Shown here: positions 1-64,000 of the stretch, in pieces | How the letters are laid out: each line of letters opens with the position of its first letter | Position numbering within the stretch: the stretch's first letter is position 1 | Source: Amoebophrya sp. A120 | Taxonomy: Eukaryota > Protista > Dinoflagellata | Direction of reading: 5' to 3' | Length of the DNA: 64,000 nt | NCBI GenBank assembly: GCA_905178155.1 | Contig: CAJINV010000005.1 | Location: 4,837,394 to 4,901,393, forward strand | Notes under the pieces: model-generated | Seen by the model: the letters and a program-made list of their open reading frames with translations, nothing else | Database searches by the model: none | Told to the model about the DNA's origin: nothing | Translations under genes and position numbers: made by a program

Positions 1-2646
1 AGAGTTCGTGCGCAGCCAGGTAACCGGTCTTCCTTGCTACCATAATGACCGTCTTTCTCGGAGCCTGTCCGCACAGCCGGCCTATGACCTAATTTTGTTT
101 TTAAGCGAAATCAAGTATCGAGGATGAGGGGTGGGGTTCCGACTGTTGGCTTTCGAAGGTTTCCTTCAATCATGTTTTAGTTTCTGCACTTCAAAAATCT
201 GTTTGGGCCATTTTCGGCATATACGCGTTGGTTTGGAACTTGATCCCCTGCAGGTGGGTTGACGTATTCACGGAACTCGGCGGGACGGCGCACGTCGTAG
301 TGTATCCTAGCAAAATTTTGAGACGAGTCAACCTCCAACTTGCAAATGCAAAAATCATTCACAAACACGGCATCGATTCTCAACTGCATCTGCATGCAAG
401 ACGTGACTCATCTGCATGCAAGACGTGACCCCTCAACTGCACCTGACGTGACTAATCTTTCAAACTTTCCTTCGGATACATAAGTTATGAGCTTGTCTGC
501 CCTCCGCGGATCATTTGCTGCCACTTCACTCGCATGCCGGTGCGTGTAGCGTCCCCAAATGAAGCCCTGCAGCTTGGAGTTCAGCGCGCCGCTCAATTGG
601 AGGCCCGTTCCTATATGGTTGCCACTGCAGAGGCGGTTTACCAGGACAGTTGGGTACTGGGACGTAATCGTGTGGAAAGAGCTTACAAAGCCCTCGTTGT
701 TGAGGTTTCCTCCGTTGCTTCCTTTCACGACATGTAGTATTCTGGTGAAATTTCTACATGTTCCAACGTAAGCATAAAACAAAATTGCTCTACAACTTGC
801 AGTCATGTTTGCGATGCCAGTACTACAGAGATGAATCGTGCAGGAGAAAAGTGGCGCTACTGTTCCTGCTCATCCTGATTCTTCGAAGTGGACTGTTTTA
901 TGCAAGGTTGGTCCAGGTAGAATTGTTTCCTTCAGATACCTACGAGCATTTGTGCTGCCACTTGCGGTTGCTTGGGCGTCGCGGTCATCAGCACCACCGT
1001 AGTCCCCTCTTTCCCCGTCGCCGGCGTCTTCTGCACCGCCTCCCGCAGCCGCTTCAATGGCTCCCGGAACCGCTCCTCGACGTCCTTTCTGATCATGTTG
1101 TGGCACTCGTCCATCACCAAAAACTTCCCCGCGTACGGACTCACCGCCGACAACTTGAACTTCAAACACGGGTCAACCGATTTCGTCTTTACCCCCTCGC
1201 GGTCAAATCCGAGCGCGGAGCCCCCCGCAGTCACGTACTTGAAGACGCGGAGCGGCGCCCGTGGTGCGTCGATGCCGGTTGCTTCGCGGAATTCTTTCCT
1301 CCACCCCGCTTTCAGCTTCCCGTTGATGATCTTGCCCTTCAAAGCGACGACGTCGCGGATCTGTCCGTAGGTGTCTTTCGTGATTTTCGGTAGCAATTTC
1401 GTCCAATCCCGGTCCCACTCGTTGTGCCAATTCGGGTTCAAGACCGGCAAACTGGCACAGACGAAATCCCGCCAGCGGGAAGGCCACCGCACGAGTTCTT
1501 TGAACAGATTTTGTACGTGAACTTCTTTTGGAAGAATCAGTACTTTGGTGCGTTGCTTGTAGAAATCGTCGTTCAGTAGCTCCAGTTGTACGTCGCATGA
1601 TCGACGAGAAGTCGTCTGCAAAAGTTATTTTCGAAAAGGTGCTTCACTAGAAACTGGTGCTTCAAAAGCGGTTTCACAGCGTTCCGACCACCCGGAGCTT
1701 TCTTCTGCTGCTCCTCCCTGTCAAATTTCTGGAGCGCTGTTTGCAATTTGGGTCGTAGCCAGTTGTTGAACCCCGGCTCCCCTTGCTGCGGCCGGCCGAC
1801 GATATTGGAGTCCATTTCATCCTCTCCTTCCTCCGACAACTCTCCTTCCGAATCCTGGTCCAACCCCTCCTCATGGTCCATATCGGCTTCGTCGTCGCTT
1901 TCCAAAAACTGGTCCGCAGACTCGACGAGCTTCTTCAAAACCTTTTTCTTGTGCAGCAACTCTCGCCAATTTTTCACGCCGCCATTTTCTTCTATCGACT
2001 TCAGCATCTCCTTCACAAGTTCTGCGTTGTCAAGAAGTTCGGCGGGCAGCGTTGGCTTCTCTGCAGCAGGTGACTGTAGTTGCCCTCCTGCCGCGGCGAA
2101 GTGATTGCTGACTGGCATGGGAGGTACTTCTTCTCTGGGAGACGAGAGGGGCATGTCGACTTTTAGCGAGTCCGCCGCCATAGTGGTCTCTTCGCGCAAA
2201 ATCTCATAGTTGTTCTTTTTTTGGGCCCACTTCGGCGCGGAAGACGAGGAAGCGGATCCCGATCCGGACCCGGCCGACGGTTGCAAAGGTTGTTTCCCAG
2301 AAGACGGCTGCGACTTATGCGCTTGTCGTGCCGGCTGAACGTAGTTCGATTCGTTCCAGGTAGCGTTACTCCAGTTCCCAATCCCATCATACTGATTGCT
2401 CCAGTTCTGATTCTGTCCATTCCAGTTCTGATTATTGTTCCAGTGGTGATTCGCGCTCGAAGACGAAGACGATGAAGACGCTCCCTGTTTATTCGAGCCA
2501 CAGCTTTCCTGCTGCACTGACGTGCTCAGCGGGTAGATGCCTTTACTGTTGAGGAAAGCTCGAAAACCCGGCGAATCCTGCGGCACTGCGGATGACGCAG
2601 AAGGCGCTCCCCCGCGGTACGGACTTCTGCTCCTGTCCTCTGGCAT
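1..2646 (-). CDS. SF2/SNF2-like DExH helicase/ATPase with long low-complexity N-terminus; 3' partial, apparently disrupted at Walker A
   Basis: ORF 1573-2646 ends KHQFLV..RRLLVDHAT (lead-in to motif I). ORF 932-1621 has FLVMDECHN (motif II) and LMTATP (motif III). GxGKT is missing and the frame shifts at about 1590. Further exons probably lie at about 408-740 and beyond the window edge. Confidence 0.6.
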
Positions 2647-3581
2647 GGTTTTTTATCAACGTACTTTACTGAGTTAACACCCGAATCTACGAGGAACAAG
2701 CTGCTACTAGTACACTTCGCCGCACGACTACTATCACGTGTCAAAAAGACTATCGAACCCGAGGCTGTGCTGGTCCAGAACGCGGACCTAAAACAACTTC
2801 CTAACTGCTTACTTACACGATAAAAAAAGCCAAAATAGATTATCCTCCCCACCACTTGACAAAACCAAACTTTCTTTCTTTCAAATATGTCTGGGCGTGG
2901 CGTCAAATGTTCGAGGCCCGAAAAAGATCCTTTGCAAATTCTTGTTCAAACTGCAATAACAATCTAAACCGACCGAAACTTTCTAGAAACATAGATCAAA
3001 TAAACGGAAAGTGATGAACTTGATCCAAACAAAGCGCAGCAACTTAGCGATTTATTTTGTAACTGCCGAAGCGATTGCGTTTTCAAGACATCACAGCACG
3101 ATTCTACCATTGCCCAAAAACGATTTTTTCTCCCCTTTGCTGTCCCTCGGATCATTGCTCCTTTCATCTCTCATTGCTGACGACACGACGAACAGGCGAC
3201 TCCGACATTCTTTTCCCTCTCGGTCCCATTCTTGCGAGGGCAACACGCTTCGGGTGGATCATGTATAAAATAGTCGTCGAAAGGAGTGGTTGTCGAACGG
3301 ATTGCCGATCAGTTTCATCGTTATTTTTGTCGTTGCTGAAGTAGTGGAGGTCGGAGGTACGAAATAATCGTCCTACAGCCAGTACTAGTCAATGAGCAAC
3401 TTTGTTCCGAAAGCGTCGTAATCAGTTGCTCAGATGGAACTACAACGTAGTCGCAGAGCCAGTGTCGCATAAGTTCTCAAAATAGACTCTTGATCCTCCA
3501 GTCGTTTGGTGTGGTAAAAAAGGTTTCCGCCATATATTTTGCGTTCTTCTGATCCTCCCCATACTCCCCAATCCTCCCCGC

Positions 3582-6179
3582 TCAAAACTTCGGCACCGGC
3601 TGCAGCGCGTTCTCGCATCTCGTCAAAGACTGCAAGATGTCGTTTTTCATTTCCCTCACTTTTTCCCCCTGCACGTCCACCTCTCTCCGCGAAAAATCGA
3701 TCCTGACGACGGATTTATCGGTTTGAAAGTTCACTAACCGGTTTTTCTCGTCGATCTTGATCTCCTCGCCGTACGTCTGCCGTAAGTAACTCGTCCACAC
3801 AGACCACAACTTGTTTTCGACCGAGCCGGTATTTCCACTCGGGTAGATCATGTTCGAACTCGCGGATGAATCCATGATCTGCGCGGTCAACGCTTGCACG
3901 GCGATCGGCGATCTCGTGATTTCCAGCGCGCTATCAAATGCAAAAGTGTCTGGGTCTGGAAGAGTGGAAGACTTGTCATGCAGGTTTTCCATGACCCGTG
4001 AGGTCTGTAATGCATGGTCTAGCATCACAGATTTTGAGAGGGCTTCCTGATGCCTGTTCCGCATGAGAAATGCCCTCTCGCCGTGGCAAAAACTGGACTC
4101 CTCTTGCTGGTCATGCATTACAGATTTTTTTCGAATCCGAAGACAGCATCACAAGTTACAACCTTCCAGACCCAGACATTTTTGCATTTGATACGCGACC
4201 AGAACGATGCTGTCGGCCACCATATCCGCGACGGGACTCGCTTTCCAGGAGAGCTCCAAAATCTGGTTTTTCAGCTTCAATCTCACGCAGTTCTGCACCA
4301 GCATTTCGTCATCCTCGACCAAAGCGACGTCCTGATAAATCCCCTCGATCGCCTTGGCGAGAACCGCGAGATTGTTTCGGAACTGGAATTTCTGCGTTTG
4401 CTCGAAGGAACAAACCTCTAATTTCGTGAAAGTTGCTAATTCGTGCGGGGAAATCAAAGACCGGTCACCAAACGCGTCTTCGACCAGAATACCAGAAATG
4501 GTCTTGCTGTTGGAATCGGTTTTGTTCAAAGTAGTGTTGTCTGTTGTAGTGTTCCCTTTATGCCTCTTCGCGATGGGGGAAACAGTGCCGGACTCCGGTG
4601 ATAAAGCGAGTTCATTGGTGGTAGCAAGCTGATCCCCACCTCCGGTCTGCAGTGCGTTGACTGAAGAACTCGGGTTATTCACCGCCGCGTTATAAGCGTT
4701 AATCGCTAATTTTCCCGCGATTGTCACCCCCAAATCCGGTCGGAAGGTTATCGCGACAGACTGCGTGTTCGCGGGGGTGTAGACTTTCAAGGAGTCACCG
4801 TGGTCCGTTCTTAATTTGTTCCGCATCCTGGTCATGTTGGTCTCTTCCCCGTGGACGAGAATCACGTGGTTCGTGCGGATTTCCCGGATAAACGCGGACG
4901 TTTGCGTGTAATCCGAGTGAGCGGAAAAGGAGATGTTGTCAATCGTGCAACGCACGTGGACGATCCGACCATCCGGTAGGTTCAACTGGTCTGGCTGTTT
5001 CTCCAGGTCCTTCGCAATGGTTCCGTCAACCGAATACCCCGTCATGATCACGGCGTTTTCCCGTCCGCCGGCCCACAGTTCGAACAACTCACGAGAAAAA
5101 CCGTTCTGCAACATCCCCGGCGCGGCTAACACCACACACGCGGATCTGGTGTTCACGACTTCAATCGTTTTTTCCCGGTTTTCCGTCCCGATCGATTTGA
5201 CAAACCGCAGCTGCCAAGGATTTTGACCACCCGACTCCATCCCGCGCGCTAAATGCGTAAACGTCTCGAAAATCCGGCTGCACTTCAACGCCATAGGACT
5301 ATTGTAGTAAATCGGCACGTGCTGTAGTTCCGGCGACTTTTGCCAGTGCTCTTCCAACATGAGTAACAACTCCTGCGCCCGGCCCAGGGCAAAGGACGGT
5401 AGGAGAACTTTCCCACCGTTTTTCACCACGGAAACCACCTTCGCCAAAAACCGCGTCTCCCGGATTTTCCGGTCTTCGTGGGATTGCGTGCCATAGGTCG
5501 ACTCCACAATCAGAACGTGAATCCGCATCGGCGGGATTTCGGCCGGCATCAAATGGCGGTCCTCCTCCCGGGAATAATCCCCCGTGTACAACACCCGGAT
5601 TCCCGCGATCTCCACCAAAAACATCGCCGCACCCAGCACGTGGCCGGCGGAAAAACACGTGATCCGCATCCCATCAATGTCAATCACCTGCCGCAGGTCG
5701 ATTAGTTCGATCTTCTGGCAGGTCCGCTCGATGTCCTTGAAGGTGTAGATTAAGTCGTCGTTGTTGATTTTGTTGATCTTACTGTGGTCCTGCCACAGCA
5801 TCTTGCAAATCGATTTTGTCGGATGGGTCATCAAGACTCTGCCCCGGAAATCGGTCCGGTTGACAAAGTATGGCACGGCGCCGGAGTGGTCCATGTGAAA
5901 GTGGGTGATGAGGCACAAATCAATCCGCTTTTTCTCCTCCTGCAGCTTGTCAAAGTAGGGAAGTTGCGCCATACCGGATAAACCCGGGTGAACTCCGCAG
6001 TCGAACATGACAGATTTCCCTTTAAAGCTCATGACGACACAGGACCGGCCGACCTCCTGGCCGGAGCCAAGCGGCGTGATTTCGAGGGTGTCACCGGCGA
6101 TTTCGATGGTGCGCTTCCCGGTTTGGCCACCACCGGTGACCACCGTGGGTGGCGCGGCGTTCGCAGCGGAGGAAGCCAT
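3582..6179 (-). CDS. CPSF3: CPSF73/Ysh1 metallo-beta-lactamase/beta-CASP pre-mRNA 3' endonuclease, 2 exons
   Basis: PLGSGQEVGRSC, THFHMDH, AGHVLGAAMF, YTGDYSREEDRHL, FALGRAQELL and FSAHSD motifs. Removing element 3932-4193 plus 5 nt gives DSIVLVALEITRS and joins ORF 3582-4118. Confidence 0.95.
3932..4193. mobile_element. Introner family A (TIR tatcaaatgcaaaa.tgtctgggtctggaa)
   Basis: About 30-bp TIR; TSD cgcgc/cgcga; inside CPSF73. Confidence 0.9.
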
Positions 6180-7201
6180 CTTGTCTTGTGGTTTTTTGTC
6201 GTTTCTGGTTTATGCGAGTTGTAATTCGAGTTTAGTGTAAAAACTGCTTCAACATCAAGAGGGTCTCGTCGTCAATAAAGCAGAGCTGGATTTCTTGTTG
6301 AAATTCGGCGTGTCGTACTGAAGAATCTGAAAATTCGTTGGAGTCGTCCGTACCTTGCTATCTACTTTCTTTGAATCAATATCTGATGTGTTTTCTATTT
6401 GAAAAACGTGGCGAAATAAGAGCCCACGGACCGCTGAAGTAGAGAAAAAAAGCAGCTTTCAATGGAAGACTTCAGAAACAAAAAGTGATAGCTTCAGAAC
6501 AGAGAACTGTGCTGATCTGTAACGCTAATCGGCGACCGCGAAAAACACTTCGTACTTTGGATCCTATGCTGTGCCTGCACTAATAGAACTCGGGCTGGCC
6601 TCACTGACTAGAGATCTTTCATCGGGTAAAACTGTCAGCAAATAAATAGTAACTGCCATAATATGCTGCAATAGAACACCTTTCCAAAAAATTCTGTTGC
6701 CAGAGAGAAGCGTATGATAGTTCTGCTTCTGTCGTCTATCGACGCTGCTCGTGCCACTGCTTGGATTTTTACAGAGATTTAAGCTTCTCAACTTCTGATC
6801 CTGCGAGTGGAGTCTTTTTCAAATTCAGATGGTGTGGCAGGATATTGTTTCTCTTGTTGTCGAAAGCGCATAAAGGGTGGTGGATACGACAGAACTGCTC
6901 TCATGCGGATCCTATAGTTTGTTGTTCTGTGAAAACTTTCACAATAACATTTTTGATACAAAACAGACTCAAAGGGCGTCGAAGTGTATTAAGCGACAGT
7001 CCCAGAAGGTCGGCCTAATTGTGATAACAAGGCCCCATGAAAGGTACGTGGTCCGATTATGAGAAACGTTGTATCCAATAATGCAAAACAAGAAGTACAA
7101 TGCTCAGTGTGAAATTATATCATGGAAAATAGGTTTGAGAAGCTACGGGTTTGGTAGGGGAGAAAGACGAATGAGAACGAGAAATCATACACCTCCAGCC
7201 C

Positions 7202-8842
7202 TTACTTCGACGTCATTTTGGTCAGCACCAAATGCCCCGGGCTTTTGTTCCTCGCAAACGGCGTCTGCGAACCGCCTATTGCGGACGGGGTGGACGTGTT
7301 GTTCGTTATTCGCAACTCCTGCGGCACCGCGTAGCTGCTGGTCTATGAACTGTAAAAGTATCGTACTCGTATATATAAATGCATGACAAATCTCCTCAGC
7401 ATGAGAAATAAAATTTGTCATGCAGATTTACCTTAAGGAAAAAATTTGTAATGCATCGCTGCGATTACTACGAGTACGATACTTTTGCACAGGATATGGT
7501 CGGTGAACCTGCAACGTCTACGTCCTTTGCTCCTGAAAGGTTAAACTCGAGGTCATCGAGGTTATGCATTGTAAAAGTGTCTGGGTCTGGAAGAGTCATG
7601 CTGTTTTTGCATGACACAGGAGGTCTGGCATGGAAGCTCTAGCATCACAGGTTTCGAGAACCTTCCGCAATGCCGAATCCGCATGACAAGTCGTCTCCTA
7701 TTTTGCTGACAAAAAGTAGGAGCTTTTGCTAAGTATGCATGAGGGACTTTTCTGTGTTCTGAAATACACATCACAAGTTGCATTCTTCCAGACCCAGACA
7801 TTTTTGCATTTGATAGAGGTATAAACCAGACAAATCCGTCTGGCCTCTGTCTCGTCCGGATAAATCTGACATCAACGACTTCTTCTCCCCGCTGCCCTGC
7901 GACTGCAGCATGTCGCTGGATTTCGACCGGGAGGCCATGCGCGCTATGGTAATGGACTGCTGCGATTGCAGCATCATATTTTCGCTATTGTTGTTCCCTT
8001 GCAGAATCGGGGCTGAGTCGCCCTCCGAATAATTCATAGTTCCTTTACTGCTCTCTCCTTCCGCCTGTTTCTTCTTCATCTTTTCGCTTTTTCTCCTGGC
8101 TCGTTCCTCCCGCAGCCTCATAATCTCCTCCGGGTCATCCTCTTGCAAACAGCAAAACACAATTCGCCTCCCTCGCCGTCTGAAATCTTTTTTCGTGCTA
8201 TCCAGATTCGACGCAGACCTTCTTAATTGCACCTTCACGATATGAGTGTGCACAACTCGCTCTCCCCCTCATTTGTAATGCAAAATACCGAATCCACATC
8301 CTGCTTTGAGGCTCTGCCTGCATGCCAAATTTTGGAATCTCAAACAGTACTACAATCGATCCGTGTTCAGATTTGTCATGCGGAAGCGGCATTTCTGCTG
8401 TTGTTTGTGTTGTTGTTCATGCCACACAAATGAGGGGGAGGGGGAGTTGCGCACTTTCATACACGAGTTCTACACCCGCGAAGGTGGTGGCGGTTTGCCC
8501 TGTGTTAGTTGGCGTCGCTGGTGATTGTGCGCCGCTGTCATTTTTCGTCCCATTCGCACTTATTGTTCCCGCTGTGGCGCCCGTTATTCCACCCGTTGTT
8601 GCCCCGCTGGCACTACCAGAACTCGTCGTTGCCCCGGAAGTGGTAAAGCCATTTACCTTATCGGTGGTGCTTCCGCCGGAACTGCTTTCTGCGTCAGGAA
8701 GATGAGGAACGGACTCGTCCTTGGAGAGAACCTTGTTTTCCAGGTTAATAGTCGGCTTTCGCGGCTTCGAGGGATTGTTAGCGTCCGAGCTTTTAGCATC
8801 CTGCTCGCGGGGGGACAGCTGCGCTCTGGTGATTTGGATCAT
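7202..8842 (-). CDS. Hypothetical low-complexity protein with 3 introners; 5' end uncertain
   Basis: In-frame joins ELV|KVQL, LYL|DDLEF and SPTS|SYAV after excision; stop TAA at 7202. The ATG at 8842 follows TTCTAG, so an upstream exon is possible. Confidence 0.6.
7344..7496. mobile_element. Introner family B (TIR tat....tgcaaaagtatcgtactcgta)
   Basis: TSD tggtc/tggtc. Confidence 0.9.
7563..7815. mobile_element. Introner family A
   Basis: TSD gaggt/gaggt. Confidence 0.9.
8241..8461. mobile_element. Introner family C (TIR tatga.agtgcacaactccc...ccccctcatttgt)
   Basis: TSD cacga/cacga. Confidence 0.9.
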
Positions 8843-9807
8843 CTAGAAGTACAACAGGAGGAAATGGAAAATGGGTTCAAAATGTAAATCAAATGCGAAT
8901 GAAGTCGTGGTTTACCGAAAATGAGTCCAAATTTACATCAAAACAGTCAAACTTGTATAAATTTTATCATCATGGTACAACAATCTGTATCAGCACCGGG
9001 GAGATAGTAGATGGTTCTTGTTTGTGAATGCACGCTATGCATTATTGGAGTGGGCGAAGAACCCTGTGGCGAAGATTTTTGTTGTAAAGATTTTGCTTAT
9101 TTTGCACGACACTGCATCTTCCAGGACATCTTCTGTGGCTTACTGATGGATAAAACTTCGGTCCACCGAGAAGTGCCTTTGTTGCTGGTGCTGTCCTGTG
9201 CGTTTGATTACCGAGTGCAGCAGGACGACTAGCCGAGGTAGTTGGAACCGTAGCAGGTGTGTAGTTTTATATACCGACGGGACGTTGCTAAATCAGTCGC
9301 GTCAGATTACAACTTGATGCTCAACCGATCTGATGCCAAAGCATTTGCCTCTTGCTCAAAACACCGACTAACATCTAACACGATCTAATAAACCGACAAT
9401 TATGAAGCCAGAAATTGTGCCAGAACACGTTCAAATCTGTTCTCTTCGCACATTCACAGTCGAGCTTTCATAGGAGCTTTTACGGTATTTCATTTCCTCC
9501 TCGAGTACAGCGTTACATAATCAAGACGGTCAAGAAACTCTTTGCAATTTTGATGACGAATTTGAAAGGTTTTTCAATCAATACGTAAAGACTTTTTTTA
9601 GGAAACGGCACTTACCAGGAAGAACTACTTATAGGGATGGATCTACAAAAGGGTATAAAATTCTTGAAACTGAAAATACGTAGCTCAAATGCAAGAACTG
9701 CATTTTTGAAATGTTACAAAATTCCATCGCGAAACAAGTCGTGCTGTTTGCCTCCGCGCCACAGCTTGTTCTGCAAGATGAAGACCTTCAGAAATAATCA
9801 ACGCTTC

Positions 9808-12800
9808 CTACTTCTTCTTCTTTCCCCCAGAACCTCCCCCTTTCGCCGCTTGCTCCTCCCGCCGTTGCCTCAGTTTCGCCTCTAATTTCGATTCCGTCGC
9901 TTTCAATTCCTTTTTCACGTGCTGCGTCACTTCCGTTGGCTTCCGGATGGTACGTTTTTTCGCGGCCCCGGCGAACGTGTCATCAAATGCGTTCATTTTC
10001 GGGATCATTTTGAATTTTTGCCTTTTCGTCAAGGGGGCCGGACGTTTCGGCGCGAGAACTTTGCGATCGTCGTAGTCATCCACTGCCACGATGGCGGTAT
10101 GAGGGTCGTAGTTTTCAACATCGTCTTCATTATCGCTCTCACGAGCAGCGTCTTCGTCTTCCACCTCGTGGTCCGCCCCGCCTTCAAATTCATTATCATC
10201 CGGGTTTTCATTTTCTTCTGAATCTTCGTCCCCACTAGATTCCTGATGATCATCCTCTGACTCAGAGTCAGACTCAGAATTTTCCTGTTCCTCCATTCCG
10301 TCCTCAAGCGCCGCATTTTCTTCTTGTTCGTCCAGCTTCCTCTTCACAACACTCACCCCACTCGCGTGATGCGTGACCTGCGTGGTCAACTGCGTGAACA
10401 GATTCCTCTTTTCCCTCCCGTGCCTCGATACCCGGAAATCGCCAATTCCGATCTGGTCGTGAATACTTTTCCCGATTTGCAAGTCCACCGTCCCGGTTTC
10501 TGGATTTTTCGCGTTTGCGGCACGGTAGTTGAAATCTTTCACCCGCGACCACTTCTTGTAACCGTCGTGAGCTGCGACGACCTGGTCGTTGGCGGGATTC
10601 ATTTTGTCGTTTGCGAGGACAAGATGTTGGTTTTTGGAGGAACTGGAAATTGCGGAACTGGAAGAGACACGACCTTTGCTCTGCTGCTTGGATGAGGAGG
10701 CGGAAGTACCACCACGGAGATTATGATTGCTCGACTTTTTTTCCATCACGTCAAGATCTTCCTCCGCACTATCCTCTTCTTCTGGCGGGAGCAGGTACTC
10801 CTTTTTCGCTTTCTTCCGCGGCGGGGAGGAGATTTTTTTCTCTTCTTTTGCATCAAATTCCAGAACTTCTTCCTCCTCTTTTATTGTTTCTAGATTCGGA
10901 TTGAAACTCGAGCTTTTGCTGGTTTGCTTCTGCAGGGAGGTCGTCGTGCTGAACAATTTGTTTTTAGCACTTTGCTCCTGCAACTCGATTCCTTTAATAT
11001 CTTCGTCGCTGTTTATTTCTCCGTCGATCTTCTCGTTAAAAAACTCGTCCAACTCCTCGCCAAACTGGATATTTTCATTATTTTCATTCTGACTCTGTTG
11101 CTCCTGTTCCCGGGCAAACTTTGTTTCGAAATCCTCCTCATCCTCTTGTTCGGCGAGATGATGAAACCCAGCACTATTATTCCCAAGAAAGCCGCTGTTG
11201 TCTTCGAAGCTCGCGAGGTCGTTGTCATAAATCTCATGATTCTCATCAACCTCCATCTCGTTCTCCTCGTCACTGTAGTTAAAGTTATCGTTATCCGCGT
11301 CGTCCTCTTTAGCATTATCTTCTACTTCCGAAAAAGCAGTACCACCATCTTCCTCCCCAGCATTCGCCTCCTTTTCCATCTGCCTCAAGGCGGCGAAAAG
11401 CGCGTTTTTCTTTTTCTTCTGCCCGCGCGTCACTATCGTCCCGTCCTTCTTTCGCCACACGCCCTTCCCGATCTTCCCCCGACCTTTAATCGGGCCTTTT
11501 TTCCCTTTTCCCTTCCCGGTGAACAGGAAGAGATTTCGCGCTTCCACCTTATCGGAGTTGCAGCTTTCCTTCGACGATTGGCGGCTGGAATTCGTTGTGT
11601 TCCGCGATTTCCGTCTCTATCCTATGTAAAAACGTCATCATCCCGTAGCTGTAATGCAAATGCGCAATGACAGGAGCATTTGTAATGCACATCTCCATGG
11701 GAGGCATTTATTCCAGTTGTGTTTTGGATTTTGTAATGCTGTAAACAGGATGAGAAAGTGGCTTTCTCATGCGGCTCCCCTTGCTAACAAGCACCACCCT
11801 GCAAATGGAAACTTGTCATGCACAACTCCCTAAGCCTGGAGATTTGTCTAGCAGACTTCCCATCTTGACTATGGGGTGGGGACGTTTTTCCTCACAATAG
11901 CCTCCCGGCGACCTTCAACGGGTCAAAATCGTGAATCCGCTGCAGCATGTATTCTGAATAAAAACATCCCCACCCCAGAGTTGTGTCATGCAAATCTGCA
12001 TGCCAAAAAAGTTTCTCATGCGAAGCCACATGAGAAGCGTTTTTTAGTTGTGTTTTGGGATAATTTGTGATGCTACAAGTAGCATGATAAGCTAGATCTG
12101 TGATGCTGACAAACTAATCTAAACAGGATTACACCACGAGGGCAAGAAACTTGTCATGCGAAACAACCAAAGTTGCCTGATTTGTCTAGCAGATTTTCCA
12201 TGCTGACTCTGGTATATGGGGACGTTTTTACTCAGGATAGCATGTAAACTTTCTCAATCGCCTTCTCCCTCGCGTCCGCAAGCTCGGTAACCGTGAACCC
12301 GCCGTGCTTTAGGTAGGCGTATTTAATCGAAATTTTGTCACTGAGTTCTCCCTTCGTGGTGGTCGTCGTGTGGTTATCATTATTTTCCGCCGCGGCTAGA
12401 CACTCCTTCTCGTAGTTCAACCGCTCACTATCCAATTCATTCTTCACCGGGTACACTTTTTCATCCAGGAAACAAACCCCAGAATCGATAAACCGCGCCC
12501 ACCAGTAGCCGGGGGATATGCATTGCAAATATGTCTGGGTCTGGTCATGCTTGCCTGGCATGACTGAAGAGTTTGTCATGCGTGTCCAAGAAGAGGCCCT
12601 TTTGCTTGTCATGCAAAAGTAGAACGCAGTTTGTTATGCGGAAAGCGCAACACCAAGCAGCGCAAATATTTCTCATGCTTCGCTGTGCATTACAGACAAC
12701 TCACTACTCACAACTCAGCATTACAAGTTTCCAGACACAGACATAGTTGCACTTGATATGGGACAGCGGTAAGCAAGTGCCCGCAGCCGTGGTCCGCACG

Positions 12801-15800
12801 GAGGTCTTCTTCGGATCCGACCAAATCCACCGCACGCCGTGTCCCTTGCCGGTGAGTTGCGGCTGGTAGGCAAAGGAAGCAGCGATTTCTTCCTCTTTCG
12901 CTTGTAGCTGTTTCGCGAATTCCGCTTTTTTCTCCTTCAATGCGAACACGTTCGCAATGCGCTGGTCCGCTTTCGTTTCGACGTGTGCTTCATTATTTTC
13001 GCTATCATTTTCTTTTTCCTCATCATCGCTGTTTTGAAAATCTTCCTGGTCATCTTCGCTGGCGTTGTGGTCTTGCTGACCATCGTCACTCCCCCCTTCA
13101 CCCCCCTCGTTCTTATACCTCCCTTCCCTCCACCGTTTCGTCCCGCCGACGTTCTTGCTGACAAACAGCTTCCCGTGCTTCATTTCATTCTGATTCGCCG
13201 GTTTTCTCTTTCGTTTTTTCTTCAATTTCTCCTGTTCTTCCAGCTCCTTTTCCCCTTTTAACTTCAACTCCTCCGCCTTCTTAATCTTCGCTTTTTCTTT
13301 ATCGGTGCAGTACACGTAGCAGAGGTGTTTCTTCTCCTGTTGAATTCTCCACTCAATTGCCTTCTGCTTCGTCCGCTCTACCTCCTCCTCAATCTTGTCC
13401 TGATCGTACTCCCAGTTGGAAATCTGCGGCACAAACAATTTCCGCAGGGTCTTCTTTTTCGAAACGGTCAATTGCGCGATCCAGCAGGGAGGACGGAACT
13501 GCTGCTGTTTTGCTTTTCGTTTTGTACTATTTTCGTTTTCGTTCATATCATTTTTGTCATCATCATCCTCAACATCGGAGTTATGATTCTCATCCTGCTC
13601 ACCGATGAAGACCTTGTTGTTCGGCCGTCCGTCGGCGAAGTCATCGTCCGAAAAATTCAGGGGGTTGTCGTCCAACACTAACTTTCCGTACGCCGCATTG
13701 TATTTCGTGCCCATCAAGCTGCCCTTGCTGTTGGAGCGGGAATTGTTCTTCAACGCGGAGAATGGGTTGGGATCTTCACTAGTACAACCATTGTGTAGTA
13801 GTTCTTGTTCCTTTTCCTTGTCCTTCTCTTTCTTCGCATTGTTCCCTCCATCCCCAAACCTATCAAATGCAAAAGTGTCTGGGTCTGGAATGTTGCCGGG
13901 TTTGTCATGCATATTTTCCATGGCCCAGGATGTCTGTAATGCACGGCCTAGCATCACACATTTTTAGAGGGCTTCCCGATGCCTATCCCGCATGACAAAT
14001 GCCCTCCCCGCTTAGCACAAACTGGGCTTCTATTGCTGGTCATGCAATACAGATTTTTTTAGAGTTCAAAGTTAGCATCACAAGTTCCAACCTTCCAGAC
14101 CCAGACATTTTTACATTTGATAAAACCACCCTTTCCGCCACGTCACGCCGGGGTAGCCAGATTGTCGAAACGTATGACAGTGCACAGCTCCGCCTCCCCC
14201 TCCTTTGTCATGCAAAATACACAAAATCCAGGGTGTGCCTCTTGGCACTGTTTGCATGACAAGAAGCTACTCCGGAAGAAGCCCAAACGCTACTACACTC
14301 CTGCGCAAATTTGTCATGCGAAACCCGCATTCTAGCTGGCGCTTCTATTGCCGCTGATGCTACATGAATGAGGGCAAGGGGAGTTGTGCGCTCTCATAAA
14401 ACGCCGGCACCTTGTATTTTCGTCTCCACATCGGGTACTGCCCGGTCTTCTTGTGCATGATTGCGATCGCCTTGATGTGCTCCGCGCGGAGGGTGATCAG
14501 CGATTTTTTGTACTCCAACGCGTCGTCTAACGCACGGGATTTCGCGCGTTCAAATTTCTCCTCTGCTGGGTCGTCTGGGTGGATGTAGGGGAGGATGGGG
14601 TAGTCTTGAACAACTTTGAGGAGTTCGCTTCTGTTCTGCTTTATTTCTGGCGCGCTTTCTGTGTCTGCTTGGAAGAGGTTTTTCTTTTTAGTCTTCGTTC
14701 CCTCGGGGAAATAATCGTCTTCGTCATCGGACAGAACTTTCTCGTCCATGAAACTATCCGTCGTCTCCTTATCCTTGAACGGATTACTCACCGCCTGGTG
14801 GTATGCATTGCAAAAGTCTCGCACTCGTGCTAATTGCGGGTATGCATGGCAAATCTAGCTCTCCAAGATAAACCAGGATGACAAACTCCATGTGGCATGC
14901 CCAGAAAATTTGTAATGCAGTTTGTACTTGAGTACGCTACTTTTGCAGTGGATAGGTGGTGACACACTCGCCAGTAGCTGTAATTGATGTTTTTCGGCTC
15001 ATATTTGAACTGGACTCCCCGGAGGCCGGAGAAATCCGTCGCGTTTTCCCCCGTGAAGTCCTTGATTTTCCGGATGCGCTTCTTCAGCAGCGGCTTTACT
15101 TTCTTAGATGTTCGTGCGTGGTGCCTGTTTCTTTCAGATTTATGCTGCTCATCCCATTCGTCATCTTGCTCTTCGTCGCCGTTTTGGTCTTCGTCAGATG
15201 CAGCGAAATCATCGCCATCTTCATGAAACTTGCGGCGTCGTCGATGTTTTTCCTTCTTCTTTCGTACAAAATCATCATACTCTTCCTCCGAATCATCCTC
15301 ACTCGAAGCCGGACCTTCTGATTGTTCCGAAGAACTACTACTGTTACTGCTGCTGCTGCTACCCATCAATTCTTTCAGCTCCGGTAAATTCTCGCCTAAC
15401 TTGTTTAAGCCCAGAATATCCTCCTTCTTTTTCTTACCCTGTTTATTTTTCCCTCCTGCTTGTTTATTGCTTCTGTTGTTCTTTCCCAAAACCACATCTG
15501 ACGGCAACGCGTGCAGCACTTCCTGCCCGTACGCAGTGGGGTCGAAGTTGATTTTGCCGAGAAAATTCACCTTCTCCATGTCTTCTCTTATCAAAACATT
15601 CCCACCGCTCGCAGAGATGAGAGCTCCTGTGTGGTTTATTTCGTCGTTGTTCTCCTCTTCGACAAGCAAGTCACGACCGTCTTTCAGATCGACGAGTTGG
15701 AACTGTTTTTCGTAGTCTCTTTCCAACTTCTTCAATAGTTGCTTCTTCTCCTTCGTGGAATAGGACTTGACTAGTAACTCCTGTTGGAGTTGGAAACTCA

Positions 15801-17463
15801 CCGCGTCTCTTTTAATTTTCTCATGCTCCCTCTTCCGCTTCTTCCGCTCCACAAGCTGCTCATCGAGTGGCTCATCGTCATCCCGCTTTTTCTTTTTCAC
15901 AGCGACTACTTTGTCACTTTTGCTCTTCATCAAATTATCCCCACCGGATGATGCCCGGGAATTCTTCGAACTGCAGCCGCTGTTCTTGGAGTGTACACGA
16001 CCTCTCTCGTCAAGATTAAAAAACGCGGGCGTGGCCGAAGGGTTGATGTCGATGACCGCGGGGGTGGCGGAGGGGTTGAAGTCAGCCGCTCTTTGGTGTG
16101 CATAAGGATCAACATCCTCGTACAACTTTGCACTTCTTTTTTTGCTCTTCTTCTTCCCAGCACCGCGCGCTGCGTTCTTGTTTCCTTTCGCGGTGCCAAG
16201 AGGCTGGTCGTACTGCAGGTGCGAAATGAAATTTTTCGTTATCCCGGTCACCGGGTCGCACGGCGTCATACCGGCGTAGTTTTCCTCATCCCGTTCTACT
16301 TCCGAATCTGGATCGTTCAACAAATCATACACTGTCGTCTCCCCACCATAATTGATGTGCCGGAAGTTTTTGTTATTTTTCGACCCCCTGTGGTTGTGGC
16401 TTTGACCAGCTGGTGCGCCGGCGCTGCTTTTGGAAACTGATCTGGAAGATTTGGAAAACATCCGGTTTAAGACCGTCTCGTTTTCTTCTAGCACTTTGCT
16501 CACTTGCTCTGGGTCGGAGGGGTCGATGGATGAACACTTGATGTTCCCTTTTGTTCCCTTATTCATCGCGGAGGAACAACCGGCTGCAGCTCGTGCACTA
16601 GCTGCTTTAGTATCAGCAACACTTCTGCGGGAAGAAGTTTTCTGCGCCTTTTTCTCCTTCTTGTCCGCATAGGTGTCAATTTCCGCGTATGCTGCGCAAA
16701 AGTATCGCACTCGTGTCGTAGTAATTGCAGTTATGCATTACAGATCTTTGCCTTAAGGCAAATCCGCATTACGAATTTCATTTCTCATGCTGAGAAAATT
16801 TGTAATGCATTTATACGAGTACTGCGATACTTTTGCAGTGCATACCGCGTCCAGGTCGGCGATTTCCTTTCCCAGCTTCGTGTTCAAAGCCAGCATGAAC
16901 GCCATGGGGTCGCTTTTATTCGTTTGCAGCAGGAGGTGTTGAAGAGAAGAAGAGGAAGAGGCAGGTGGCACGATTTCAGGCTGCTTGTCGTAGTTCTTCC
17001 CGGCTGTAATGATTTTCGATTTAGATGAAGAACCGTTGCTCTCCACAACATCCGCATTTATTTTCGGCTCTTCCTGCTTCTTCACCTTCCGTCGCTTTGG
17101 TTCTGGGGATGATCCTCGTGGGAGTTCATGATTTTCATCTGCCTCGTTGTCATCCACGTGATCCGGTTCGTGTTTTACAACTTGTTCCAGCTCCTTCTTC
17201 ACTTTAGAAGTCCCAGCAGCAGCTTTAGAAGTCGCAGCATTTGCTCTTTTGGGAGCTTGTTCAGGTTTGATCTTAATATTCCTCGTCGCGGTACTAGTAC
17301 CTGACGCTTCTTTTCGCTTCGTCCCAGTTCTGGAAGATGCTGGCTTAGAACTTGTCGTGGCCGCAGACTTTTGTTGGGTGGATTTGCCGTTTTTATGAGG
17401 CTTCGACGACGAAGACGCAGCGGTCGAGCCGGTCAGCCGGGTTTTGGAGGAAGTAGCAGGCAT
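9808..17463 (-). CDS. Large (about 2000 aa) acidic/basic low-complexity protein with two AP2-like (ApiAP2-type) domains, 7 introners
   Basis: Spliced reading gives SGYPGVTWRKG...CWIAQLTVSKKKTLRKLF...TKQKAIEWR and GHGVRW...YWWARF...DAREKAIEK. The junctions restore frame. Confidence 0.65.
11618..11899. mobile_element. Introner family D (TIR tatcctgagtaaaaacgt.cccac.ccagagt)
   Basis: TSD gtctc/gcctc. Confidence 0.85.
11950..12239. mobile_element. Introner family D
   Basis: TSD gcatg/gcatg. Confidence 0.9.
12517..12758. mobile_element. Introner family A
   Basis: TSD gggga/tggga. Confidence 0.85.
13861..14122. mobile_element. Introner family A
   Basis: TSD aaacc/aaacc; close internal match to 3932-4193. 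Confidence 0.9.
14173..14398. mobile_element. Introner family C
   Basis: TSD aaacg/aaacg. Confidence 0.9.
14802..14954. mobile_element. Introner family B
   Basis: TSD ggtgg/ggtgg. Confidence 0.9.
16688..16844. mobile_element. Introner family B
   Basis: TSD ccgcg/ccgcg. Confidence 0.9.
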
Positions 17464-17793
17464 TTTGATGCTCGTCGTGATAGATTCACATGCAGCTACG
17501 GCTTTAGTTCCTAGAAGTTGGCGGTGCTTAGTAGTAGTGCGTCCTTCTTTTTATTTCTCGCTGCGCTAGAATTGCTGGAAGATGGAAATCAGAAACATGA
17601 CATAAGCACAACTCCGTGTCGTCTCCTCGCTCGACGCCAGCTATTGACGAGAATCGAGACAGATGTGAAGACCCTCGCTCTGAGCGACCCTGCGCTTGCC
17701 TCTCAATCCGCACTCAAGATTTCCATTTCCGCTCCGAATTCCGGCGCATGAACACGAACGAAGAACGAATAGATAGTACAAGGTGGCGACGAT

Positions 17794-18963
17794 TGTTTGT
17801 GTGAGAATATACATGAGGAGCAACCGGTGTGCTTGCCGTCCATGTGCGATCGGAGGCGCACGAACCTCCCGGAAATCGCAGTCCGCCGGCCGCGGGCCGG
17901 GGTTCGCATGCCGCGCCACTGCATGCGCCGAAAAAAACACTGCGGCCGCCACGGCATGCGCCGAAGGCGAAGAAATTGCCTGCGTGCGGGGGCCCAAGAA
18001 AATATAACGGCGGCAGGCACATACAGAGGCAGCGACACAGCAAAAACACCAGGCCCCGGAGGGGGGGGGCGGCGCGCGTGCGAAACAGGCTACAGCCTGA
18101 ACCTGCCGCGCGCCAGCTAGGCGGAACCCGCGGCCGGCGCGGGCTGCATGCAATCGGGGCAAGGCGGCGAAGGACCACGAGGGACCCAAGAGTAGAGCGG
18201 GCGCGCTACTACAAGCCGCACCCTTGTACTCTTGCGCCAGAACTAGGCGCATGCGCGTAACGTCTGGCATTCCTGCTGTGTACACTGTCGCCGTAGATCG
18301 CGCCCTGATTGGAGTCTTGCGTCCCAGGCGAGTGCTCTACGCCACAAGCAGGGAAGCCACACGGGGGCGCCGCCCTGATGAAGTAGGCCGGCCGCCGGCC
18401 GGCGGGCGTCGTCAGTCTGCCTCCCTTTAAACGACGCCGGCTCTCGCAAGCACTGCAGGCCGCCCGGTTCTCGCAAGCACTGCAGGCCGTCGCCCGACTG
18501 CCTGCGTTTCTTGGTGGGCCCCCCCGCTAGCGGCCCGGCGCCGCCGGGAGGCCGGAGCGAACAGAGGCACGCGCAGGGCCCCGGGCCGGCCCATCAGATG
18601 CGCCGACGGCGCCACTGCCCCACCCGGCCCCGTTTTTCGGGACGGGCGCACCTTGGGGGCCTTGTCTCCGGGGCCGCATCATGGTCCCGCCCGCACTCCC
18701 TTCCGGCAAACCACGCGGGGCGGGACGGGCTTCCTCGCTTGGGCCGCTCGGGACATCTCGCCGCGGCGCTTGTTCGAGTTGCTCTCGAGGGTCTTGTCGA
18801 CGGGCGTCGGGCGCTACGGCTCCGCGGCAAGGAGGGCCGCTGCCTCGGCGGCAAGCGCCGGCCTCCCTTCGCGCCCTGCCACATGCGCCGAACCCGGACG
18901 ACGTCCCGCGCGTTGCGGGGCAAAAGGGCCGAAGCGCGTGCGGCAACCACCCCAGTCTGAACA
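17794..18963. mobile_element. GC-rich intergenic island, possible solo LTR or TE remnant
   Basis: Abrupt GC increase, no credible ORF, candidate tgtt...aaca ends but no TSD; internal tandem tctcgcaagcactgcaggcc twice (about 18443-18488). Confidence 0.35.
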
Positions 18964-19717
18964 GAAAGGGGACCAGTCTCGTCATCGTTGGCTACAATGA
19001 ACGAACGCTATGTAAATGACAAAGCCGGGTGCAAGGCGAACACGTGAAAAAATCAACTTCACCACATTCTTACTTCCGCGGCAAAAACACCACTGCTCTT
19101 GCTCTCTTTTATTTCCCAGCTCAAAGTGGTCAAGTCGTTGTTCAATTGTCGAATTATTCAAGGTTTGTAATGCGGAATATTCATTACAGTGTCGCGTCAA
19201 ACTTATGTACAATGTGTCGCTTGATAATCATGTCGAGTTCATCTCAAGAACTTCGCGGTCCGATCCGAAGCCCTTCTGGCAGCGCCTTCGAGCAGCCTGA
19301 TCCTGTGCAAGAACTTTTTCATTGAAAAATTCTCCATCGTTCTTCTTTGATGTAAAACAAAGTGCTTTTTCCGTTGATAAACTTTTGCGATTCAGAGCCC
19401 TTCTACTTCCGTAGCACAGCGCCTCTCGTCCTGTCGGAAGCAATTGTTGTAGGTTGTTAAACTTTTGATAAACTTTTGCGATTGATACTTTCTACCGGCC
19501 GTAATCATGCCTCACGCCCTCGCAGCAAACCGACTAACAGGAGAAACCCGTTGCGGACATGCTCGCAAAGAACGTCGACGCCTGTAGAAGTTCTAGCTGC
19601 TGTTAAACTTTTGCGATTGATAAACTGTTGACACGAATTCGAGTGTAAGTACGGGTAGAGTTTCCAATTCTTCTCTTCCAGTGGTTCCACCTCCGGCACT
19701 GAAGATTTGCTCCATTT

Positions 19718-22700
19718 TTACCACTTGTAAACAATCCCGGATCCACTGATACTTGGTTGCCCCACCGTACTCTTCCACGGTTTCTTGTTGGGGTTGGAGA
19801 TTTTGTGTAACTGCTGCGAGATTTTTCCCGTGACGCTGCTGTATCAAATGTAAAAATGTCTGGGTCTGGAATGTCATGCTAAATCTGAATCAGGCAAAAA
19901 ACTGTGTTGCATGATTGCCAAAAGTTGTGCAGTTTTGACCTAAGTAATCAAGAGGCAGGTTCTCATGCAGGATAGACATTAAAAAGGTTTTGCAGAATCT
20001 GTCATGCTATGTCCTACATACCAGACCTCATGGGTTATGGAAAACCTGCATGACAAGTCTGGCAATTTTCCAGACCCAGACATTTCTACAATCCATATGC
20101 TGGGGTCTTCCCGCATTTTGCGTTTTGCGGGTGCGTTGGAAACCGGGAGGTCTTGGAGGGAAAACACCTGATAGATAGTTGGGTTTCAATTTATTCGCAA
20201 ATGCGCATGACAAACTCACTGCATCAAGCGGATTTCTAGATAGTTTCACTGACCCTCATACTTACTCCTGTATGGAAAAAACCCCATGAGAAACTACTTA
20301 CACCCCTAAATAACCTATTTCGGCATGACAAAAAACTACACATGAAGTAGAAGATCCAAAACAATCTAAATACTGGTTTCTCCATGGGCATGACCGCGTG
20401 TCTCATTTTCGCCCGCTCTGCGTGCACGAGCTCATCTTCCTTCGACGGTGCCCATATTGCGTTCAACTCGCGCTCGGTTTTTTGCCTTTTCCCCGCAAAT
20501 TCGTCCACGTTCCCGGATTGGACTAGGGCGAGTTGCTGTGCGCTCGACGGCAAAGTACCGTTGTGTAACTCCGGATTCACCGCTGCGCCGTCCATTATCT
20601 GGGCGGTTTTTGCGACTCTTCTGCCGTTGGCGTCTACCTCCAGCGCTTCGTCTATCCAAGAAAAAAACCGTGTTAGTGTAAGTCTTTTGGGAAAACAGCA
20701 TCACAAGTTTGTCTGCCATGACAGGAAAAACTTGTTATGCGCAGATAGGAAGGGGAACACATAGGAACCGAGCCGATCATGCATGTCGAGCATGACAAGT
20801 GCAACTGTTTGGCATTTTCTGCATCACAAATTTACACTTACACGGTTTTTTCTTGCATATCGTCCTGCAGAGCGTTATTGTCCTCATCATCCCGGGCGCG
20901 CTTCCCCGGGGCGCCGGTGACGTACTGGACCCAGGTATCAAATGCAAATGTGTCTGGGTCTTCTGGAGGACTGCAAGCCTTCTCATGCAGGTTTTCCATG
21001 ACCCATACGGTCAGCAATGCAGGATCTGGCATGACAGATTCTGCAAGATCTCTATGATCATGCATATCCTGCAAGAGAGATTCATTCCCGATCAACTTGG
21101 TCAAAAGAGGGCAACTTTTGGTTGTAATCATGCAACACAGATTTTTGCATCATCCAGTTCTGGCATGACAAGTTGGAGCTCTTCCAGGAGACCCAGACAA
21201 ATTTGCAATGCATACCAGGACATCATCAGCGCTTGTGCCTTCGACCGCACTTGATTCGGGTACTTGCGTATGCAGTGCAAAAATGTCTGGGTCTGGAAAA
21301 TTGTGATGCTGTTTGGCAAATCATGTGGACGCCTTCATTGACAGCCAAGCATGACAAGTTTTGGAGTTGCTAGAGTGTTGCCTATCTGCATGACAAACTG
21401 CGTTTCTGCATGACAGAGAAATGTGGCTTTTGTGTGGCGCGCATGACAGACTTGAAAGCCATGCTAGGTGTGCATGACAAACCCGGCACTCTTCTAGACC
21501 CAGACATATTTGCAGTTGATATTCCGGTCTTTCGCGATGCGGCGCATGGTCACGCCTGTCATAGTGTAGTTCAAGTTTATTTCGTTTTACGCAGGAGCTG
21601 ACGCGTGTCATAGAAGTTGAGTTTCAATAGTCTAGTTTTGACTTTGAGAACAATCTCAAGCTACCATGCATCACAAATAAGCAAAACTTCATCTAATACC
21701 TATTCCGCTATCCACAATATCTTCCTTCTCCACATGCGTTCCCAACTGTTCCAAACAGTACAAGACCCCTTATCCACTGCAAAAATGTCTGGGTTTGGAA
21801 AGTTCTGATGCAGGTCAGTGAATAGTACGCACTCTGGAATGCAGCGCCAAGCACGACAGATTTTTCCTCGGTGGCGTTGTGTTGCGTATTCCGCATGAAA
21901 GACAGCGTTCTTGCATGACAGACCAGAGGAGCTGTTGCTCGCTACGCAATACAAAGCTCAGGGTCATGCCAGACTAGCATGACAGGTCCCGCATTCATCT
22001 TCCAGAGGACCCAGACATATTTGCAATGGATACCCCTTCTATGACGCTCATTGGCGGCTCTGCCCGGTCGTCATCTTTGTAACCCTCGCCGCGGACCGGA
22101 TTTATCCAGTCATTGAGCACTTCGACGCCTGTGGTTTTGATATTTGAGAAGATGTTGTAATGACTCTTTGCAACAACGAACCCGAAAGAACTTGTCATGC
22201 GGATTCTCCTCGCATGTGCAAATTGATATGTCATGCGAACAGCATCTTCGTATATCAAAAATCGTATACCTCTCTCAGTGACGAAGTAACTCTTAAAGCC
22301 CTGCCGGTTGATTAATTTTTTCACATTGTCCATTGCTCTGGCCTTGTGCAGTGCCGGTCTGCCGTTCGCGATTTCGCGGATTATCGTAAGGAAAAATCCC
22401 CCCTCCCCATATTGAAAACGTATCCGTCTGAAAAATTGTGATGTGCATTTGTGACCTCAAATCCTGTCTGTCTTGCAAGAAGGCAAGTCCAGAGAGCGCC
22501 CCGCATTTTGCAGGCCGTTTGTGATGCTGTTGGGCTTAGAGCATGCACGTTTGTCATGCTAGGCGCCTACGTCAAAACCTCTCGACTGAGGCTTGGCATA
22601 TGCCTGCAGTCCTCTACTGCAAGACAAATCTGATTTGTGTACGGAAATCCAGCATCAGAAGCTTCGTTTCGATATGGGGGCGGGGGATTTTTCTTTTCAA

Positions 22701-23409
22701 TACGGATGTCGTTTTCGTGATAAGTCTCCATGTATTGGACCTGAGACGGAAATTGTAATAGATATGGAACGATAAAACTCAAATTGCAACACAAAGAGCG
22801 TTGCTTTCGTCTTCATGCGCCAGAAGGAGAAATCTGTCATGCAAAAACTGAAAAAAATGTCGACAACCACATTATCACAAAACAACTTCTATACCAGCAT
22901 GCTCGCCTGTTTTCTGCTATCTTTGTCCTTAATTTTCATCCCGGCTCTGGCCACCTTTTTCGACTTCGCTATCCTATCCAACGCCTCTTCAAACGCGTTT
23001 TTTGGCTTTTCCGCCTCCTGCTCTTCTTCCCCCTCGAGGTACTCCCCCTGGTGTCCCATCGCCTGGTACTCCTTAACTCTCTGCCCAAATTCGTCATTGT
23101 CATCAAACACGGGCGCTGCCTGCTGGGCCAAGCCGTCAATGTCGCCGAAAATGTCCTCCTCGATATTTGCAGCGTCGGAGGTCGAAGTATGCTCAGCAAA
23201 AATATCGCACTCGTAGTAATTGCATTTATGCATTACAAATCTCGTTGCCAAAGCAAACCAGCATGACAAACTCCATTTGTCATGCTGAGCGAATTTGTAT
23301 TGCAATTACTACTATATACGATAGACTTTTGCAATTCATACGTGGGGGGTTGGGGAATCGCTTCGTCGAAGAATTCGTCGAGCTCGTCACGTGGCGCTTC
23401 TTCGGCCAT
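19718..23409 (-). CDS. IWS1: IWS1/Spn1 transcription elongation factor (TFIIS N-terminal-like domain)
   Basis: Spliced sequence NDIREIANGRPALHKARAMDNVKKLINRQGFKSYFVTERGVEVLNDWINP...VLYCLEQL...DSGIGVTMRRIAKDRKYPNQVRSKAQALMMSW matches the IWS1 core pattern (KPA.KK, SGV...EWL.P, SGIG, A..LI..W). Contains 7 introners and 4 GT-AG introns. Confidence 0.85.
19842..20097. mobile_element. Introner family A, inverted relative to the 3932 copy
   Basis: TSD tgctg/tgctg. Confidence 0.9.
20653..20859. mobile_element. Introner family E (TIR tat.caagaaaaaa.ccgtgt.agtgta)
   Basis: TSD tcgtc/tcgtc. Confidence 0.9.
20936..21214. mobile_element. Introner family A
   Basis: TSD ccagg/ccagg. Confidence 0.9.
21269..21521. 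mobile_element. Introner family A
   Basis: TSD ttgcg/ttccg. Confidence 0.85.
21771..22032. mobile_element. Introner family A
   Basis: TSD cccct/cccct. Confidence 0.9.
22382..22702. mobile_element. Introner family F (TIR tat.....gaaaaatccccctccccatat.gaaa)
   Basis: TSD cggat/cggat. Confidence 0.9.
23188..23340. mobile_element. Introner family B
   Basis: TSD cgaag/cgtgg (degenerate); frame restored. Confidence 0.8.
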
Positions 23410-24342
23410 CTTGGAAGAGGGTGGAATGCGAATGTGTTCGAGGATAGAAGTACTGAAGGAAAAACAAGTGTAGTCGTGAAGCTAATTTCTACCTTTGGTA
23501 CGGTCAAATCATTTCTAGCGGATGATAAGGGTAAATAAAAATTTCTACTTGTGTAAAAAAAATTTCACTCAGTGGTTTTGTTTTGACCTGCACAACGACA
23601 TTTATTTTGGAATAAAAGATGTGCTACAACTCAAGAACAATACTGTCAGCTTGACTGCTATTTTCCAGCTTGTCCCTCGTCTCAGCGTGAGTAGATCAAC
23701 CATCCTCAGCGAGATAAAATAGTAGAAGATTCAATTTGAGCTCGGCAAGAAATCATAGCTTTTTCGAACTGGCAGAAATTTGGTGACCGCACTTCCGATC
23801 CACCTATCAGCTTGACCGAGAACTATCTGTGGAAACAGCTTTACCTGTTTCCAGAGAAGAACAGATACCATTTTACTCGATCAACCAAGTTTTTAGGTGC
23901 TTTGGTGAGCAGATGCGACCTTGCATTTGTCAAGGGCGATGATTCTATTAGCGCTGCTTCTGCGGTTTCATTTCATCGTGCGAGTAAAAGGACTCACCAA
24001 CTTCGAAGGCGACGAACTTGCCGCAGTTTTGCCACATTTGCCATTACCATCTTCTGCAACACGAAGAACCTTGGATCTACAGTGTCATTCAGGCGTATTT
24101 ATTCTGTTACTATCCATTCTCGATCATAACTGAGAAAAGTGTATACTTTATCATTCAAGAAAACCCCGTTCGCTGTCGGAAAGAGAAAACTTCCGAGTGC
24201 GGACCAGATTTTCGATTTCATCATATCATTCCATGCGAGGACGACTCTACTTCTACTATGCGGGACAGCAAGCAGGAAGATGTTGATGATCACAGAGCAG
24301 CACGCCTGCGGAACCTGCACCAGCAGAGCGGAGCCATCCCTA

Positions 24343-27300
24343 CTAGAGTTCTTCCTCTTCGAGCAAAAACGCCCGCTCCTCGTCATCCGCTTCGTGAAAA
24401 CGATTCTCTGTCGTGGCTCCAGAACTACGAAGAACATTTTCCACAGGCTCCGCACCTAGTTTTTCCCCACCGTCTCCACCAGCCTGAAGATCAAGATCTA
24501 CTTCATTCGGCGAAGCAACATCCCCGAACAGCTCCAACACTGTACTCTCCTATCAAACAAAAACCTGTTAACGTTAACGGTTCTGGGGCATTGCAATCAC
24601 GCTTGACAAATTTTCGCTATCATGCATGCTAGGCAATACAAATTTGGGAATCATTTGTCGTGCGTTCCTGCATGCCAAATTCCGTTAACGTTAACACTTT
24701 TGCTCGTGATATTTCCTCCCGCCATTCTATGGCTCCGGACTTGCTCTTCCCGTGTTTCAAGAAATCATACGGCGCCGTGTAGACACGATTTATTTTCCCC
24801 TTATTCCTTGTCGAAGTTGTAGTAGACGATGGACCTACACGAGGAACTTCCTCCGTGAAGTACCGATATTATCAAATGTAAAAATGTGGTCTGGGTCTGG
24901 AAACTTGTGATGCTGAATTGCGCATGATTGAAGCGCTTCCAATGGCAGCCAAGCATGACAAGTTTTTGAGAGGTCTGCTGATGCCTGGCGCGCATTACAA
25001 ATTGCGTTTTCGCATGACAAAGAAAGCCGCTGTTTTGCTGCTCATGCAACACAGATTTTCCAGGAATGCATGACACGCATTACAAGTTCCAATTTTCCAG
25101 ACCCAGACATTTTTGCATTTGATAGATATCTGTTTTTCCTGATACTTCTCTGCACGTTTTTGCAACAGGACTCAATCCTTTCCAGTACTCTTTCGTAGTT
25201 CTTTGCGTATTTGTAAACGATTTTCCGGCACTCGGGATCGTCGTAGATGTAGGGTTTGATTGACAACACATGCGGGGGCTTTTGTCTTGCTGTTTCTCCA
25301 TCGCTGTCGCTGTTGGTCATGCTGGTCTCTGATGTATCACCTCCTACTTCGTTGTGCGACTCAATCCACTCCATGCTGTCCAGCAATCTGGTCCAATCCT
25401 CTTCCCGCCAGTTCGCCAATCGTTCTTTCGTTGGCAATATGAGAGTCCACAACTCCCCCACCTCCCCCTCATTTGTATTGCATGAACAGCAATAGAAACG
25501 CCACCACACGCGGAGCCTGTGCATGGCAAATGTTTCATGCGCCTAGAGTAGTGCTCTTAGAGCTTTCGGAGTCTGTCATGCGAACAGTGCCACAGGGAAG
25601 CGCTTGCATTTGGGGTTTTGCATGACAAATGAGGGGGACGGGGGAGTTGTGCACTTTCATAGGCAAATACGGACAGCCCGCGTCTTCCCCCGTATCGCCC
25701 CCGATCATGACGGCTTTGAGAGCCTTTTCCGGCACCGGACAGGGCTATCCTAAGTAAAAACGTCCCCATCCCAGAGTTGTTGTAATGCAAATGCGCAATG
25801 ACATCAGGAACAACTGTGACGCGCATCTCCATGAGAGGCATTCCCAGCCGTGTTTTGGTGGTTGTAATGCTGTAAACAGGATGAGAAAATGGCTCTCTCA
25901 TGTGGCTTCCCTTGCTAACCACCACTACACTGCAAATGGAAAATTGTCATGCACACCTCCCAAAACGTGGGGATTTGTGTTGCGGATCTACCAACTTGAC
26001 AATGGGGTGGGGACGTTTTTTCTTCAGATAAGGGAAGCGTCATGTTCCAAGCGAGGCAGAGTTCCGAGGGGTAAATCTCGTCCAGCGTGAGACTATTGTC
26101 CTGAAACACCAACTCATTTCGCACCTCGCAGTTCCGCGGGTGATCGGTGAACTGCGACGCGTTATCGGAAGAAAAAATCTCCCCTCCCCATATCGAAAAG
26201 CGCAATGCTGACTTGTGACCACAAATCGCGTCTGTCTTGCAAGAAAGCAACGCCACAGGTTCCGCCCCATTATGCGGGCGGTTTGTAATGCTGTTGGGCC
26301 TACAGCATTCATGTTTGCCATCCTAGGCGCCTAGGCCAAGACCTCTCTACTCAGGCTTGACAAGCGCCTGAAGTCCTCTACTGCAAGACAAATATGATTT
26401 GTGTACGCAAATTCAGCATCAGAAACTTCATCCCGATATGGGGAGGGGAGATTTTTAGTTTTGATACGCGTCTTCACACAACCTGTGCGCCACCGCGAGA
26501 TTCCCGACCTTGAGATAGCTCCCGATATCCAGGAGCATCAGCACCGGTTCTTTTCGCATGCAGAACAACAGATCGTTTCGCCACGTAAAATTCGCGTCGT
26601 GCACGACGGATTTTCCGAAACAGTGGAAGGTGCCGAATGGCGACCGCTTTTATGCATTGCAAGAATACAACATCGCACTCGCAGGTACAAGTCGCAGCCT
26701 GGCATGACAAATCAAATCCTTGAGCAAAATCTGCATGACAGACTCCATTTCTGATCTTACAAAAACTTGTCTTCGTGCGACCCTACTTCTAGAACAACGA
26801 CCATAGTACTTTTGCAATGCATAGCTTTAGCCTCTCGGTGATCTCCAGCATGATGTGCTGGCTGTGCGTCTCGGATTCCGCGCCAATGAATAAATCGATA
26901 TCGTCGTTCTCCAAGTCAAAGTGGTCATCTTCCCCGTTGACGATTGTTTCCCCAAGACTGTTCACGGAATTCCTGACGTCAAAACTGTTTGCCGCGTACC
27001 GGAGGAACGCCATCAACGTGCCCCCCTTCGGCGCCCATTCGAGTTGCAGCTCGTTGGTGAAAAGTTCGTTGATTTCGTACAGGACAGATTTGTAGTTGTC
27101 CATCCGCTGTTGCTTCGTTAGATTCCCTTTCCGAAATTCCGCCGTGCGATTATGCGACATCTCTAAAGCGAACATCTCGTTCCCCGCGGATTGCGACTCA
27201 TACATGGACTGAAACGCGGTTTTTGTCTTCTGCTTGATCCGTCGCAGGGTGTGCTCGGAGGCGAAACACTGATTCCGGATGGCATGGTCGTAGGGAGTGA

Positions 27301-30300
27301 GGCATGCATTGCAGATATGTCTGGGTCTGTAAGAGCGGAACTTGTAATGCTGTCTGCGGATTCTAGAAATATCTGTGTTGCATGAGCAGCAACAAGAGGA
27401 GTCAGTTCTTGGCACGCTTGTATGGCATTTCTCATGCGTGTTTAGCATCAACAAGCTCCCAAAAAAACTGTGATGCTAGCACCAGCATCACAGACCTCGC
27501 GGGCCATGCAAAATGTGCATGGCAAGCCCCGACTCTTCCAGACCCAAACATATTTGCAGTGAATATGAGGGCAGCTAGCGTGGTCGTCCTCTCCGCACCA
27601 TCTTCTTCGCTATGTTCCCCGTCCAGTCGCAACTGCTATCCTGTGCACAAGTATCGCACTCGTAGTAATCGCAGTCACGCATTACAAATCTCTTTCCTGA
27701 GGCAACCCTGCATTACAAATTGTATATTCTAATGCTGAGAAAATTTGTCATGCGATTTATACTAGTACGATGCTTTTGCATTTCATAACTGCAGCACCTG
27801 CGCCAAAACGTCAAATTTCTGGATGTTCTGCTGAATCTCGACGAACTTCCGCTGCGCCTGGTAAATCGGCTGCCAGATGTCCCCGTTGTTCGCCAGAAAT
27901 TGGTCGAAATTGTACAGATTTCCCAGAAGCAGGACAAATGGGAAGCAATCGGCCGCGATCCGTCGCTGCCAGGACTGGTTCTGCTTCTCGTCGTCCTGAC
28001 TCGTGCCTTTCTTCTCCTTGTTTCCGAACAGAATTCCCTCGATCACTAGGAAATACGGGTGCATCGCGTCCATGGAAACGTACTTGTAGAGAGAATTGTC
28101 GCGCACCTTGTGCATCTCTAGTCGGTCTGTGAAGTCCCGAAAGGTGTGCCGTTGCCGGTCGTGGTAGGGGTAAAGGGTGTTACCGAGCACCAGGTCTGTT
28201 CCGGGGGTGGGTGCGGGTAGTAGAAGGGACGATGCTCGTCGTGGTTCTGACACTGTTGTACCTTCGTTGTCCCGCCCTTCTTCCATTCCTCTCCCCGAAG
28301 TCCTCTTCCCCAACGGGTTGATCTCGTAGCCCTGGGGAAACTTGTACTTCAAATTCGTTCTATGGATTGCAAATATGTCTGGGTCTGGAAGAATACAAAC
28401 TTGTGATGCGTGTTTCGGATCCTACAAAGATCTGTGATGCAGAACGTGCAAAAGGTGCCCACACCTGGCCATGCTGAGAGGGCATTTGTCATGCAGGACA
28501 CGCATCACCAAGGAGCTGCAGAACCTGTGATGCTAGGCCCTGCATTCCAGACGTGGCGGAGCTTGAAAAAACGGCATGACAAATCTCGGAATCTCCCAGA
28601 CCCAGACATTTTTGCATTTGAAACGTTCTGATCTGTAGCAACGTGTTCTGCTCCGCGCGGTCTAAGGCGTTGAATATCCTGAGTAAAAACGTACCCACAC
28701 CAGAGTTGTAATGCAGATTTGCAAAGACAGGAAGACTTGTAATGCGCATCCGCATGAGAGCCATTCCCAATCGTTTTTTGGAATTTGTGATGCTGTGAAC
28801 AGGATGAGCAGATGAATCTGTGATGCGGCTGCACTTGCTTACCTGCACTACACTGCAGAGTGCAACTTGTCATGCGTGACTCACAAAACTCCTAGGTTTG
28901 TGTTGCAAAATCCCCATCCTGACTCTGGTGTGGGTACGTTTTTACTCAGGATATTGAAATACGGGTGGATAGCCTCCAAATGCCGGGCGAAGGCGCGGAA
29001 GGTGGAAGAACTCCTGTTTGGTGCATCTATTTTTCCGTCTTGCGCACGACCATTCGGTACGACCGGATGAAGCACTTCTTCCTCCAGTCGCTTCAATTCT
29101 GACAAAGCGTCTGATGTTTCTCCCACACCTCTGCTACCATTAGAAACTGCGTCCGCTTTTGCGATTAAGGTCAAAACAACCGCCTCCCAGGCCCATGCAA
29201 GCTCTTCTTTCTTACTATTCATCGTATGAACTGCAAAAGTATCGTACTACTAGTACTTGCAACACGAATTCGCTCAGCATGACAAATGGAATTTCTTATG
29301 CTGATTTGCGTTGGGAACGAGATTTGTAATGCATGGCTGCAATTACTACGAGTACGATACTTTTGCAGAGGATACATCGTCGTGAGCTGCAGTTCCAGCA
29401 TCTGCATCTGAAACACCGAATTTGCCTTCGCGGAGGGGAAGGGGGAGGTCTGGTCGTCAAACCAGTGGTACCATTCGGTGGATTTATTCTTCTCATCTGT
29501 GGTCGGTTTTGTTTCCAAAACTATCATGTCCTGTGCGCTGGAATCGTGGTCAACAGCGCTGTCGATATAATCGCCAGAGAGGACCGTTGTAGTTCTCCTG
29601 TCGTCAACTTCTGCTAGTCGTTCCTCATTTTTCGTCAGAAACTCGATTTTCCCCTCGTCTTCCAGGACCGCTTTCTCAAACAATGCAAGCGCTAGATTGT
29701 CGTCCTTCGAAGTGGAAATTACACGACTTTGAAAACTATTTTCAGACCCTCCTGCTTGTTCATCTCCCGAAGAAGTAGATGCTACTCCAAAATGCTTCCC
29801 AAAATTTTTCGTTTTCGCTTCCGCCATGGCGGTGGCAAGAGATTTTCGAAGCAAAATTAGGTCGAAATGGAGAGAGGAGATCATAACCTGAGAATCTCCT
29901 ATGATTCCATTCTGTTTTATATTATCGCTGCTCTTGCTCGTTTTCACCACCAGCAAACTCTTCTGCTTGTTCGCCTCTTTCGAGAACATCGCGTCCGTTA
30001 TCGCCCTCAAATTCTTGAATCCCCTGTACCTCCGGAGGTAGGAAACTTTTTTTATCTTCTCATCCTCTTCCAGGAGCAATGCGTTTTGGTCCTGATCGCT
30101 CGTTTTTCTTGGTCCCTTCGTCCGGTCCCGGACATGGTCCTCGATTGTCGACATGACGTCCGCGAGGGAGACCGTGACATAGTCTGGATTTTTTGTCGCA
30201 GATGCACCTTGATGCTTTTCTTGCCCGGAGCTTGCGGTAGTGCTACTCTCATCCACCGGGTAGGGGACGCGGAACTTCACGCGTTCGCACTTTTCGGTAC

Positions 30301-30511
30301 CCGGGTCTTCCGTCCAAGAGGTGAACTCCTCAATGGCGCTGTACAAATCGGAGTCGAAGCCCGGCTGCTCGGCAAGGACGGAGAAGTGGCTGAAAAATAT
30401 CGCCGTCGCGGTAAACAGCACGCGAGAGAGCCGTGTCGTGAAGCAAACACCCCCAGACGGGGAGCAGAGACGCACGGAGTGGTGAAACGACGAGGTTGTT
30501 GAACAAACCAT
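24343..30511 (-). CDS. Secretory-pathway protein with LicD/fukutin-like nucleotidyltransferase domain, 11 introners
   Basis: N-terminal hydrophobic segment (VLFTATAIFFSHFSVLA). GGTLMAFLRY...NDDIDLFI matches LicD GTLLGA.R...DDDID; EIYPSELCLAWNMTLPCPVPEKAL resembles the LicD C-terminal part. Confidence 0.7.
24551..24711. mobile_element. Introner family G (TIR containing gttaacgttaacgg)
   Basis: TSD tctcc/tttcc. Confidence 0.8.
24870..25124. mobile_element. Introner family A
   Basis: TSD gatat/gatat. Confidence 0.9.
25438..25661. mobile_element. Introner family C
   Basis: TSD ggcaa/ggcaa. Confidence 0.9.
25746..26030. mobile_element. Introner family D
   Basis: TSD agggc/aggga. Confidence 0.85.
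26163..26466. mobile_element. Introner family F
   Basis: TSD cgcgt/cgcgt. Confidence 0.9.
26651..26823. mobile_element. Introner family B-like
   Basis: TSD gcttt/gcttt. Confidence 0.85.
27303..27565. mobile_element. Introner family A, inverted; left end CAT instead of TAT
   Basis: TSD tgagg/tgagg. Confidence 0.85.
27637..27787. mobile_element. Introner family B
   Basis: TSD actgc/actgc. Confidence 0.9.
28361..28623. mobile_element. Introner family A; right end AAA instead of ATA
   Basis: TSD cgttc/cgttc. Confidence 0.85.
28675..28953. mobile_element. Introner family D with perfect 32-bp TIR
   Basis: TSD ttgaa/ttgaa. Confidence 0.95.
29225..29374. mobile_element. Introner family B
   Basis: TSD catcg/catcg. 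Confidence 0.9.
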
Positions 30512-31368
30512 TATGAAGAATACAGTAGTACCGAAACAGGTCCTCACGCTGGACAAAAAGCGGTCAATACCGAAAAAGAAGAAGAAGTAGTTGCCAGGGA
30601 TGCGAAAAAAAAGGCGTAAAAAGCACCAGCATCCTTTTAAATTCCTCGCTCGTGTGCTCGCTCACCATCTGGCCTGAGAAATAAGTGCATCGAAAACAAT
30701 TAATCAAAAAGGTAAGTAAAAGTGGTATCTTCACATTTTCCAAAGAGATGACCTGGTGGCTCAAAAGTAGCATTCTTCCTGGACCTTGTTCTTCAACCAA
30801 AATGCTCTTCTGTTCCCAAAGAAAACATCCCCGAAACAGGCACGCAAGACACGAAGAACCGCTACCTGTAGATGGTTCTTCAGATAGAAGAATATTGGCA
30901 GAACCCTCGCCAAGGAGCCTGTATTGTTGGTTCTCTTGCCGTGCTCAACACCTGCTTTTACGGCTGTGGCTTCTGAAGAATGCGAATGCCATTAGCCTAC
31001 CATGGTTCATGAAGTTGCTGGTGGACGTGATGCCATCCTGTTTCTCTTCACATAAGTGTTCGTGCTGGGAAAAGAAAATTGTTGTCTGTCGTGTTTTTCA
31101 TTTTGTTTGTTTGAAATTCGCATGGCTTTGCAACAGAGCCCCCACAGGAGGACATCTAAACAATTAACCGTTGTCACTCACCTCCACCTGCACCCACTCC
31201 GCGTAGGCCTGATTCGCTCGCATCTTCTTGTAAAAATTAAAACCAGCTTGAGGCACGAAGGGACTTTACATGCATGGATGCAGTTTGTCATGCACGGCAA
31301 GGAAGTAGAACTACACGCATGGTAGAAGTTTCTTGCCGTTCTAGAAAGCAGTTCAAATGATGAAATGC

Positions 31369-32911
31369 CTACTTCTCCTTCAATGCTGATCCGTCGCCGA
31401 CCCACCTCAAGATGTTGCCCATGCCATATTCCTCTACAAGAACAGAATCTTGATCGACGTGGCCGGAATGATTCCGGTTCTCCTTCTCCTCCGCCTGGAT
31501 CTCTTCCAACACCCGCGCAACCAGACTGGCTTTCGTTTTGATCAGCATTTTGCTCACCGGCGCGGACGCGGTTTCTTTGTCCTCATTTTTGTCCGCGGCA
31601 TCCACAACGATCTGCACGCACGCCGCCAGTCTCTTCAGTATGGAACGGCAGGACTTTTTCGTCGCGAATCAAATTTTTTACAACGGGTACAGAAATTCAT
31701 GCTTATGAGTTGTAGTATATCAATCTGCAGGAGCCCTAGCCTGCTCCTCCTGTCCCATCATCATGCAAATCTCGACTCGTCCGCCCAGAGGCAATCGAAC
31801 TTGATTCGCGCCCGAGTTCTTTTTCCGGCATAATCGCCACCAGATCTGCTGCTAGATCTGAAAAGTTTCGCCCATTGGCTGACCGCACCGTGATCTGGCT
31901 CACCGCGCGTTCGCTTTTCTTCCCGGCGCTAATAGCATCATCCTGCACCGCCGCGTCTGTCAGGATCATCGGCGTGTCATAGGGATGCAGTTCGGCGATC
32001 AGGGTTGCAAGTCGGTCTCGGTCCGCTAGAATCTTGTCGTTTTTAGCAGTAGTTGCTTTAGTACTCTGCTCATCGCGTTCACCAACTGGAAAAATCGTTG
32101 GTGCCGCTGATGTTGCCGCGGTAGTTCTATTGTTTTTTACAGCCAACGATTGCAGTGCCGGATCGTTTTCATTCATTGGAGTGCTACCTTCATTATCACT
32201 TTCGCCGAGAAACAAATCACGACACAACTGCGGTTCTTTTACTCCAGTGCTTGCGGTGGTAAGTTCCCACGTTACCCGAATCTCCGGCTCGTTCTTTTTC
32301 ACAGCTGATTTCCACCGGTAGAAGCTCTTGATCCTTTGCAGGGTTGCTGTCACGCAACTCGTAGGCGAAATTGTTCCCGGATCATGGAGCACTGCTCCGG
32401 CCGTATTGTAGTCCTGCCCGACAGGAATGTTTTTTGTAAAAATTTTCCTTCTCACCTTGTCCACCAGTGCTCTCGCTTCCTCCTCCGTTTCCACCGTGGT
32501 CACGACTAAGGTTTTCTTGTTGTTTTGTGTTTGCTTCGGTTTTGAACCAAATGGAGAAAGCTGCAGCTCCGTTCTTTTCTCCCTCGATGCCCTTGTAGTT
32601 GTTGCATGAGCGCTACTAGTATTCACCCCCTTCGCGGCGTGATTGCTGTTCGGTGTAGACCCTGCAGAATGCTTAAAAGCCGAAGTTCCGGTCCTACTAG
32701 TTCGCTCTTCTGCGACGTCATGATGTAGCTGTGAACTACCCTGCTCCTTCCGTATCAGGTGCCAGTCGTGGTCTCTTTCCTGTGTAGAACCCGTGGCGCC
32801 CACCGTTTTTCTCGAAGAAACCGTTGCGACCGGTAGGTGGAAGGACAGGGAGAGGAAGAAACAGCGGAGGCAAGAAACGCAGAAGACGTTGTAAAGGACG
32901 CAGGGCTTCAT
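31369..32911 (-). CDS. Signal-peptide protein with two CutA (divalent cation tolerance) domains
   Basis: Domain 1: VVTTVETEEEARAL, IKSFYRW, IAELHPYDTPMIL. Domain 2, after removing 31639-31832: LAADLV..RLAACVQI...MLIKTK...GNILRWV. Confidence 0.75.
31639..31832. mobile_element. Degenerate introner in the CutA gene
   Basis: TATG...CATA ends with a cgcgaatcaa inverted pair; TSD decayed; excision plus 5 nt restores RLAACVQI. Confidence 0.7.
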
Positions 32912-34200
32912 CGTGGTTATCGATTTCTGAATGATTTACTTCTGGTTCCTCACCCTCCTCTTCACAGCCCGTACGTACAAGAAGACTCTTCCTGAGAGTA
33001 AGCAGGTCTCTTCACGTGTCAGGCCTTCCCTGAAACCATAGAGCTGGTGGATGCAATGCGGCCTCCTACCACAGCACAATAGACCTGGTGGATATAATGC
33101 GGCCTCCTACCACAGACTCAGTATCATAGAACGCTCAAGAAGGTGTGTACTGCTTGCCGCGTTTTTGCTCACTCCTCGCTCGACGAGACACATGAAACCT
33201 GATGTGGTCTTATATTTTTTTACTGAGCTTTTCAAGAAAGCCCCGAATCAGAAACCTGAAATACCGAGCAAAAACGTAGAAACTGACATCACGATCAACC
33301 GATCTACTTCTGCCGATGACCATGAGGAACGAGCCGAACGCGACGCTGGGATTTCGATACAGCACACGTGGGATTTTTATGTAAAGCGTGCATAACAAAA
33401 ATAAAGCTCTTCTGCGCCGTACTAGTGGGTCTTAGTATCGTTTGTTTGTTTGTGCGAGTGGAGCCGTGGATTTCCGGTTGAAGGTTTTACGTTCTGCTCA
33501 AACAAAAATACGTGTGGTGGAATGACTTTGCACTTACGCCTGAAAAGAAAGGAAAAAAAGTGCTGTGAGAAGCATAAAAAAGAGTGTATGCGTAACGATA
33601 AAACTAAATCTTAAAAGTTTCCGTTGCCGACAAACCCCGCGGCGTGCAGCCGACTGCTTTTGGATGAAAAGTTGAATGCTACAAAAGACTCTGAGACATT
33701 TTTGTTTCGAAAGTTGTAGTACGAAAGCTTAAAGGTTTCTGAGGAAAGTCCGTTTACTACTAGGAATTGTTGTACTCACATTGGGACAAAAGTGCATTTA
33801 CAGTAGATTTCTTGTTGGTGAGGCTAACATTCTTTTTCTCACACGACAAAACATTCACTTAGAATAAAAATCGGATTTCATTGAACTTTCTGACATTGAT
33901 GTACCCAGCTGCATTGACAAGGAAATAAAACGCTTTAATGTACGTGAAACGAAGACGAATTTGATGAAGTGCTTGCAACTATGTGATAAAAAAAAGTACG
34001 TAAAAGTTGGTATTGTATTGTGTTTCAAGCTCGTTATTCATATTCTTGTTGTAATTGTGAAAAAAAAAGTCTTCTGCTGCGGGACCAGTGGCGCACCCCT
34101 TTCTACACGTGCACCACCAACTGTATTCGACCTACGACACTCATCCTCAGTATCGTCACTAGAAATCCCGAGGACCTCAGGAAGCCTAAATTCCCGCGAG

Positions 34201-34412
34201 TATCCAGGAAAAAAACTGTGTTAGTGTATCCATTTCCCATGTATACTTTCTTTGGCTGAAAGCATCACAAATCTGCTCTACATGACAGAGAGAATCTGTC
34301 ATGCGTGAGTGTGGCTTGTCTGGGAAAACACACATGAAAAAAGGACTTCATACAAAAGTGATATATTAGAGATTGGCAAGTGGTGTGCTCTCAAAAAAGT
34401 ACTTTGTTCATA
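34201..34412. mobile_element. Degenerate family-E-like introner downstream of the PARG stop
   Basis: Left end tatccaggaaaaaaactgtgttagtgta and internal gcatcacaaa/tgtcatgc motifs; right end uncertain. Confidence 0.55.
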
Positions 34413-34461
34413 CCCGCCGCGCAGCTCCTCCTGCTGGTTCCGCCATCACAAATTCGCCAGA

Positions 34462-35472
34462 TCAACCGGATGTGCCGGACCCCCCACTTGGGCTGGGATC
34501 CGGGAGCCCGGGCATCTCGTCCGGAAACAGCGCCTTGAAAGCGTTGCGGTTGTCGCGACCTAGTATAGCAAACACGATCACGAAGCCTTTTAGCTCATCT
34601 TTGTACTTGTCAATGGCCTCCTTAAAGAGTTGCGCCACAACCAGGCGAGGATTCCCGAACGCTCCGCAACCGAGCGCGCCCAATATGACAGCCTTGTGGT
34701 GGTTGTGCTCGGTCGTCAGCGTACGAAAGATCGCGTCGATGCGCGCTGTCATCTGCTGCAAGGCGATTGGATAGCTAGCCGCAAATTGTTCTTTGTTCAT
34801 TCCGTTGTCCCAAGCCGGTACACGCTGAAAGAGGTTCACAGCTGCGACTTTCAGCTCCAGGAAGGGGAATACCTCGTCCTCGCGCAACCACGAGTAGTGC
34901 TCGTCTGGGTTCCGTAAGCAGATCCGATCGTCCGTGTACAGCAAGGCCTCGCCCGATTCGGCTTTGATGCTCCTGGAATAAGAAGGCGCGTACTTGTGCC
35001 CGTCCCACTTCGTGTGCAACATTTGTGGCGAATGTCGTCCCTTTCGAAAATCTTCCGAAATGTCTCCGTAATGGTCGTCCTCGTCCTCGTCCAGATCCGA
35101 CAGACCCGGAAACGTGTCGGTCGGTTCGTCAACTAGCTTGTCTTTCTTGATGTGCAGCAGCGCGTCTGACGCGCGGTACAAGGTTTCCTCCTGGGCGCCC
35201 TGGCCCCGCTTCACACCACCGCCAACATTGTACGCGTTCGCCATGTTCAGCACCGCAAACTTCTTTCCGAGGTGCTTTGTAAATTTGAGTGCAGTGGCAA
35301 GCGTATCCGCGCCATGCACGAACACTTGAACCTCACCTGTAGGATCGATTCTATACCGGGGCGGTGCCGCCCAGGTCTGGAAGTTGTGTGCTGCAAGGTC
35401 CTTGAAGTGCTTGTATCTCGCCTCCCCCCCGTCCCCCACGAGCGTCTCAAGCGTCCCCACCAGAACGGCCAT
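34462..35472 (-). CDS. Microbial-type poly(ADP-ribose) glycohydrolase (DUF2263/TIGR02452 macrodomain)
   Basis: AVLNMANAYNVGGGVKRGQGAQEETLYRAS (GGG...QEE catalytic loop) and VILGALGCGAFGNP. Uninterrupted ORF; it may be the last exon of the upstream gene. Confidence 0.85.
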   Translation of the reverse strand: MAVLVGTLETLVGDGGEARYKHFKDLAAHNFQTWAAPPRYRIDPTGEVQVFVHGADTLATALKFTKHLGKKFAVLNMANAYNVGGGVKRGQGAQEETLYRASDALLHIKKDKLVDEPTDTFPGLSDLDEDEDDHYGDISEDFRKGRHSPQMLHTKWDGHKYAPSYSRSIKAESGEALLYTDDRICLRNPDEHYSWLREDEVFPFLELKVAAVNLFQRVPAWDNGMNKEQFAASYPIALQQMTARIDAIFRTLTTEHNHHKAVILGALGCGAFGNPRLVVAQLFKEAIDKYKDELKGFVIVFAILGRDNRNAFKALFPDEMPGLPDPSPSGGSGTSG

Positions 35473-36671
35473 CCGCTCAGGGTTTCCCGGCCGAGATTTC
35501 CCCGCCCGGCCCTTCCCCCCGTTGTGTCAGATTGAAAACCGCGCCACCCGCAATTACAGCCTGCCTTCCCGCACAAATTACGGTGTGCTTTTTGTCGTGG
35601 AGCCAGAAAACAAAGACCCGTTTCCCGTTGCGGGCCGATGGGGCCGCCACGAGGGTTTCTTACATGGCTAAACGAAAGCAAAAGCGTCGCAAATAGCACT
35701 CTGTCACAACAAGAAAGCAGCCCTGGTTTACCTTTAACGCAAGGTCATAAGAATTTAGATTTCCATAGCGCATTCAGAAAAAATCAACACGTCACAATTC
35801 TGCCTCGCGCGAGGCTCGACGTACAACACCTCCGCAAAAACCTACGGAGCGGCAAGCTGTATTAATATGCGGTGAGCAGGAGTAGCAGTCGCTTCGATAC
35901 GCTCTCCCCATTGGCCTGCCTCTCGATATCCCGCATTGCGGGAGGGCGAATTGCAGGGTACTCTTCTCAAGATGAAATCCGCCCCCCAGACCCCTGTTTG
36001 TCCTTCCAATGCAAAGTCGAGCTGCGCTCCTTCCTTCTGCCGGAAGACACTTAATGCGCGGCTCATCCAAAAAACACCCGCAGCCGGCTCGAACAGTCGA
36101 GCCGAGCATCAGACGAGCGGCTACAGCGCCAAAGAATATATAAGCACGGCAAAAAACGTGATCTAAATAGTGCCCTCGGTGGATTCCCCGGCGCGGTCAG
36201 TTGCCGACCTGAACTTTTTGGAAAAGGGGGATGGAAGGGCGGACTTCATCTGCGATACTGTCAACGCGTTGTGCTTGTAAAGCGCCTCCCACTCTTCGTA
36301 AAATTGTTTCGGATTGATCTTCTTGTTGCGGCTGCTAGGATCGTGCGGTTCAGTTACATATAACCTGTTCTCGGTGAAGCGGCCCTGGTCCGCAGCCGGA
36401 ATGATCTCCAGAAAAGATTCATGCACTAAAGTCCCTTGGCCCTCCGGAACCACGAGCGGAAGGTCTATGACAGCGCCAAAAACCCCCAAAAGGCGCCAAG
36501 TGGCCGGCTCGCTGCTTTAAACCATGATCGCAGGCGCGGTGCGGGCTGCAGAAAAAATGCCTGAACTACAGTGCCATCATGAGTGCAGATCCCGAATCTC
36601 CTAAATGCATCTTTGTCTCCCTCTAGTTGATGCGCATAGAAATAGACCAAGCTCTGTCATACAAAATCGAT

Positions 36672-39600
36672 TCACGAGTGGGCGCGTGTGTTCAGTTTTC
36701 GGCAAAGAACACCCGAATCACCATTCACATACATAGGGCCTTTTTGCCAATCTGCAACGGGTCTTCTCCCAGTGGCGCTTGATGCATTTGCTGCTCCGTG
36801 CAGATGCAGAATGCAGCTAAATATGAAGTAAACACGTTCTGTATCAGCCGTGCCACAGGTGCTCAAAGTGGGTAAGAAGTATCTTCTCGGCGTAAACGGC
36901 GCCAACGCGGAGTCCCGTGGTCTTGGTGGCGGCGGAAGCGCAAGCGGTCCTCCTGCTTGATCTGCCGCTGGTTGAGCTGCCGCTGGTTGAGCCGCGGCAA
37001 GGGGAACACCACCAGCATCATTTCATATGCAAGGAAGGAAAACTGCGCGCCGTCTCCACACGCTCCATACAAGAAGAAAGACCGAGACGCCGGCCCTATC
37101 CGACGAGGGATGTGGACTCGCTCTTTCCGCTCATCGTGAAATCTGTCATGCAAGAAGTACATGATCAACCGTAGTACCACAGGTTTCGCATGACAAGTTC
37201 TGGAATGCGAAACCGCACTCCAATTACTTATCAGGCGAAATATGTATTGCAGAAAGTGGAACGCTCTGCGAGTCTGTCATGCTCATCATGCAATAGCACA
37301 AAATCCAGCCTCTATCCTAACGATGGAGATTGTAAAGTTTGAGCAGGTCATAAACAAAAAAGTTGTTTTCTACAGTGAAGCGGAGACGACCACAGCACGC
37401 ATTTTTCTCCCATGATACCGAAAAGTGTGCGTGTTGGAGGTCCACTGTGACTTTGGGCTGGTGGAGGCTTCGGGCGCGTTGTGCCAAGATTAAGACCGGG
37501 ACCGCCCAATACCGCCGGGTACCCCTTCGCAACTGGCGGCGAAAGCGCAGGCGGTCCTGCTGCGGCCGGCGCCGCTTCTCTTCCTGCTTGAGCTCCCGCT
37601 GCTTCAGCTGCCGCTGCTTGAGCTGCCGCTGCTTGAGCTGCCGCTGCTTGAGCTGCCGCTGCTTGAGCTCCCTCTCCTTGAGCCGCCGCAGCGGGATCAC
37701 CACCAGCACCAGATCATATGCAAGGAAGGAACACTGCGCGCCGTCTCCACACGCTCCATACAAGAAGAAAGAGCGATACGCCGGCCCTATCCGACGAGGG
37801 ATGTGGACTCGCTTGTTCCGCTCATCGTCGTGTAGTCGAAACCATCTTAGTGGTCGAATTATAGATCCGTGAGGACAAGCATTGAAAGAACTAAACATCC
37901 CAGCCAAGTACACCCAGTGGCGCTGGCGCGTCTCTACATCGTCTCTCGAGTCGATTCATGCCCAATGTAGTGCCATGCCCTCGACCGTTGCCGTTCTTTG
38001 CATTTCGCACATGAACTCCTCGTCATAATACAGATTTTTCCCGGAGATGAATCATGCAGGAACAAAAAAGTACTTAGCTTTCTACGGTGAAGCGGACTCG
38101 ACCACAGCACGCATTTTTCTCCCATGATACGCTGAAATGTGTCTGTTGGTACACGGTAGGCAGAGAAAGGTACCGGCGGTCCAGGATTATTGTACCCACC
38201 TGGTCGATATTCCACCGCTGGTCCCGCCACTGGCGCCCCTCCAACGTTCGGTCGCTGTCTCTCCGATGTGGCCGGAGCCTATCAAGCTGGAACAAACCCA
38301 CCTACCCCAACCACCGCAGCTGAGTTCGCCAGAAGCTGAACCCGTGGCTTTCCACCCTACTCGACGTCTCGTCCGAGAACCAACTTTTTTTCCATGCAAT
38401 AAAACAACTTCATCTAAATCGCGTACCTCGCCAGAGTTTGTAGTTCAAATATGCGCTTGATAAACTTTCAGTTTCGTGACTCCGACACACGTTTTGCAAA
38501 TGTAAGTGCTTTTTTTTCCGCGCCGGCAACTGAGTTGCCAAATTATTGCATTCAGTGGTCAAAGTCCGACGAAAAAGCTTGCCATGGGTGGTGGTGGATC
38601 TGTTTTCACAGCGATAAGGGAACTTGTGGTGGTTGGGCGCCGAGTAACTCTGCGGCCAAGTCATCAAAATTAGGCACTTCTTCTATCAATGGGTCTTGTT
38701 TTCGGCTGGGGGCAGGAGGCTCCAATGGACCATCTGCGGGAGGTGGGGGACCCGACTGCGGTGGCGAGCCTGCTCCAGCGCCGCCTGCTGTTACTGAGGC
38801 TGCCGAAGCCTGCGGCGGCAGTACCGGCGAATCTTGTTGGGCCAGTAGGAGACCCGGAGCCGTGGCTACTGCACCCGCCGCACCAGCTGCTCCGCCTGCT
38901 CCTGCAGGACCGCCAGCGCCGTCCAAGCTCGCAACCATCGCCGGTTGCGGCCTTCTTGCAACGGAAGCCTGCGGCGGCAGGTCGACCAACGAGCCTGCGG
39001 CGGCAGGTCGACCTCCCTGCTGCGGTTGAAGCTGAGAAGCCGAATCGGTGCCAGGTGGTAGAACGCTTCCCGCTCCAGGTCCTGCACTCGCGAGAGAAGT
39101 CGCCGGGGTCGCGGGTTCTGCCTGACCGGGAACACCTCCACCTGCCGCGGATGCCATACTCGCCAAAGATGGTCCAAGGTCGTCGTCGCTATCTGGCATG
39201 AAGGGTCCAACGCCACCTCCAACATCGCCAATTCGTCCACCTTCACCAAAGTCACTACCACTTCCCGGCTGCCTGTGCTGCGGTAACAAGGAAGTCGGAA
39301 AAAGCTCGATTACAGGAGCTGAGACTGCTTCGACCTGTGGCGCGAGCGGTCGCTGACCGGAACCTATCCTGAGTAAAAACATCCCCATGCCAGAGTCAAG
39401 ATGGGAAATCTGCTAGACAAATTAGCCAGCTTTGGTTGTTTCGCATGACAAGTTTGTCCTCGTAGTGTAATCCTGTTGAGGTAGTTCAGAAGCATCACAG
39501 ATCCAGCATATCATGCTGACTACATCACAAATTTCAAAACACGACTAGAAATAAGTGCTTCTCATGGGGCTCCGCATGAGAAACTTTTTTGGCATGCAGA

Positions 39601-42600
39601 TTTGCATGAGAACTCTGGGGTGGGCACGTTTTTACACAGGATAGAACCTCCTCCACCTCCCCTGGGTCCCGCACCCGGGCCCGCCGGCATCACCGGCGTC
39701 CTTTCTCCCACTCCCCCTCCCGCGTAACTGGCGGGAGGGCGAGAAAGTGACGACGCGGCGCTTCCCGCAGCGGCCTGTGCAGACCCTGCATCCGCAGCCG
39801 ATGCAACAGGTGCCGTATCAGGCCCCGCCGGCACCACCGGCGTCCTTTCTCCCACTCCCCCTCCCGCGTAACTGGCGGCAGGGCGAGAAAGTGACGACGC
39901 GGTGCCTCTTGCAGCGGTACTTGCAGATCCTGCACCCGCAGCCATCGCATCGCCGGCCCCAGAATGTGCTGGAGGTTGAGCCGATGCAGAAGGGTCCGGC
40001 GGTCCCAGAAAAAGATCTCCTCCATCGTCAAACCCTCCCAAACCCGCCTGGCCCCCACCACCAGACACAGTTCCCGCATCGCTGCTCAAGGTAGAGCGCC
40101 CTGCTGATCCCGGAACACTCGCCGAACCGGATTTAGAAACACCAGAAGCGTGGTCAGAATCAGAATCGCTCTCCTCCGGAATGGTGTCGAGGCGTGTTGT
40201 CCGCAAGCGGTCCTCGTCAGTGGGTCGCCCCATGCTTCCCGCGTCTCCACCAACAAGTCCGACTTGCGGAACAGGACGTCCGACAAAGGTGGCAGCGCTT
40301 GGCGCTGCAACGGTTGGAAGCAGAGGGGAGTCCGCAAAAGGTCCAAGCGGAATGTCGTGGGCCCAAATGGCGGGTTGACCCCGTGGACCCAGCAAGCCCG
40401 GTGCCTGTAGATCAGACTGCTGCGCCAGCCCCGGTCGTTGCCGTGGTGCTTCGTCCGCGGGCCCCCCTCCCATGTCCGAGGAACTGGGACCTGCAATAAT
40501 AGAACCAGAAGGTGGTGACGCGGAAGCGCGTCCTGTCGCGGTACCTGCCGCCTCTGCACCTGCAGTCCTCGCATCCCCGGCCGCGGGGTGTAGCTCCGTC
40601 GGTGCAAAAGGTGCCGCAGCAGGTTCCGGCGGTACATCAAGGCCACCTCCAACGCCAAATCCCCCACCCCCGCCACTAAATAAAGTGCGGGGCGGACGTA
40701 CTGTCTGGAAAGGGTCGCGGGCCCCTTGCATTTCTCCCGCGCCTCCGCCTCCAATTCCGACTTGCGGAACAGCACCTCCAAGAGAAGTTGCATCGGTCGG
40801 CGCTGCTAGACTTAGTGGACGAAGGGGGTCCGCAAAAGGTTCAAACTGCGACCGCGCGTTATGCGGATCGCCGTCACTTGCTGCCACGGCAGGTCGTTGT
40901 GAATCCAGGACGCCCGCTTGTTGGGGGTTCAACGCATCGGTCGGTGCGAGACCCGGTTCGAATTTCATGCCAGGGTACTGGTGTAAGTTGTTCGGAATAG
41001 ATGCAGCAAACGGGTCCGCAGCGGGAAGAGCCGAAGGTCCTCCGTCTACTTGTTCTCGCGAAAGCGGATGCTGCCTCGAGTCTGCTGGCCCAACATCGCT
41101 CGCCGAACCGAGATGATCAGAAAGAACACCAGAAAGAACAGAAGGGGTCCGGCTCCCTCCCCCCAACGCACCGGGATGCACTGGCTCGAATGGCGACGCA
41201 CCGGGAGGCTGCAGCAGTCCTCCCCCACCTCCGCCAGTTCCCATCCCGCCTTGCAAAGAACCTCCCCCAAAAGAGGACGCGCCGGCGCTCAGCTGTGTTG
41301 AAACGGGTGTTGGAGGAACGGAGCTCCCAAGAGATTCGCCGTCACTTGCTGCCATGGCGGCTTGGCCTCGTGGATCCAGCAAGCCCGCTGGCGGTAGACC
41401 CGATGGCCCCGGCTGCGCCAGCCCCGGTTGCAATGCCGCTTCACGGTAGTCGTGCAAGCTGTCCAGAGTAAACGGCCCCGCAACGGGAAGCATTGCAGTT
41501 CCTCCGCTTTGTTCTCCCGAAGGCTGCTGCGGCTGTCCGAGTGGCGAGTACAGGCTCTGTGCTGGGTCCGCAAGAGAACCGGGAAAACGACGCTCTCCGC
41601 CGTCATAGAAGGGCTCTTCTTGGGGGAGAACAAAGGGGGCAGTGGCAGCACCACCGAAAGCCGGTTCGCCGATGGCAGGATACGTCGGAGCCGCCGCACT
41701 TGAAGAGTACGACGCAGCTGCGGCCGGGTAAAATGGCGTAGCAGCAGCAGCGGGCGGATATGATCCCGCCGAAGAAATAAACGCCGGTGCGCTGCCCCCG
41801 CCTGCCGCAGAATAAGGCTCCGCGGCGGTCGCACGGTACCCTCCTCCTCCTCCCCCCGGAGGATAACTCCCCGTCCCCACGGCGCCAACAGCGGGTCCTC
41901 CTCCCGCGAACGCATTAACACCGGAGTCTCCGCTCAACCTGCCACCTCCAACAAAGGGTAGTTGCGCCGGAACTGCGGCCATTGGAGCTCCAGCGTGGGC
42001 AGCTGCCGGTTGTCGTGCGCCCGCTTGGGCAGCAGCTCCCACTTGTCGTGCTGCGCCCGCTTGTCCGCCGACTTGCGCTCCCGCCCCGGCAAGTTGTTGG
42101 CGTTCGTCCGAAGGAGTTGTCGCCTCGTTGTAGTAGTGGGAAGGCTATCCATTGCAAATATGTCTGGGTCTGGATGTGTCATGCTAGGCTCGCAACACTC
42201 GTAAGTCTGTCATGCGCGTTACCTTTGAGCCCTGTTTTTCTGTGATGCAGAAACGCAGTTTGCCATGCAGAAGAGGCAACACTTAGAAGCTCCGAAACTT
42301 GTCATGCTGAGCCACTACTTGCGGACTCCACATGCTACGTCACTACAGCAATACAAGTTTCCAGAAGCAGACCTATTTGCATTTCGTAAGCGCGGCGGCA
42401 GTTGGTGCCCGTAGTGTTCAAAGTGTGCCGCGACTGCCGCCCGGTGCGCGTCATCTACGTGCCGCAGATGCTCCGGTAGATTGTGGCCGGACATCACGGC
42501 GCGAATCGCCGCCTCTTGCGCTTCCCGTTCCGGGCTGCCCGGGGGATAGTCGTGGTTTCCCCCGGCGGCCTCCACGAGCCAAGCTTTAGGCTGGTACTTG

Positions 42601-43235
42601 CTGCCCGGTAGAGGGTAATGGTCCAGCCGGGTCCTCGCGCCGCTCGGAAGCTGGTGCTTTTCCCGCATTTTTGTCCTCTTGGCCACGAAAGAGGAGGCGG
42701 ACGCACGTCCAGGACGAGACCCTGCAGCCTCATCGGTAGCACCGAGGACAGCTTCTCGCTCCTGCCGCTTGTGGTTGTGCAATCCTGCAGCAGGAGCAAG
42801 CTCTCGTCCGCCTTCCCGCCGCTGGTTCCGGAGGTATTCGACCGTATTTTTGCGACTCAGCTGTAAGTACACCTCGGGCGGATGCAACACGTCGTCGGCG
42901 GATTCATCGTCTTCAAAAATGTCGAGGGTTGGACGATGGTTGTGGTGTTGGTGAATATTAAAACCGTAGTTTTTCTCATCGACATCGTCCTCCTCATCAT
43001 GTTGATCGGCGTTCAGATTCTTGTTCGTGATTTTGATGTTCTTGTTGTGTTCTAAATCTGTATTCGCCTGCTCCTGCTTCCTGACCCCGGCTGCGAATTT
43101 CACAAAATTGTTCCCGGAAAAGAACACGACAAACAGCTTGGAAAAGGAGCCCACCGCGGCGCAAGACGGAAGAAACCCCACACGACGTGTCGCCCGGGGG
43201 GAAGACCGGCCGCAGGTGGGGAACAGGGCAGCCAT
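36672..43235 (-). CDS. Long Gly/Ala/Pro-rich protein with N-terminal hydrophobic segment, at least 5 introners; 3' end uncertain
   Basis: ORFs 42315-43235, 39562-42042, 38606-39388 and 37934-38230, a segment at 37418-37711, and ORF 36672-36905 join in frame after excising each element plus 5 nt. Confidence 0.6.
37026..37417. mobile_element. Introner family H
   Basis: Both ends near-identical to those of 37717-38129; weak TIR, no TSD; frame restored by excision plus 5 nt. Confidence 0.7.
37584..37684. repeat. 15-bp minisatellite (ctgccgctgcttgag)n encoding QAAAA repeats
   Basis: Visible tandem units; related units at about 36960-36995. Confidence 0.85.
37717..38129. mobile_element. Introner family H
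   Basis: Paralog of 37026-37417; gives TFQRGAGGDP when excised. Confidence 0.7.
38280..38616. mobile_element. Degenerate introner
   Basis: TATC ends, weak TIR; excision plus 5 nt joins ORFs 38606-39388 and 37934-38230. Confidence 0.65.
39365..39643. mobile_element. Introner family D, inverted relative to the 11950 copy
   Basis: TSD gaacc/gaacc. Confidence 0.9.
39680..39925. repeat. Tandem duplication of about 123 bp within coding sequence
   Basis: ccggcgtcctttctcccactccccctcccgcgtaactggcgg twice; encodes ASSLSRP.ASYAGGGVGERTPV twice. Confidence 0.85.
42146..42388. mobile_element. Introner family A
   Basis: TSD aaggc/agcgc (degenerate); frame restored. Confidence 0.8.
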
Positions 43236-44224
43236 GATGTAACTTCTTGGTAGAAGCAGGATGAGAATCCAGTACTACACTGGAGCTTTTTATTGATTGG
43301 CCTTGTATATTAGCTGCAATTGGGTTGCAATTGCACGTTTGCTTGTTTGCAGTGGTTTGTTGTTGTTCACCTTCAGGATCGGAAGAGAATGTTGAACTTG
43401 AAAATCAATCAGGTCGCAATAATGTACGGTGAAGCGGGGCGTGAAAAAGTTTTGTCGGTTAGCGAAGTGTTTACTATGCTGGGAGTGGGAGCAAAAACTT
43501 CCTGTTTTTTTTTTCAACAATTATACGAGAAAAGTCATTTACGGCATTCGCCTTTTACAATACGGAAAATCTAAATTGTCTTGGTAGACAGCGCACGTAC
43601 GAAAAGCGGAGGAAAGAAGTACTAGAGCATCTTCTTCATTGAACGAATACGATGTACCGAACAATTGTTCTTATACGCTTTGCAACACAACAGGCCAACA
43701 GGCGCACGAAAGAGACCGAAAAGAAGAAGCTGAGGCCAAGTACAGATTGCTATTTTCGAAAAAGTAGACCGACGAGTTGTATCAAGATCAACTTCTAAAA
43801 ATCGCTCTATCAACTGTACGAAGGACTAGAGCGTCGTAGTCGTACTGACCGAAAGAAGCATAGACCACGATTGTGCAGCAAAGGACGAAAATTCGAAACT
43901 AGGACATGGAGCAAGACCGAGCGGAGATGACAACGCTTGTATTCAAGAAATACAACCGAATAGGAGCATAAAAGTACACCTCTCAAAAGAGCACCGAAAA
44001 AGAGAAGTCGTAAAAAAAAAACAAACATCCTGAACCGGCGACATTTCAAAATACCGAGGGGAGCATCGGAAACTACGCCAAGCCGTGTGTAGAAACGGCA
44101 CGGGAGAGTGCATATGCACTAGTGCTTTGCGTGCTTGTTCACAAAAAAATGTCTTTTTTGAAGTGAGATGCAGCAGCTGATTCTACTGCATCTCCGTAGT
44201 TTCATTCCTGCACAAAAAAGCCGA

Positions 44225-46346
44225 TCACTTTTCCCAGTTTAATTTCTTTTTCACCTCCTCTTGAAAGTCCGTCGGTAGAAAACTAAAGCAGAAACTCAAA
44301 TGGCTTCGGCTCGCTTCCGTTTCTCGCATGGTGGATTCGAATTCCTTGGAAATTTCAAACACCTGTAGCAGCGGTTCCACTTCCACTTCTACTTCCCCCT
44401 CTTTGCTCTCCTCCTGCCCGTTGCCAGCTGAGGTCGCTGTGGTTTCTTTTTCTGCCATTTCGTCCGCCATTGTCATCAGAATCTGCAGAATGTCTTCCAG
44501 CAAATCCGGTTCGAGCTTGTGAAAAATCTTGCGGCTTTCCGACACCTTTATTGTCGTGGCCAGTAGCCGTACTTTCGCCTCCGTTCCCTTCGCTCGGTGC
44601 CACGCGGTTACAAATTCGCTCAGGCGCGTCAGTATGGATTGCAAAAATGTCTGGGTCTCGAAGGTTGGAACTTGTGATCCTAACTTTGGACTCTAAAAAA
44701 TTCTGTATTGCATAAACAGCAAGAGGAGTCCGGTTTGTGCTACGCGTGGAGGGGATTTGTCATGCGGAATAGGCAGCAGGAAGGCCTCTAAACATCTGTG
44801 ATGCTAGGGCTTCCATGGCAGACATTCTGTGTCATGCAAAAACAGCATAAACAAATTTCGGATTCTTCCAGACCCAGACATTTTTGCATTTCATAGTCAG
44901 CTTTTTCGCCTTGCTGCTTGTTCCGGCTTGCTTGTTGCCATCGGCGCCGGAGGGTATGGAAGTGGAAAATGGTCGAGAGTCTACCAACTGTACTAGTTGC
45001 TGCTTCTCTTTTTGCAATCGGAACAAGTGACTTTTGCAGAAACACAGAAAGAATTATTGCAGCAATGAAGCAGAAGATCGAGCAAGAGAAACTGTGCAAC
45101 TAACTACACTGAGCAAGAAGGTATCAAATGTAAAAATGTCTGGGTCTGGAAGATTGTCATGCTAGTCTGGCATGACTCTGCACTCTGTATTGCGCGGCCA
45201 CCAACAGGTCCCCTTGCCTGTCATGCAAAAGCGCAGTTTCTCATGCGAAATACGCATCACAGAAGCACGAAAAAACTTGTCATGCTTGGCGGCGCATTAC
45301 AGAGCACTTATTGTTCACGGACTTGCATCACAAGTTTCCAGACCCAGACATTTTTGCAGTTCATAGAAGGAACAAAACCACCGATTTCCACAGTCCCATA
45401 CATGCGGAGCTGCTGGAGGAAGTCTGCTTCAGTGCGGGGTCTGCGATTTCATTTTATCCATTCGATTTTCCTATCTACTACTTCTTCCTGCATGACAAAC
45501 AACAGCACGAATGCAGAACTATGCATGCCAATAGACTACAGTTCGAAACAAGAACTACGAACTCCTAATATACCGCCCCCCTGCCTCCCGTACTTGTTGT
45601 GGTCGAGACACTTCGGCGGGGCCTGAAAGTCCCTCTTGTTGATCGGCTTCAGCGTGCAGCCCGCGACCAGCTGCTCGAATTGGTGGTAGGTGGGCGCTAT
45701 GAACTGCAAAAGTATCCGATACTTGTATAAATGCATTACAAATTTCCTCCGCGTGAGAAATAAAATTTGTAATGCGGATTCACCTTAAGAACAAGATTTG
45801 TAATGCATGATTACAATACGAGTATCAGATGCTATTGCACAGGATAGGCGCCTGGTAAACGGCGCGCTTTTTCGCTTCGTCGACGGTGTCCCGCTTCCAA
45901 TCTTCGTAAACGCCGGCGGTGACCTCGTTTTTGAACTGGTCAAAATTACTGGGATCGAATATCGTAAGAAAAAATCCCCCCTCCCCATATCGAAAAGGCC
46001 CGCCTCAGAGCATTTGTGATGCTTATTTGTGGCCACAAATCGCATCTGTCTTGCTCTTGCAAGAAAGCAACCGCATAGGCTGCGCCCCATTATGCAGGCG
46101 ATTTGTAATGCTGTTGGGCCTACAGCGTAGACGTTCCTCATGCTAAGTGCCTAGGTCGTAACCTCTCTAGATCGGCATGATATGGGCCTGCACTCCTCTA
46201 GTGCAAGACAAATCTGATTTGTGTACTTACGCAAATCCAGCATCAGAAATTTCGTTTTGATGTGGGGAGGGGGGATTTTTCATTTTGATATCGAAAACCC
46301 CCTGGTCCGGCCGGAACGTCAACTTTTCCTGCTTCAGGATCGGCAT
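44225..46346 (-). CDS. CCDC103: CCDC103-like axonemal dynein attachment factor (Dynein_attach_N plus RPAP3_C)
   Basis: Spliced FDPSNFDQFKNEVTAGVYEDWKRDTVDEAKKRAVYQAPTYHQFEQLVAGCTLKPINK matches CCDC103 AK.RAV.Q..SY.EF...V....LKP. C-terminal EFVTAWHR...KIFHKLEPDLL...LSFCFSFL. Confidence 0.85.
44633..44895. mobile_element. Introner family A, inverted
   Basis: TSD gtcag/gtcag. Confidence 0.9.
44955..45400. mobile_element. Old outer introner hosting a nested family A copy
   Basis: Weak TIR tatggaagtggaaaatgg versus tatgggactgtggaaatcgg; excision plus 5 nt keeps CCDC103 in frame. Confidence 0.6.
45122..45365. mobile_element. Introner family A, nested
   Basis: TSD gaagg/gaagg. Confidence 0.9.
45698..45846. 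mobile_element. Introner family B
   Basis: TSD ggcgc/ggcgc. Confidence 0.9.
45960..46290. mobile_element. Introner family F
   Basis: TSD tcgaa/tcgaa. Confidence 0.9.
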
Positions 46347-47284
46347 CTTGGTCAGTTTCGCGGTGGTACAATAGGGCTCTTTGATATCCTCGGAGTATCT
46401 TTTTAATACAACAAGGGTTGTTGCTATCACCAAAGAAAAGGTAGATATTTTTTCTCTAATATCAGTTTTTGTTCCGCTTGCGCTTTGTCGAACGTTGTCT
46501 TCGTTGGCAAGAACCTCAACCTCAACAGTAGAATCAAACTCCCAACTCTACTCCTCGTTCTCTAAGCCAAGTTCGACCTACTAACTTTTCATCAAACACC
46601 TTCAAGAACTTTACATCGATATTAACTTTTTCTCGTGCAAACAGAATTAAAACCTGCTGGTGAAATGAATACGAAATCAACGACCGGCTAGAAAAGTCAG
46701 TTGAAACAAACACGGCGGGCAAGTGATCATGATCTGATCACTTGCCAACACGAGACGCGCCTTCTGCGCAGCTCCGGTAGACACTACAAGCTGCGTCATG
46801 TTCGTATGCGTTGGCGTTCTTGCATAACAACCAATCTAAACCGCATCAAACTGCGTCTGCCGGCAAGTGCAGTGTCACGACAAAACCAAAGTGTAAAAAC
46901 TTCTCCGGTGGAGGTGATAACAGTTTGGTCCTGCGCACAACAAGAACTTCTAAACAATAAACGAGGAAATAAACAAAATCGAATAGGCCAAACGCAAACC
47001 AATTCGCAATTATACCTGCTGATGAATTATCTAACGCAAGAACTTGTTAAGCTTTTGTTGTTCCGATCAACGGAAGATAGCGTATAATTTGTTTGTTGTT
47101 TATTCAAGACGTGGCTCTTGAAAGTCTCGCTTTCTGCTCACGTGTTGTTAGAGCTACTTTAAGAAATACAAAGCAAGGAACTATCTAAAGGTACTTTTGG
47201 ATGCAAAACGGACAGCTTTTCGTCCGATAAAAACAGTTCGCGTAGATGAAGAAGATAATATCGTCGCAGCTTTCGCAGTAGCAC

Positions 47285-50200
47285 TCACATCTCCCCATCT
47301 GACAGCAGCACCTCGCCCTCTATCATATGCAAATATGTCTAGGTCTGGAACTTGTCATGCAGATTTTACATGGCCCGCGACGTCTGTGATGTATTCCGTA
47401 GCATCATAGATTTTTAGAGGGCTTTCTGATGCCTACTCTGCATGACAAATGCCCTCCCCGCGTAGCACAAACTAGACTCCTCTTGCTGGTCATGCAATAC
47501 AGATTTTTTTAGAGTCCAAAGTTACCATCACAAGTTCCAACCTTCCAGACCCAGACATTTTTGCATTTGATACCCTCGCTCAAAGCGCAACTCTCCAAAA
47601 CCCGCCGCTCTTCCTGTTTGAGTTTCTGCATGACAGATTTGTCTTCATCCTCCTCGGCCACAGTGGAAAGTAGTACTTCCCCGAGGCTTTGGTTGTTCTG
47701 CCGGTTCGTCTTCAAGCCCCCTTCGTCGTCGTCCTCTGGTCGTGCGGTTACTGGCGGTTTCTGCGAAGGAGGATGAAAGCCAACTTTCGAAGCAGCCTCG
47801 CTTTCGACAGGACGAGCAGTGTCGTTTTTATTCTCGTTGTTCTGGTCAACATCTGCTGCATGGGAAGTCGAAGCGGAAACTGACATTTCGTCCTCCGCGT
47901 CAAAGGCCGCTCGGGCGGGGAAGAACGAGTTACTATTTAATATTCCGTATCTTGCTTTGTAGTGGTCAAAGACGAAACTTTGCGGATTCTGCTTTGCCTG
48001 CAGCTCCTTGTCACCGTACCTAGAGTTTTTTGTATAGGTGAAGTGAAGAATTTGCATTGCAGAAACACATTTTAAGTAGGTCATAATTGATGTTCCGTCT
48101 CGATTACAAAAAAAAAACCTTCAAGAATACATCAGAAAAGTACAGTAGCAACTCTGCAAATCGTCTCGTTTTCGCCTCGCTGTCCCGCTTGTCCCGCTGT
48201 TTCAGTTCCTGCTTGCTTTCCAAAAACTCGGTTTGTTTCTTCAGTTCTGAAGTTAGTGTTTCTTTTAACTCCTTTCTCAAATTCAGCACCACCGCGGTCA
48301 GTTCCTCCTTCATGGTGACCTTCAAATCCGTGGTTTTGTTCGAAAAATCCCGCTCCAATTTTTCGATCACAGAGTCAATTTTCAACTCGTAATTCTTCTG
48401 CTGCTCCAGCGTCTCATGGTACTGGGTCATGAGGACGTCTCGGTAAGGAGGAGGAGGGGGGTCTTCACTTTTGTCCTGTTGCGTCGCGAGTAGATGATCG
48501 CGTGTGGTGGAGGAAAAAAACGGAGGTGGCGGTAGAGTGACCTCTGCCTGCTGCTGCTTTTCTGAAACAGTGCGAGTTTCTGTACTAGTCCCGCCTGAGG
48601 CGACAGCTGCTGCTGGCGCATCAGAAATCTCTCCACCGCCCAGCTGCACAGGAGCCGGCGCAGCTCCCTCCACCTCCATGCTGGCAGAACCTGACTCTTG
48701 CGCCACAGAAACATTACCGGGCTTGTTGCTACTCTTGATGATGCTAGAGGGAAGATCACCAATGCTGTCGGTCCGGAACGTTTCTTCTGTCAGCACCTGT
48801 TGCAAAACTTCCCGGAACAAATCTCTTTGCTCCGCTGCTGAAAGAGACCGGGTCTGCCCTATTACAGTGAAAAATGCCCCCTCCCCATATCAAAACGTAA
48901 ATCTGCGATGCAGATTTGTGGCCACAAATCAGCTTTGTGATGCTAGAGGGCAAAAGATGCGGACTGTAGCGCTGTCTAGCGTGGGAAAGCCTTGCAGCTC
49001 CAGGATGACAGGAGGCAGCTGGAAGTGGGAAACCGCATGACAGATCATCTGCAATTTAGGCCGCAGCTTCGTCTCTTGGCCTTCTAGCAATACAAGTCGA
49101 TTTGTGTACTCAAATGCAGCATCACAAATTCGCGCATCTTCCGTTTCCGATATGGGGTGGGGGCTTTTTTCACTTTGATATGCCCGTCCTTTTCTTCCGG
49201 GGATTGTTGTGCAGTCTGCGCCTTGATACCCTGCTCCTGCTTCGCAACAGCATCGATTTCGTTCCAGATCTCCGCGGGCTGCGGCGCTTTTGTCATGATC
49301 CCTTTCCTTTTCGAATTCATCGGAGTTGTAGATTTATTCTCGTGGTTCAGACACTCTAACAGCTTCAACTCCGTCACGTAAACGCCGTGCGAGGTGTTCG
49401 AAATCACCGGCGGCGCGGAACCCGCTGCGGAGGTTGTCGTGGGGCGAGAATCTGTAGATCATGATTTATTTTTGAGCGATGTTTCTGCTTGTCGCAAATC
49501 ATATTTCTTCAGAAGGTGCAACTGGTTGTATACGAACACAAAAAAACATCATAGCAGATTATTCAAAAGTGCATTTCAATACCTTGATAGTAGCCACCTG
49601 TAGCACCATTCCTGTCCACGAACTTCTGCACGAACGGTAGCACCGGCGCATGCTGCTGTGGCTGCTGCTGCTGTGGCAGAGCAAAGTTCGGTGAAGCAAC
49701 CGCCCCGGCTTCTGCTGCAGAATCCATCCCGTAGAAATACCCGCCGTAAAAATCTGTCTGCACAGAATCCTGGGCACTATCCCGGCCCCGCGGGGGGGCC
49801 ACGTCCGGCGATCGCCGCGCATCATTATTCAAGTTTCGCGCCACGCCCGGCCCTCGTCCCGCATATTGTCGCGACGGGCTAGCAGAACTACTACTCGTAC
49901 CCACTGCGCGAGCTGCTCCTGCATCGCCTGCAAGCTGTGCTTGCTGCTGCCCCCGGAATAATGGTCCTCCTCTTCCGCCCGGACTGAAACTCCGGCTTTT
50001 CGTTTCCGAATACTGCGTCGCCGCGCGGAGCATCTCCCTGGTCTCCCCCACATCGGCGTCGGCGATGTTGTACTTTTTCTTCAATTTGGACGCAAAATTG
50101 TTGTATTCCTGTTCTTTATGCATTGCAAAAGTATCGTACTAGTATAGATTGCATCACAAATTTTTTCAAAAAGAAAAATAGAATTTGTAATGCTGATTCA

Positions 50201-53200
50201 CCTAAAAATGGATATTTGTCATGCATGATAGCAATTACTACGAGTACGATACTTTTGCACAGGATATTCTTTGAACTGCAGCAAAAGCTCTTCCGGGGTG
50301 GAATACTCGGTGGCGACACTGCTTTGCTGCATCTTTTCCTGCTGCGGTAAGAACCCAGAAGGACTGGCGGGTGTAAAAGAAGTTCCGCTCACCCTGCTGC
50401 TCCTTGCGCTGCCTTTCGCCGCGGCATGCTGTTGACCCCCTATGTGTGCAGCCGAGGTCGGCGGTGACCAAGCGGTTATCGACGCGACGCTCTTGCTATC
50501 CGATTTCGCAGACTGTGGCGGGCTGGAGAAGTAGTAGTAATTGTTGCGTGTTTTGTTCTGCTCTTCATTCAATTTCTCTGGCGGACTACTGGACGCTGCG
50601 CTGGCGAACCCGGCGATGTTATCAAAAGGAAAAACTCCCCCTCCCCATATTAAAACGGAAATCTGTGATGCAGATTTGTTGTCACAAATCAGCTTTGTCA
50701 TGCTACACGGGAAAAGATGCGGACTGTAGTGCTGGGTGGCGTGGGGAAGCCTTGCATCTTCAGCATGATAGGAGGCAGCTGAAAGTGGGAAACAGCATGA
50801 CAAATTGCCTGCAAACGAGGCCACGACTGCGGCTCTTGGCCTTCTAGCATGACAAATCGATTTGTGACCTCAAATACAGCATCACAAATTTCGTTTTCGA
50901 TATGGGGAGGGGGGATTTTTCCTTTCGATAGATGTCGTAATTCTCCTGGTCGTCGAGAAAGTTTTGGTTTTTGTTCAGAGGTATGAACTGCAAATATGTC
51001 TGGCTCTGGGAGATTCCGAGCCTTGTCATGCAGATTTTCCATGATCCATGTCGTCTGGAATTCAGCACCTAGCACGACAGATTCTCTGAGATCCCTACCA
51101 TGCCTATCCTGCATGAGAAACTCCCTGTCAACTTGATCGAAAGTGGACGTCTTTTGGCACTCATGCAACACAGAATCTTGCATGCTTCAGACTTAGCATG
51201 ACAAGTTGCAACCTTCCAGATCCAGACCCAGACATATTTGCAATCCATAAGAGACTGAAGCACCGTGGTCAAAGGTGACCGGGGCCGCTTGTTCGTGTTG
51301 TTATAGCCTTTGTTCAGCATTTCATGTCGTGGACTGCTGTTAAAACTGCTGTTAATTGCCGCGGTGCTCGCAGTATGCATTGCAAATGTGTCTGGGTCTG
51401 GAAGATTGCTATAGCAGACTTGTGACGGCGCAGGTCTTGCATGACCCATACCGTCTGGCAAACAGGACCTAGCATGACAGATTCTGTTTTTACATCTCTA
51501 TCATACCTCTCCTGCATGACAAACTGCCTCTCAACTTGGGCAAAAATACACACCGTTTGGCAATCATGCAACACAGATTCTTGCACCATTCTAGACTTAC
51601 CATGACAAGTTGCAGTGTTCAGGACCTTCTAGACATATTTGCACTTGATACGCATAGGCAGCTTGCTTCACTTTCCCAGAAGAAAACACTTCTTCCAGCT
51701 CCTGCATTCGTCTTCTCGCTTGTTCGATTTTCTTCACTTGCTCCTCTTTGGACAAAAGCTTGCTCGCGAAATCATTTTTAGCGGTCTTCTTGTTGCTTTT
51801 CCCAAATTTCAAATTGTTGTTACTCCTGCCCTTCTTGTTCGCATTCAGCACTTCCTGCAGCGCCTCCTGGGCTATTAAGAGGAAACATCCCCCCTCCCCA
51901 TATCGAAAAGGTATGCTTGCGAAAATTTGTGTTGCTGATTTGAGACCACTAATCACGTCTGTCTTGCAAGAAGGCAACTCCACAAGCTCCGCAGCATTGT
52001 GCAGGCGGTTTGTGATGCTCATGGGCCTACATCACGGACTTTTCTCATGCTAGACCCCTAGGCCAAAACCTCTCTACTTAGGCTTAGTATGGGCCTGCAT
52101 TCCTCTCCAGCAACACAAATCTGACTTGTGTACGCAAATCCTGCATCAGAAACTTCGTTTGGATATGGGGAGAGGGGATTTTTCCTTCTGATATGCGCTT
52201 TCTTCGCTTCGAGCCTCAGTTTTTCCAATTCCATTTCCCGTTTTTCGTTTTCAATCTTCTCCCGTTCCTCCACCAACTGCGCAAGCATGGTTTCCTCTTT
52301 CGCCTCTTCACAGATCAGCTCGCCCTATCAACTGCAAATATGTCTGGGTCATCTGGAAGATTTCTCATGCAAGTCTGGTATGACTCTGAGCTCTGTATTG
52401 CGTAGCCGCAAAGACGAGCTCCTCCTTTATGTCTTGCAAAAACGTAGTTTCTCATGCGGAGTACGCAACTCAGAACCACGGAAAAACTTGTCATGCTGTG
52501 CAACGCATTACAGTGTGCTCACTATTTTCCCCGTGCTTGCATCACAAGTTTCCAGACATCCACGGGAGATATTTGCATTTGATACGCCCTCGGTCGTGTT
52601 CAGCAGCAAGTCGTCATTGTCGTATTCGTCGGGCTCTTTTCTGTCAAAGCTGAAGGGTTATCCTGAGTAAAAACGTACCCACACCAGAGTCAGGATGGGG
52701 AATCTGCTAGACAAATCAGCCAGCTTTGGTTGTTTGGCATGACAAGTTTGTCCGCGTAGTGTAGTGCTGTTTGAGCTAGTTTAGCAGCATTACAGATCTA
52801 GTATCTCGTGCTGATTGGAGCATGACAAATTTCAAAACCACACTAGAAAATGCTTCTCATGGGGCTCCGCATGAGAAACATTTTAAGCATGCAGAGTTGC
52901 ATGACAACTATGGTGTGGGTACGTATTTACTCAGGATAAGGGCTTCGGCTTAGTCACCGGGGCGGGTTGGATGTTTGGGTTGTCGGTGTTGGGCGGGACA
53001 AGATTTGGATGCAGCTTGTCCCGTATTCTCGTCGCCATGTTGTTTCGGCGGGCAGTGGAGCTGTTGTTATTCGAGCTGGATTGTAGTTTGCCAGCAGTCT
53101 GTCTTGCGGGTGCTGCTGGGGCAATTTTTCCACCACCAATATTCGCCATGTCCTCCCTCCGGATGATTTCCGTTCGCGTTTCCTGCTTCAGATGCGCGGG

Positions 53201-56200
53201 CTTGGTTGTGGACATCACGACATTGGTACTGTTTGATGTAGTTCCGACACCACCAACATTACCGCCGCCGCGTGGAGTTGTACGTGAGTTCGAATTTGTA
53301 TTGGCACTACCAACTCCATGCGACGAGGACGATTTCAGCACCGTTTTGTTGTAATTCCGCTGCACGATTTCCGGATCATTTTGCACCGAATGTTGGAAGT
53401 TCGTCTCTGCGAAATTCGGTAAATCAACCCCGGTTGTAACAGCTCTACTCTGATGTCCGCCTCCTCGTTGTTCCCGTCTTGACGTCGAAGACGAGCTCCC
53501 GCCGATTTGTTCTTTCTGCGCGCCCAAAATTTTTTCCCTGTTCAATTCATACCGCATCCGCCGGTCTTCTACGCGTTCTAGGAGGTCGGGTGAGGTGGAG
53601 GTAGTCCCCGCGGCCGACGTGGAGGTTTTCGTGCGTTTTTTCATTGCACCACTAGCACCCTGCGTCGCTGTTCCAGAGCCGGAACCTACACCGCCGTTCT
53701 TATTCCCAGCGCTAGAAGCGGAGGACGATGATGTCCAGGTTAAACATTCCTTCGTGTATGAACTGCAAAAGTATCGTACTAGTTCTAGTATAAATTGCAT
53801 TACAAATTCACTTAGCATTACAAATCAAATTTGTAATGCGGATTTGCATAAATGCAATTAGTACGAGTACGATACTTTTGCACAGGATATCGTGTTTAAC
53901 TTCCCGATTTCCGATTTCAAATTCTGGTAAAACGTCAGCCTCTCCGGATTTGCGGAAGCGGTTGCGGTGGAAGCACTTTTGTCACTTGTCATGCCAACGC
54001 CAGCTGTGAAGTTCGTTGGGTCTTTATCGCATCTATCCTGTGCAAAAGTGGTACAGCACTCGTAGTATTGCAATACGAATTCGCTCAACACGACATAAGA
54101 AACTTGTCGTGCTGGTTTGCAAAATTGCGAATACTACGAGTACGATATTTTTGCACATGATAGCGTCCGCCGCTCGCCGTGCTTTCATACGACATCACGC
54201 TGGCTTTCGAGGATTTTGCGGAGTAAAAACTGAAAACATTCTGACCTGCAGCAGTTCCTGTTCCTTCGTCCCGCTGACCCCGCTCCTCGTCCTTCGTCTC
54301 CGCGTGGTCGGTGTCGAACAGATTCGTGGTGTTGAGATTGTTGTTGCGATAATTCTCATCTCCGTGACGATCCTGTTCCCTCGTCGTTGATTCCTTCGAA
54401 CTTGGAAAAAGTCTGGACGCGAGGGACTCGAATACCGTGTTCTCTAGGAACGGCTTTTTCGAGTCAGAAGCGGATGCTGTTGTTGTGTCTAGTCCACCTT
54501 TATTCATTCCTGCGTGTTGTGACGAATTCTGATTTTTCTCCCTTTGCTTGTCGCTCACCTCCTTCCGAAACTGGCTGCTCCCATCGGCCATCTGCTTCTG
54601 AACGATTTTTTGGGATTCTTTACTCAAACCGGATTTTGGTGCGGGGATCAGGGACGGCTTGTTCGCAGACGCAGCGCTGTGCCCTCTCCCATGCGATCCG
54701 TGCGAAGATCCCGGTCTTGACGAAGAGGACGCATATTTGCCTTGCTTTATTCCGGACGACGGTCGTGAGCTTGCGGATGCACCTGAATTCACTTGTTTTT
54801 CGCTGACACAGCATATGGAATAATTCGTGCTGCACTTACTATGCAGAAAAACCTCCCCAATGATAGATTGTGACTTCGACGCCAAAATTTAGATTTTCCC
54901 ACTTCCGAAACCCTAATGCAAAAATCCTTCCTACCTCGCCCATGTCTGCTGCCCTGCAGGTGCTCCCCACCGGTTCTGCCAGCACTACTCACAGCTGCGT
55001 CGAGGGTCGCCAAATTTTTCGGCTCGGAATTGGCTCCACCTCCATTCTATGAAATGCAAAAGCAGCGTACTAGTAGAAATCGCATTACAAATTTTCTCAC
55101 CAATAGAAATGGAATTTGTAATGCGGAATTACCTTGATAAAAAAATTTGTAATGCATGAATGCAATCACTACGAGTACGATACTTTTGCACAGCATACAT
55201 TCGCCCCCGCGATCTTCGACATGAGATGCCCGAGCTCCTCCTTCGAATTGGCGACTTGCTCGGCGAGTTCCCGTTTGGAATTTTCTAATTCCACCTTCAC
55301 CTCCTCGTGCACTATGGAAGCGTCAGGTTTGAAATCGTCAAAGTTGAAATAATTTGTAATGCATAAAATGCGTGACCTGAGGCACGTGTGTTGCAGAGCA
55401 GGCAAGTGAGGCCGATTGTAAGCCTGTTTGGGGTTACATCTCGAGCTGCTAAAGTAGCATAAGAAAATCGCTCTTCTTTGCCTAAACAGCATGACAAAGT
55501 GGATTTAGGGACCACCGAAATTTGTCTTGCGCCGCTTACAAATTGGGTCACAATCTTTCATCCATTTTATGCATGACAAATTATTTCAACTTTGGCGATT
55601 TCAAACCTGACGCTTCCATATGCACTTGGCTGTTATTAAACGCGTTCATGATCAGCTCCTGGCGGTGAAAGTGACCTTTCTGCGGATCGTTCGCACCAGG
55701 ACCCAAGCTTGTCAAATCAGTTTCTACTGCGCCATTATACCCCGCTGGTGCTGATGTCAACATCTGCGAATTACAACTATACGGGTTGTAGTTTGATGGA
55801 CCACCAGAGGATGCAGCTCCTGCTCGTCCGCTCGCAGTACTATTCTTATTCGAATTACTGATCACCGCCCCCGCGGTGTATTGCATGGCCTGGGCAACTT
55901 GCTGCAGCGTCTCCGTCAATCTCCGCTGTTGCTCGTTCTGCAAGCTGATTTGCCCCTCCAGCAACCGCGCTTGCCGCTCCAGGTAGAGTCTTTGCCACAT
56001 GCCTTCGAACACCTGAGGCTTATGGATCTGTCAGATTCGAAATCGACAAAGTTGAAATAATTTCTGATGCATAAATTGCAAGGCATGAAGTGCCTCTCTT
56101 GCAGGGATGGCAAGCGAAACCGACTGTAGGCCTGTTTGGGGTCTGCGATAGAGCTGCTAAAGTAGCATGACAAAAGACGCCCTCTGTCCCTCAACAGCAT

Positions 56201-56682
56201 GACAGACTCGATTTAGACAGTGCCGAAATTTGTCATGCGCCGCTTGGAAATTGGGTTTCCAACTGGTATCGATTTCATGCATTACAAGTTCTTTCAACTT
56301 TGTCGATTTCGATCCTGACACATCCATAAGGGTTTTCCTTTGCGTACTGCTGCGCGTCGGAGGCGAAGGAACCTGCATTTTTGTATGCTGAGTACATGTT
56401 GTTCTACTCCCAAAGAACGCATGCGAAATGAGGTTTGCAATGTGAGATCATATCGCATGACAAAAAGCGCCCAGTAAGAAGATCTTCCCATTTATCTTCT
56501 ATACCTTCCACATCTTCGTCGAAAAGGACCCGGGTCGTGTTATTTTTCAATTCGTCCTCGGGCGTTTTCGATACCATCACATCGTCGTCGTCCTTCGTGA
56601 CGATCAAGGGGTCGCCCGCCTCGATGATCGGCACCTGCTCCGTGTCGAGCTCAATCATGGATTCTTTACTGATCTTCAACAT
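47285..56682 (-). CDS. Large low-complexity coiled-coil hypothetical protein with 14 introners and several other introns; could be more than one gene
   Basis: Series of same-strand open segments separated by introners; ends LSEGEVLLSDGEM*. Not all junctions were resolved. Confidence 0.5.
47321..47572. mobile_element. Introner family A
   Basis: TSD ccctc/ccctc; right half near-identical to 13861-14122. Confidence 0.9.
48860..49180. mobile_element. Introner family F
   Basis: TSD tgccc/tgccc. Confidence 0.9.
50117..50266. mobile_element. Introner family B
   Basis: TSD ttctt/ttctt. Confidence 0.9.
50620..50930. mobile_element. Introner family F
   Basis: TSD gatgt/gatgt. Confidence 0.9.
50982..51249. 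mobile_element. Introner family A
   Basis: TSD agagg/agaga. Confidence 0.85.
51374..51650. mobile_element. Introner family A
   Basis: TSD cgcag/cgcat. Confidence 0.85.
51873..52193. mobile_element. Introner family F
   Basis: TSD tgggc/tgcgc. Confidence 0.85.
52326..52584. mobile_element. Introner family A
   Basis: TSD cgccc/cgccc. Confidence 0.9.
52659..52938. mobile_element. Introner family D
   Basis: TSD agggt/agggc. Confidence 0.9.
53757..53889. mobile_element. Introner family B, short
   Basis: TSD tcgtg/tcgtg. Confidence 0.9.
54034..54162. mobile_element. Introner family B, short
   Basis: TSD gcatc/gcgtc. Confidence 0.85.
55048..55197. mobile_element. Introner family B
   Basis: TSD cattc/cattc. 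Confidence 0.9.
55313..55620. mobile_element. Introner family I (TIR tatggaagcgtcaggtttgaaatcg.caaagttgaaata)
   Basis: About 40-bp near-perfect TIR; TSD tgcac/tgcac. Confidence 0.95.
56021..56328. mobile_element. Introner family I
   Basis: TSD aggct/agggt. Confidence 0.85.
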
Positions 56683-57233
56683 TTTTGGTATTGTGCTTAT
56701 GGCGGGTACAGGGCGGGACTGAGAACTTCTTCTACCGATGCGATGGGTTAATAATAGCGCGAATTCGACTATACATATGGAAGTTTCCAACTTCTTCCGT
56801 ACGTGCGTGCTCCTTGCAAACAAGCAGCGCAGAAACGCGGTAGGTGAATAAGAGACACTACACAAACTGAAGCGCTTTCTGTTGCAAACTTCAGTCTTCA
56901 CTCACGTCGAACAAATTTTGTCGGCTTCTTTGAGAGAAAGAGAGCAAGTCCTTCCGGTCACACAAGAAAACGGCAGCTTTGCTCATCTCACATCAAAACT
57001 TCTTTTGATGCTAGAACACAAACGACGAGTAGGACCACCACGGGAAAACTGTTTTGTACGAAGATTTCAGGGTGGTCGTGAATACAGGCACATAGTAATC
57101 ATATTGACCACTGTGCCGACGAAATGAAAGCTGAGCGGGTGCAGAAACGCCAATAATGTAAAAAGAAGCTTTGCTTGTTTTGAATATAGACGTTGCAAAA
57201 GTTGTATCTTCGAGAACTTCCGTTCATTATTCG

Positions 57234-60200
57234 TCACCTTTTCGGCTGCTGTGGACTACTACTACTGCTATTTTTCGTGCTTCTATTGGAGGTTGCACTA
57301 GGTTTCTGGTACGGCCCCGCACTGGCAGCACTCGAACTACTTACTCCCGCAGCGGAGGTGCCCGCTGAGTTCCTGTTCTCAATGCACCCATCGAGCGATA
57401 TCGCTTCCAGGATCCTTACCCTTGTGTCCTGCTGGTACGCAACAGCCGCGGTGTTCGTACTGAAATCCGGGGCAACCATCGTGTCCTGCATGGTTACATC
57501 GGCCGGAGGCTCATCGTTCTCGTTCAGATTTATCTCGTCCACCCGATTTGCCTTCTCCGCAGATGACGTCGTCGGAGAGGACGAACTCACAACAGACCGC
57601 TTCCCGTCGTCGCTGCCGAGCGCGAAGGAAGACAAAGTGGACAGCTGCGCGATGGAATTCTTATCCTCGTCTTCCGCGACAAGCGAAACCGAATCCGCGT
57701 TGGAGTTCGTTCTCGGCGGCTGACTCAGAGTGGTGACGGAGGAGGAGGAACTCGGAGAAGTTCTCGCGTTATTTGTACTGCTAATACCTTTAGTACCTGG
57801 GGAAGAACGACTCGGGCTTCCTCTCGGGTTCGAAGAGGTGGAAGCTTGTGCAGCAGCAGCGGTTCCGGGGACTACCAGCAATTCCGCAACGGATTCCGCG
57901 CCGGGCGGGGGCTGGTACCGCGGGACGTGTTCGGAGGTGGAGCATGTTGAACCTTCCGGGTTATCTGATGTCAGTCTCAAATCACCACTACTGCTACCAT
58001 TGCTCTCGTCCCGGTCCGCCCCTCGGGTCACCTTGCAGTGAATAAAAACCACCCCGAACAGGCCGATCACGCACAAAACCGTGAAAAACAATTGGCTCAT
58101 GAAGTAATTGTTTCCCGTCGCGTCCACCAAGTGTCCGTACACGATATTTCCGAAAAACAGCCACAGGGACTGCTGCATGTAGCACCCCCCCACGTGCAAA
58201 ACTTCCAAATCCTTGTTTTTGCACACGTGGGGCACCAGGGTCCAGAGCGGCACGACGCAGCAGCCGAAACCAATGCCGAGAATCACGCAGCAGACCCACG
58301 GCGGAATTTGGAGAAGCGCGTTGTGGATGGAGGAGGTCGTGAGGGTTGAGTTTGTTTGGAAGGAACTCAACATTGTTGTCCCAAAAAAGCTGCTGCTGGT
58401 ACTGCCACTGCTGTTTTCAACATTATCCTCGAAGAAGTTGTTATTTGTCCAGGAGACGTCGGCGCTATTGTACTGAAACGCAGCAGAATCGTTGTACTCT
58501 GTGTCGTAGGCCTTCAAAGTGATCAGGCCCTGACCGATGAAGAGCAGCACGAACGCGAAGCAAGCAAACCGGATCAAGCGTTGAAAAGTGTGGAGCAGCG
58601 GGGCCAGGAAGAGGGAGACAACGGAGATTCCGGGAATCAGCGCGATCGCGGAACCGGCGACGCTGTTTGGTTTTTCGTTTGGTGTTTTTGCATGACAGAT
58701 TCTACTTTCGTGCTTGCTTTCTTGCATGACAAACTAGTTTTGGACAACTGACAACCAAAATAGTAGATTTTACCTCTCCGACACCCCCGCGACCCTTTGC
58801 AACGTCAGACAGCCGTTGTACTCGAAAACGAACACCACTGTGTATAGCAGCCCGATTAGCGCTTGGTGGATGAAACACAAGGCGGTCAAATCTTTCAGCC
58901 CCGGCTTGCCATTCCCGTCACTGCCATACTTCCCGCCGCCCCCGCTCGCGGCTAGCAGCGGCCGGATCTTTCGGGAAATCTCCGTCCCGCTATACAGGTA
59001 CGCGAAGGACAGGTAGCAGCACCCGGACACGCAGACGAAGACGAAGGAAAATTTCATATCCTGAGTAAAAATGTCCCCACACCAGAGTCAAACTGGGAAA
59101 TCCGCTAGACAAATCAACCAGCTTTGGTTGTTTCGCATGACAAATTTGTCCTCGTAGTGTAGTCCTGTTCTAGGTAGGTCAGCAGCATCACAGATCTAGC
59201 ATGTAATGCTGATTGTAGCATCATAACTTCCGAAACACGACTAGAAAATGCTTCACATGGGGCTCCGCATGAGAAACTTTTTTGGTATGCAGATTTGCAT
59301 GACAAATCTGGGGTGGGGGCATTTTTCCTCGCGATATTTCAGCGCCTTCAAAAACGCCGGGTTGTTGGTGTGTATGTCCGCATCTGGGTCGGCGAAGTAC
59401 TGCTTCAAAGGGTCGGCCAAGATGTAGCCCATGGTCCCGCCGATCCGGCACGCCGCCAACACTCCCGCCTGCGCGATCGCGGCGTACTTTTTGCTGAAGA
59501 GCAGAAACACGACCACCACCTGCACCACCCCGGTGGTGCAAATCCCCGCCCAGAACAGGACCCGGCCGAGGATGGAGAGGAAGTACACCTCATACTGGAT
59601 GGCGGCGATTAGTAGGAAGGACCCGAGACAGACCATGGACCCGAAGAGGAGACAGGATTTCGAAATGCCCCAGTTCCGCACGAGAAACCCCGCCGGGCCG
59701 GAGAGCACCGCGGAAAGCGAGCCCGTGGCGAGATATCAAAATGAAAAATCCCCCCTCCCCATATCAAAACGGAAATTTGTGATGCTGATTTTTTTTTTTT
59801 TTATGGCGGCAGTTTGTTTTGGCTACTAAACTTGCGATGAATCTCATTCCTAGTTTTCATTTTGACCTTAATGCTGCCGCGGTGCTCACGTCGACCGATA
59901 TGCAAACAGGTGCCGAGGCCTGTTTGCATGCGATCTAGTGAAGGTATATTGGGCGTTCCCGTCTGCCTTACCACGTCGCCCGGGCTTGCAGGGTTGGGAT
60001 TTTCCTGCCGGATGTTCAACGACATCTACGTGGCTAGTCATGATCCCTCTCCCTGTTGCGACCTGCTTTTTTGTTTGGTTGAAAAAATCCAAAAAATGCA
60101 AGGTTGAAAAAAAAACAAAGGCCGCGGTCTGTATTTGTTGAAAGATAGGAGGGAAACCCACCACGTAAGCAGGAGAAAATTTGGGCACGAGAGAAACAGA

Positions 60201-62008
60201 GCATGTACTAGGGCTGGGATTATGAAGCGGAGGCCATTAGACTACGAGGGCAAATATGTAATGGGCCAGACGATGAGAAAAGCGACAAACTTACTTAGGG
60301 GCTCACTAGCTAGCAAGGGCGCGAGGGGCTATCAATCGCAAGTAAAGCGGCCTAGGGAGAAAATGCTTAAGACTCGACAAAAGCCAAAGGAATCATCAAC
60401 GATGCGAAAAAAGCGAAAAAACAACAGAGAATCAGAGGCGCAGGCTAGAGGAAGAAAAAACGCTTAACGGTCTCTCAGGAACAAGAGGAAAATCGTAGCC
60501 AAAAAACCAGAAGAGATTCTTTCAGTTAAGGGGAAAAAAAAAAGAGGATAGGACGCGAGTTGTCATGCAAATTTGCTGCAATGACAAGAACATCTGCGAT
60601 GCGCATCCCCCGGATAGGCATTTGCAATCGTGTTTGGGGATTTGTGCTGCTGTAAACACGATCAGGACATGAATTTGTAATGCGGCTGGTGTTAATTTGT
60701 AGTTCTATCCGTGGATGAAACAACATACAAACCTGAAAGACATCACAACAATTTAGATGCTGATTGTGTGGTCACAAATCATCTTTGTCTTGTATATAGG
60801 ATCATAGGAGCCATTTGACGCATTCCAGAGCAAGTCTGTCATGCGCTTTCGACTACTGCAAGCCTGTTTGTCATGCGCAATTGCTAGCCTTCTGCATACC
60901 CAAACAAGCTGAGAAAATGCCGCCAAGCACTTTCTGCAAGACAGATCTGATTTGTGTACGCAAATCCAGCATGAGAAACTTCGTTTCGATATGGGGAGGG
61001 GGGATTTTTCCTCTCAATACGAGGATGAGGGAGTACTTGGTGTTGTTGATGTTCATCGCGAGCTGCAAATCCTCCTTGTATGGGGGTGTCAGGATTGAAA
61101 TCGACAAATTTGAAATGATTTGTCATGCATAAAATCGATACCAGTTGGAAGCACAATTTCGAAGCGGTGCATGAGAAATTTCGGCACCGTCTAAATCCAG
61201 TTTGTCATGCTGTTTAGGCACAGAAGGCGTCTTTTGTCATGCTACTTTAGCAGCTCTATCGCAGACCCCAAACAGGCTTACGATCCGCCTCACTTGCCAT
61301 CCCGGCAAGACAGGCACTTCATGCCTTGCATTTTATTCATCGCAAACTCTTTCAACTTTGACGATTTCAAACCTGACACATCCATACCTTGTACGCACCA
61401 AATAAGCTGTCGAAGAAATACGGGCCGGGAATGAAGCAACAAACCAGCACGTGGACGATCAGCAAGTGGCAGGTTCTCCTCGGATCCACCAGGTACTTCA
61501 TCCACCGGTCTAAACAGGTCCTACCGGGTCGCGACGAGGAGCTCGACGGGCTGGTGCTGGAGGAGTTCTGCTCTTCATGATTGCCCCGCGACCCCTGCTG
61601 GTCGTAGTTGTTGTCCGCTCCTCCTGCTCCTCTTGTTCCGATATTAAGGAGGTTGCTGGAAGAGGAATTCCTTGAACTGGCCGGCGAATTGTCTCTACTA
61701 CTCGTTGCTGCGAAAGTATCGAACGCGTGGCCCGCATTTTCGTTCGTGCCGTCGAGGGCGGGCAAGGCGATGGAGAGCACGGGTTCGGACCCCGCGGTCC
61801 GGATCCACTCTTGCTTGGTCTTTTGCACGTAGAGTTCCGGATTATTACTTACTCGGCTGGGCGGTCGCTGCTGCTGTTGTTGTGAGGCAGCATGGTCAGA
61901 TGGATTCAGCAGCGGGCGGTCGCGCCGATTGTTCCCGGCGGACGGCGAGGACGGCCTGCGCGGGCCCTGCTGTCTGCGCTGGTTCTGGCTCGGTTGCGAA
62001 GAACGCAT
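57234..62008 (-). CDS. MFS transporter, MFSD1-like
   Basis: Multiple hydrophobic helices; HVLVCCFIPGPYFFDS, SGPAGFLVRNWG, ILGRVLFWAG, IVYGHLVDATG. Joins YK|EDL, LIL|ATG and ALK|FSF are in frame. Confidence 0.8.
59057..59336. mobile_element. Introner family D
   Basis: TSD tttca/tttca. Confidence 0.9.
59734..61019. mobile_element. Introner family F expanded by an internal insertion of about 965 bp
   Basis: Family F TIRs 1286 bp apart; TSD cgaga/cgagg. Confidence 0.85.
59791..60755 (-). mobile_element. Retroposed insertion (poly-A tail plus 10-bp TSD) nested in an introner
   Basis: gatgctgatt duplicated at 59781-59790 and 60756-60765; T-run at 59789-59802. Confidence 0.75.
61079..61386. mobile_element. 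Introner family I, inverted relative to the 55313 and 56021 copies
   Basis: TSD ccttg/ccttg. Confidence 0.9.
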
Positions 62009-62280
62009 GGGATAGAGAGTTTTGGTGGATCGAGTTTAGTCATAAGCTAAAGAAACACTACTAGCGCAGCGGTAGCGAATATAGACGGGGTGTGGGAAAT
62101 TAGTTCATGAGGCTGCTGATCATTTTTCAGATTTTGTTGTGTTCACTTCGTCACTTCCAGTGCTGGCGTTGGGTTCTTGACATAGAAGCTCTCAACCTAT
62201 CTACTACAAACTCTGTGGCAGAACAATCTCGACAGTGGGCCAGGAGTATGACACACAGCGGCGAATGCTTTTACGTCATC

Positions 62281-63833
62281 TGTGGAAGCCCGACCGACCT
62301 CAAGGCCGCGTAGCTGCGCTGCGACGGCCCGAGCGCCCCGCCGCGCGCCGCGGTGCTATTCGGGGGGCCCACTGCCTTGGCGCAACGGGAGCAAAAGCCG
62401 CGCCGAACCGGCTGGCGGGCGGCGCAGCTTCAAGCATTGGCGGCGGGGCCGTGGGGTTTGCTTGGAACCGCAACCGGGCGCCATTGCCGGCGGAGGTTTT
62501 CCGCCGGGCGGCGGGGGGCCATCGCGCAGGCGGGCGGCAGCGAAGCAGGCCGCGCCCTCCGAAGTAAAGCGGGCCGGGCCGGCTAGGGGCCGGCAGGCCC
62601 CCTGCGCGCGCCTGCCCCGGCTGGGAACTCCGAGACGCCCCCGCCCCCCTCGGCATTCCCGCAGGCGGTCTGCGCGCGAAAGCCTTCGGCCCGCCGCTGG
62701 CCCGCAATGACCGCGGGAAGCTTCTTAGCCGCGCGCACTGCACGCGCGGCCGGGCGTTTGCAATCGAGGCCCGCAGCGTGGCGCCTTCGTTCTCCTTATC
62801 CCGCAGCATTTTGGACGGCGAGCATCGCGCGGCTCGGTACTTTCGTGAACTGTCGCCCGGATGGCCTTCGAACCTGGGCCCGGGATCCAGGGAGGCCGCC
62901 AAACTGGAAACCAAGCGCCGGGAAAGGGGAAAGCGTAGGCAAAGCCCCGCCGATCTTTTCGAAGGCCCTCCGGGAGCCCTCCGCCGCGCGAGGCGTACCG
63001 CGGGAAATGCGAAGGCTGCGGCGCGCTAAGTCGCCAAGAACATCCGCGGGCCCGTATATATAAGGCGCCGGCCACCATTACTGCCACACGGCCGCCCAAG
63101 AAACAGGCGGCCTGGCCGGCCGGGCTTTGAAAGATTCGCGCCCTGAAACCCCCAGCGCGTCCCCGCGCGACGGGGCCGGCTGCCGAGCTTCCCCGGGCAG
63201 GCCGCTGCCCTTTTCCTCGCGCACCGGCCCCGCCGCTTTCTGTGCCTGCGGCGCCCCTGTTTGCGCGGCAAAAAGGAGAAGGGCAACGGGCGCCACGGCT
63301 TCTGTTCGGCGGGGACGCCCGGCAAGGGCGGCGCTGCCAAGATTGGCCGCCTGCGGTCTTGGGGTAGTTCTTCGCGCTTTCGTCGGGGTTGTACAAAATG
63401 CCGGAAATCTGCGGCCCCCCCCCCCGAATTGCGCCAGCTTATGCGCCCGCTGGGCCTGCGCCTTTTCTTCGGTCTGCGCTGCCTTTCCCTCGGTCTGCGT
63501 CAGGCCCTCAGTCTTCTGGGCCTGCGCCTCGCGGCCCGGCCGTCGCTTCTGCGACGGGCAACCCCCGCGGCGCCGGGCGCCGCCGCCTATGTTTCTTCGG
63601 CGTCTCAGCTTTGCGGCGGCCCTTCCCGCTTTGGCCCGGCGGGCCCCCGCCGCCAGCAGCCAAGCGCCCCTGGCCCGTTCCGTTTTGGCGACAGCCGCGC
63701 GATTCGAATAACGGCCCGAGCCTGCGCCACCGAGTCACGCGTGCGCGCGCTGTGGCGTCAGCATTGCTTTTCGCTCATCATCGTGGCGGCAAACACTAAC
63801 CGCGCAGCGGCGCATCGCTCGACCTTCGGAACA
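62281..63833 (+). mobile_element. GC-rich intergenic island, possible solo LTR
   Basis: Candidate TGT...ACA ends, flanks catc/cttc, internal TATATATAA at about 63055. Confidence 0.4.
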
Positions 63834-64000
63834 CTTCGCCAAAACCTCCTGCGCTCAAGGCCCTTTACTCCTGCGCTGCTCACCAAAGTACATACTTACT
63901 CGCCCGCGACCCGGGCAGCTGCCATTGAGAAACTAGCTTATTTAGTTGTGTCGTACTTGCTTTCTAGTTATCGTCGTGTTAAAAAAAATCATTTCAAGCT

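Follow-up and report, generated by a model that had tools for sequence, protein, structure and literature searches.

Introner elements in a 64-kb window of Amoebophrya sp. A120 are lost from RNA with five flanking nucleotides, possibly through a relaxed spliceosome

How can genes be read through when they are interrupted by inverted-repeat elements that carry stop codons and lack GT-AG borders? The window analyzed here, a 64-kb stretch of DNA from Amoebophrya sp. A120, raises this question many times over. The phenomenon itself is already published, as the original prediction had acknowledged: introner elements of this strain were described by Farhat et al. 2021 (PMC7789003). The best overall explanation, to which we assign a probability of roughly 0.55, is that the elements are A120 introners lost from RNA as the element plus 5 nt, likely through a relaxed U2-type spliceosome, a candidate catalyst that would be guided by the terminal hairpin.

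We found 53 inverted-repeat elements with TAT...ATA ends, spanning positions 3932 to 61386, and two decayed candidates beside them, near 34201 and 37138. The predicted invasion therefore stands, although the exact number of about 58 does not. The TAT...ATA bounds hold for most elements; in three (27303, 28361 and 42146) TAT or ATA has decayed. The five-base flanking duplication is exact at 37 of the 53 and matches at 4/5 in 13, so that 50/53 are exact or nearly so; two match at 3/5 and one at 2/5. At a threshold of at least 13/20 terminal complementarity and at least 4/5 duplication, 49 TAT/ATA pairs passed in the real sequence and none in each of five order-2 Markov shuffles. The elements form 11 clusters (seven multi-copy and four single), in agreement with the expected minimum of nine families, and 51/53 measure 129–331 nt. 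Stop and dinucleotide counts were made on a list of 52 elements that includes the nested 45122 and leaves out 44955. Stops in all three frames occur in 46/52, and GT-AG can be written at any register in 3/52 (6/52 with GC-AG and AT-AC added), as had been anticipated for both properties; on this count the elements do not, as a group, show the GT/GC-AG ends of U2-type introns. At register 3–4, one element of the 52 reads GT-AG and one GC-AG. The elements are short, have terminal inverted repeats and a fixed-length duplication and lack coding capacity, as MITEs do, and Pfam searches of 37 window exon stretches returned no transposase family. They are non-autonomous inverted-repeat A120 introners with a five-base flanking duplication.

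Loci retrieved for comparison sharpened the picture. In them the duplication was exact at 5 bases in 251/333 cases and at 4, 6, 7, 8 or 9 bases in none, and the longest duplication-bounded element among them was 1104 nt. Their pooled ends carry A at positions 11–13 in 92–98%, with family 6 departing (TCAG); the end profile of the elements reads TAT-S-...-TGC-AAA. All 11 elements that were folded pair at their ends, where 7–20 of the 20 outermost inverted-repeat positions are matched (z −4 to −11). Oppositions at positions 4–25 of the inverted repeats were equally often G-U and A-C (195 vs 182), giving no hint that selection acts on pairing in the RNA strand. A TGT-N-ATGC motif is common to every multi-copy family and to 5/7 local GT-AG introns.

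These features agree with what is reported for the strain. In PMC7789003, the inverted repeats are given as TAT plus 7 nt plus AAA and the direct repeats as 3–5 nt (the Fig. S19 legend gives 5), with non-canonical ends, RNA-supported removal and no internal transposase; that paper thus already covers this strain, the TAT start of its elements and their 5-bp direct repeats. All these hallmarks were found here (host, TAT-N7-AAA start, 3–5-nt direct repeat, repeated non-GT-AG ends, absence from spliced RNA), and we see no difference in kind between the published elements and ours, which come from the same strain by protein identity. The paper left the border unknown or variable, whereas our data put the duplication length sharply at 5 and confine the cut to base 3–4. 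Its searched text does not mention an internal common motif, and we found neither the cut register nor the TGT-N-ATGC motif in print. Its Table S4 lists nine top non-canonical types that are all N-T at the 5′ end in A120, and nine that are all TT in A25; an aligner bias toward partly canonical ends may lie behind the A120 rows. A later survey (Gozashti et al. 2025, PMC12130899) lists 58 A120 families, many of the rows consulted being classed as TIR DNA of 149–340 nt, and includes a family 38 with inverted repeats and integrase-like ORFs. Its automatic duplication calls range from 2 to 6 in the rows consulted, which give no cut rule, compared with 5 in the window.

When each element was deleted together with 5 nt, long ORFs opened on the minus strand: one of 2031 aa across 7 elements, one of 1251 aa across 11 and one of 1050 aa across 9. 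The predicted motifs VLVALEI and LPCPV were reproduced. The CPSF73 gene (3585–6179, minus strand, identified by Pfam) has one element, and its spliced form is the 776-aa Amoebophrya sp. A120 protein P0001. P0001 and P0003, both with A120 as source name, are 100% identical to window exons. The CPSF73 C-terminal domain needs element removal, and the same domain is unbroken in the homolog P0002 (77% identical, VLVALE kept). Among the other hosts predicted to be conserved, CCDC103 gained weak Dynein_attach_N and RPAP3_C matches in Pfam, plus RNA joints; IWS1 was not confirmed by Pfam in searches of single exons, and the best MFS match had E=0.35. As 31/37 exon stretches scanned had no Pfam match at E<=0.01, most host genes are not recognizably conserved.

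In the first part of the window, the element of CPSF73 (3932–4193; family 1, ~260 nt) has a 4/5 duplication, and P0001 retains the upstream copy at base 1. A restored ORF is the evidence for 7344–7496 (family 2, ~150 nt), 7563–7815 (family 1) and 8241–8461 (family 5, ~224 nt). The protein P0004 covers 11618–11899 (family 3, ~280 nt; silent base-4 mismatch), 11950–12239 (family 3), 12517–12758 and 13861–14122 (family 1), 14173–14398 (family 5), and 14802–14954 and 16688–16844 (family 2); at 12517, with a base-5 mismatch, it has Pro, not His, so that the downstream copy is retained. A length model of an RNA contig accounts for 19842–20097, 20936–21214, 21269–21521 and 21771–22032 (all family 1; 21269 has a base-3 mismatch whose retained base was not seen), 20653–20859 (single in the window) and 22382–22702 (family 4, ~320 nt). 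At 23188–23340 (family 2, duplication 3/5), the contig joins 23341 to 23182 and keeps the upstream copy at bases 2–3. Minus-strand GT-AG introns with GTAT starts are interspersed: 20168–20373 (two motif copies) and 22741–22894 (one) are seen in the RNA contig, and 21556–21699 (one) and 22129–22269 (two) were placed by eye and fit its length. The last of these weakly matches family 2.

The middle stretch is documented mainly by restored ORFs, at 24551–24711 (single, base-4 mismatch), 24870–25124 (family 1), 25438–25661 (family 5), 25746–26030, 28675–28953 and 39365–39643 (family 3), 26163–26466 (family 4), 26651–26823 (single), 27637–27787 and 29225–29374 (family 2), and 42146–42388 (family 1; a 3/5 duplication, with TAC in place of TAT at the RNA 5′ end; not covered by the RNA contigs). 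Sequence and ORF together define two further family 1 copies, 27303–27565 (RNA 3′ end decayed to ATG) and 28361–28623 (RNA 5′ end decayed to TTT). The decayed candidates, drawn from sequence, lie at 34201–34350, with an undefined far end, and 37138–37352, with undefined ends.

RNA joints are densest in the last third. They skip 268 nt (263+5, 4/4 runs) at 44633–44895 (family 1) and 451 nt (446+5, 4/4 runs) at 44955–45400, an old element with a 2/5 duplication. The family 1 element at 45122–45365 is nested in the latter and leaves with it at the outer joint; it is therefore not a separate intron. Further joints skip 154 nt (149+5) at 45698–45846 (family 2, within the CCDC103-like gene), 336 nt (331+5) at 45960–46290 (family 4), 257 nt (252+5) at 47321–47572 (family 1), 326 nt (321+5) at 48860–49180 (family 7) and 285 nt (280+5) at 59057–59336 (family 3). 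Joints and P0003 both cover 50117–50266 (family 2; 155 = 150+5), 50620–50930 (family 7; 316 = 311+5) and 50982–51249 (family 1; 273 = 268+5; upstream copy retained at base 1). P0003 also covers 51374–51650 (family 1, upstream copy retained at base 1), 51873–52193 (family 4), 52326–52584 (family 1), 52659–52938 (family 3), 53757–53889, 54034–54162 and 55048–55197 (family 2; 54034 retains the upstream copy at base 3), and 55313–55620 (308 nt) and 56021–56328 (family 6; the second retains the upstream copy at base 2). RNA joints also mark minus-strand GT-AG introns at 45441–45573 (GTAT start, one motif copy), 48020–48143 (GTAC, no motif) and 49452–49582 (GTAT, no motif). Sequence and ORF identify 59734–61019 (1286 nt), where family 4 ends flank ~1 kb of extra sequence, and 61079–61386 (family 6), the sole element reading GT-AG if cut after base 4.

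Taken across the window, the predicted loss of element plus 5 nt was seen at 10/10 single-element joints listed in putative RNA contigs, which are strandless, come from one sample and carry an RNA label that is itself a guess. A 2023-nt contig fits a length model in which seven elements are each removed as element plus 5. The three database proteins P0001, P0003 and P0004 fit the same rule at 20/20 junctions checked; they probably stem from RNA-guided annotation and so are not independent of RNA data. On the DNA side, where the prediction had proposed a check for element-free alleles, contigs of run X5 pass from exon into element with 0 differences in all eight pieces listed. Removal almost certainly acts at the RNA level. 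Ciliate internal eliminated sequences provide a model for DNA-level excision in some cells or stages, with transcripts made from element-free templates. Precise excision would likewise delete the element and one duplication copy, and rare excised alleles could lie beyond the 15 of 1742 DNA-run joints listed. However, besides the X5 contigs, the element-free contigs also lack GT-AG introns, like spliced RNA, and we regard DNA excision as very unlikely. Slightly more remote still is reverse-transcriptase template switching between the direct repeats, with dead genes or retained elements. Stable hairpins with direct repeats are a known source of this cDNA artefact, they are what the elements offer, and all RNA data here are cDNA-derived contigs. 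Yet the 44955 junction shares one base and is exact in 4/4 runs, removal has to succeed for every one of the seven to eleven elements in an ORF, and the CPSF73 domain that requires removal is unbroken in P0002.

Junctions with mismatched duplications revealed where the cut falls. All eight informative ones are compatible with a cut at base 3 or 4. Cuts at or after base 3 are indicated by 23188 and 44955 (RNA contigs) and 54034 (P0003), and cuts at or before base 4 by 44955 (RNA contig) and 12517 (P0004); the 44955 transcript combines bases 1 and 3 of the upstream copy with base 5 of the downstream copy, placing its cut after base 3 or 4. Base 4 is allowed at 8/8, with a chance of 0.027 under random registers (computed after the fact); no junction separates it from base 3, three base-4 mismatches being silent or uncovered. 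A fixed cut at base 3–4 is probable, and base 4 specifically is the somewhat favored point. A base-4 cut gives N-U-A-U...AUA-NNNN, matching the GTAT start found in 6/7 local GT-AG introns. Among 274 oriented elements (TAT not required), the RNA-5′ T showed 0 changes and the mirror 3′ base 6 (p=0.03, predicted beforehand); this asymmetry amounts to 6–9 events and weakens once orientation is called more strictly (p=0.06, then 0.5). Duplication mismatches showed no drift toward GT or AG. The cut might instead float anywhere within the two duplication copies, still at the RNA level: splice positions relative to the hairpin are called variable in the Fig. 3 legend of PMC7789003, and mismatches are in excess at third codon positions (32/54 vs ~21 expected), a pattern that would follow if both copies were exonic at times. 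That excess is also within the fixed-register range, and with all eight junctions agreeing on base 3–4 and the element with a 2/5 duplication still removed exactly, a floating register is unlikely.

The mapped cut position suggests a relaxed spliceosome that takes its cue from the end of the hairpin rather than from GT-AG signals. The intron would run N-U-A-U...A-U-A-N-N-N-N, cut after base 4; the first T of the element would supply the donor +2 U, making the donor GTAT-like with a free first base, and the hairpin would draw both ends close and set the acceptor 4 bases beyond the stem in place of AG. In line with this view, most spliceosome proteins and U2, U4, U5 and U6 are reported for A120 (PMC7789003). 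The prediction of GT-AG-independent removal is supported for the dinucleotides; the cut geometry leans toward the spliceosome. Removal could also be carried out by a structure-guided, non-spliceosomal endonuclease and ligase that would cleave next to the hairpin with a constant stagger and then seal the exons together, for which tRNA-splicing or IRE1-like chemistry, or the euglenid machinery, are possible models. The missing dinucleotide rule and the strong terminal stems in either orientation would suit such an enzyme. So would the report that U1 was not found in A120 (PMC7789003), and the precedent of euglenid nonconventional introns, which combine inverted repeats and fixed spacers with circular products (PMC11282704, PMC12501133). 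Against it, the cut register coincides with the GTAT donor seen in GT-AG introns, conservation of the +2 T appears to be strand-specific (a weak signal), and the internal motif common to GT-AG introns and elements suggests one pathway; we consider this alternative rather improbable.

The relaxed spliceosome may be extended, tentatively and with more doubt than confidence, to a second splice code served by one modified spliceosome. It would use an N-U-A donor with the transposon-end U and an AG-free acceptor 4 bases past the hairpin, with the TGT-N-ATGC box marking both introners and GT-AG introns, the latter being partly aged introners. If so, insertion would be silent in either orientation, which would explain how many families could invade the whole genome. 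All families may have been mobilized by a DDE transposase of the integrase/IS3EU kind, via the common TAT-N7-AAA ends and internal TGT-N-ATGC repeats. IS3EU/GingerRoot elements share TA..TA termini with ours, but their duplications are usually 6 bp (PMC10045372) rather than 5; membership was rejected, with exact 6-bp duplications in 0/333 cases vs 251 at 5.

Two other systems resemble the window elements. Euglenid nonconventional introns share non-GT-AG ends, terminal pairing, border-blurring direct repeats, fixed stem-to-cut spacing and a probable MITE origin (PMC12501133, PMC11282704). Their core is CAG/CTG and their spacers measure 3 nt and 5 nt, whereas the window has TAT/ATA with inferred spacers of 1 nt and 4 nt; CAG/CTG ends are absent from our end profile, and membership was rejected. 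Fritillaria borealis likewise has MITE-derived non-GT-AG introns, which its altered U2-type system handles (PMC11282704, PMC13326754); its preferred ends are AG-AC and AG-AT, whereas in the window the first base and the last two bases are free.

We scanned the window for TAT...ATA pairs whose termini are complementary at 13 or more of 20 positions and whose 5-base flanks agree at 4 or more; 49 pairs passed, versus none in each of five Markov shuffles. Removal of false or overlapping pairs and addition of copies found by homology gave a final list of 53 elements and 2 decayed candidates. The 5-base duplication is exact in 37 elements, with 4/5 bases shared in 13, 3/5 in 2 and 2/5 in one, and no base preference was detected within the duplications of the window elements. 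The elements form 11 clusters (sizes 18, 11, 7, 5, 3, 3 and 2, plus four singles) and occur in both orientations, the nearest pair being 87% identical. The original prediction held that they carry stops and mostly cannot be written as GT-AG at any register of the duplication. Indeed, 46 of 52 elements tested contain stops in all three frames, and GT-AG is possible at some register in only 3 of 52. Deletion of each element plus one duplication copy (element+5) opened long minus-strand ORFs, as expected from the predicted restoration of frame. All long element-spanning ORFs across the whole window lie on the minus strand, a pattern that agrees with the unidirectional gene clusters reported in the available part of PMC7789003. 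Two long elements, at 59734-61019 of the window (1286 nt) and at 505-1608 of a locus of the public assembly JACKZZ01 (L023; 1104 nt), have intact ends and duplications.

Removal from RNA was followed in four unstranded contig sets of one sample, putatively RNA. In the stretch 42000-61990 (contig cover was absent over 42000-44000), 15 of 24 joints were listed. Ten omit a single element and exactly 5 nt more, three are GT-AG introns, and two that link element to element were dropped as cross-locus matches; among the joints listed, none skips an element by any other length. Three of the ten element joints are confirmed by contiguous record coordinates and seven are flagged 'between: not known'; a listed joint is available for 10 of the 22 independent elements in this stretch. 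Within 11000-30900, a 2023-nt contig joins 23341 to 23182, a loss of 153+5 nt. Seven elements at +5 plus four GT-AG introns yield 2023 nt and fit all listed anchors, whereas the same model gives 2030 nt at +4 and 2016 nt at +6; because two of the four GT-AG introns were positioned by eye, the agreement is in part fitted. Two raw-read RNA runs (X8 and X9) placed 9 and 23 reads, with no listed joint. Element+5 translation matched two database proteins over their full length, the 776-aa CPSF73 (P0001; one junction) and the 2002-aa P0004 (seven junctions), and a third, P0003, agreed at 12/12 junctions checked; these proteins probably stem from RNA-guided annotation. The predicted loss of element plus 5 nt was thus recovered in all ten single-element joints listed, in the 2023-nt contig and in the three proteins, supporting the proposed precise removal from RNA. 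RNA or protein support covers 34 of 52 independent elements, and the remaining elements rest on ORF restoration.

The exon-query matches P0001 and P0003 are named Amoebophrya sp. A120 and are 100% identical to the window. In the available part of PMC7789003, A120 introners are described with inverted repeats that begin TAT, seven variable bases, AAA, with direct repeats of 3-5 nt and with non-canonical ends that have RNA support. Together these show that the window displays a published phenomenon, as the original prediction had noted; the phenomenon is real, confirmed and already known.

We next compared the elements with JACKZZ01, using 168 loci fetched from 13 of 64 parts of an assembly scan. 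The same families are present: 49 of 52 window elements have a best match there at 74-98% identity. Among 333 elements of these loci chosen without a duplication filter, the duplication is exactly 5 bases in 251, and none is exact at 4, 6, 7, 8 or 9. The elements also share an internal motif, TGT-N-ATGC. Counted with its variant TCTCATGC on either strand, it gave 182 hits within elements (13,590 nt) versus 23 outside them (50,410 nt), a 29-fold higher density inside the elements of the window, where it was first found. The motif is present in 50/52 window elements and in 293/298 elements of the fetched loci, where it is equally common on both strands and most frequent at 30-49 nt from an end. 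Coding sequence has almost none of it (one hit in 20,626 nt), and five of the seven GT-AG introns carry it, with 7 hits over 1033 nt (Poisson p = 7e-8). The strand symmetry would suit a DNA-binding site such as the subterminal repeats of a transposase, and retention of the motif in GT-AG introns that have no recognisable inverted repeat would point to descent from introners or to a role in splicing. Such descent is only suggested by sequence comparison: matches of GT-AG introns to element-family profiles were mostly motif-sized (best 13.5 bits, shuffles 1.0). GCAT-N-ACA was rejected as a branch site because both orientations are equally frequent (442 vs 413), N is almost never A, and it does not lie near the 3' end in GT-AG introns. 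The two ends of an element often fail to pair at positions 4 and 7 (113 and 83 of 215 Watson-Crick), which creates a recurring internal loop between the fixed TAT and well-paired positions 8-13. The inverted-repeat pattern gave no matches in viral contigs.

Elements whose two duplication copies differ allow the cut to be bounded by the base that is retained. Numbering the duplication 1-5 in RNA sense, and naming elements by their start in the window, the upstream copy is kept at base 1 in 3932, 50982 and 51374, at base 2 in 56021, at bases 2-3 in 23188 and at base 3 in 54034; base 5 of 12517 comes from the downstream copy. The transcript of an old element with a 2/5 duplication (44955-45400, enclosing a nested element at 45122-45365) matches the upstream copy at bases 1 and 3 and the downstream copy at base 5. 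A cut common to all eight junctions, three read in RNA contigs and five only in proteins, falls only after base 3 or base 4. We prefer base 4 on three indirect grounds. It makes the intron start N-TAT, resembling the GTAT that opens 6/7 local GT-AG introns. Additionally, across 274 oriented elements, of which 42 lie in the window and the others in a public assembly, the RNA-5' T shows no changes and its mirror base six (p = 0.03, weaker at strict cut-offs); the orientation model was correct in 49/52 cross-validated window cases. Finally, T is second in the commonest non-canonical types: in Table S4 of PMC7789003, as far as available, all nine of A120 have T second and the nine of strain A25 are TT, although aligner bias may account for the A120 rows. 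Phase is biased: base 1 is a third codon position in 108/198 oriented elements of the fetched loci, which would place the intron in phase 0 if the cut follows base 4.

The available text of PMC7789003 calls the removal of tens of thousands of Amoebophrya non-GT-AG introns an open question, in part because direct repeats mask the true border. Elements with diverged copies expose that border, and a single computation on such elements, combining the public genome with raw RNA reads, would pin down where the cut falls. Neither the cut rule nor the motif was found in the literature searched or in the text of PMC7789003; figures, subscription papers and bioRxiv supplements could hold either. Both leads come from small numbers and make the splicing question directly testable. 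A fixed N-U-A donor, together with the common internal box, would offer targets for sequencing lariats, mutating minigenes and pulling down proteins, which would reveal whether a spliceosome can swap the AG rule for a hairpin ruler.

We favour, at a probability of roughly 0.55, spread of the elements by DDE transposases of one family and their removal by a relaxed U2-type spliceosome. One such family would mobilise many non-autonomous elements through their common ends; the spliceosome would cut them out of RNA, taking the element's first T for the +2 U and measuring the acceptor from the hairpin. The TA..TA ends are shared with IS3EU/GingerRoot, whose duplication is usually 6 bp in the partial sources available, whereas that of the window elements is 5, and membership is therefore not claimed. 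As far as the cited texts were available, one A120 family in PMC12130899 combines inverted repeats with integrase-like ORFs, A120 yielded no transposase in PMC7789003, and introns of Amoebophrya ex Karlodinium and AT5 are mainly GT-AG (PMC12005148).

The main rival, a structure-guided endonuclease-ligase, is possible if rather doubtful; similar machinery is suspected for euglenid introns. Duplication mismatches show no drift toward GT or AG, and the inverted repeats no G-U excess over A-C oppositions, which argues against RNA-level selection on those features. A floating register fits the eight junctions worse and seems improbable. Excision from DNA fits worse too and is very improbable: the check for element-free genomic alleles found that all eight DNA contig pieces listed run into elements without differences (15 of 1742 rows of DNA-run joints were listed). 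None of the 168 JACKZZ01 loci holds an ortholog of any window gene, so no empty site was found there. A cDNA artefact also fits worse, and we give it the least credence.

Among the host genes, CPSF73 was confirmed as predicted and CCDC103 was supported, whereas single exons gave no confirmation of IWS1 or MFS. P0003, an annotated 1773-aa orphan, aligned in 19 pieces to 47288-56682 (minus strand), and elements account for 14 of its 18 introns. P0004 lies at 9811-17550 (minus strand). Its segments SGLRGVQF and SGYPGVTW, which we take to resemble ApiAP2 DNA-binding domains, are conserved in the protein P0005; Pfam gave no ApiAP2 match on P0004. An ORF at 34465-35526 (minus strand) encodes a microbial-type PARG catalytic domain (PF10021, E = 1.5e-14).

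Follow-up and report, generated by a model that had tools for sequence, protein, structure and literature searches.

Inverted-repeat introners of Amoebophrya sp. A120 leave the mRNA in either orientation and carry candidate direction-dependent splice signals

Amoebophrya is a parasitic marine protist. The stretch of A120 DNA analysed here (64 kb; the window) contains 52 TAT…ATA inverted-repeat elements with a 5-bp target site duplication (TSD), short non-coding units that were likely inserted as DNA transposons. The 13 positions singled out in an earlier sequence-only reading of this DNA are all starts of such elements with a 5-bp TSD; that at 27303 is CAT…ATA and the others are TAT…ATA. The host genes had been placed on the minus strand, and this is borne out by the restored open reading frames (ORFs), which give minus for 40 of the 52 elements, plus for none and no call for 12; the CT..AC introns skipped in spliced contigs indicate the same strand. 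Pfam assigned names to 3 of 20 host ORF pieces, Rfam has no match anywhere in the window, and a search of viral contigs for the motif of the terminal inverted repeat (TIR) found none.

The orientation of each element was called from its internal sequence after trimming the TIRs. In family A the elements at 3932, 13861 and 47321 lie one way and those at 19842, 27303 and 44633 the other; the global identity of 13861 and 44633 is 0.82 reversed and 0.58 on the same strand. The family D element at 11950 is inverted relative to those at 39365, 52659 and 59057 (0.81-0.83 reversed versus 0.57-0.60), and in family I 55313 and 56021 are inverted relative to 61079 (0.79-0.87 versus 0.60-0.61). The orientation clusters of the window contain no inconsistent edge, and the proposed inversion of sibling elements is thus confirmed for all three families. 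Sense and antisense copies, counted per family on the copies analysed, number for example 64:48, 19:14 and 13:10, and no family has an orientation bias.

The elements had already been described, as introners of Amoebophrya sp. A120, by Farhat et al. 2021 (PMC7789003). Window and paper share the inverted repeat beginning TAT, followed by a run of A after about 7 variable bases, the direct repeats at the borders (3-5 nt in that paper), the non-canonical ends, the occurrence in repeated families and the absence from mRNA, and ORFs of the window are equal to proteins named A120 by their source. The sections of that paper compared here differ in describing the borders as variable or unknown and in using 'orientation' for gene order only; they do not count orientations and give neither a fixed register nor polar invariants.

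Table 1. Positions of elements and host genes in the window.
Feature	Position	Strand	Remarks
Family A element, orientation 1	3932..4193		TSD copies differ at one base; in minus-strand CPSF73-like gene; Pfam CPSF73-100_C matches upstream (profile 2-112) and downstream (profile 142-209; E 0.003, below cut-off)
Family D element	11618..11899		At TSD position 4 the mRNA has the upstream copy, placing the junction at -1 or later; runs X1, X4, record arithmetic
Family D element, spliced	11950..12239		Inverted vs 39365/52659/59057
Family A element, orientation 2	12517..12758		Intron 12513-12759; 12512 joined to 12760 in X1, X2, X4; at TSD position 5 the mRNA has the downstream copy, placing the junction at -1 or earlier
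Family A element, orientation 1, spliced	13861..14122		4-nt slide also gives GT..AG
150-nt family element, spliced	14802..14954		Inverted vs 50117/53757
Family A element, orientation 2	19842..20097		Three RNA-like runs contain joint 19836>20098, which has depth 0 in DNA-like X5
Family A element, orientation 2	27303..27565		Intron A-5 to G; absent from annotated protein P0001
Family A element, orientation 2	28361..28623		Intron A+3 to U; absent from P0001
Family D element	39365..39643		Within restored ORF 38609-43274
Family A element, orientation 2	42146..42388		Intron U+4 to C; contig piece begins 42389 (one side only), upstream TSD positions 3-4 retained
Family A element, orientation 2	44633..44895		Contig piece stops at 44627, as a joint predicts (one side only)
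Family A element, orientation 1	47321..47572		Joint 47315>47573
Family A element, orientation 2	52326..52584		Spliced in one contig together with orientation-1 47321, 50982, 51374
Family D element	52659..52938		Joint 52652>52938
Family I element	55313..55620		Removal predicted from frame restoration in silico only
Family I element	56021..56328		Removal predicted from frame restoration in silico only
Family D element	59057..59336		Absent from P0003
1286-nt element	59734..61019		Ends normal, interior nested or unrelated; absent from P0003
Family I element	61079..61386		Inverted vs 55313/56021; TSD CAAGG gives the sole GT-AG intron among 52 at the derived register
Host ORF	9811..17550	-	2031 aa once 7 elements removed
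Host ORF	24346..30661	-	1251 aa once 11 elements removed; P0001 contained exactly
Host transcript span	46812..54933	-	Single 5859-nt contig omits 11 elements and 3 CT..AC introns
Host gene of P0003 (924 aa)	57234..62008	-	Protein match

The elements leave the mRNA precisely whichever way they lie, with ends that are not GT/AG. At least 18 of the 52 are omitted exactly (i.e. the element and one TSD copy) from RNA-like contigs, both sides of the joint being shown or fixed by record arithmetic. Three families are spliced both ways: family A (47321, 50982, 51374 and 13861 against 52326, 19842 and 12517), family D (52659 against 11618 and 11950) and the 150-nt family (50117 and 53757 against 14802). 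Five further elements (42146, 44633, 55048, 59057 and 59734) each show one expected end of a contig piece. All 11 element joints listed for the contigs of the window remove exactly the element and 5 nt; with the DNA-like run X5 included 13 of 15 joint rows are repeat artefacts, and piece ends were used instead. The spliced ORFs made in silico agree with two proteins named A120, matching P0001 at 1201 of 1201 aa across 11 junctions and P0003 over aa 1-413 across 3 junctions. With each element and 5 nt cut out, the minus-strand flanks stay open over a median of 666 nt, compared with 108-121 nt on cutting out 4, 6 or 0 additional nt; the plus-strand value is 114 nt. The frame is restored in both orientations, as had been claimed.

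The runs X1-X4 are taken as RNA by guess only, and they cover the window as assembled contigs, the raw-read runs X8 and X9 having 7 reads each on the window, all partial. This leaves some room for removal of the elements from DNA, in the manner of internal eliminated sequences, or for contigs derived from a strain that lacks them. However, GT-AG introns are skipped by these contigs too, which show no other letters, and DNA-like X5 reads through element ends and lacks the joint found at 19842 in the RNA-like runs, noting that contigs drop rare variants. We regard this explanation as largely refuted and extremely improbable.

The position of the junction was deduced from four imperfect TSDs, where the retained copy can be told apart. 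Numbering from the element, the 5′ cut is confined to -5 to -1 by 12517 and to -1 to 0 by both 11618 and 42146. In a locus element with TSD copies GAAGG and GAAAA, only -1 yields the E present in the homolog P0002, while the earlier registers tried give K and the later one G; this element was picked from a candidate list. On the assumption of a uniform register, whose lower bound is set by one RNA-shown element and the one homology case, the intron would be exon|N-UAU…AUA-NNNN|exon, its first base and last dinucleotide being free. The cut is thus staggered, 1 nt before the element and 4 nt after it. Mismatches in the TSDs of 24551 and 25746 are synonymous and that of 59734 leaves P0003 unchanged, so these proteins give no register.

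In the derived register just 9 of 289 gene-oriented copies have canonical (GT-AG) ends, which upholds the earlier statement on ends other than GT/GC-AG; G occupies +1 in 101 copies and AG closes the intron in 23. Might the junction instead shift from intron to intron inside the TSD, giving a mixture of cryptic spliceosomal sites? Borders are termed variable or unknown in the sections of Farhat et al. used here, Polarella families have several splice frames in the part of Roy et al. (bioRxiv 10.1101/2020.10.14.339549) consulted, most junctions are slidable, and 13861 and 39365 can be read as GT..AG at register -4. Yet every constrained case is consistent with -1, at most 2 of the 52 window elements are GT/GC-AG at any register, and the listed joints are uniform in length. 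A variable junction is therefore very improbable.

Conservation of terminal over inner TIR positions is confounded, because transposition too requires intact termini. We therefore relied on asymmetry between the 5′ and 3′ ends. U+2 is constant in all 289 gene-oriented copies while its stem partner A-5 is kept in 283 (6 changes), and A-7 is constant in all 289 while its partner U+4 is kept in 282 (7 changes). The asymmetry has a Fisher p of 0.0006 (post hoc on the same data, 13 changes in all), and p=0.003 in the 205 copies with a stricter strand call. A recount of the same data by element ends, not requiring TAT and omitting 3 shifted or doubtful hits, gives 1 versus 10 and 7 versus 0. Most of these changes come from another assembly, at loci whose strand was inferred, and the window by itself contributes 1 and 1; 77 of 154 loci (<1.5 kb), 19 of 258 elements lacking a strand call and 2 dropped by eye are left out. 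Deviant termini are found in both element orientations. At the third pair there are 5 cases of C·A and none of the wobble-compatible U·G. Of the 6 changes at A-5, 4 are to the wobble-compatible G.

The sequence-only reading had concluded that excision in both orientations points to recognition of a symmetric terminal hairpin, closed by UAU/AUA, together with the flanking repeat. Orientation independence does not prove this, because an inverted repeat presents the same linear signals both ways; moreover spliceosomal introners working in either orientation are reported in the part of Roy et al. consulted. The hairpin is predicted to be stable (z -5.6, two introns), and to fold equally in sense and antisense (p=0.83), and with the lack of family orientation bias this favours a purely structural mechanism. 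The inner stem is predicted in 46 of 51 cases. The closure is often absent, however: the terminal pair has a predicted probability >0.5 in 35 of 51, TIR positions 4-7 are paired in only 114-202 of 289 copies, and in four RNA-shown introns predicted terminal pairing is merely 0.01-0.24. Recognition does not appear symmetric either, since the cut is staggered and the invariant U+2 and A-7 are not mutual partners, so that the changes show a crossed asymmetry. Nor need the flanking repeat be intact, because the two TSD copies differ in 7 of the 18 elements whose splicing is shown by RNA.

Stem mismatches tend to increase with TSD decay (13% versus 17%, p=0.058), and the stems show no preference for G·U (296) over A·C (289; CI 0.48-0.57). 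In 3 of 4 families the arms covary more than after permutation (in family A 70 double changes versus 54.5, p=0.018), which fits shared descent as well as pairing. Substrates of tRNA endonuclease and IRE1 carry a bulge-helix-bulge and CNG|CNG loops, respectively. A bulge-helix-bulge-like 4-bp helix is present in only 10 of 289 copies (shuffle mean 5.7), and CNG|CNG in 0 of 289, which speaks against the proposed likeness to endonuclease/ligase splicing. Taken on its own, the closed hairpin with its flanking repeat is an improbable explanation.

A second non-spliceosomal possibility is a machine like that of the Euglena nonconventional introns, also invoked earlier, which would use the paired stem and specific UAU/AUA bases, cut at fixed spacers (1 before, 4 after) and release a circular intron. 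The layout agrees: as described in the sections of Nomura et al. 2025 (PMC12501133) drawn on here, Euglena introns are MITE-like with free termini, a terminal stem and a short palindromic motif spaced at fixed distances, and pairing was shown to be essential. The predicted inner stem and the arm covariation suit this, as do the free +1 and last dinucleotide and the failure to detect U1 in A120 (Farhat et al., in the part used). The analogy does not extend to the code. The Euglena motif N3CDG…CHGN5-6|R is present in 0 of 289 copies, and the exon starts with a purine in 171 of 289; here the spacers measure 1 and 4, the stem has no G·U preference, the two invariant bases do not pair with each other and resemble a donor U and a branch A, and the register is one used by spliceosomal introners. 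We consider such a machine possible but doubtful.

We favour, giving it about an even chance, a relaxed U2-type spliceosome that would read direction-dependent bases within the repeat. From the conservation, N-UAU may serve as donor, i.e. GUAU with +1 freed, and the first A of AUA (A-7) as the likely branch adenosine. The acceptor would be placed by distance instead of by AG, and the inner stem (positions 8-26) would probably help to bring the ends together, perhaps replacing U1. Because the repeat is inverted, the donor and branch signals would be present whichever way an element lands. The fuller proposal, that a spliceosome without U1 dispenses with G+1 and the 3′ AG, using N-UAU and a branch A within the TIR 7 nt from the acceptor so that any insertion is an instant intron, falls a little short of an even chance.

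According to the sections of Farhat et al. used, most of the spliceosomal proteins are retained in A120 along with U2, U4, U5 and U6, and the inverted- and direct-repeat layout recurs in 15% of its canonical introns. The derived register is that of the Polarella class 12 'NNAGG' introners, which, in the part of Roy et al. consulted, have a 5-nt TSD that supplies the first base of the donor and places the acceptor at its position 4. The tolerated donors N-UAC and N-UAG are counterparts of the canonical GUAC and GUAG present here, and the canonical donor is GTA in all four confirmed canonical introns. A+3 and U+4 are favoured in predicted canonical introns (34 of 70 each), weak counts from a crude gene model that has 2 of 4 confirmed introns exact and one more wrong against P0003.

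Several observations stand against a spliceosome. It normally requires first and last bases G-G, A-C or C-A, and these are not in excess here (69 versus 64 expected). The context of A-7 is not enriched in U2 matches (132 of 289 copies have U at -9, against 129 in the mirror control), and A-7 is present in 21 of 70 canonical introns predicted by the same noisy model, no excess, and in 2 of the 4 confirmed by RNA. The long stem would be expected to keep U6 and U2 off the donor and branch. Finally, the changes at A-5 are partly wobble-compatible, and the arm covariation would fit pairing.

Related introners differ in their ends. The TIR elements of Polarella glacialis and Aureococcus form introns in either orientation, as here, but in the part of Roy et al. 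consulted they need G+1 and a terminal AG from the target, and the window elements as a rule lack their GT/GC/GA donor with AG acceptor. In Fritillaria borealis the U2 spliceosome is reported to remove TIR/TSD introns lacking GT/AG (Soo et al. 2026, PMC13326754; review PMC11282704); in the sections drawn on, these prefer AG-AC and AG-AT ends, and U1 is kept and U2AF duplicated, while here the ends are free and U1 is undetected.

The elements and the hairpin idea were already known (Farhat et al. 2021); the fixed register, the invariant U+2 and A-7 and the lack of preference for G·U over A·C are new here. That paper, in the part used, posed the question of how more than 60% non-canonical introns are removed in Amoebophrya with no detectable U1, and a fixed register with two candidate functional bases makes this directly testable. 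If a Euglena-like machine were responsible, this would be a second origin of such splicing. If the spliceosomal reading is true, G+1 and AG would be dispensable genome-wide, which would explain the tolerance of some 30,000 insertions in coding sequence.

The window contains 52 elements, all but one of them 129-331 nt in size; the exception measures 1286 nt. Each of the 52 begins with TAT and ends with ATA, with at most one change per element. The terminal inverted repeat (TIR) spans ~25-30 nt, and the element is flanked by a target-site duplication (TSD) of 5 bp. The 1286-nt element has normal ends and is spliced out nonetheless, as seen in the A120 protein P0003. Alignment of internal sequence gives an orientation split of 11:7 for family A, and every opposed orientation of sibling elements listed in the sequence-only reading was borne out, with zero conflicting edges. 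When the window was pooled with 237 further elements taken from loci of another assembly, the orientation counts by family were 64:48, 19:14, 13:10, 8:9, 11:6, 9:6 and 5:5, with no departure from 50:50 in any family. Elements of that assembly are up to 97-98% identical to 50620-50930 and 28675-28953 of the window, and yet identity between the homologous protein there and its A120 counterpart reaches just 68-78%; near-identical elements despite diverged proteins could mean that the elements were recently active in both, that they were transferred, or that the protein is a paralog. The spliced translation of the minus strand of one such locus (L012) includes a stretch that may resemble the channel pore of IP3/ryanodine receptors. 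The lone element end in the table may be decaying, owing to its position outside coding sequence.

Features of the window, with coordinates and strand
Feature	Coordinates	Strand	Remark
CPSF73-like 3'-processing endonuclease gene	3585-6209	-	element within CPSF73-100_C domain
Confirmed canonical introns	20168-20373, 48020-48143, 49452-49582, 54783-54934	-	3' ends A-rich, not pyrimidine-rich
Single element end	34201-34460		no partner or TSD; beyond the stop of the ORF in the next row
ORF with microbial-type PARG catalytic domain	34465-35526	-	PF10021, E 1.5e-14
15-nt coding-like tandem repeats	36933-37704
1286-nt element	59734-61019		interior has ~760 nt without match among the loci, with a T14 run at its start
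Family D element fragment	60557-60688		inside the 1286-nt element
GC-rich region	62000-64000		65% GC, free of elements

Removal in silico of each element together with 5 nt opens long minus-strand reading frames (2031 aa across 7 junctions, 1251 aa across 11 and 1050 aa across 9), in agreement with the earlier claim that excision restores the frame; removal of 4, 6 or 0 extra bases with the element did not open them. Skipping of elements was found in assembled contigs whose RNA status is presumed, not on record; these do skip canonical introns. In a 5859-nt contig of run X1, 11 elements are missing along with three CT..AC introns, and no letter differs otherwise; a 4001-nt contig of run X4 makes the same skips across most of that span. 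The elements skipped include family A both ways round (47321, 50982 and 51374 vs 52326), so that removal of the same element in either orientation is upheld. In a second contig alignment skipping is seen directly for 19842, 12517 and 14802, and by record coordinates for 11618, 11950, 13861 and 14173. The DNA-like run X5 reads through element ends, and the 19842 joint is absent from it. Excision is thus shown for 18 of the 52 elements, in contigs from two samples of one study. The A120-named proteins are identical to the spliced frames over 11 + 3 junctions (14 in total), none of them among those 18.

Elements with mismatched TSD copies reveal the splice register. At position 1 (50982, 51374 and 52659), position 3 (51873 and 54034) and position 4 (11618, and 42146 from one side) the base retained in the mRNA comes from the upstream copy, but at position 5 it comes from the downstream one (12517, in X1, X2 and X4). 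Since the upstream copy is kept at 1, 3 and 4 and the downstream copy at 5, the only register compatible with all cases is exon/n5-UAU…AUA-n1n2n3n4/exon. At a locus element with TSD mismatches at both 4 and 5, this register alone gives the E of the homolog P0002, while the other registers tried give K or G. Among the pooled 289 copies intron +1 is unrestricted (G 101, A 70, T 60, C 58), as is the last dinucleotide (AG in 23). GT-AG occurs at this register in 9 of 289, in keeping with the view that the ends are not conventional GT/GC-AG. TSD mismatches at positions 1-5 number 22, 17, 15, 24 and 7, with depletion at position 5, the spare copy of which is intron +1 (7 vs 22 at position 1, p=0.008). 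We note that this depletion coexists with the absence of base preference at intron +1, for which we offer no explanation.

The sequence-only reading took excision in either orientation to imply structure-guided recognition. Because the repeat is inverted, turning an element round leaves the 25 bases at its start and the 25 at its end unchanged; orientation independence therefore places the signals in the repeat, and a requirement to pair does not follow. Our verdict is that the feature is real, the elements were already known, and the first structural inference is not entailed. The elements are the A120 introners described by Farhat et al. (2021), who also put forward a hairpin model.

Folding of the introns is predicted to be strong (z -5.6 for two introns), with no difference in strength between sense and antisense strands. 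Predictions place an inner stem in 46 of 51 introns and a terminal pair in 35 of 51; in four spliced introns the terminal pair is predicted at just 0.01-0.24. Covariation between the TIR arms is seen in three of the four families; in family A there are 70 double changes vs 54.5 (p=0.018), and its pairing excess is mostly at position 14. G·U is not preferred over A·C in the stem (296 vs 289; CI 0.48-0.57 for positions 8-26), and at TIR positions 4-7 of family A pairing does not exceed that of permuted arms (51, 55, 105 and 31 pairs vs 59, 59, 105 and 37). In all elements the two ends of one copy vary independently at positions 4-7, as if ends were reshuffled between copies or unconstrained there. 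Covariation of the arms counts against a reading that favours the spliceosome, but would be expected both from pairing and from descent from subfamily masters. A long stem could absorb a few mismatches unseen, so the pairing tests leave room for a role of the stem. The main rival is a Euglena-like route using motif, stem and fixed spacers, which we regard as possible but doubtful; the Euglena-specific code was found in 0 of 289 copies.

In gene orientation U+2 is constant in 289/289 copies while its stem partner A-5 changed 6 times, and A-7 is constant in 289/289 while its partner U+4 changed 7 times. The asymmetry (Fisher p=0.0006) also holds in the 205 copies with the surest strand call (p=0.003). 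It rests on 13 changes in all, was noticed post hoc and awaits replication. A recount on 567 ends located by the inner repeat, leaving out three shifted or doubtful matches, gave 1 vs 10 and 7 vs 0. Elements lying either way round carry the terminal changes. At mirrored positions further inside the TIR there is no strand bias comparable to that of the terminal bases. The third pair is C·A in 5 copies and U·G in 0, though pairing would predict that U·G is tolerated. Recognition of a purely symmetric hairpin, or cleavage of the BHB/IRE1 type, is unlikely.

We favour excision by a relaxed U2-type spliceosome, which we hold to be an even call. N-UAU would be read as the donor, and A-7 is a candidate branch adenosine. 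N-UAU fits the donors of the four confirmed canonical introns (GUAC, GUAU, GUAG and GUAU). According to Farhat et al. (2021, PMC7789003), A120 retains U2, U4, U5 and U6, and Fritillaria is a reported precedent for removal of non-canonical introns by the U2 spliceosome (PMC13326754, PMC11282704). The weak points of the spliceosome reading are that the 289 copies have neither a selected U2-pairing context around A-7 nor a pairing bias between first and last intron base, and that A-7 is not in excess in crudely predicted canonical introns.

Introners that function either way round are described for Polarella and Aureococcus, with canonical sites, by Roy et al. (10.1101/2020.10.14.339549). As described there, Polarella class 12 shares its register with the A120 elements but requires the target NNAGG, whereas in the pooled copies +1 and the last two bases are free. 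In the open literature searched, including the text of Farhat et al. and passages of Gozashti 2022 and 2025, we found no earlier report of orientation counts, fixed register or branch point for Amoebophrya. The present analysis adds a splice register and a pair of polar bases, with which the question of splicing in Amoebophrya becomes directly testable.

Follow-up and report, generated by a model that had tools for sequence, protein, structure and literature searches.

Amoebophrya carries tens of thousands of non-canonical introns, for which mechanisms of movement and splicing are sought. The introners of Amoebophrya sp. A120, with their terminal and direct repeats, were described by Farhat et al. 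(2021; PMC7789003), whose text reports ends that begin with TAT followed by seven variable bases and then several A, along with short direct repeats where element and exon meet, non-canonical junctions, and co-oriented genes—all features shared by the window, the whole 64-kb stretch of DNA analyzed here. According to the same paper, no transposase was found in A120, nor U1 snRNA, nor a common splice signature; the passages searched, section 16, and the supplement text mention no internal motif common to families, no rule of spacing, and no test of orientation. The window families match the lengths in the A120 list of PMC12130899 (148-149, 106, 209, 252-261, 278, 305, and 319 bp), the supplement of which lists A120 family 38 as 'Ginger, 5-bp TSD, TA/TA termini'; this family contains integrase-like ORFs, and its expected Ginger termini are, according to the authors, missing.

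Among MITEs, the closest described case is Emigrant, the subterminal repeats of which are bound by Lemi1 proteins; CACTA, hAT, and Sleeping Beauty are cited there as further cases of subterminal repeats bound by transposases (PMC1636448). Emigrant resembles the introners in being a short non-autonomous element with terminal inverted repeats (TIRs) and internal motifs near its ends, in both orientations and in defined arrangements. However, the Emigrant motif reproduces the terminal repeat's 3′ half, with the terminal repeat being the main determinant (PMC1636448), whereas the introner motif, TGT(A/C/G)ATGC, is common to families with differing terminal repeats and occurs throughout interiors of 110-330 bp, in elements that are introns. 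Subterminal motifs of known MITEs mostly look like the terminal repeat, as they do in only some introner families, and binding, observed for Emigrant and Lemi1, is conjectural for the introner motif. With respect to target duplications, the 4 or 5 bp of Ginger2 agree with the 5 bp of introners, whereas IS3EU/GingerRoot fits in its TA..TA termini but not in its 6-bp duplication (PMC10045372). Both groups use integrase-type DDE transposases, none of which was found in the introners, the window, or the 151 loci examined.

Introner elements and their removal

The elements are delimited by TAT...ATA ends and 5-bp target duplications. Those of the window were supplemented by 313 from related loci, and 12 families of 4-116 members each were recognized among 361 elements. 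The ends of 364 elements begin with TAT in 99% of cases, a figure inflated by the TAT-like ends demanded at detection, with A at positions 11-13 in 88-93%; the pattern is thus TAT, seven variable bases, and at least three A, with families F6, F7, and F8 deviating from AAA. A perfect 5-bp target duplication, without base preference, flanks 308 of the 364 elements, and 37 of 51 in the window. The elements therefore show the A120-type introner features of TAT/AAA ends, direct repeats at the borders, non-canonical removal, and genome-wide families, and they also resemble MITEs in having terminal repeats, a target duplication, no coding capacity, and subterminal motifs that stand at set distances from each end and are conserved in propagating lineages. 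A search of the window and the 151 loci yielded neither a transposase nor a long coding element.

Contigs X1-X4, which represent one sample of presumed RNA nature and also omit GT-AG introns, omit exactly the element plus 5 nt at their joints, in X1 also by length arithmetic. In run X5, depth reached about 79,000 over element bins, compared with 25-34 elsewhere. Joints skip 268 nt (263 + 5) at the F0 element 44633..44895 (3 strict motif copies), 257 at 47321..47572 (2), 273 at 50982..51249 (2), and 282 at 51374..51650 (2); 154 and 155 at the F1 elements 45698..45846 and 50117..50266 (3 each); and 336, 326, and 316 at the F4 elements 45960..46290 (2), 48860..49180 (3), and 50620..50930 (5). No strand is assigned to any element, and bracketed numbers here and below are strict copies. 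Also skipped in the RNA-like contigs are, in F0, 13861..14122 (5; by length arithmetic), 27303..27565 (3), and 28361..28623 (5); in F1, 14802..14954 (1), 27637..27787 (3), 29225..29374 (2), and 53757..53889 (3); in F2, 24870..25124 (6) and 52326..52584 (3); in F4, 26163..26466 (1) and 51873..52193 (1; by length arithmetic); in F6, 14173..14398 (3) and 25438..25661 (2); and, outside the named families, 26651..26823 (2). Three skipped F3 elements carry a single form in the pre-mRNA: GCAUBACA in 25746..26030 (3) and 28675..28953 (5), and UGUVAUGC in 52659..52938 (4), which is oriented oppositely to 28675. Two elements free of strict copies, 24551..24711 (outside the named families; six one-mismatch sites) and 54034..54162 (F1; a single one-mismatch site), are likewise omitted from the contigs. 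Thus, the motif is not required for splicing.

Further elements are found, in F0, at 3932..4193 (5), 7563..7815 (3), 19842..20097 (3), and 20936..21214 (2); in F1, at 7344..7496 (3), 16688..16844 (2), 23188..23340 (3; target duplication decayed), and 55048..55197 (3); in F2, at 12517..12758 (4), 21269..21521 (6), 21771..22032 (2), and 42146..42388 (4; ends decayed); in F3, at 11618..11899 (4, each GCAUBACA in the pre-mRNA), 11950..12239 (4), 39365..39643 (2), and 59057..59336 (4); in F4, at 22382..22702 (2); in F5, at 20653..20859 (3); in F6, at 8241..8461 (2); and in F7, at 55313..55620 (3; end without AAA), 56021..56328 (4), and 61079..61386 (3). The first of these precedes the range of 7344..61386 initially given for the motif. 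An old outer element at 44955..45400, with a decayed target duplication, encloses the F2 element 45122..45365 (6), and a 451-nt joint sets the cut on the transcript 1-2 nt before the TAT and 3-4 nt after the ATA of the outer element. A decayed element with F5-like ends was recognized by sequence at 34202..34365 (2), and a 1286-bp element with F4-type ends lies at 59734..61019 (5), its longest frame lacking a Pfam match.

Abundance and arrangement of the motif

The window contains 178 strict copies of TGT(A/C/G)ATGC on both strands, whereas a second-order Markov model predicts 6.8; the three variants rank first, fourth, and sixth among window 8-mers by abundance, and there are 4 copies of the T variant (TGTTATGC). 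The excess in introners claimed in the sequence-only reading was borne out, with 161 copies in 14.2 kb of TAT...ATA elements (3.4 expected), and GT-AG introns of the window were also enriched (10 copies in 1.4 kb; 0.22 expected). The clusters named in that reading were located at 25068 and 25077 (minus strand), at 53797 and 53815 (minus) with 53832 (plus), and at 55082 (minus) with 55117 and 55148 (plus). Other parts of it needed qualification: several copies are present in most elements, but two of 51 have none and three have one; and the supposed rarity in exons amounts to background (2 copies in 31.4 kb; 1.95 expected) rather than depletion, which is absent from the wider set of loci too (14 versus 9.9), with intergenic DNA carrying 5 copies in 17 kb (1.46 expected). 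One "intergenic" copy, at 31286, sits inside the predicted intron 31264..31372. The full site exceeds 8 nt, being roughly RAA-YY-TGT-V-ATGC-W, and tolerates the variants TCTCATGC, TGTGTTGC, and TGTATTGC. GCATGAC was found in all 12 family consensuses, whereas 6-mers from the first 30 nt are common to at most five families.

Same-strand pairs of sites at 31-33 bp are in excess (21 versus 2.7 by chance; 11 of 12 families), as are head-to-head sites at 15-16 bp (8 versus 1.1). Spacings of 10-11, 20-22, and 41-43 bp showed no enrichment, and simple helical phasing between sites is thus not supported. In 19 of 24 ends the outermost site points inward, lying 33-34 bp from the end in 6 and 41-45 bp in 9. 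The motif is indifferent to the direction of transcription: the 255 oriented elements carry 386 and 366 copies on the two strands, with no family biased (10:11 in F3), and sites are intact in 331/497 and 317/481 cases by transcript orientation (Mantel-Haenszel odds ratio 1.11, non-significant). All strict copies share one orientation in 88 of the 255.

Motif copies in GT-AG introns

The motif is present in all four GT-AG introns in which it had been said to persist, each being 1 nt longer than first given: 20168..20373 (copies at 44 and 162 of the intron; terminal repeat absent), 22129..22269 (a probable intron of 141 nt, in frame and stop-free, with two reverse copies 36 apart), 22741..22894 (one reverse copy), and 58663..58773 (positions 43 and 77; no terminal repeat; a contig piece ends at 58662). 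These, like all GT-AG introns listed here, lie on the minus strand; the first and third rest on ORF reconstruction, as does 21556..21699 (one copy). A contig joint marks 45441..45573, with a strict copy at 77 and a one-mismatch copy at 44, whereas the predicted introns 31264..31372 (one reverse copy; boundaries uncertain) and 56388..56504 (one copy at 43) come from gene models. Introns 48020..48143 and 49452..49582 are spliced (contig joints) without a strict motif, and 54783..54934, a gene-model intron with a contig piece ending at 54780, also lacks the motif.

Overall, 18 of 75 GT-AG introns carry the motif, most of them gene-model predictions, and 57 do not. At least two copies are present in 8 of the 18, and 5 of 10 pairs within introns without terminal repeats are spaced at 32-36 bp. 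A simulation of uniform neutral decay, which ignores end deletions, gave at most 10% with two copies at 30% divergence, compared with the observed 8/18 (p ~2e-4); two-copy retention requires divergence below about 15%, at which terminal-repeat similarity would be about 22/25, and 13.4/25 was observed. Motif pairs may thus outlast terminal repeats in some GT-AG introns beyond neutral decay, and a role in the host is possible.

Candidate readers of the motif

Weighted by family over the 12 families, divergence was 5.5% at motif columns, 21% at other interior columns, and 9-11% in terminal repeats. Motif sites therefore diverge about four times less than the rest of the interior, which supports the original proposal of a shared trans-acting factor binding the motif and runs counter to its refuting condition of equal divergence at motif and neighbouring sites. 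In a tree test of 8 families, the rate of motif change relative to background was 0.14 on internal and 0.35 on terminal branches, and 0.21 and 0.50, respectively, for TIR positions 16-30. On balance, the sequence evidence points to the motif probably being a double-stranded DNA site, in phased pairs and blind to orientation, for one protein mobilizing all introner families. This mobilizer would most likely be a DDE transposase of the integrase type, similar to Ginger or IS3EU/GingerRoot, or else a host cofactor that it recruits; the Ginger listing of A120 family 38 speaks for such a mobilizer. A multimeric protein would bind the phased sites and bridge both element ends, leading to cutting and strand transfer, as with transposases on MITE subterminal repeats. 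Because the 30-bp terminal repeats vary by family and TAT and the motif are common to all, the latter two are likely the code that the protein reads; the family-specific repeat would act mainly through self-pairing, drawing the splice junctions together in RNA, and copies losing the motif would remain spliced but cease spreading. The conserved phased motif could serve as bait for the mobilizing protein and as a tag for locating an autonomous element, and intron-generating elements could diversify their ends yet retain an internal code. Weighing against a mobilizer site are the transposase missing from the window and the 151 loci, as from the text of Farhat et al. on A120; the two-copy GT-AG introns without terminal repeats (8/18), with their lean to the sense form; the terminal-branch rate of about 0.35; the limited resemblance of motif to terminal repeat, unlike in most known MITEs; and the lack of enrichment at helical spacings.

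Descent of every family from one repetitive ancestor, with a functionless motif, has the least to recommend it of all the readings. Interiors do align beyond the motif in F5-F9 (z 16), F6-F8 (6.5), F0-F2 (6.2), and F4-F7 (4.6), in two cases between families whose terminal repeats differ, and the families are to that extent not "otherwise unrelated"; however, 53 of 66 pairs are non-significant at p 0.05, not all families align end to end as a single lineage, and the four-fold over-conservation and internal-branch rate of 0.14 contradict ancestry alone. Shared ancestry accounts for the layout of the motif, not for its retention. A strand-specific RNA signal replacing the branch point and polypyrimidine tract is very improbable and largely refuted. 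GCAUBACA resembles the U-n-A-C branch pattern, the reverse form lies 20-60 nt from the 3′ end in 173 of the 255 oriented elements, and U1 snRNA is reported as undetected in Amoebophrya (PMC7789003); however, the 5′ end shows a mirror count just as high (183/255), and the form is missing in 82/255, including the contig-skipped 52659, 50117, and 45698. Furthermore, five families laid out asymmetrically do not prefer the orientation that supplies it (33 versus 49), conservation of the putative branch A (0.90, versus 0.98 for G) is on the low side for the motif, and motif-bearing GT-AG introns lean the other way, 14:4 toward the sense form when counted by intron (p=0.03). Neither strand form kept a constant distance to the 3′ splice site across the great majority of introns, and the motif-free GT-AG introns also speak against the proposed intron-identity code in place of these signals. 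Pairing of opposite copies into a multi-branched fold that aids splicing is equally hard to credit: interiors do fold more stably than shuffled sequences, at a mean z of -2.75 (-7.75 for entire elements), with 48 of 154 copies pairing with another in the minimum-energy fold, but the variable base shows no covariation (1104 Watson-Crick pairs of 3185; 1101 expected) and is complementary in 16 of 40 strict dyads, and the 88 single-orientation elements also count against such a fold. The motif thus seems to act neither in place of the branch point or polypyrimidine tract nor through folding of RNA, because it is direction-blind, lacks pairing covariation, and is missing from 57/75 GT-AG introns.

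A host DNA-binding or chromatin protein might instead recognize the motif pair, which would mark introns irrespective of strand and aid co-transcriptional splicing, a reading that we regard as possible but unlikely; motif-carrying introners would then be tolerated in exons, and the mark retained after terminal-repeat decay. The 32-36 bp pairs left in GT-AG introns beyond uniform neutral decay are consistent with such a mark, as is the terminal-branch rate, still about 0.35 in the closest pairs, which host selection would also yield. However, motif-free introns and elements are spliced, exons are not depleted, and motif-bearing GT-AG introns, mostly predictions compared with a simulation blind to end deletions, look like relics: GTAT starts 14/18 of them versus 22/57 motif-free ones, and 4/18 align to an element family at p<0.05. 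Somewhat more doubtful still is that one protein, of the host or a domesticated integrase, reads the 32-bp-phased pair on double-stranded DNA both for mobilizing introners and, whatever their orientation, for flagging them to be spliced, with the mark kept in GT-AG introns once their terminal repeats are gone; this would amount to a transposon-born intron code at the DNA level. If host selection underlies motif survival in GT-AG introns, a transposon signal would be becoming an intron signal. In these introns the AAA flank has decayed (third upstream base A in 10/27, versus 754/1085) while the core is retained, which favors a host mark, as do the 31-33 pairs in non-coding DNA of the loci outside assigned features (36 copies versus 9 expected).

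The motif within the introners

In the window, 178 strict copies of TGT(A/C/G)ATGC were counted on both strands (6.8 expected), with 161 of them lying in the 14.2 kb of elements—introners with TAT...ATA ends and a 5-bp target duplication—which bears out the sequence-only reading that the motif is common to the introner families. A further 10 copies fall in 1.4 kb of GT-AG introns, 5 in 17 kb of intergenic DNA, and 2 in 31.4 kb of exons, where 1.95 are expected. The elements match the Amoebophrya A120 introners described in the accessible portion of PMC7789003, sharing with them ends of TAT, seven variable bases, and AAA, as well as direct repeats; family lengths also agree with those in the available part of the PMC12130899 supplement, among 41 of 58 A120 rows. 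Introners are already known, and the shared internal motif is a real, selected, and previously unremarked feature of this element class. It is not reported in the openly accessible running text of the introner and Amoebophrya literature, including PMC11282704 and the Farhat supplement, and a search for TGTCATGC together with introns gave, among the matches listed, only titles on unrelated subjects.

A window-wide scan for TAT...ATA ends flanked by a 5-bp duplication made 54 calls; five were removed as false or misplaced (23203, 23603, 35621, 57822, and 61717), and three were added by hand. The analysis used 51 clean elements together with three others: one decayed (34202), one of 1286 bp (59734), and one old and outer (44955). 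The 1286-bp element (59734-61019) has ends of the F4 family type and a 118-codon lysine/arginine-rich frame with no Pfam match, and may have arisen by deletion from a longer element or be host to a nested one. A repetitive, locally duplicated stretch at 36900-37830, with no clear terminal repeats, contains the motif at 37144, 37188, and 37275.

A metagenome scan with the terminal repeat of one family returned at least 157 related stretches, 151 of which (484 kb non-redundant) were used; these loci may belong to a strain other than that of the window, and their selection by the F0/F2 pattern inflates both the share of those two families and the conservation of their terminal repeats. The loci contain 1477 motif copies and yielded 313 elements, with no false calls on 40 reversed segments. 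Among elements of up to 400 bp, 338 of 361 were assigned to 12 families and 23 to none. The terminal-repeat pattern had no matches in viral contigs. At window positions 50612-51249, an F4 and an F0 element separated by a short spacer align jointly with positions 1755-2414 of one locus, L041, over 666 nt at 78%, which may reflect a composite unit or chance adjacency.

The full site reads approximately RAA-YY-TGT-V-ATGC-W. Same-strand pairs 31-33 bp apart number 21 (2.7 by chance) and occur in 11 of the 12 families; head-to-head sites are enriched at 15-16 bp (8 versus 1.1) and 45-49 bp (9 versus 2.3), and tail-to-tail sites at 16-17 bp (5 versus 1.1), together forming a lattice of approximately 16/32 bp, with no enrichment at 10-11, 20-22, or 41-43 bp. 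Of 24 consensus ends, 19 have an inward-facing first site, which lies at 33-34 bp in 6 and at 41-45 bp in 9; we infer from this 10-bp offset that the sites may keep helical registers with respect to the cut end. Pairs with the 31-33-bp spacing but lacking recognisable terminal repeats are also present, in both orientations, in unassigned non-coding DNA of the loci (36 copies versus 9 expected).

Conservation and ancestry

Divergence of the motif at the pace of its neighbours, which the sequence-only reading had named as evidence against itself, was not found: 5.5% of cells mismatch the consensus in motif columns, versus 21% in other interior columns. In family trees, the motif changes at a relative rate of 0.14 on internal branches and 0.35 on terminal ones, parsimony and sparse sampling restricting how far these rates separate transposition from host selection. 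The claim that the families are otherwise unrelated stood in part: with motif blocks fixed in the null, interior alignment is not significant for 53 of 66 family pairs, although F5-F9, F6-F8, F0-F2, and F4-F7 do align. Thus, from the conservation and interior-alignment results, inheritance accounts for part of the motif layout, and the motif itself is kept above background.

GCATGAC occurs in all 12 consensuses, and any 6-mer of the terminal 30 nt in at most 5. At positions 16-30, the two ends of an element resemble each other more than swapped ends do (z 1.7-5.3, 8 families). Both detection thresholds and subfamily structure inflate this likeness, and the comparison weakly favours pairing as a role of the terminal repeat. 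Target-duplication mismatch was tried as an age clock and set aside, with motif divergence at 5.4% (287 elements) versus 6.2% (51 elements) and background divergence no higher.

Splicing and RNA-level roles

Among the joints listed, contigs from runs X1-X4—one sample, of presumed RNA status, whose contigs omit GT-AG introns too—omit the element plus 5 nt at 9 simple elements. On longer contigs, the lengths agree with this rule for 14 elements in 13856-29374 and for those between 50112 and 54162, and such excision joins frames into minus-strand ORFs as long as 2031 codons. The raw-read RNA runs X9 and X10, with 7 and 20 reads placed on the window, offer no evidence on splicing. At 44951-45401, an old element whose target duplication has decayed leaves, together with the F2 element nested in it, as a single 451-nt intron; the cut falls 1-2 nt upstream of TAT and 3-4 nt downstream of ATA. 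This one informative joint suggests the junction rule N|TAT...ATA-NNNN, pairing a GT donor with a non-AG acceptor; its first cut register, N-TAT, agrees with the GTAT start frequent in GT-AG introns of this genome.

The proposal that the motif replaces the branch point and polypyrimidine tract fails on orientation. With gene strand assigned for 55 of 75 locus segments and the window, 255 oriented elements contain 386 versus 366 copies by transcript orientation, with no family biased; 41 contain one form only and 47 the other. Intact sites make up 331 of 497 read as UGUVAUGC and 317 of 481 read as GCAUBACA in pre-mRNA, 82 of the 255 elements lack the branch-like form near the 3′ end, and the motif has bases better conserved than the would-be branch A. 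A multi-branched RNA fold, also proposed, is contradicted by the variable base, which exhibits no pairing covariation. These results rule out, as the main role, both a splice signal tied to one strand and a fold built from the motif. Rfam gave no families at gathering score across the window.

DNA-level readings and neighbouring genes

The motif array is most likely a double-stranded DNA docking site for a protein that would be shared by, and would mobilise, all the families, much as Lemi1 proteins bind the subterminal repeats of Emigrant (PMC1636448); we infer that binding takes place, which kind of protein binds, and what it does in transposition. The 5-bp duplications and TA..TA ends point to an integrase-type DDE enzyme, with values for integrase-type duplications and termini taken from PMC10045372; A120 family 38, of about 810 bp, is annotated as integrase-type DDE with the same features in PMC12130899. 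Neither the window nor the 151 loci yielded such an enzyme. The F0, F2, F5, F6, and F9 consensuses contain head-to-head dyads with arms of approximately 13 bp and a 7-8-bp spacer, a layout resembling tyrosine-recombinase core sites such as loxP; however, the 5-bp duplications point to a DDE enzyme rather than to a recombinase of that type. The apicomplexan ApiAP2-type octamer TGCATGCA is present just three times in the window, each time outside the elements.

The main rival, which may hold alongside the docking site, is a host DNA-level intron mark, and its main evidence lies in the GT-AG introns. The window contributes 11 (3 with RNA joints, 2 with contig breaks, and 6 from gene models or sequence); in the loci, 11 of 65 predicted introns with GTA donors bear the motif (one with a nested element excluded), and all 4 with other donors lack it. 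The claim that the motif persists in such introns was upheld, though only in 18 of 75, which contain 27 copies versus 1.7 expected. These carriers look like old introners because of their GTAT starts (14 of 18, versus 22 of 57 non-carriers), 32-36-bp spacing in 5 of 10 pairs, and alignment of 4 to an introner family; compared pairwise, they share short similar patches only, establishing no separate family. Their terminal repeats are gone (similarity 13.4/25, about the level of non-carriers at 12.7), and motif pairs outlast them, at least two copies being kept in 8 of 18. A uniform neutral-decay simulation without end deletions cannot yield both outcomes, and this persistence, drawn from few, mostly predicted introns, is the main result against a role in transposition only. 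The sense form also predominates among carriers (14:4 by intron, p=0.03); young elements show no strand-asymmetric mutation that might have produced this bias (A>G 0.040 versus T>C 0.043).

Among the neighbouring genes, 19718-23409 resembles IWS1/Spn1 on a single weak match (E 0.98), the only one given by a structure search of 22040-22375, the region of the putative intron 22129-22269. The minus-strand genes 4194-6179 and 34462-35472 resemble a CPSF73-like endonuclease and a microbial-type PARG domain protein, respectively.
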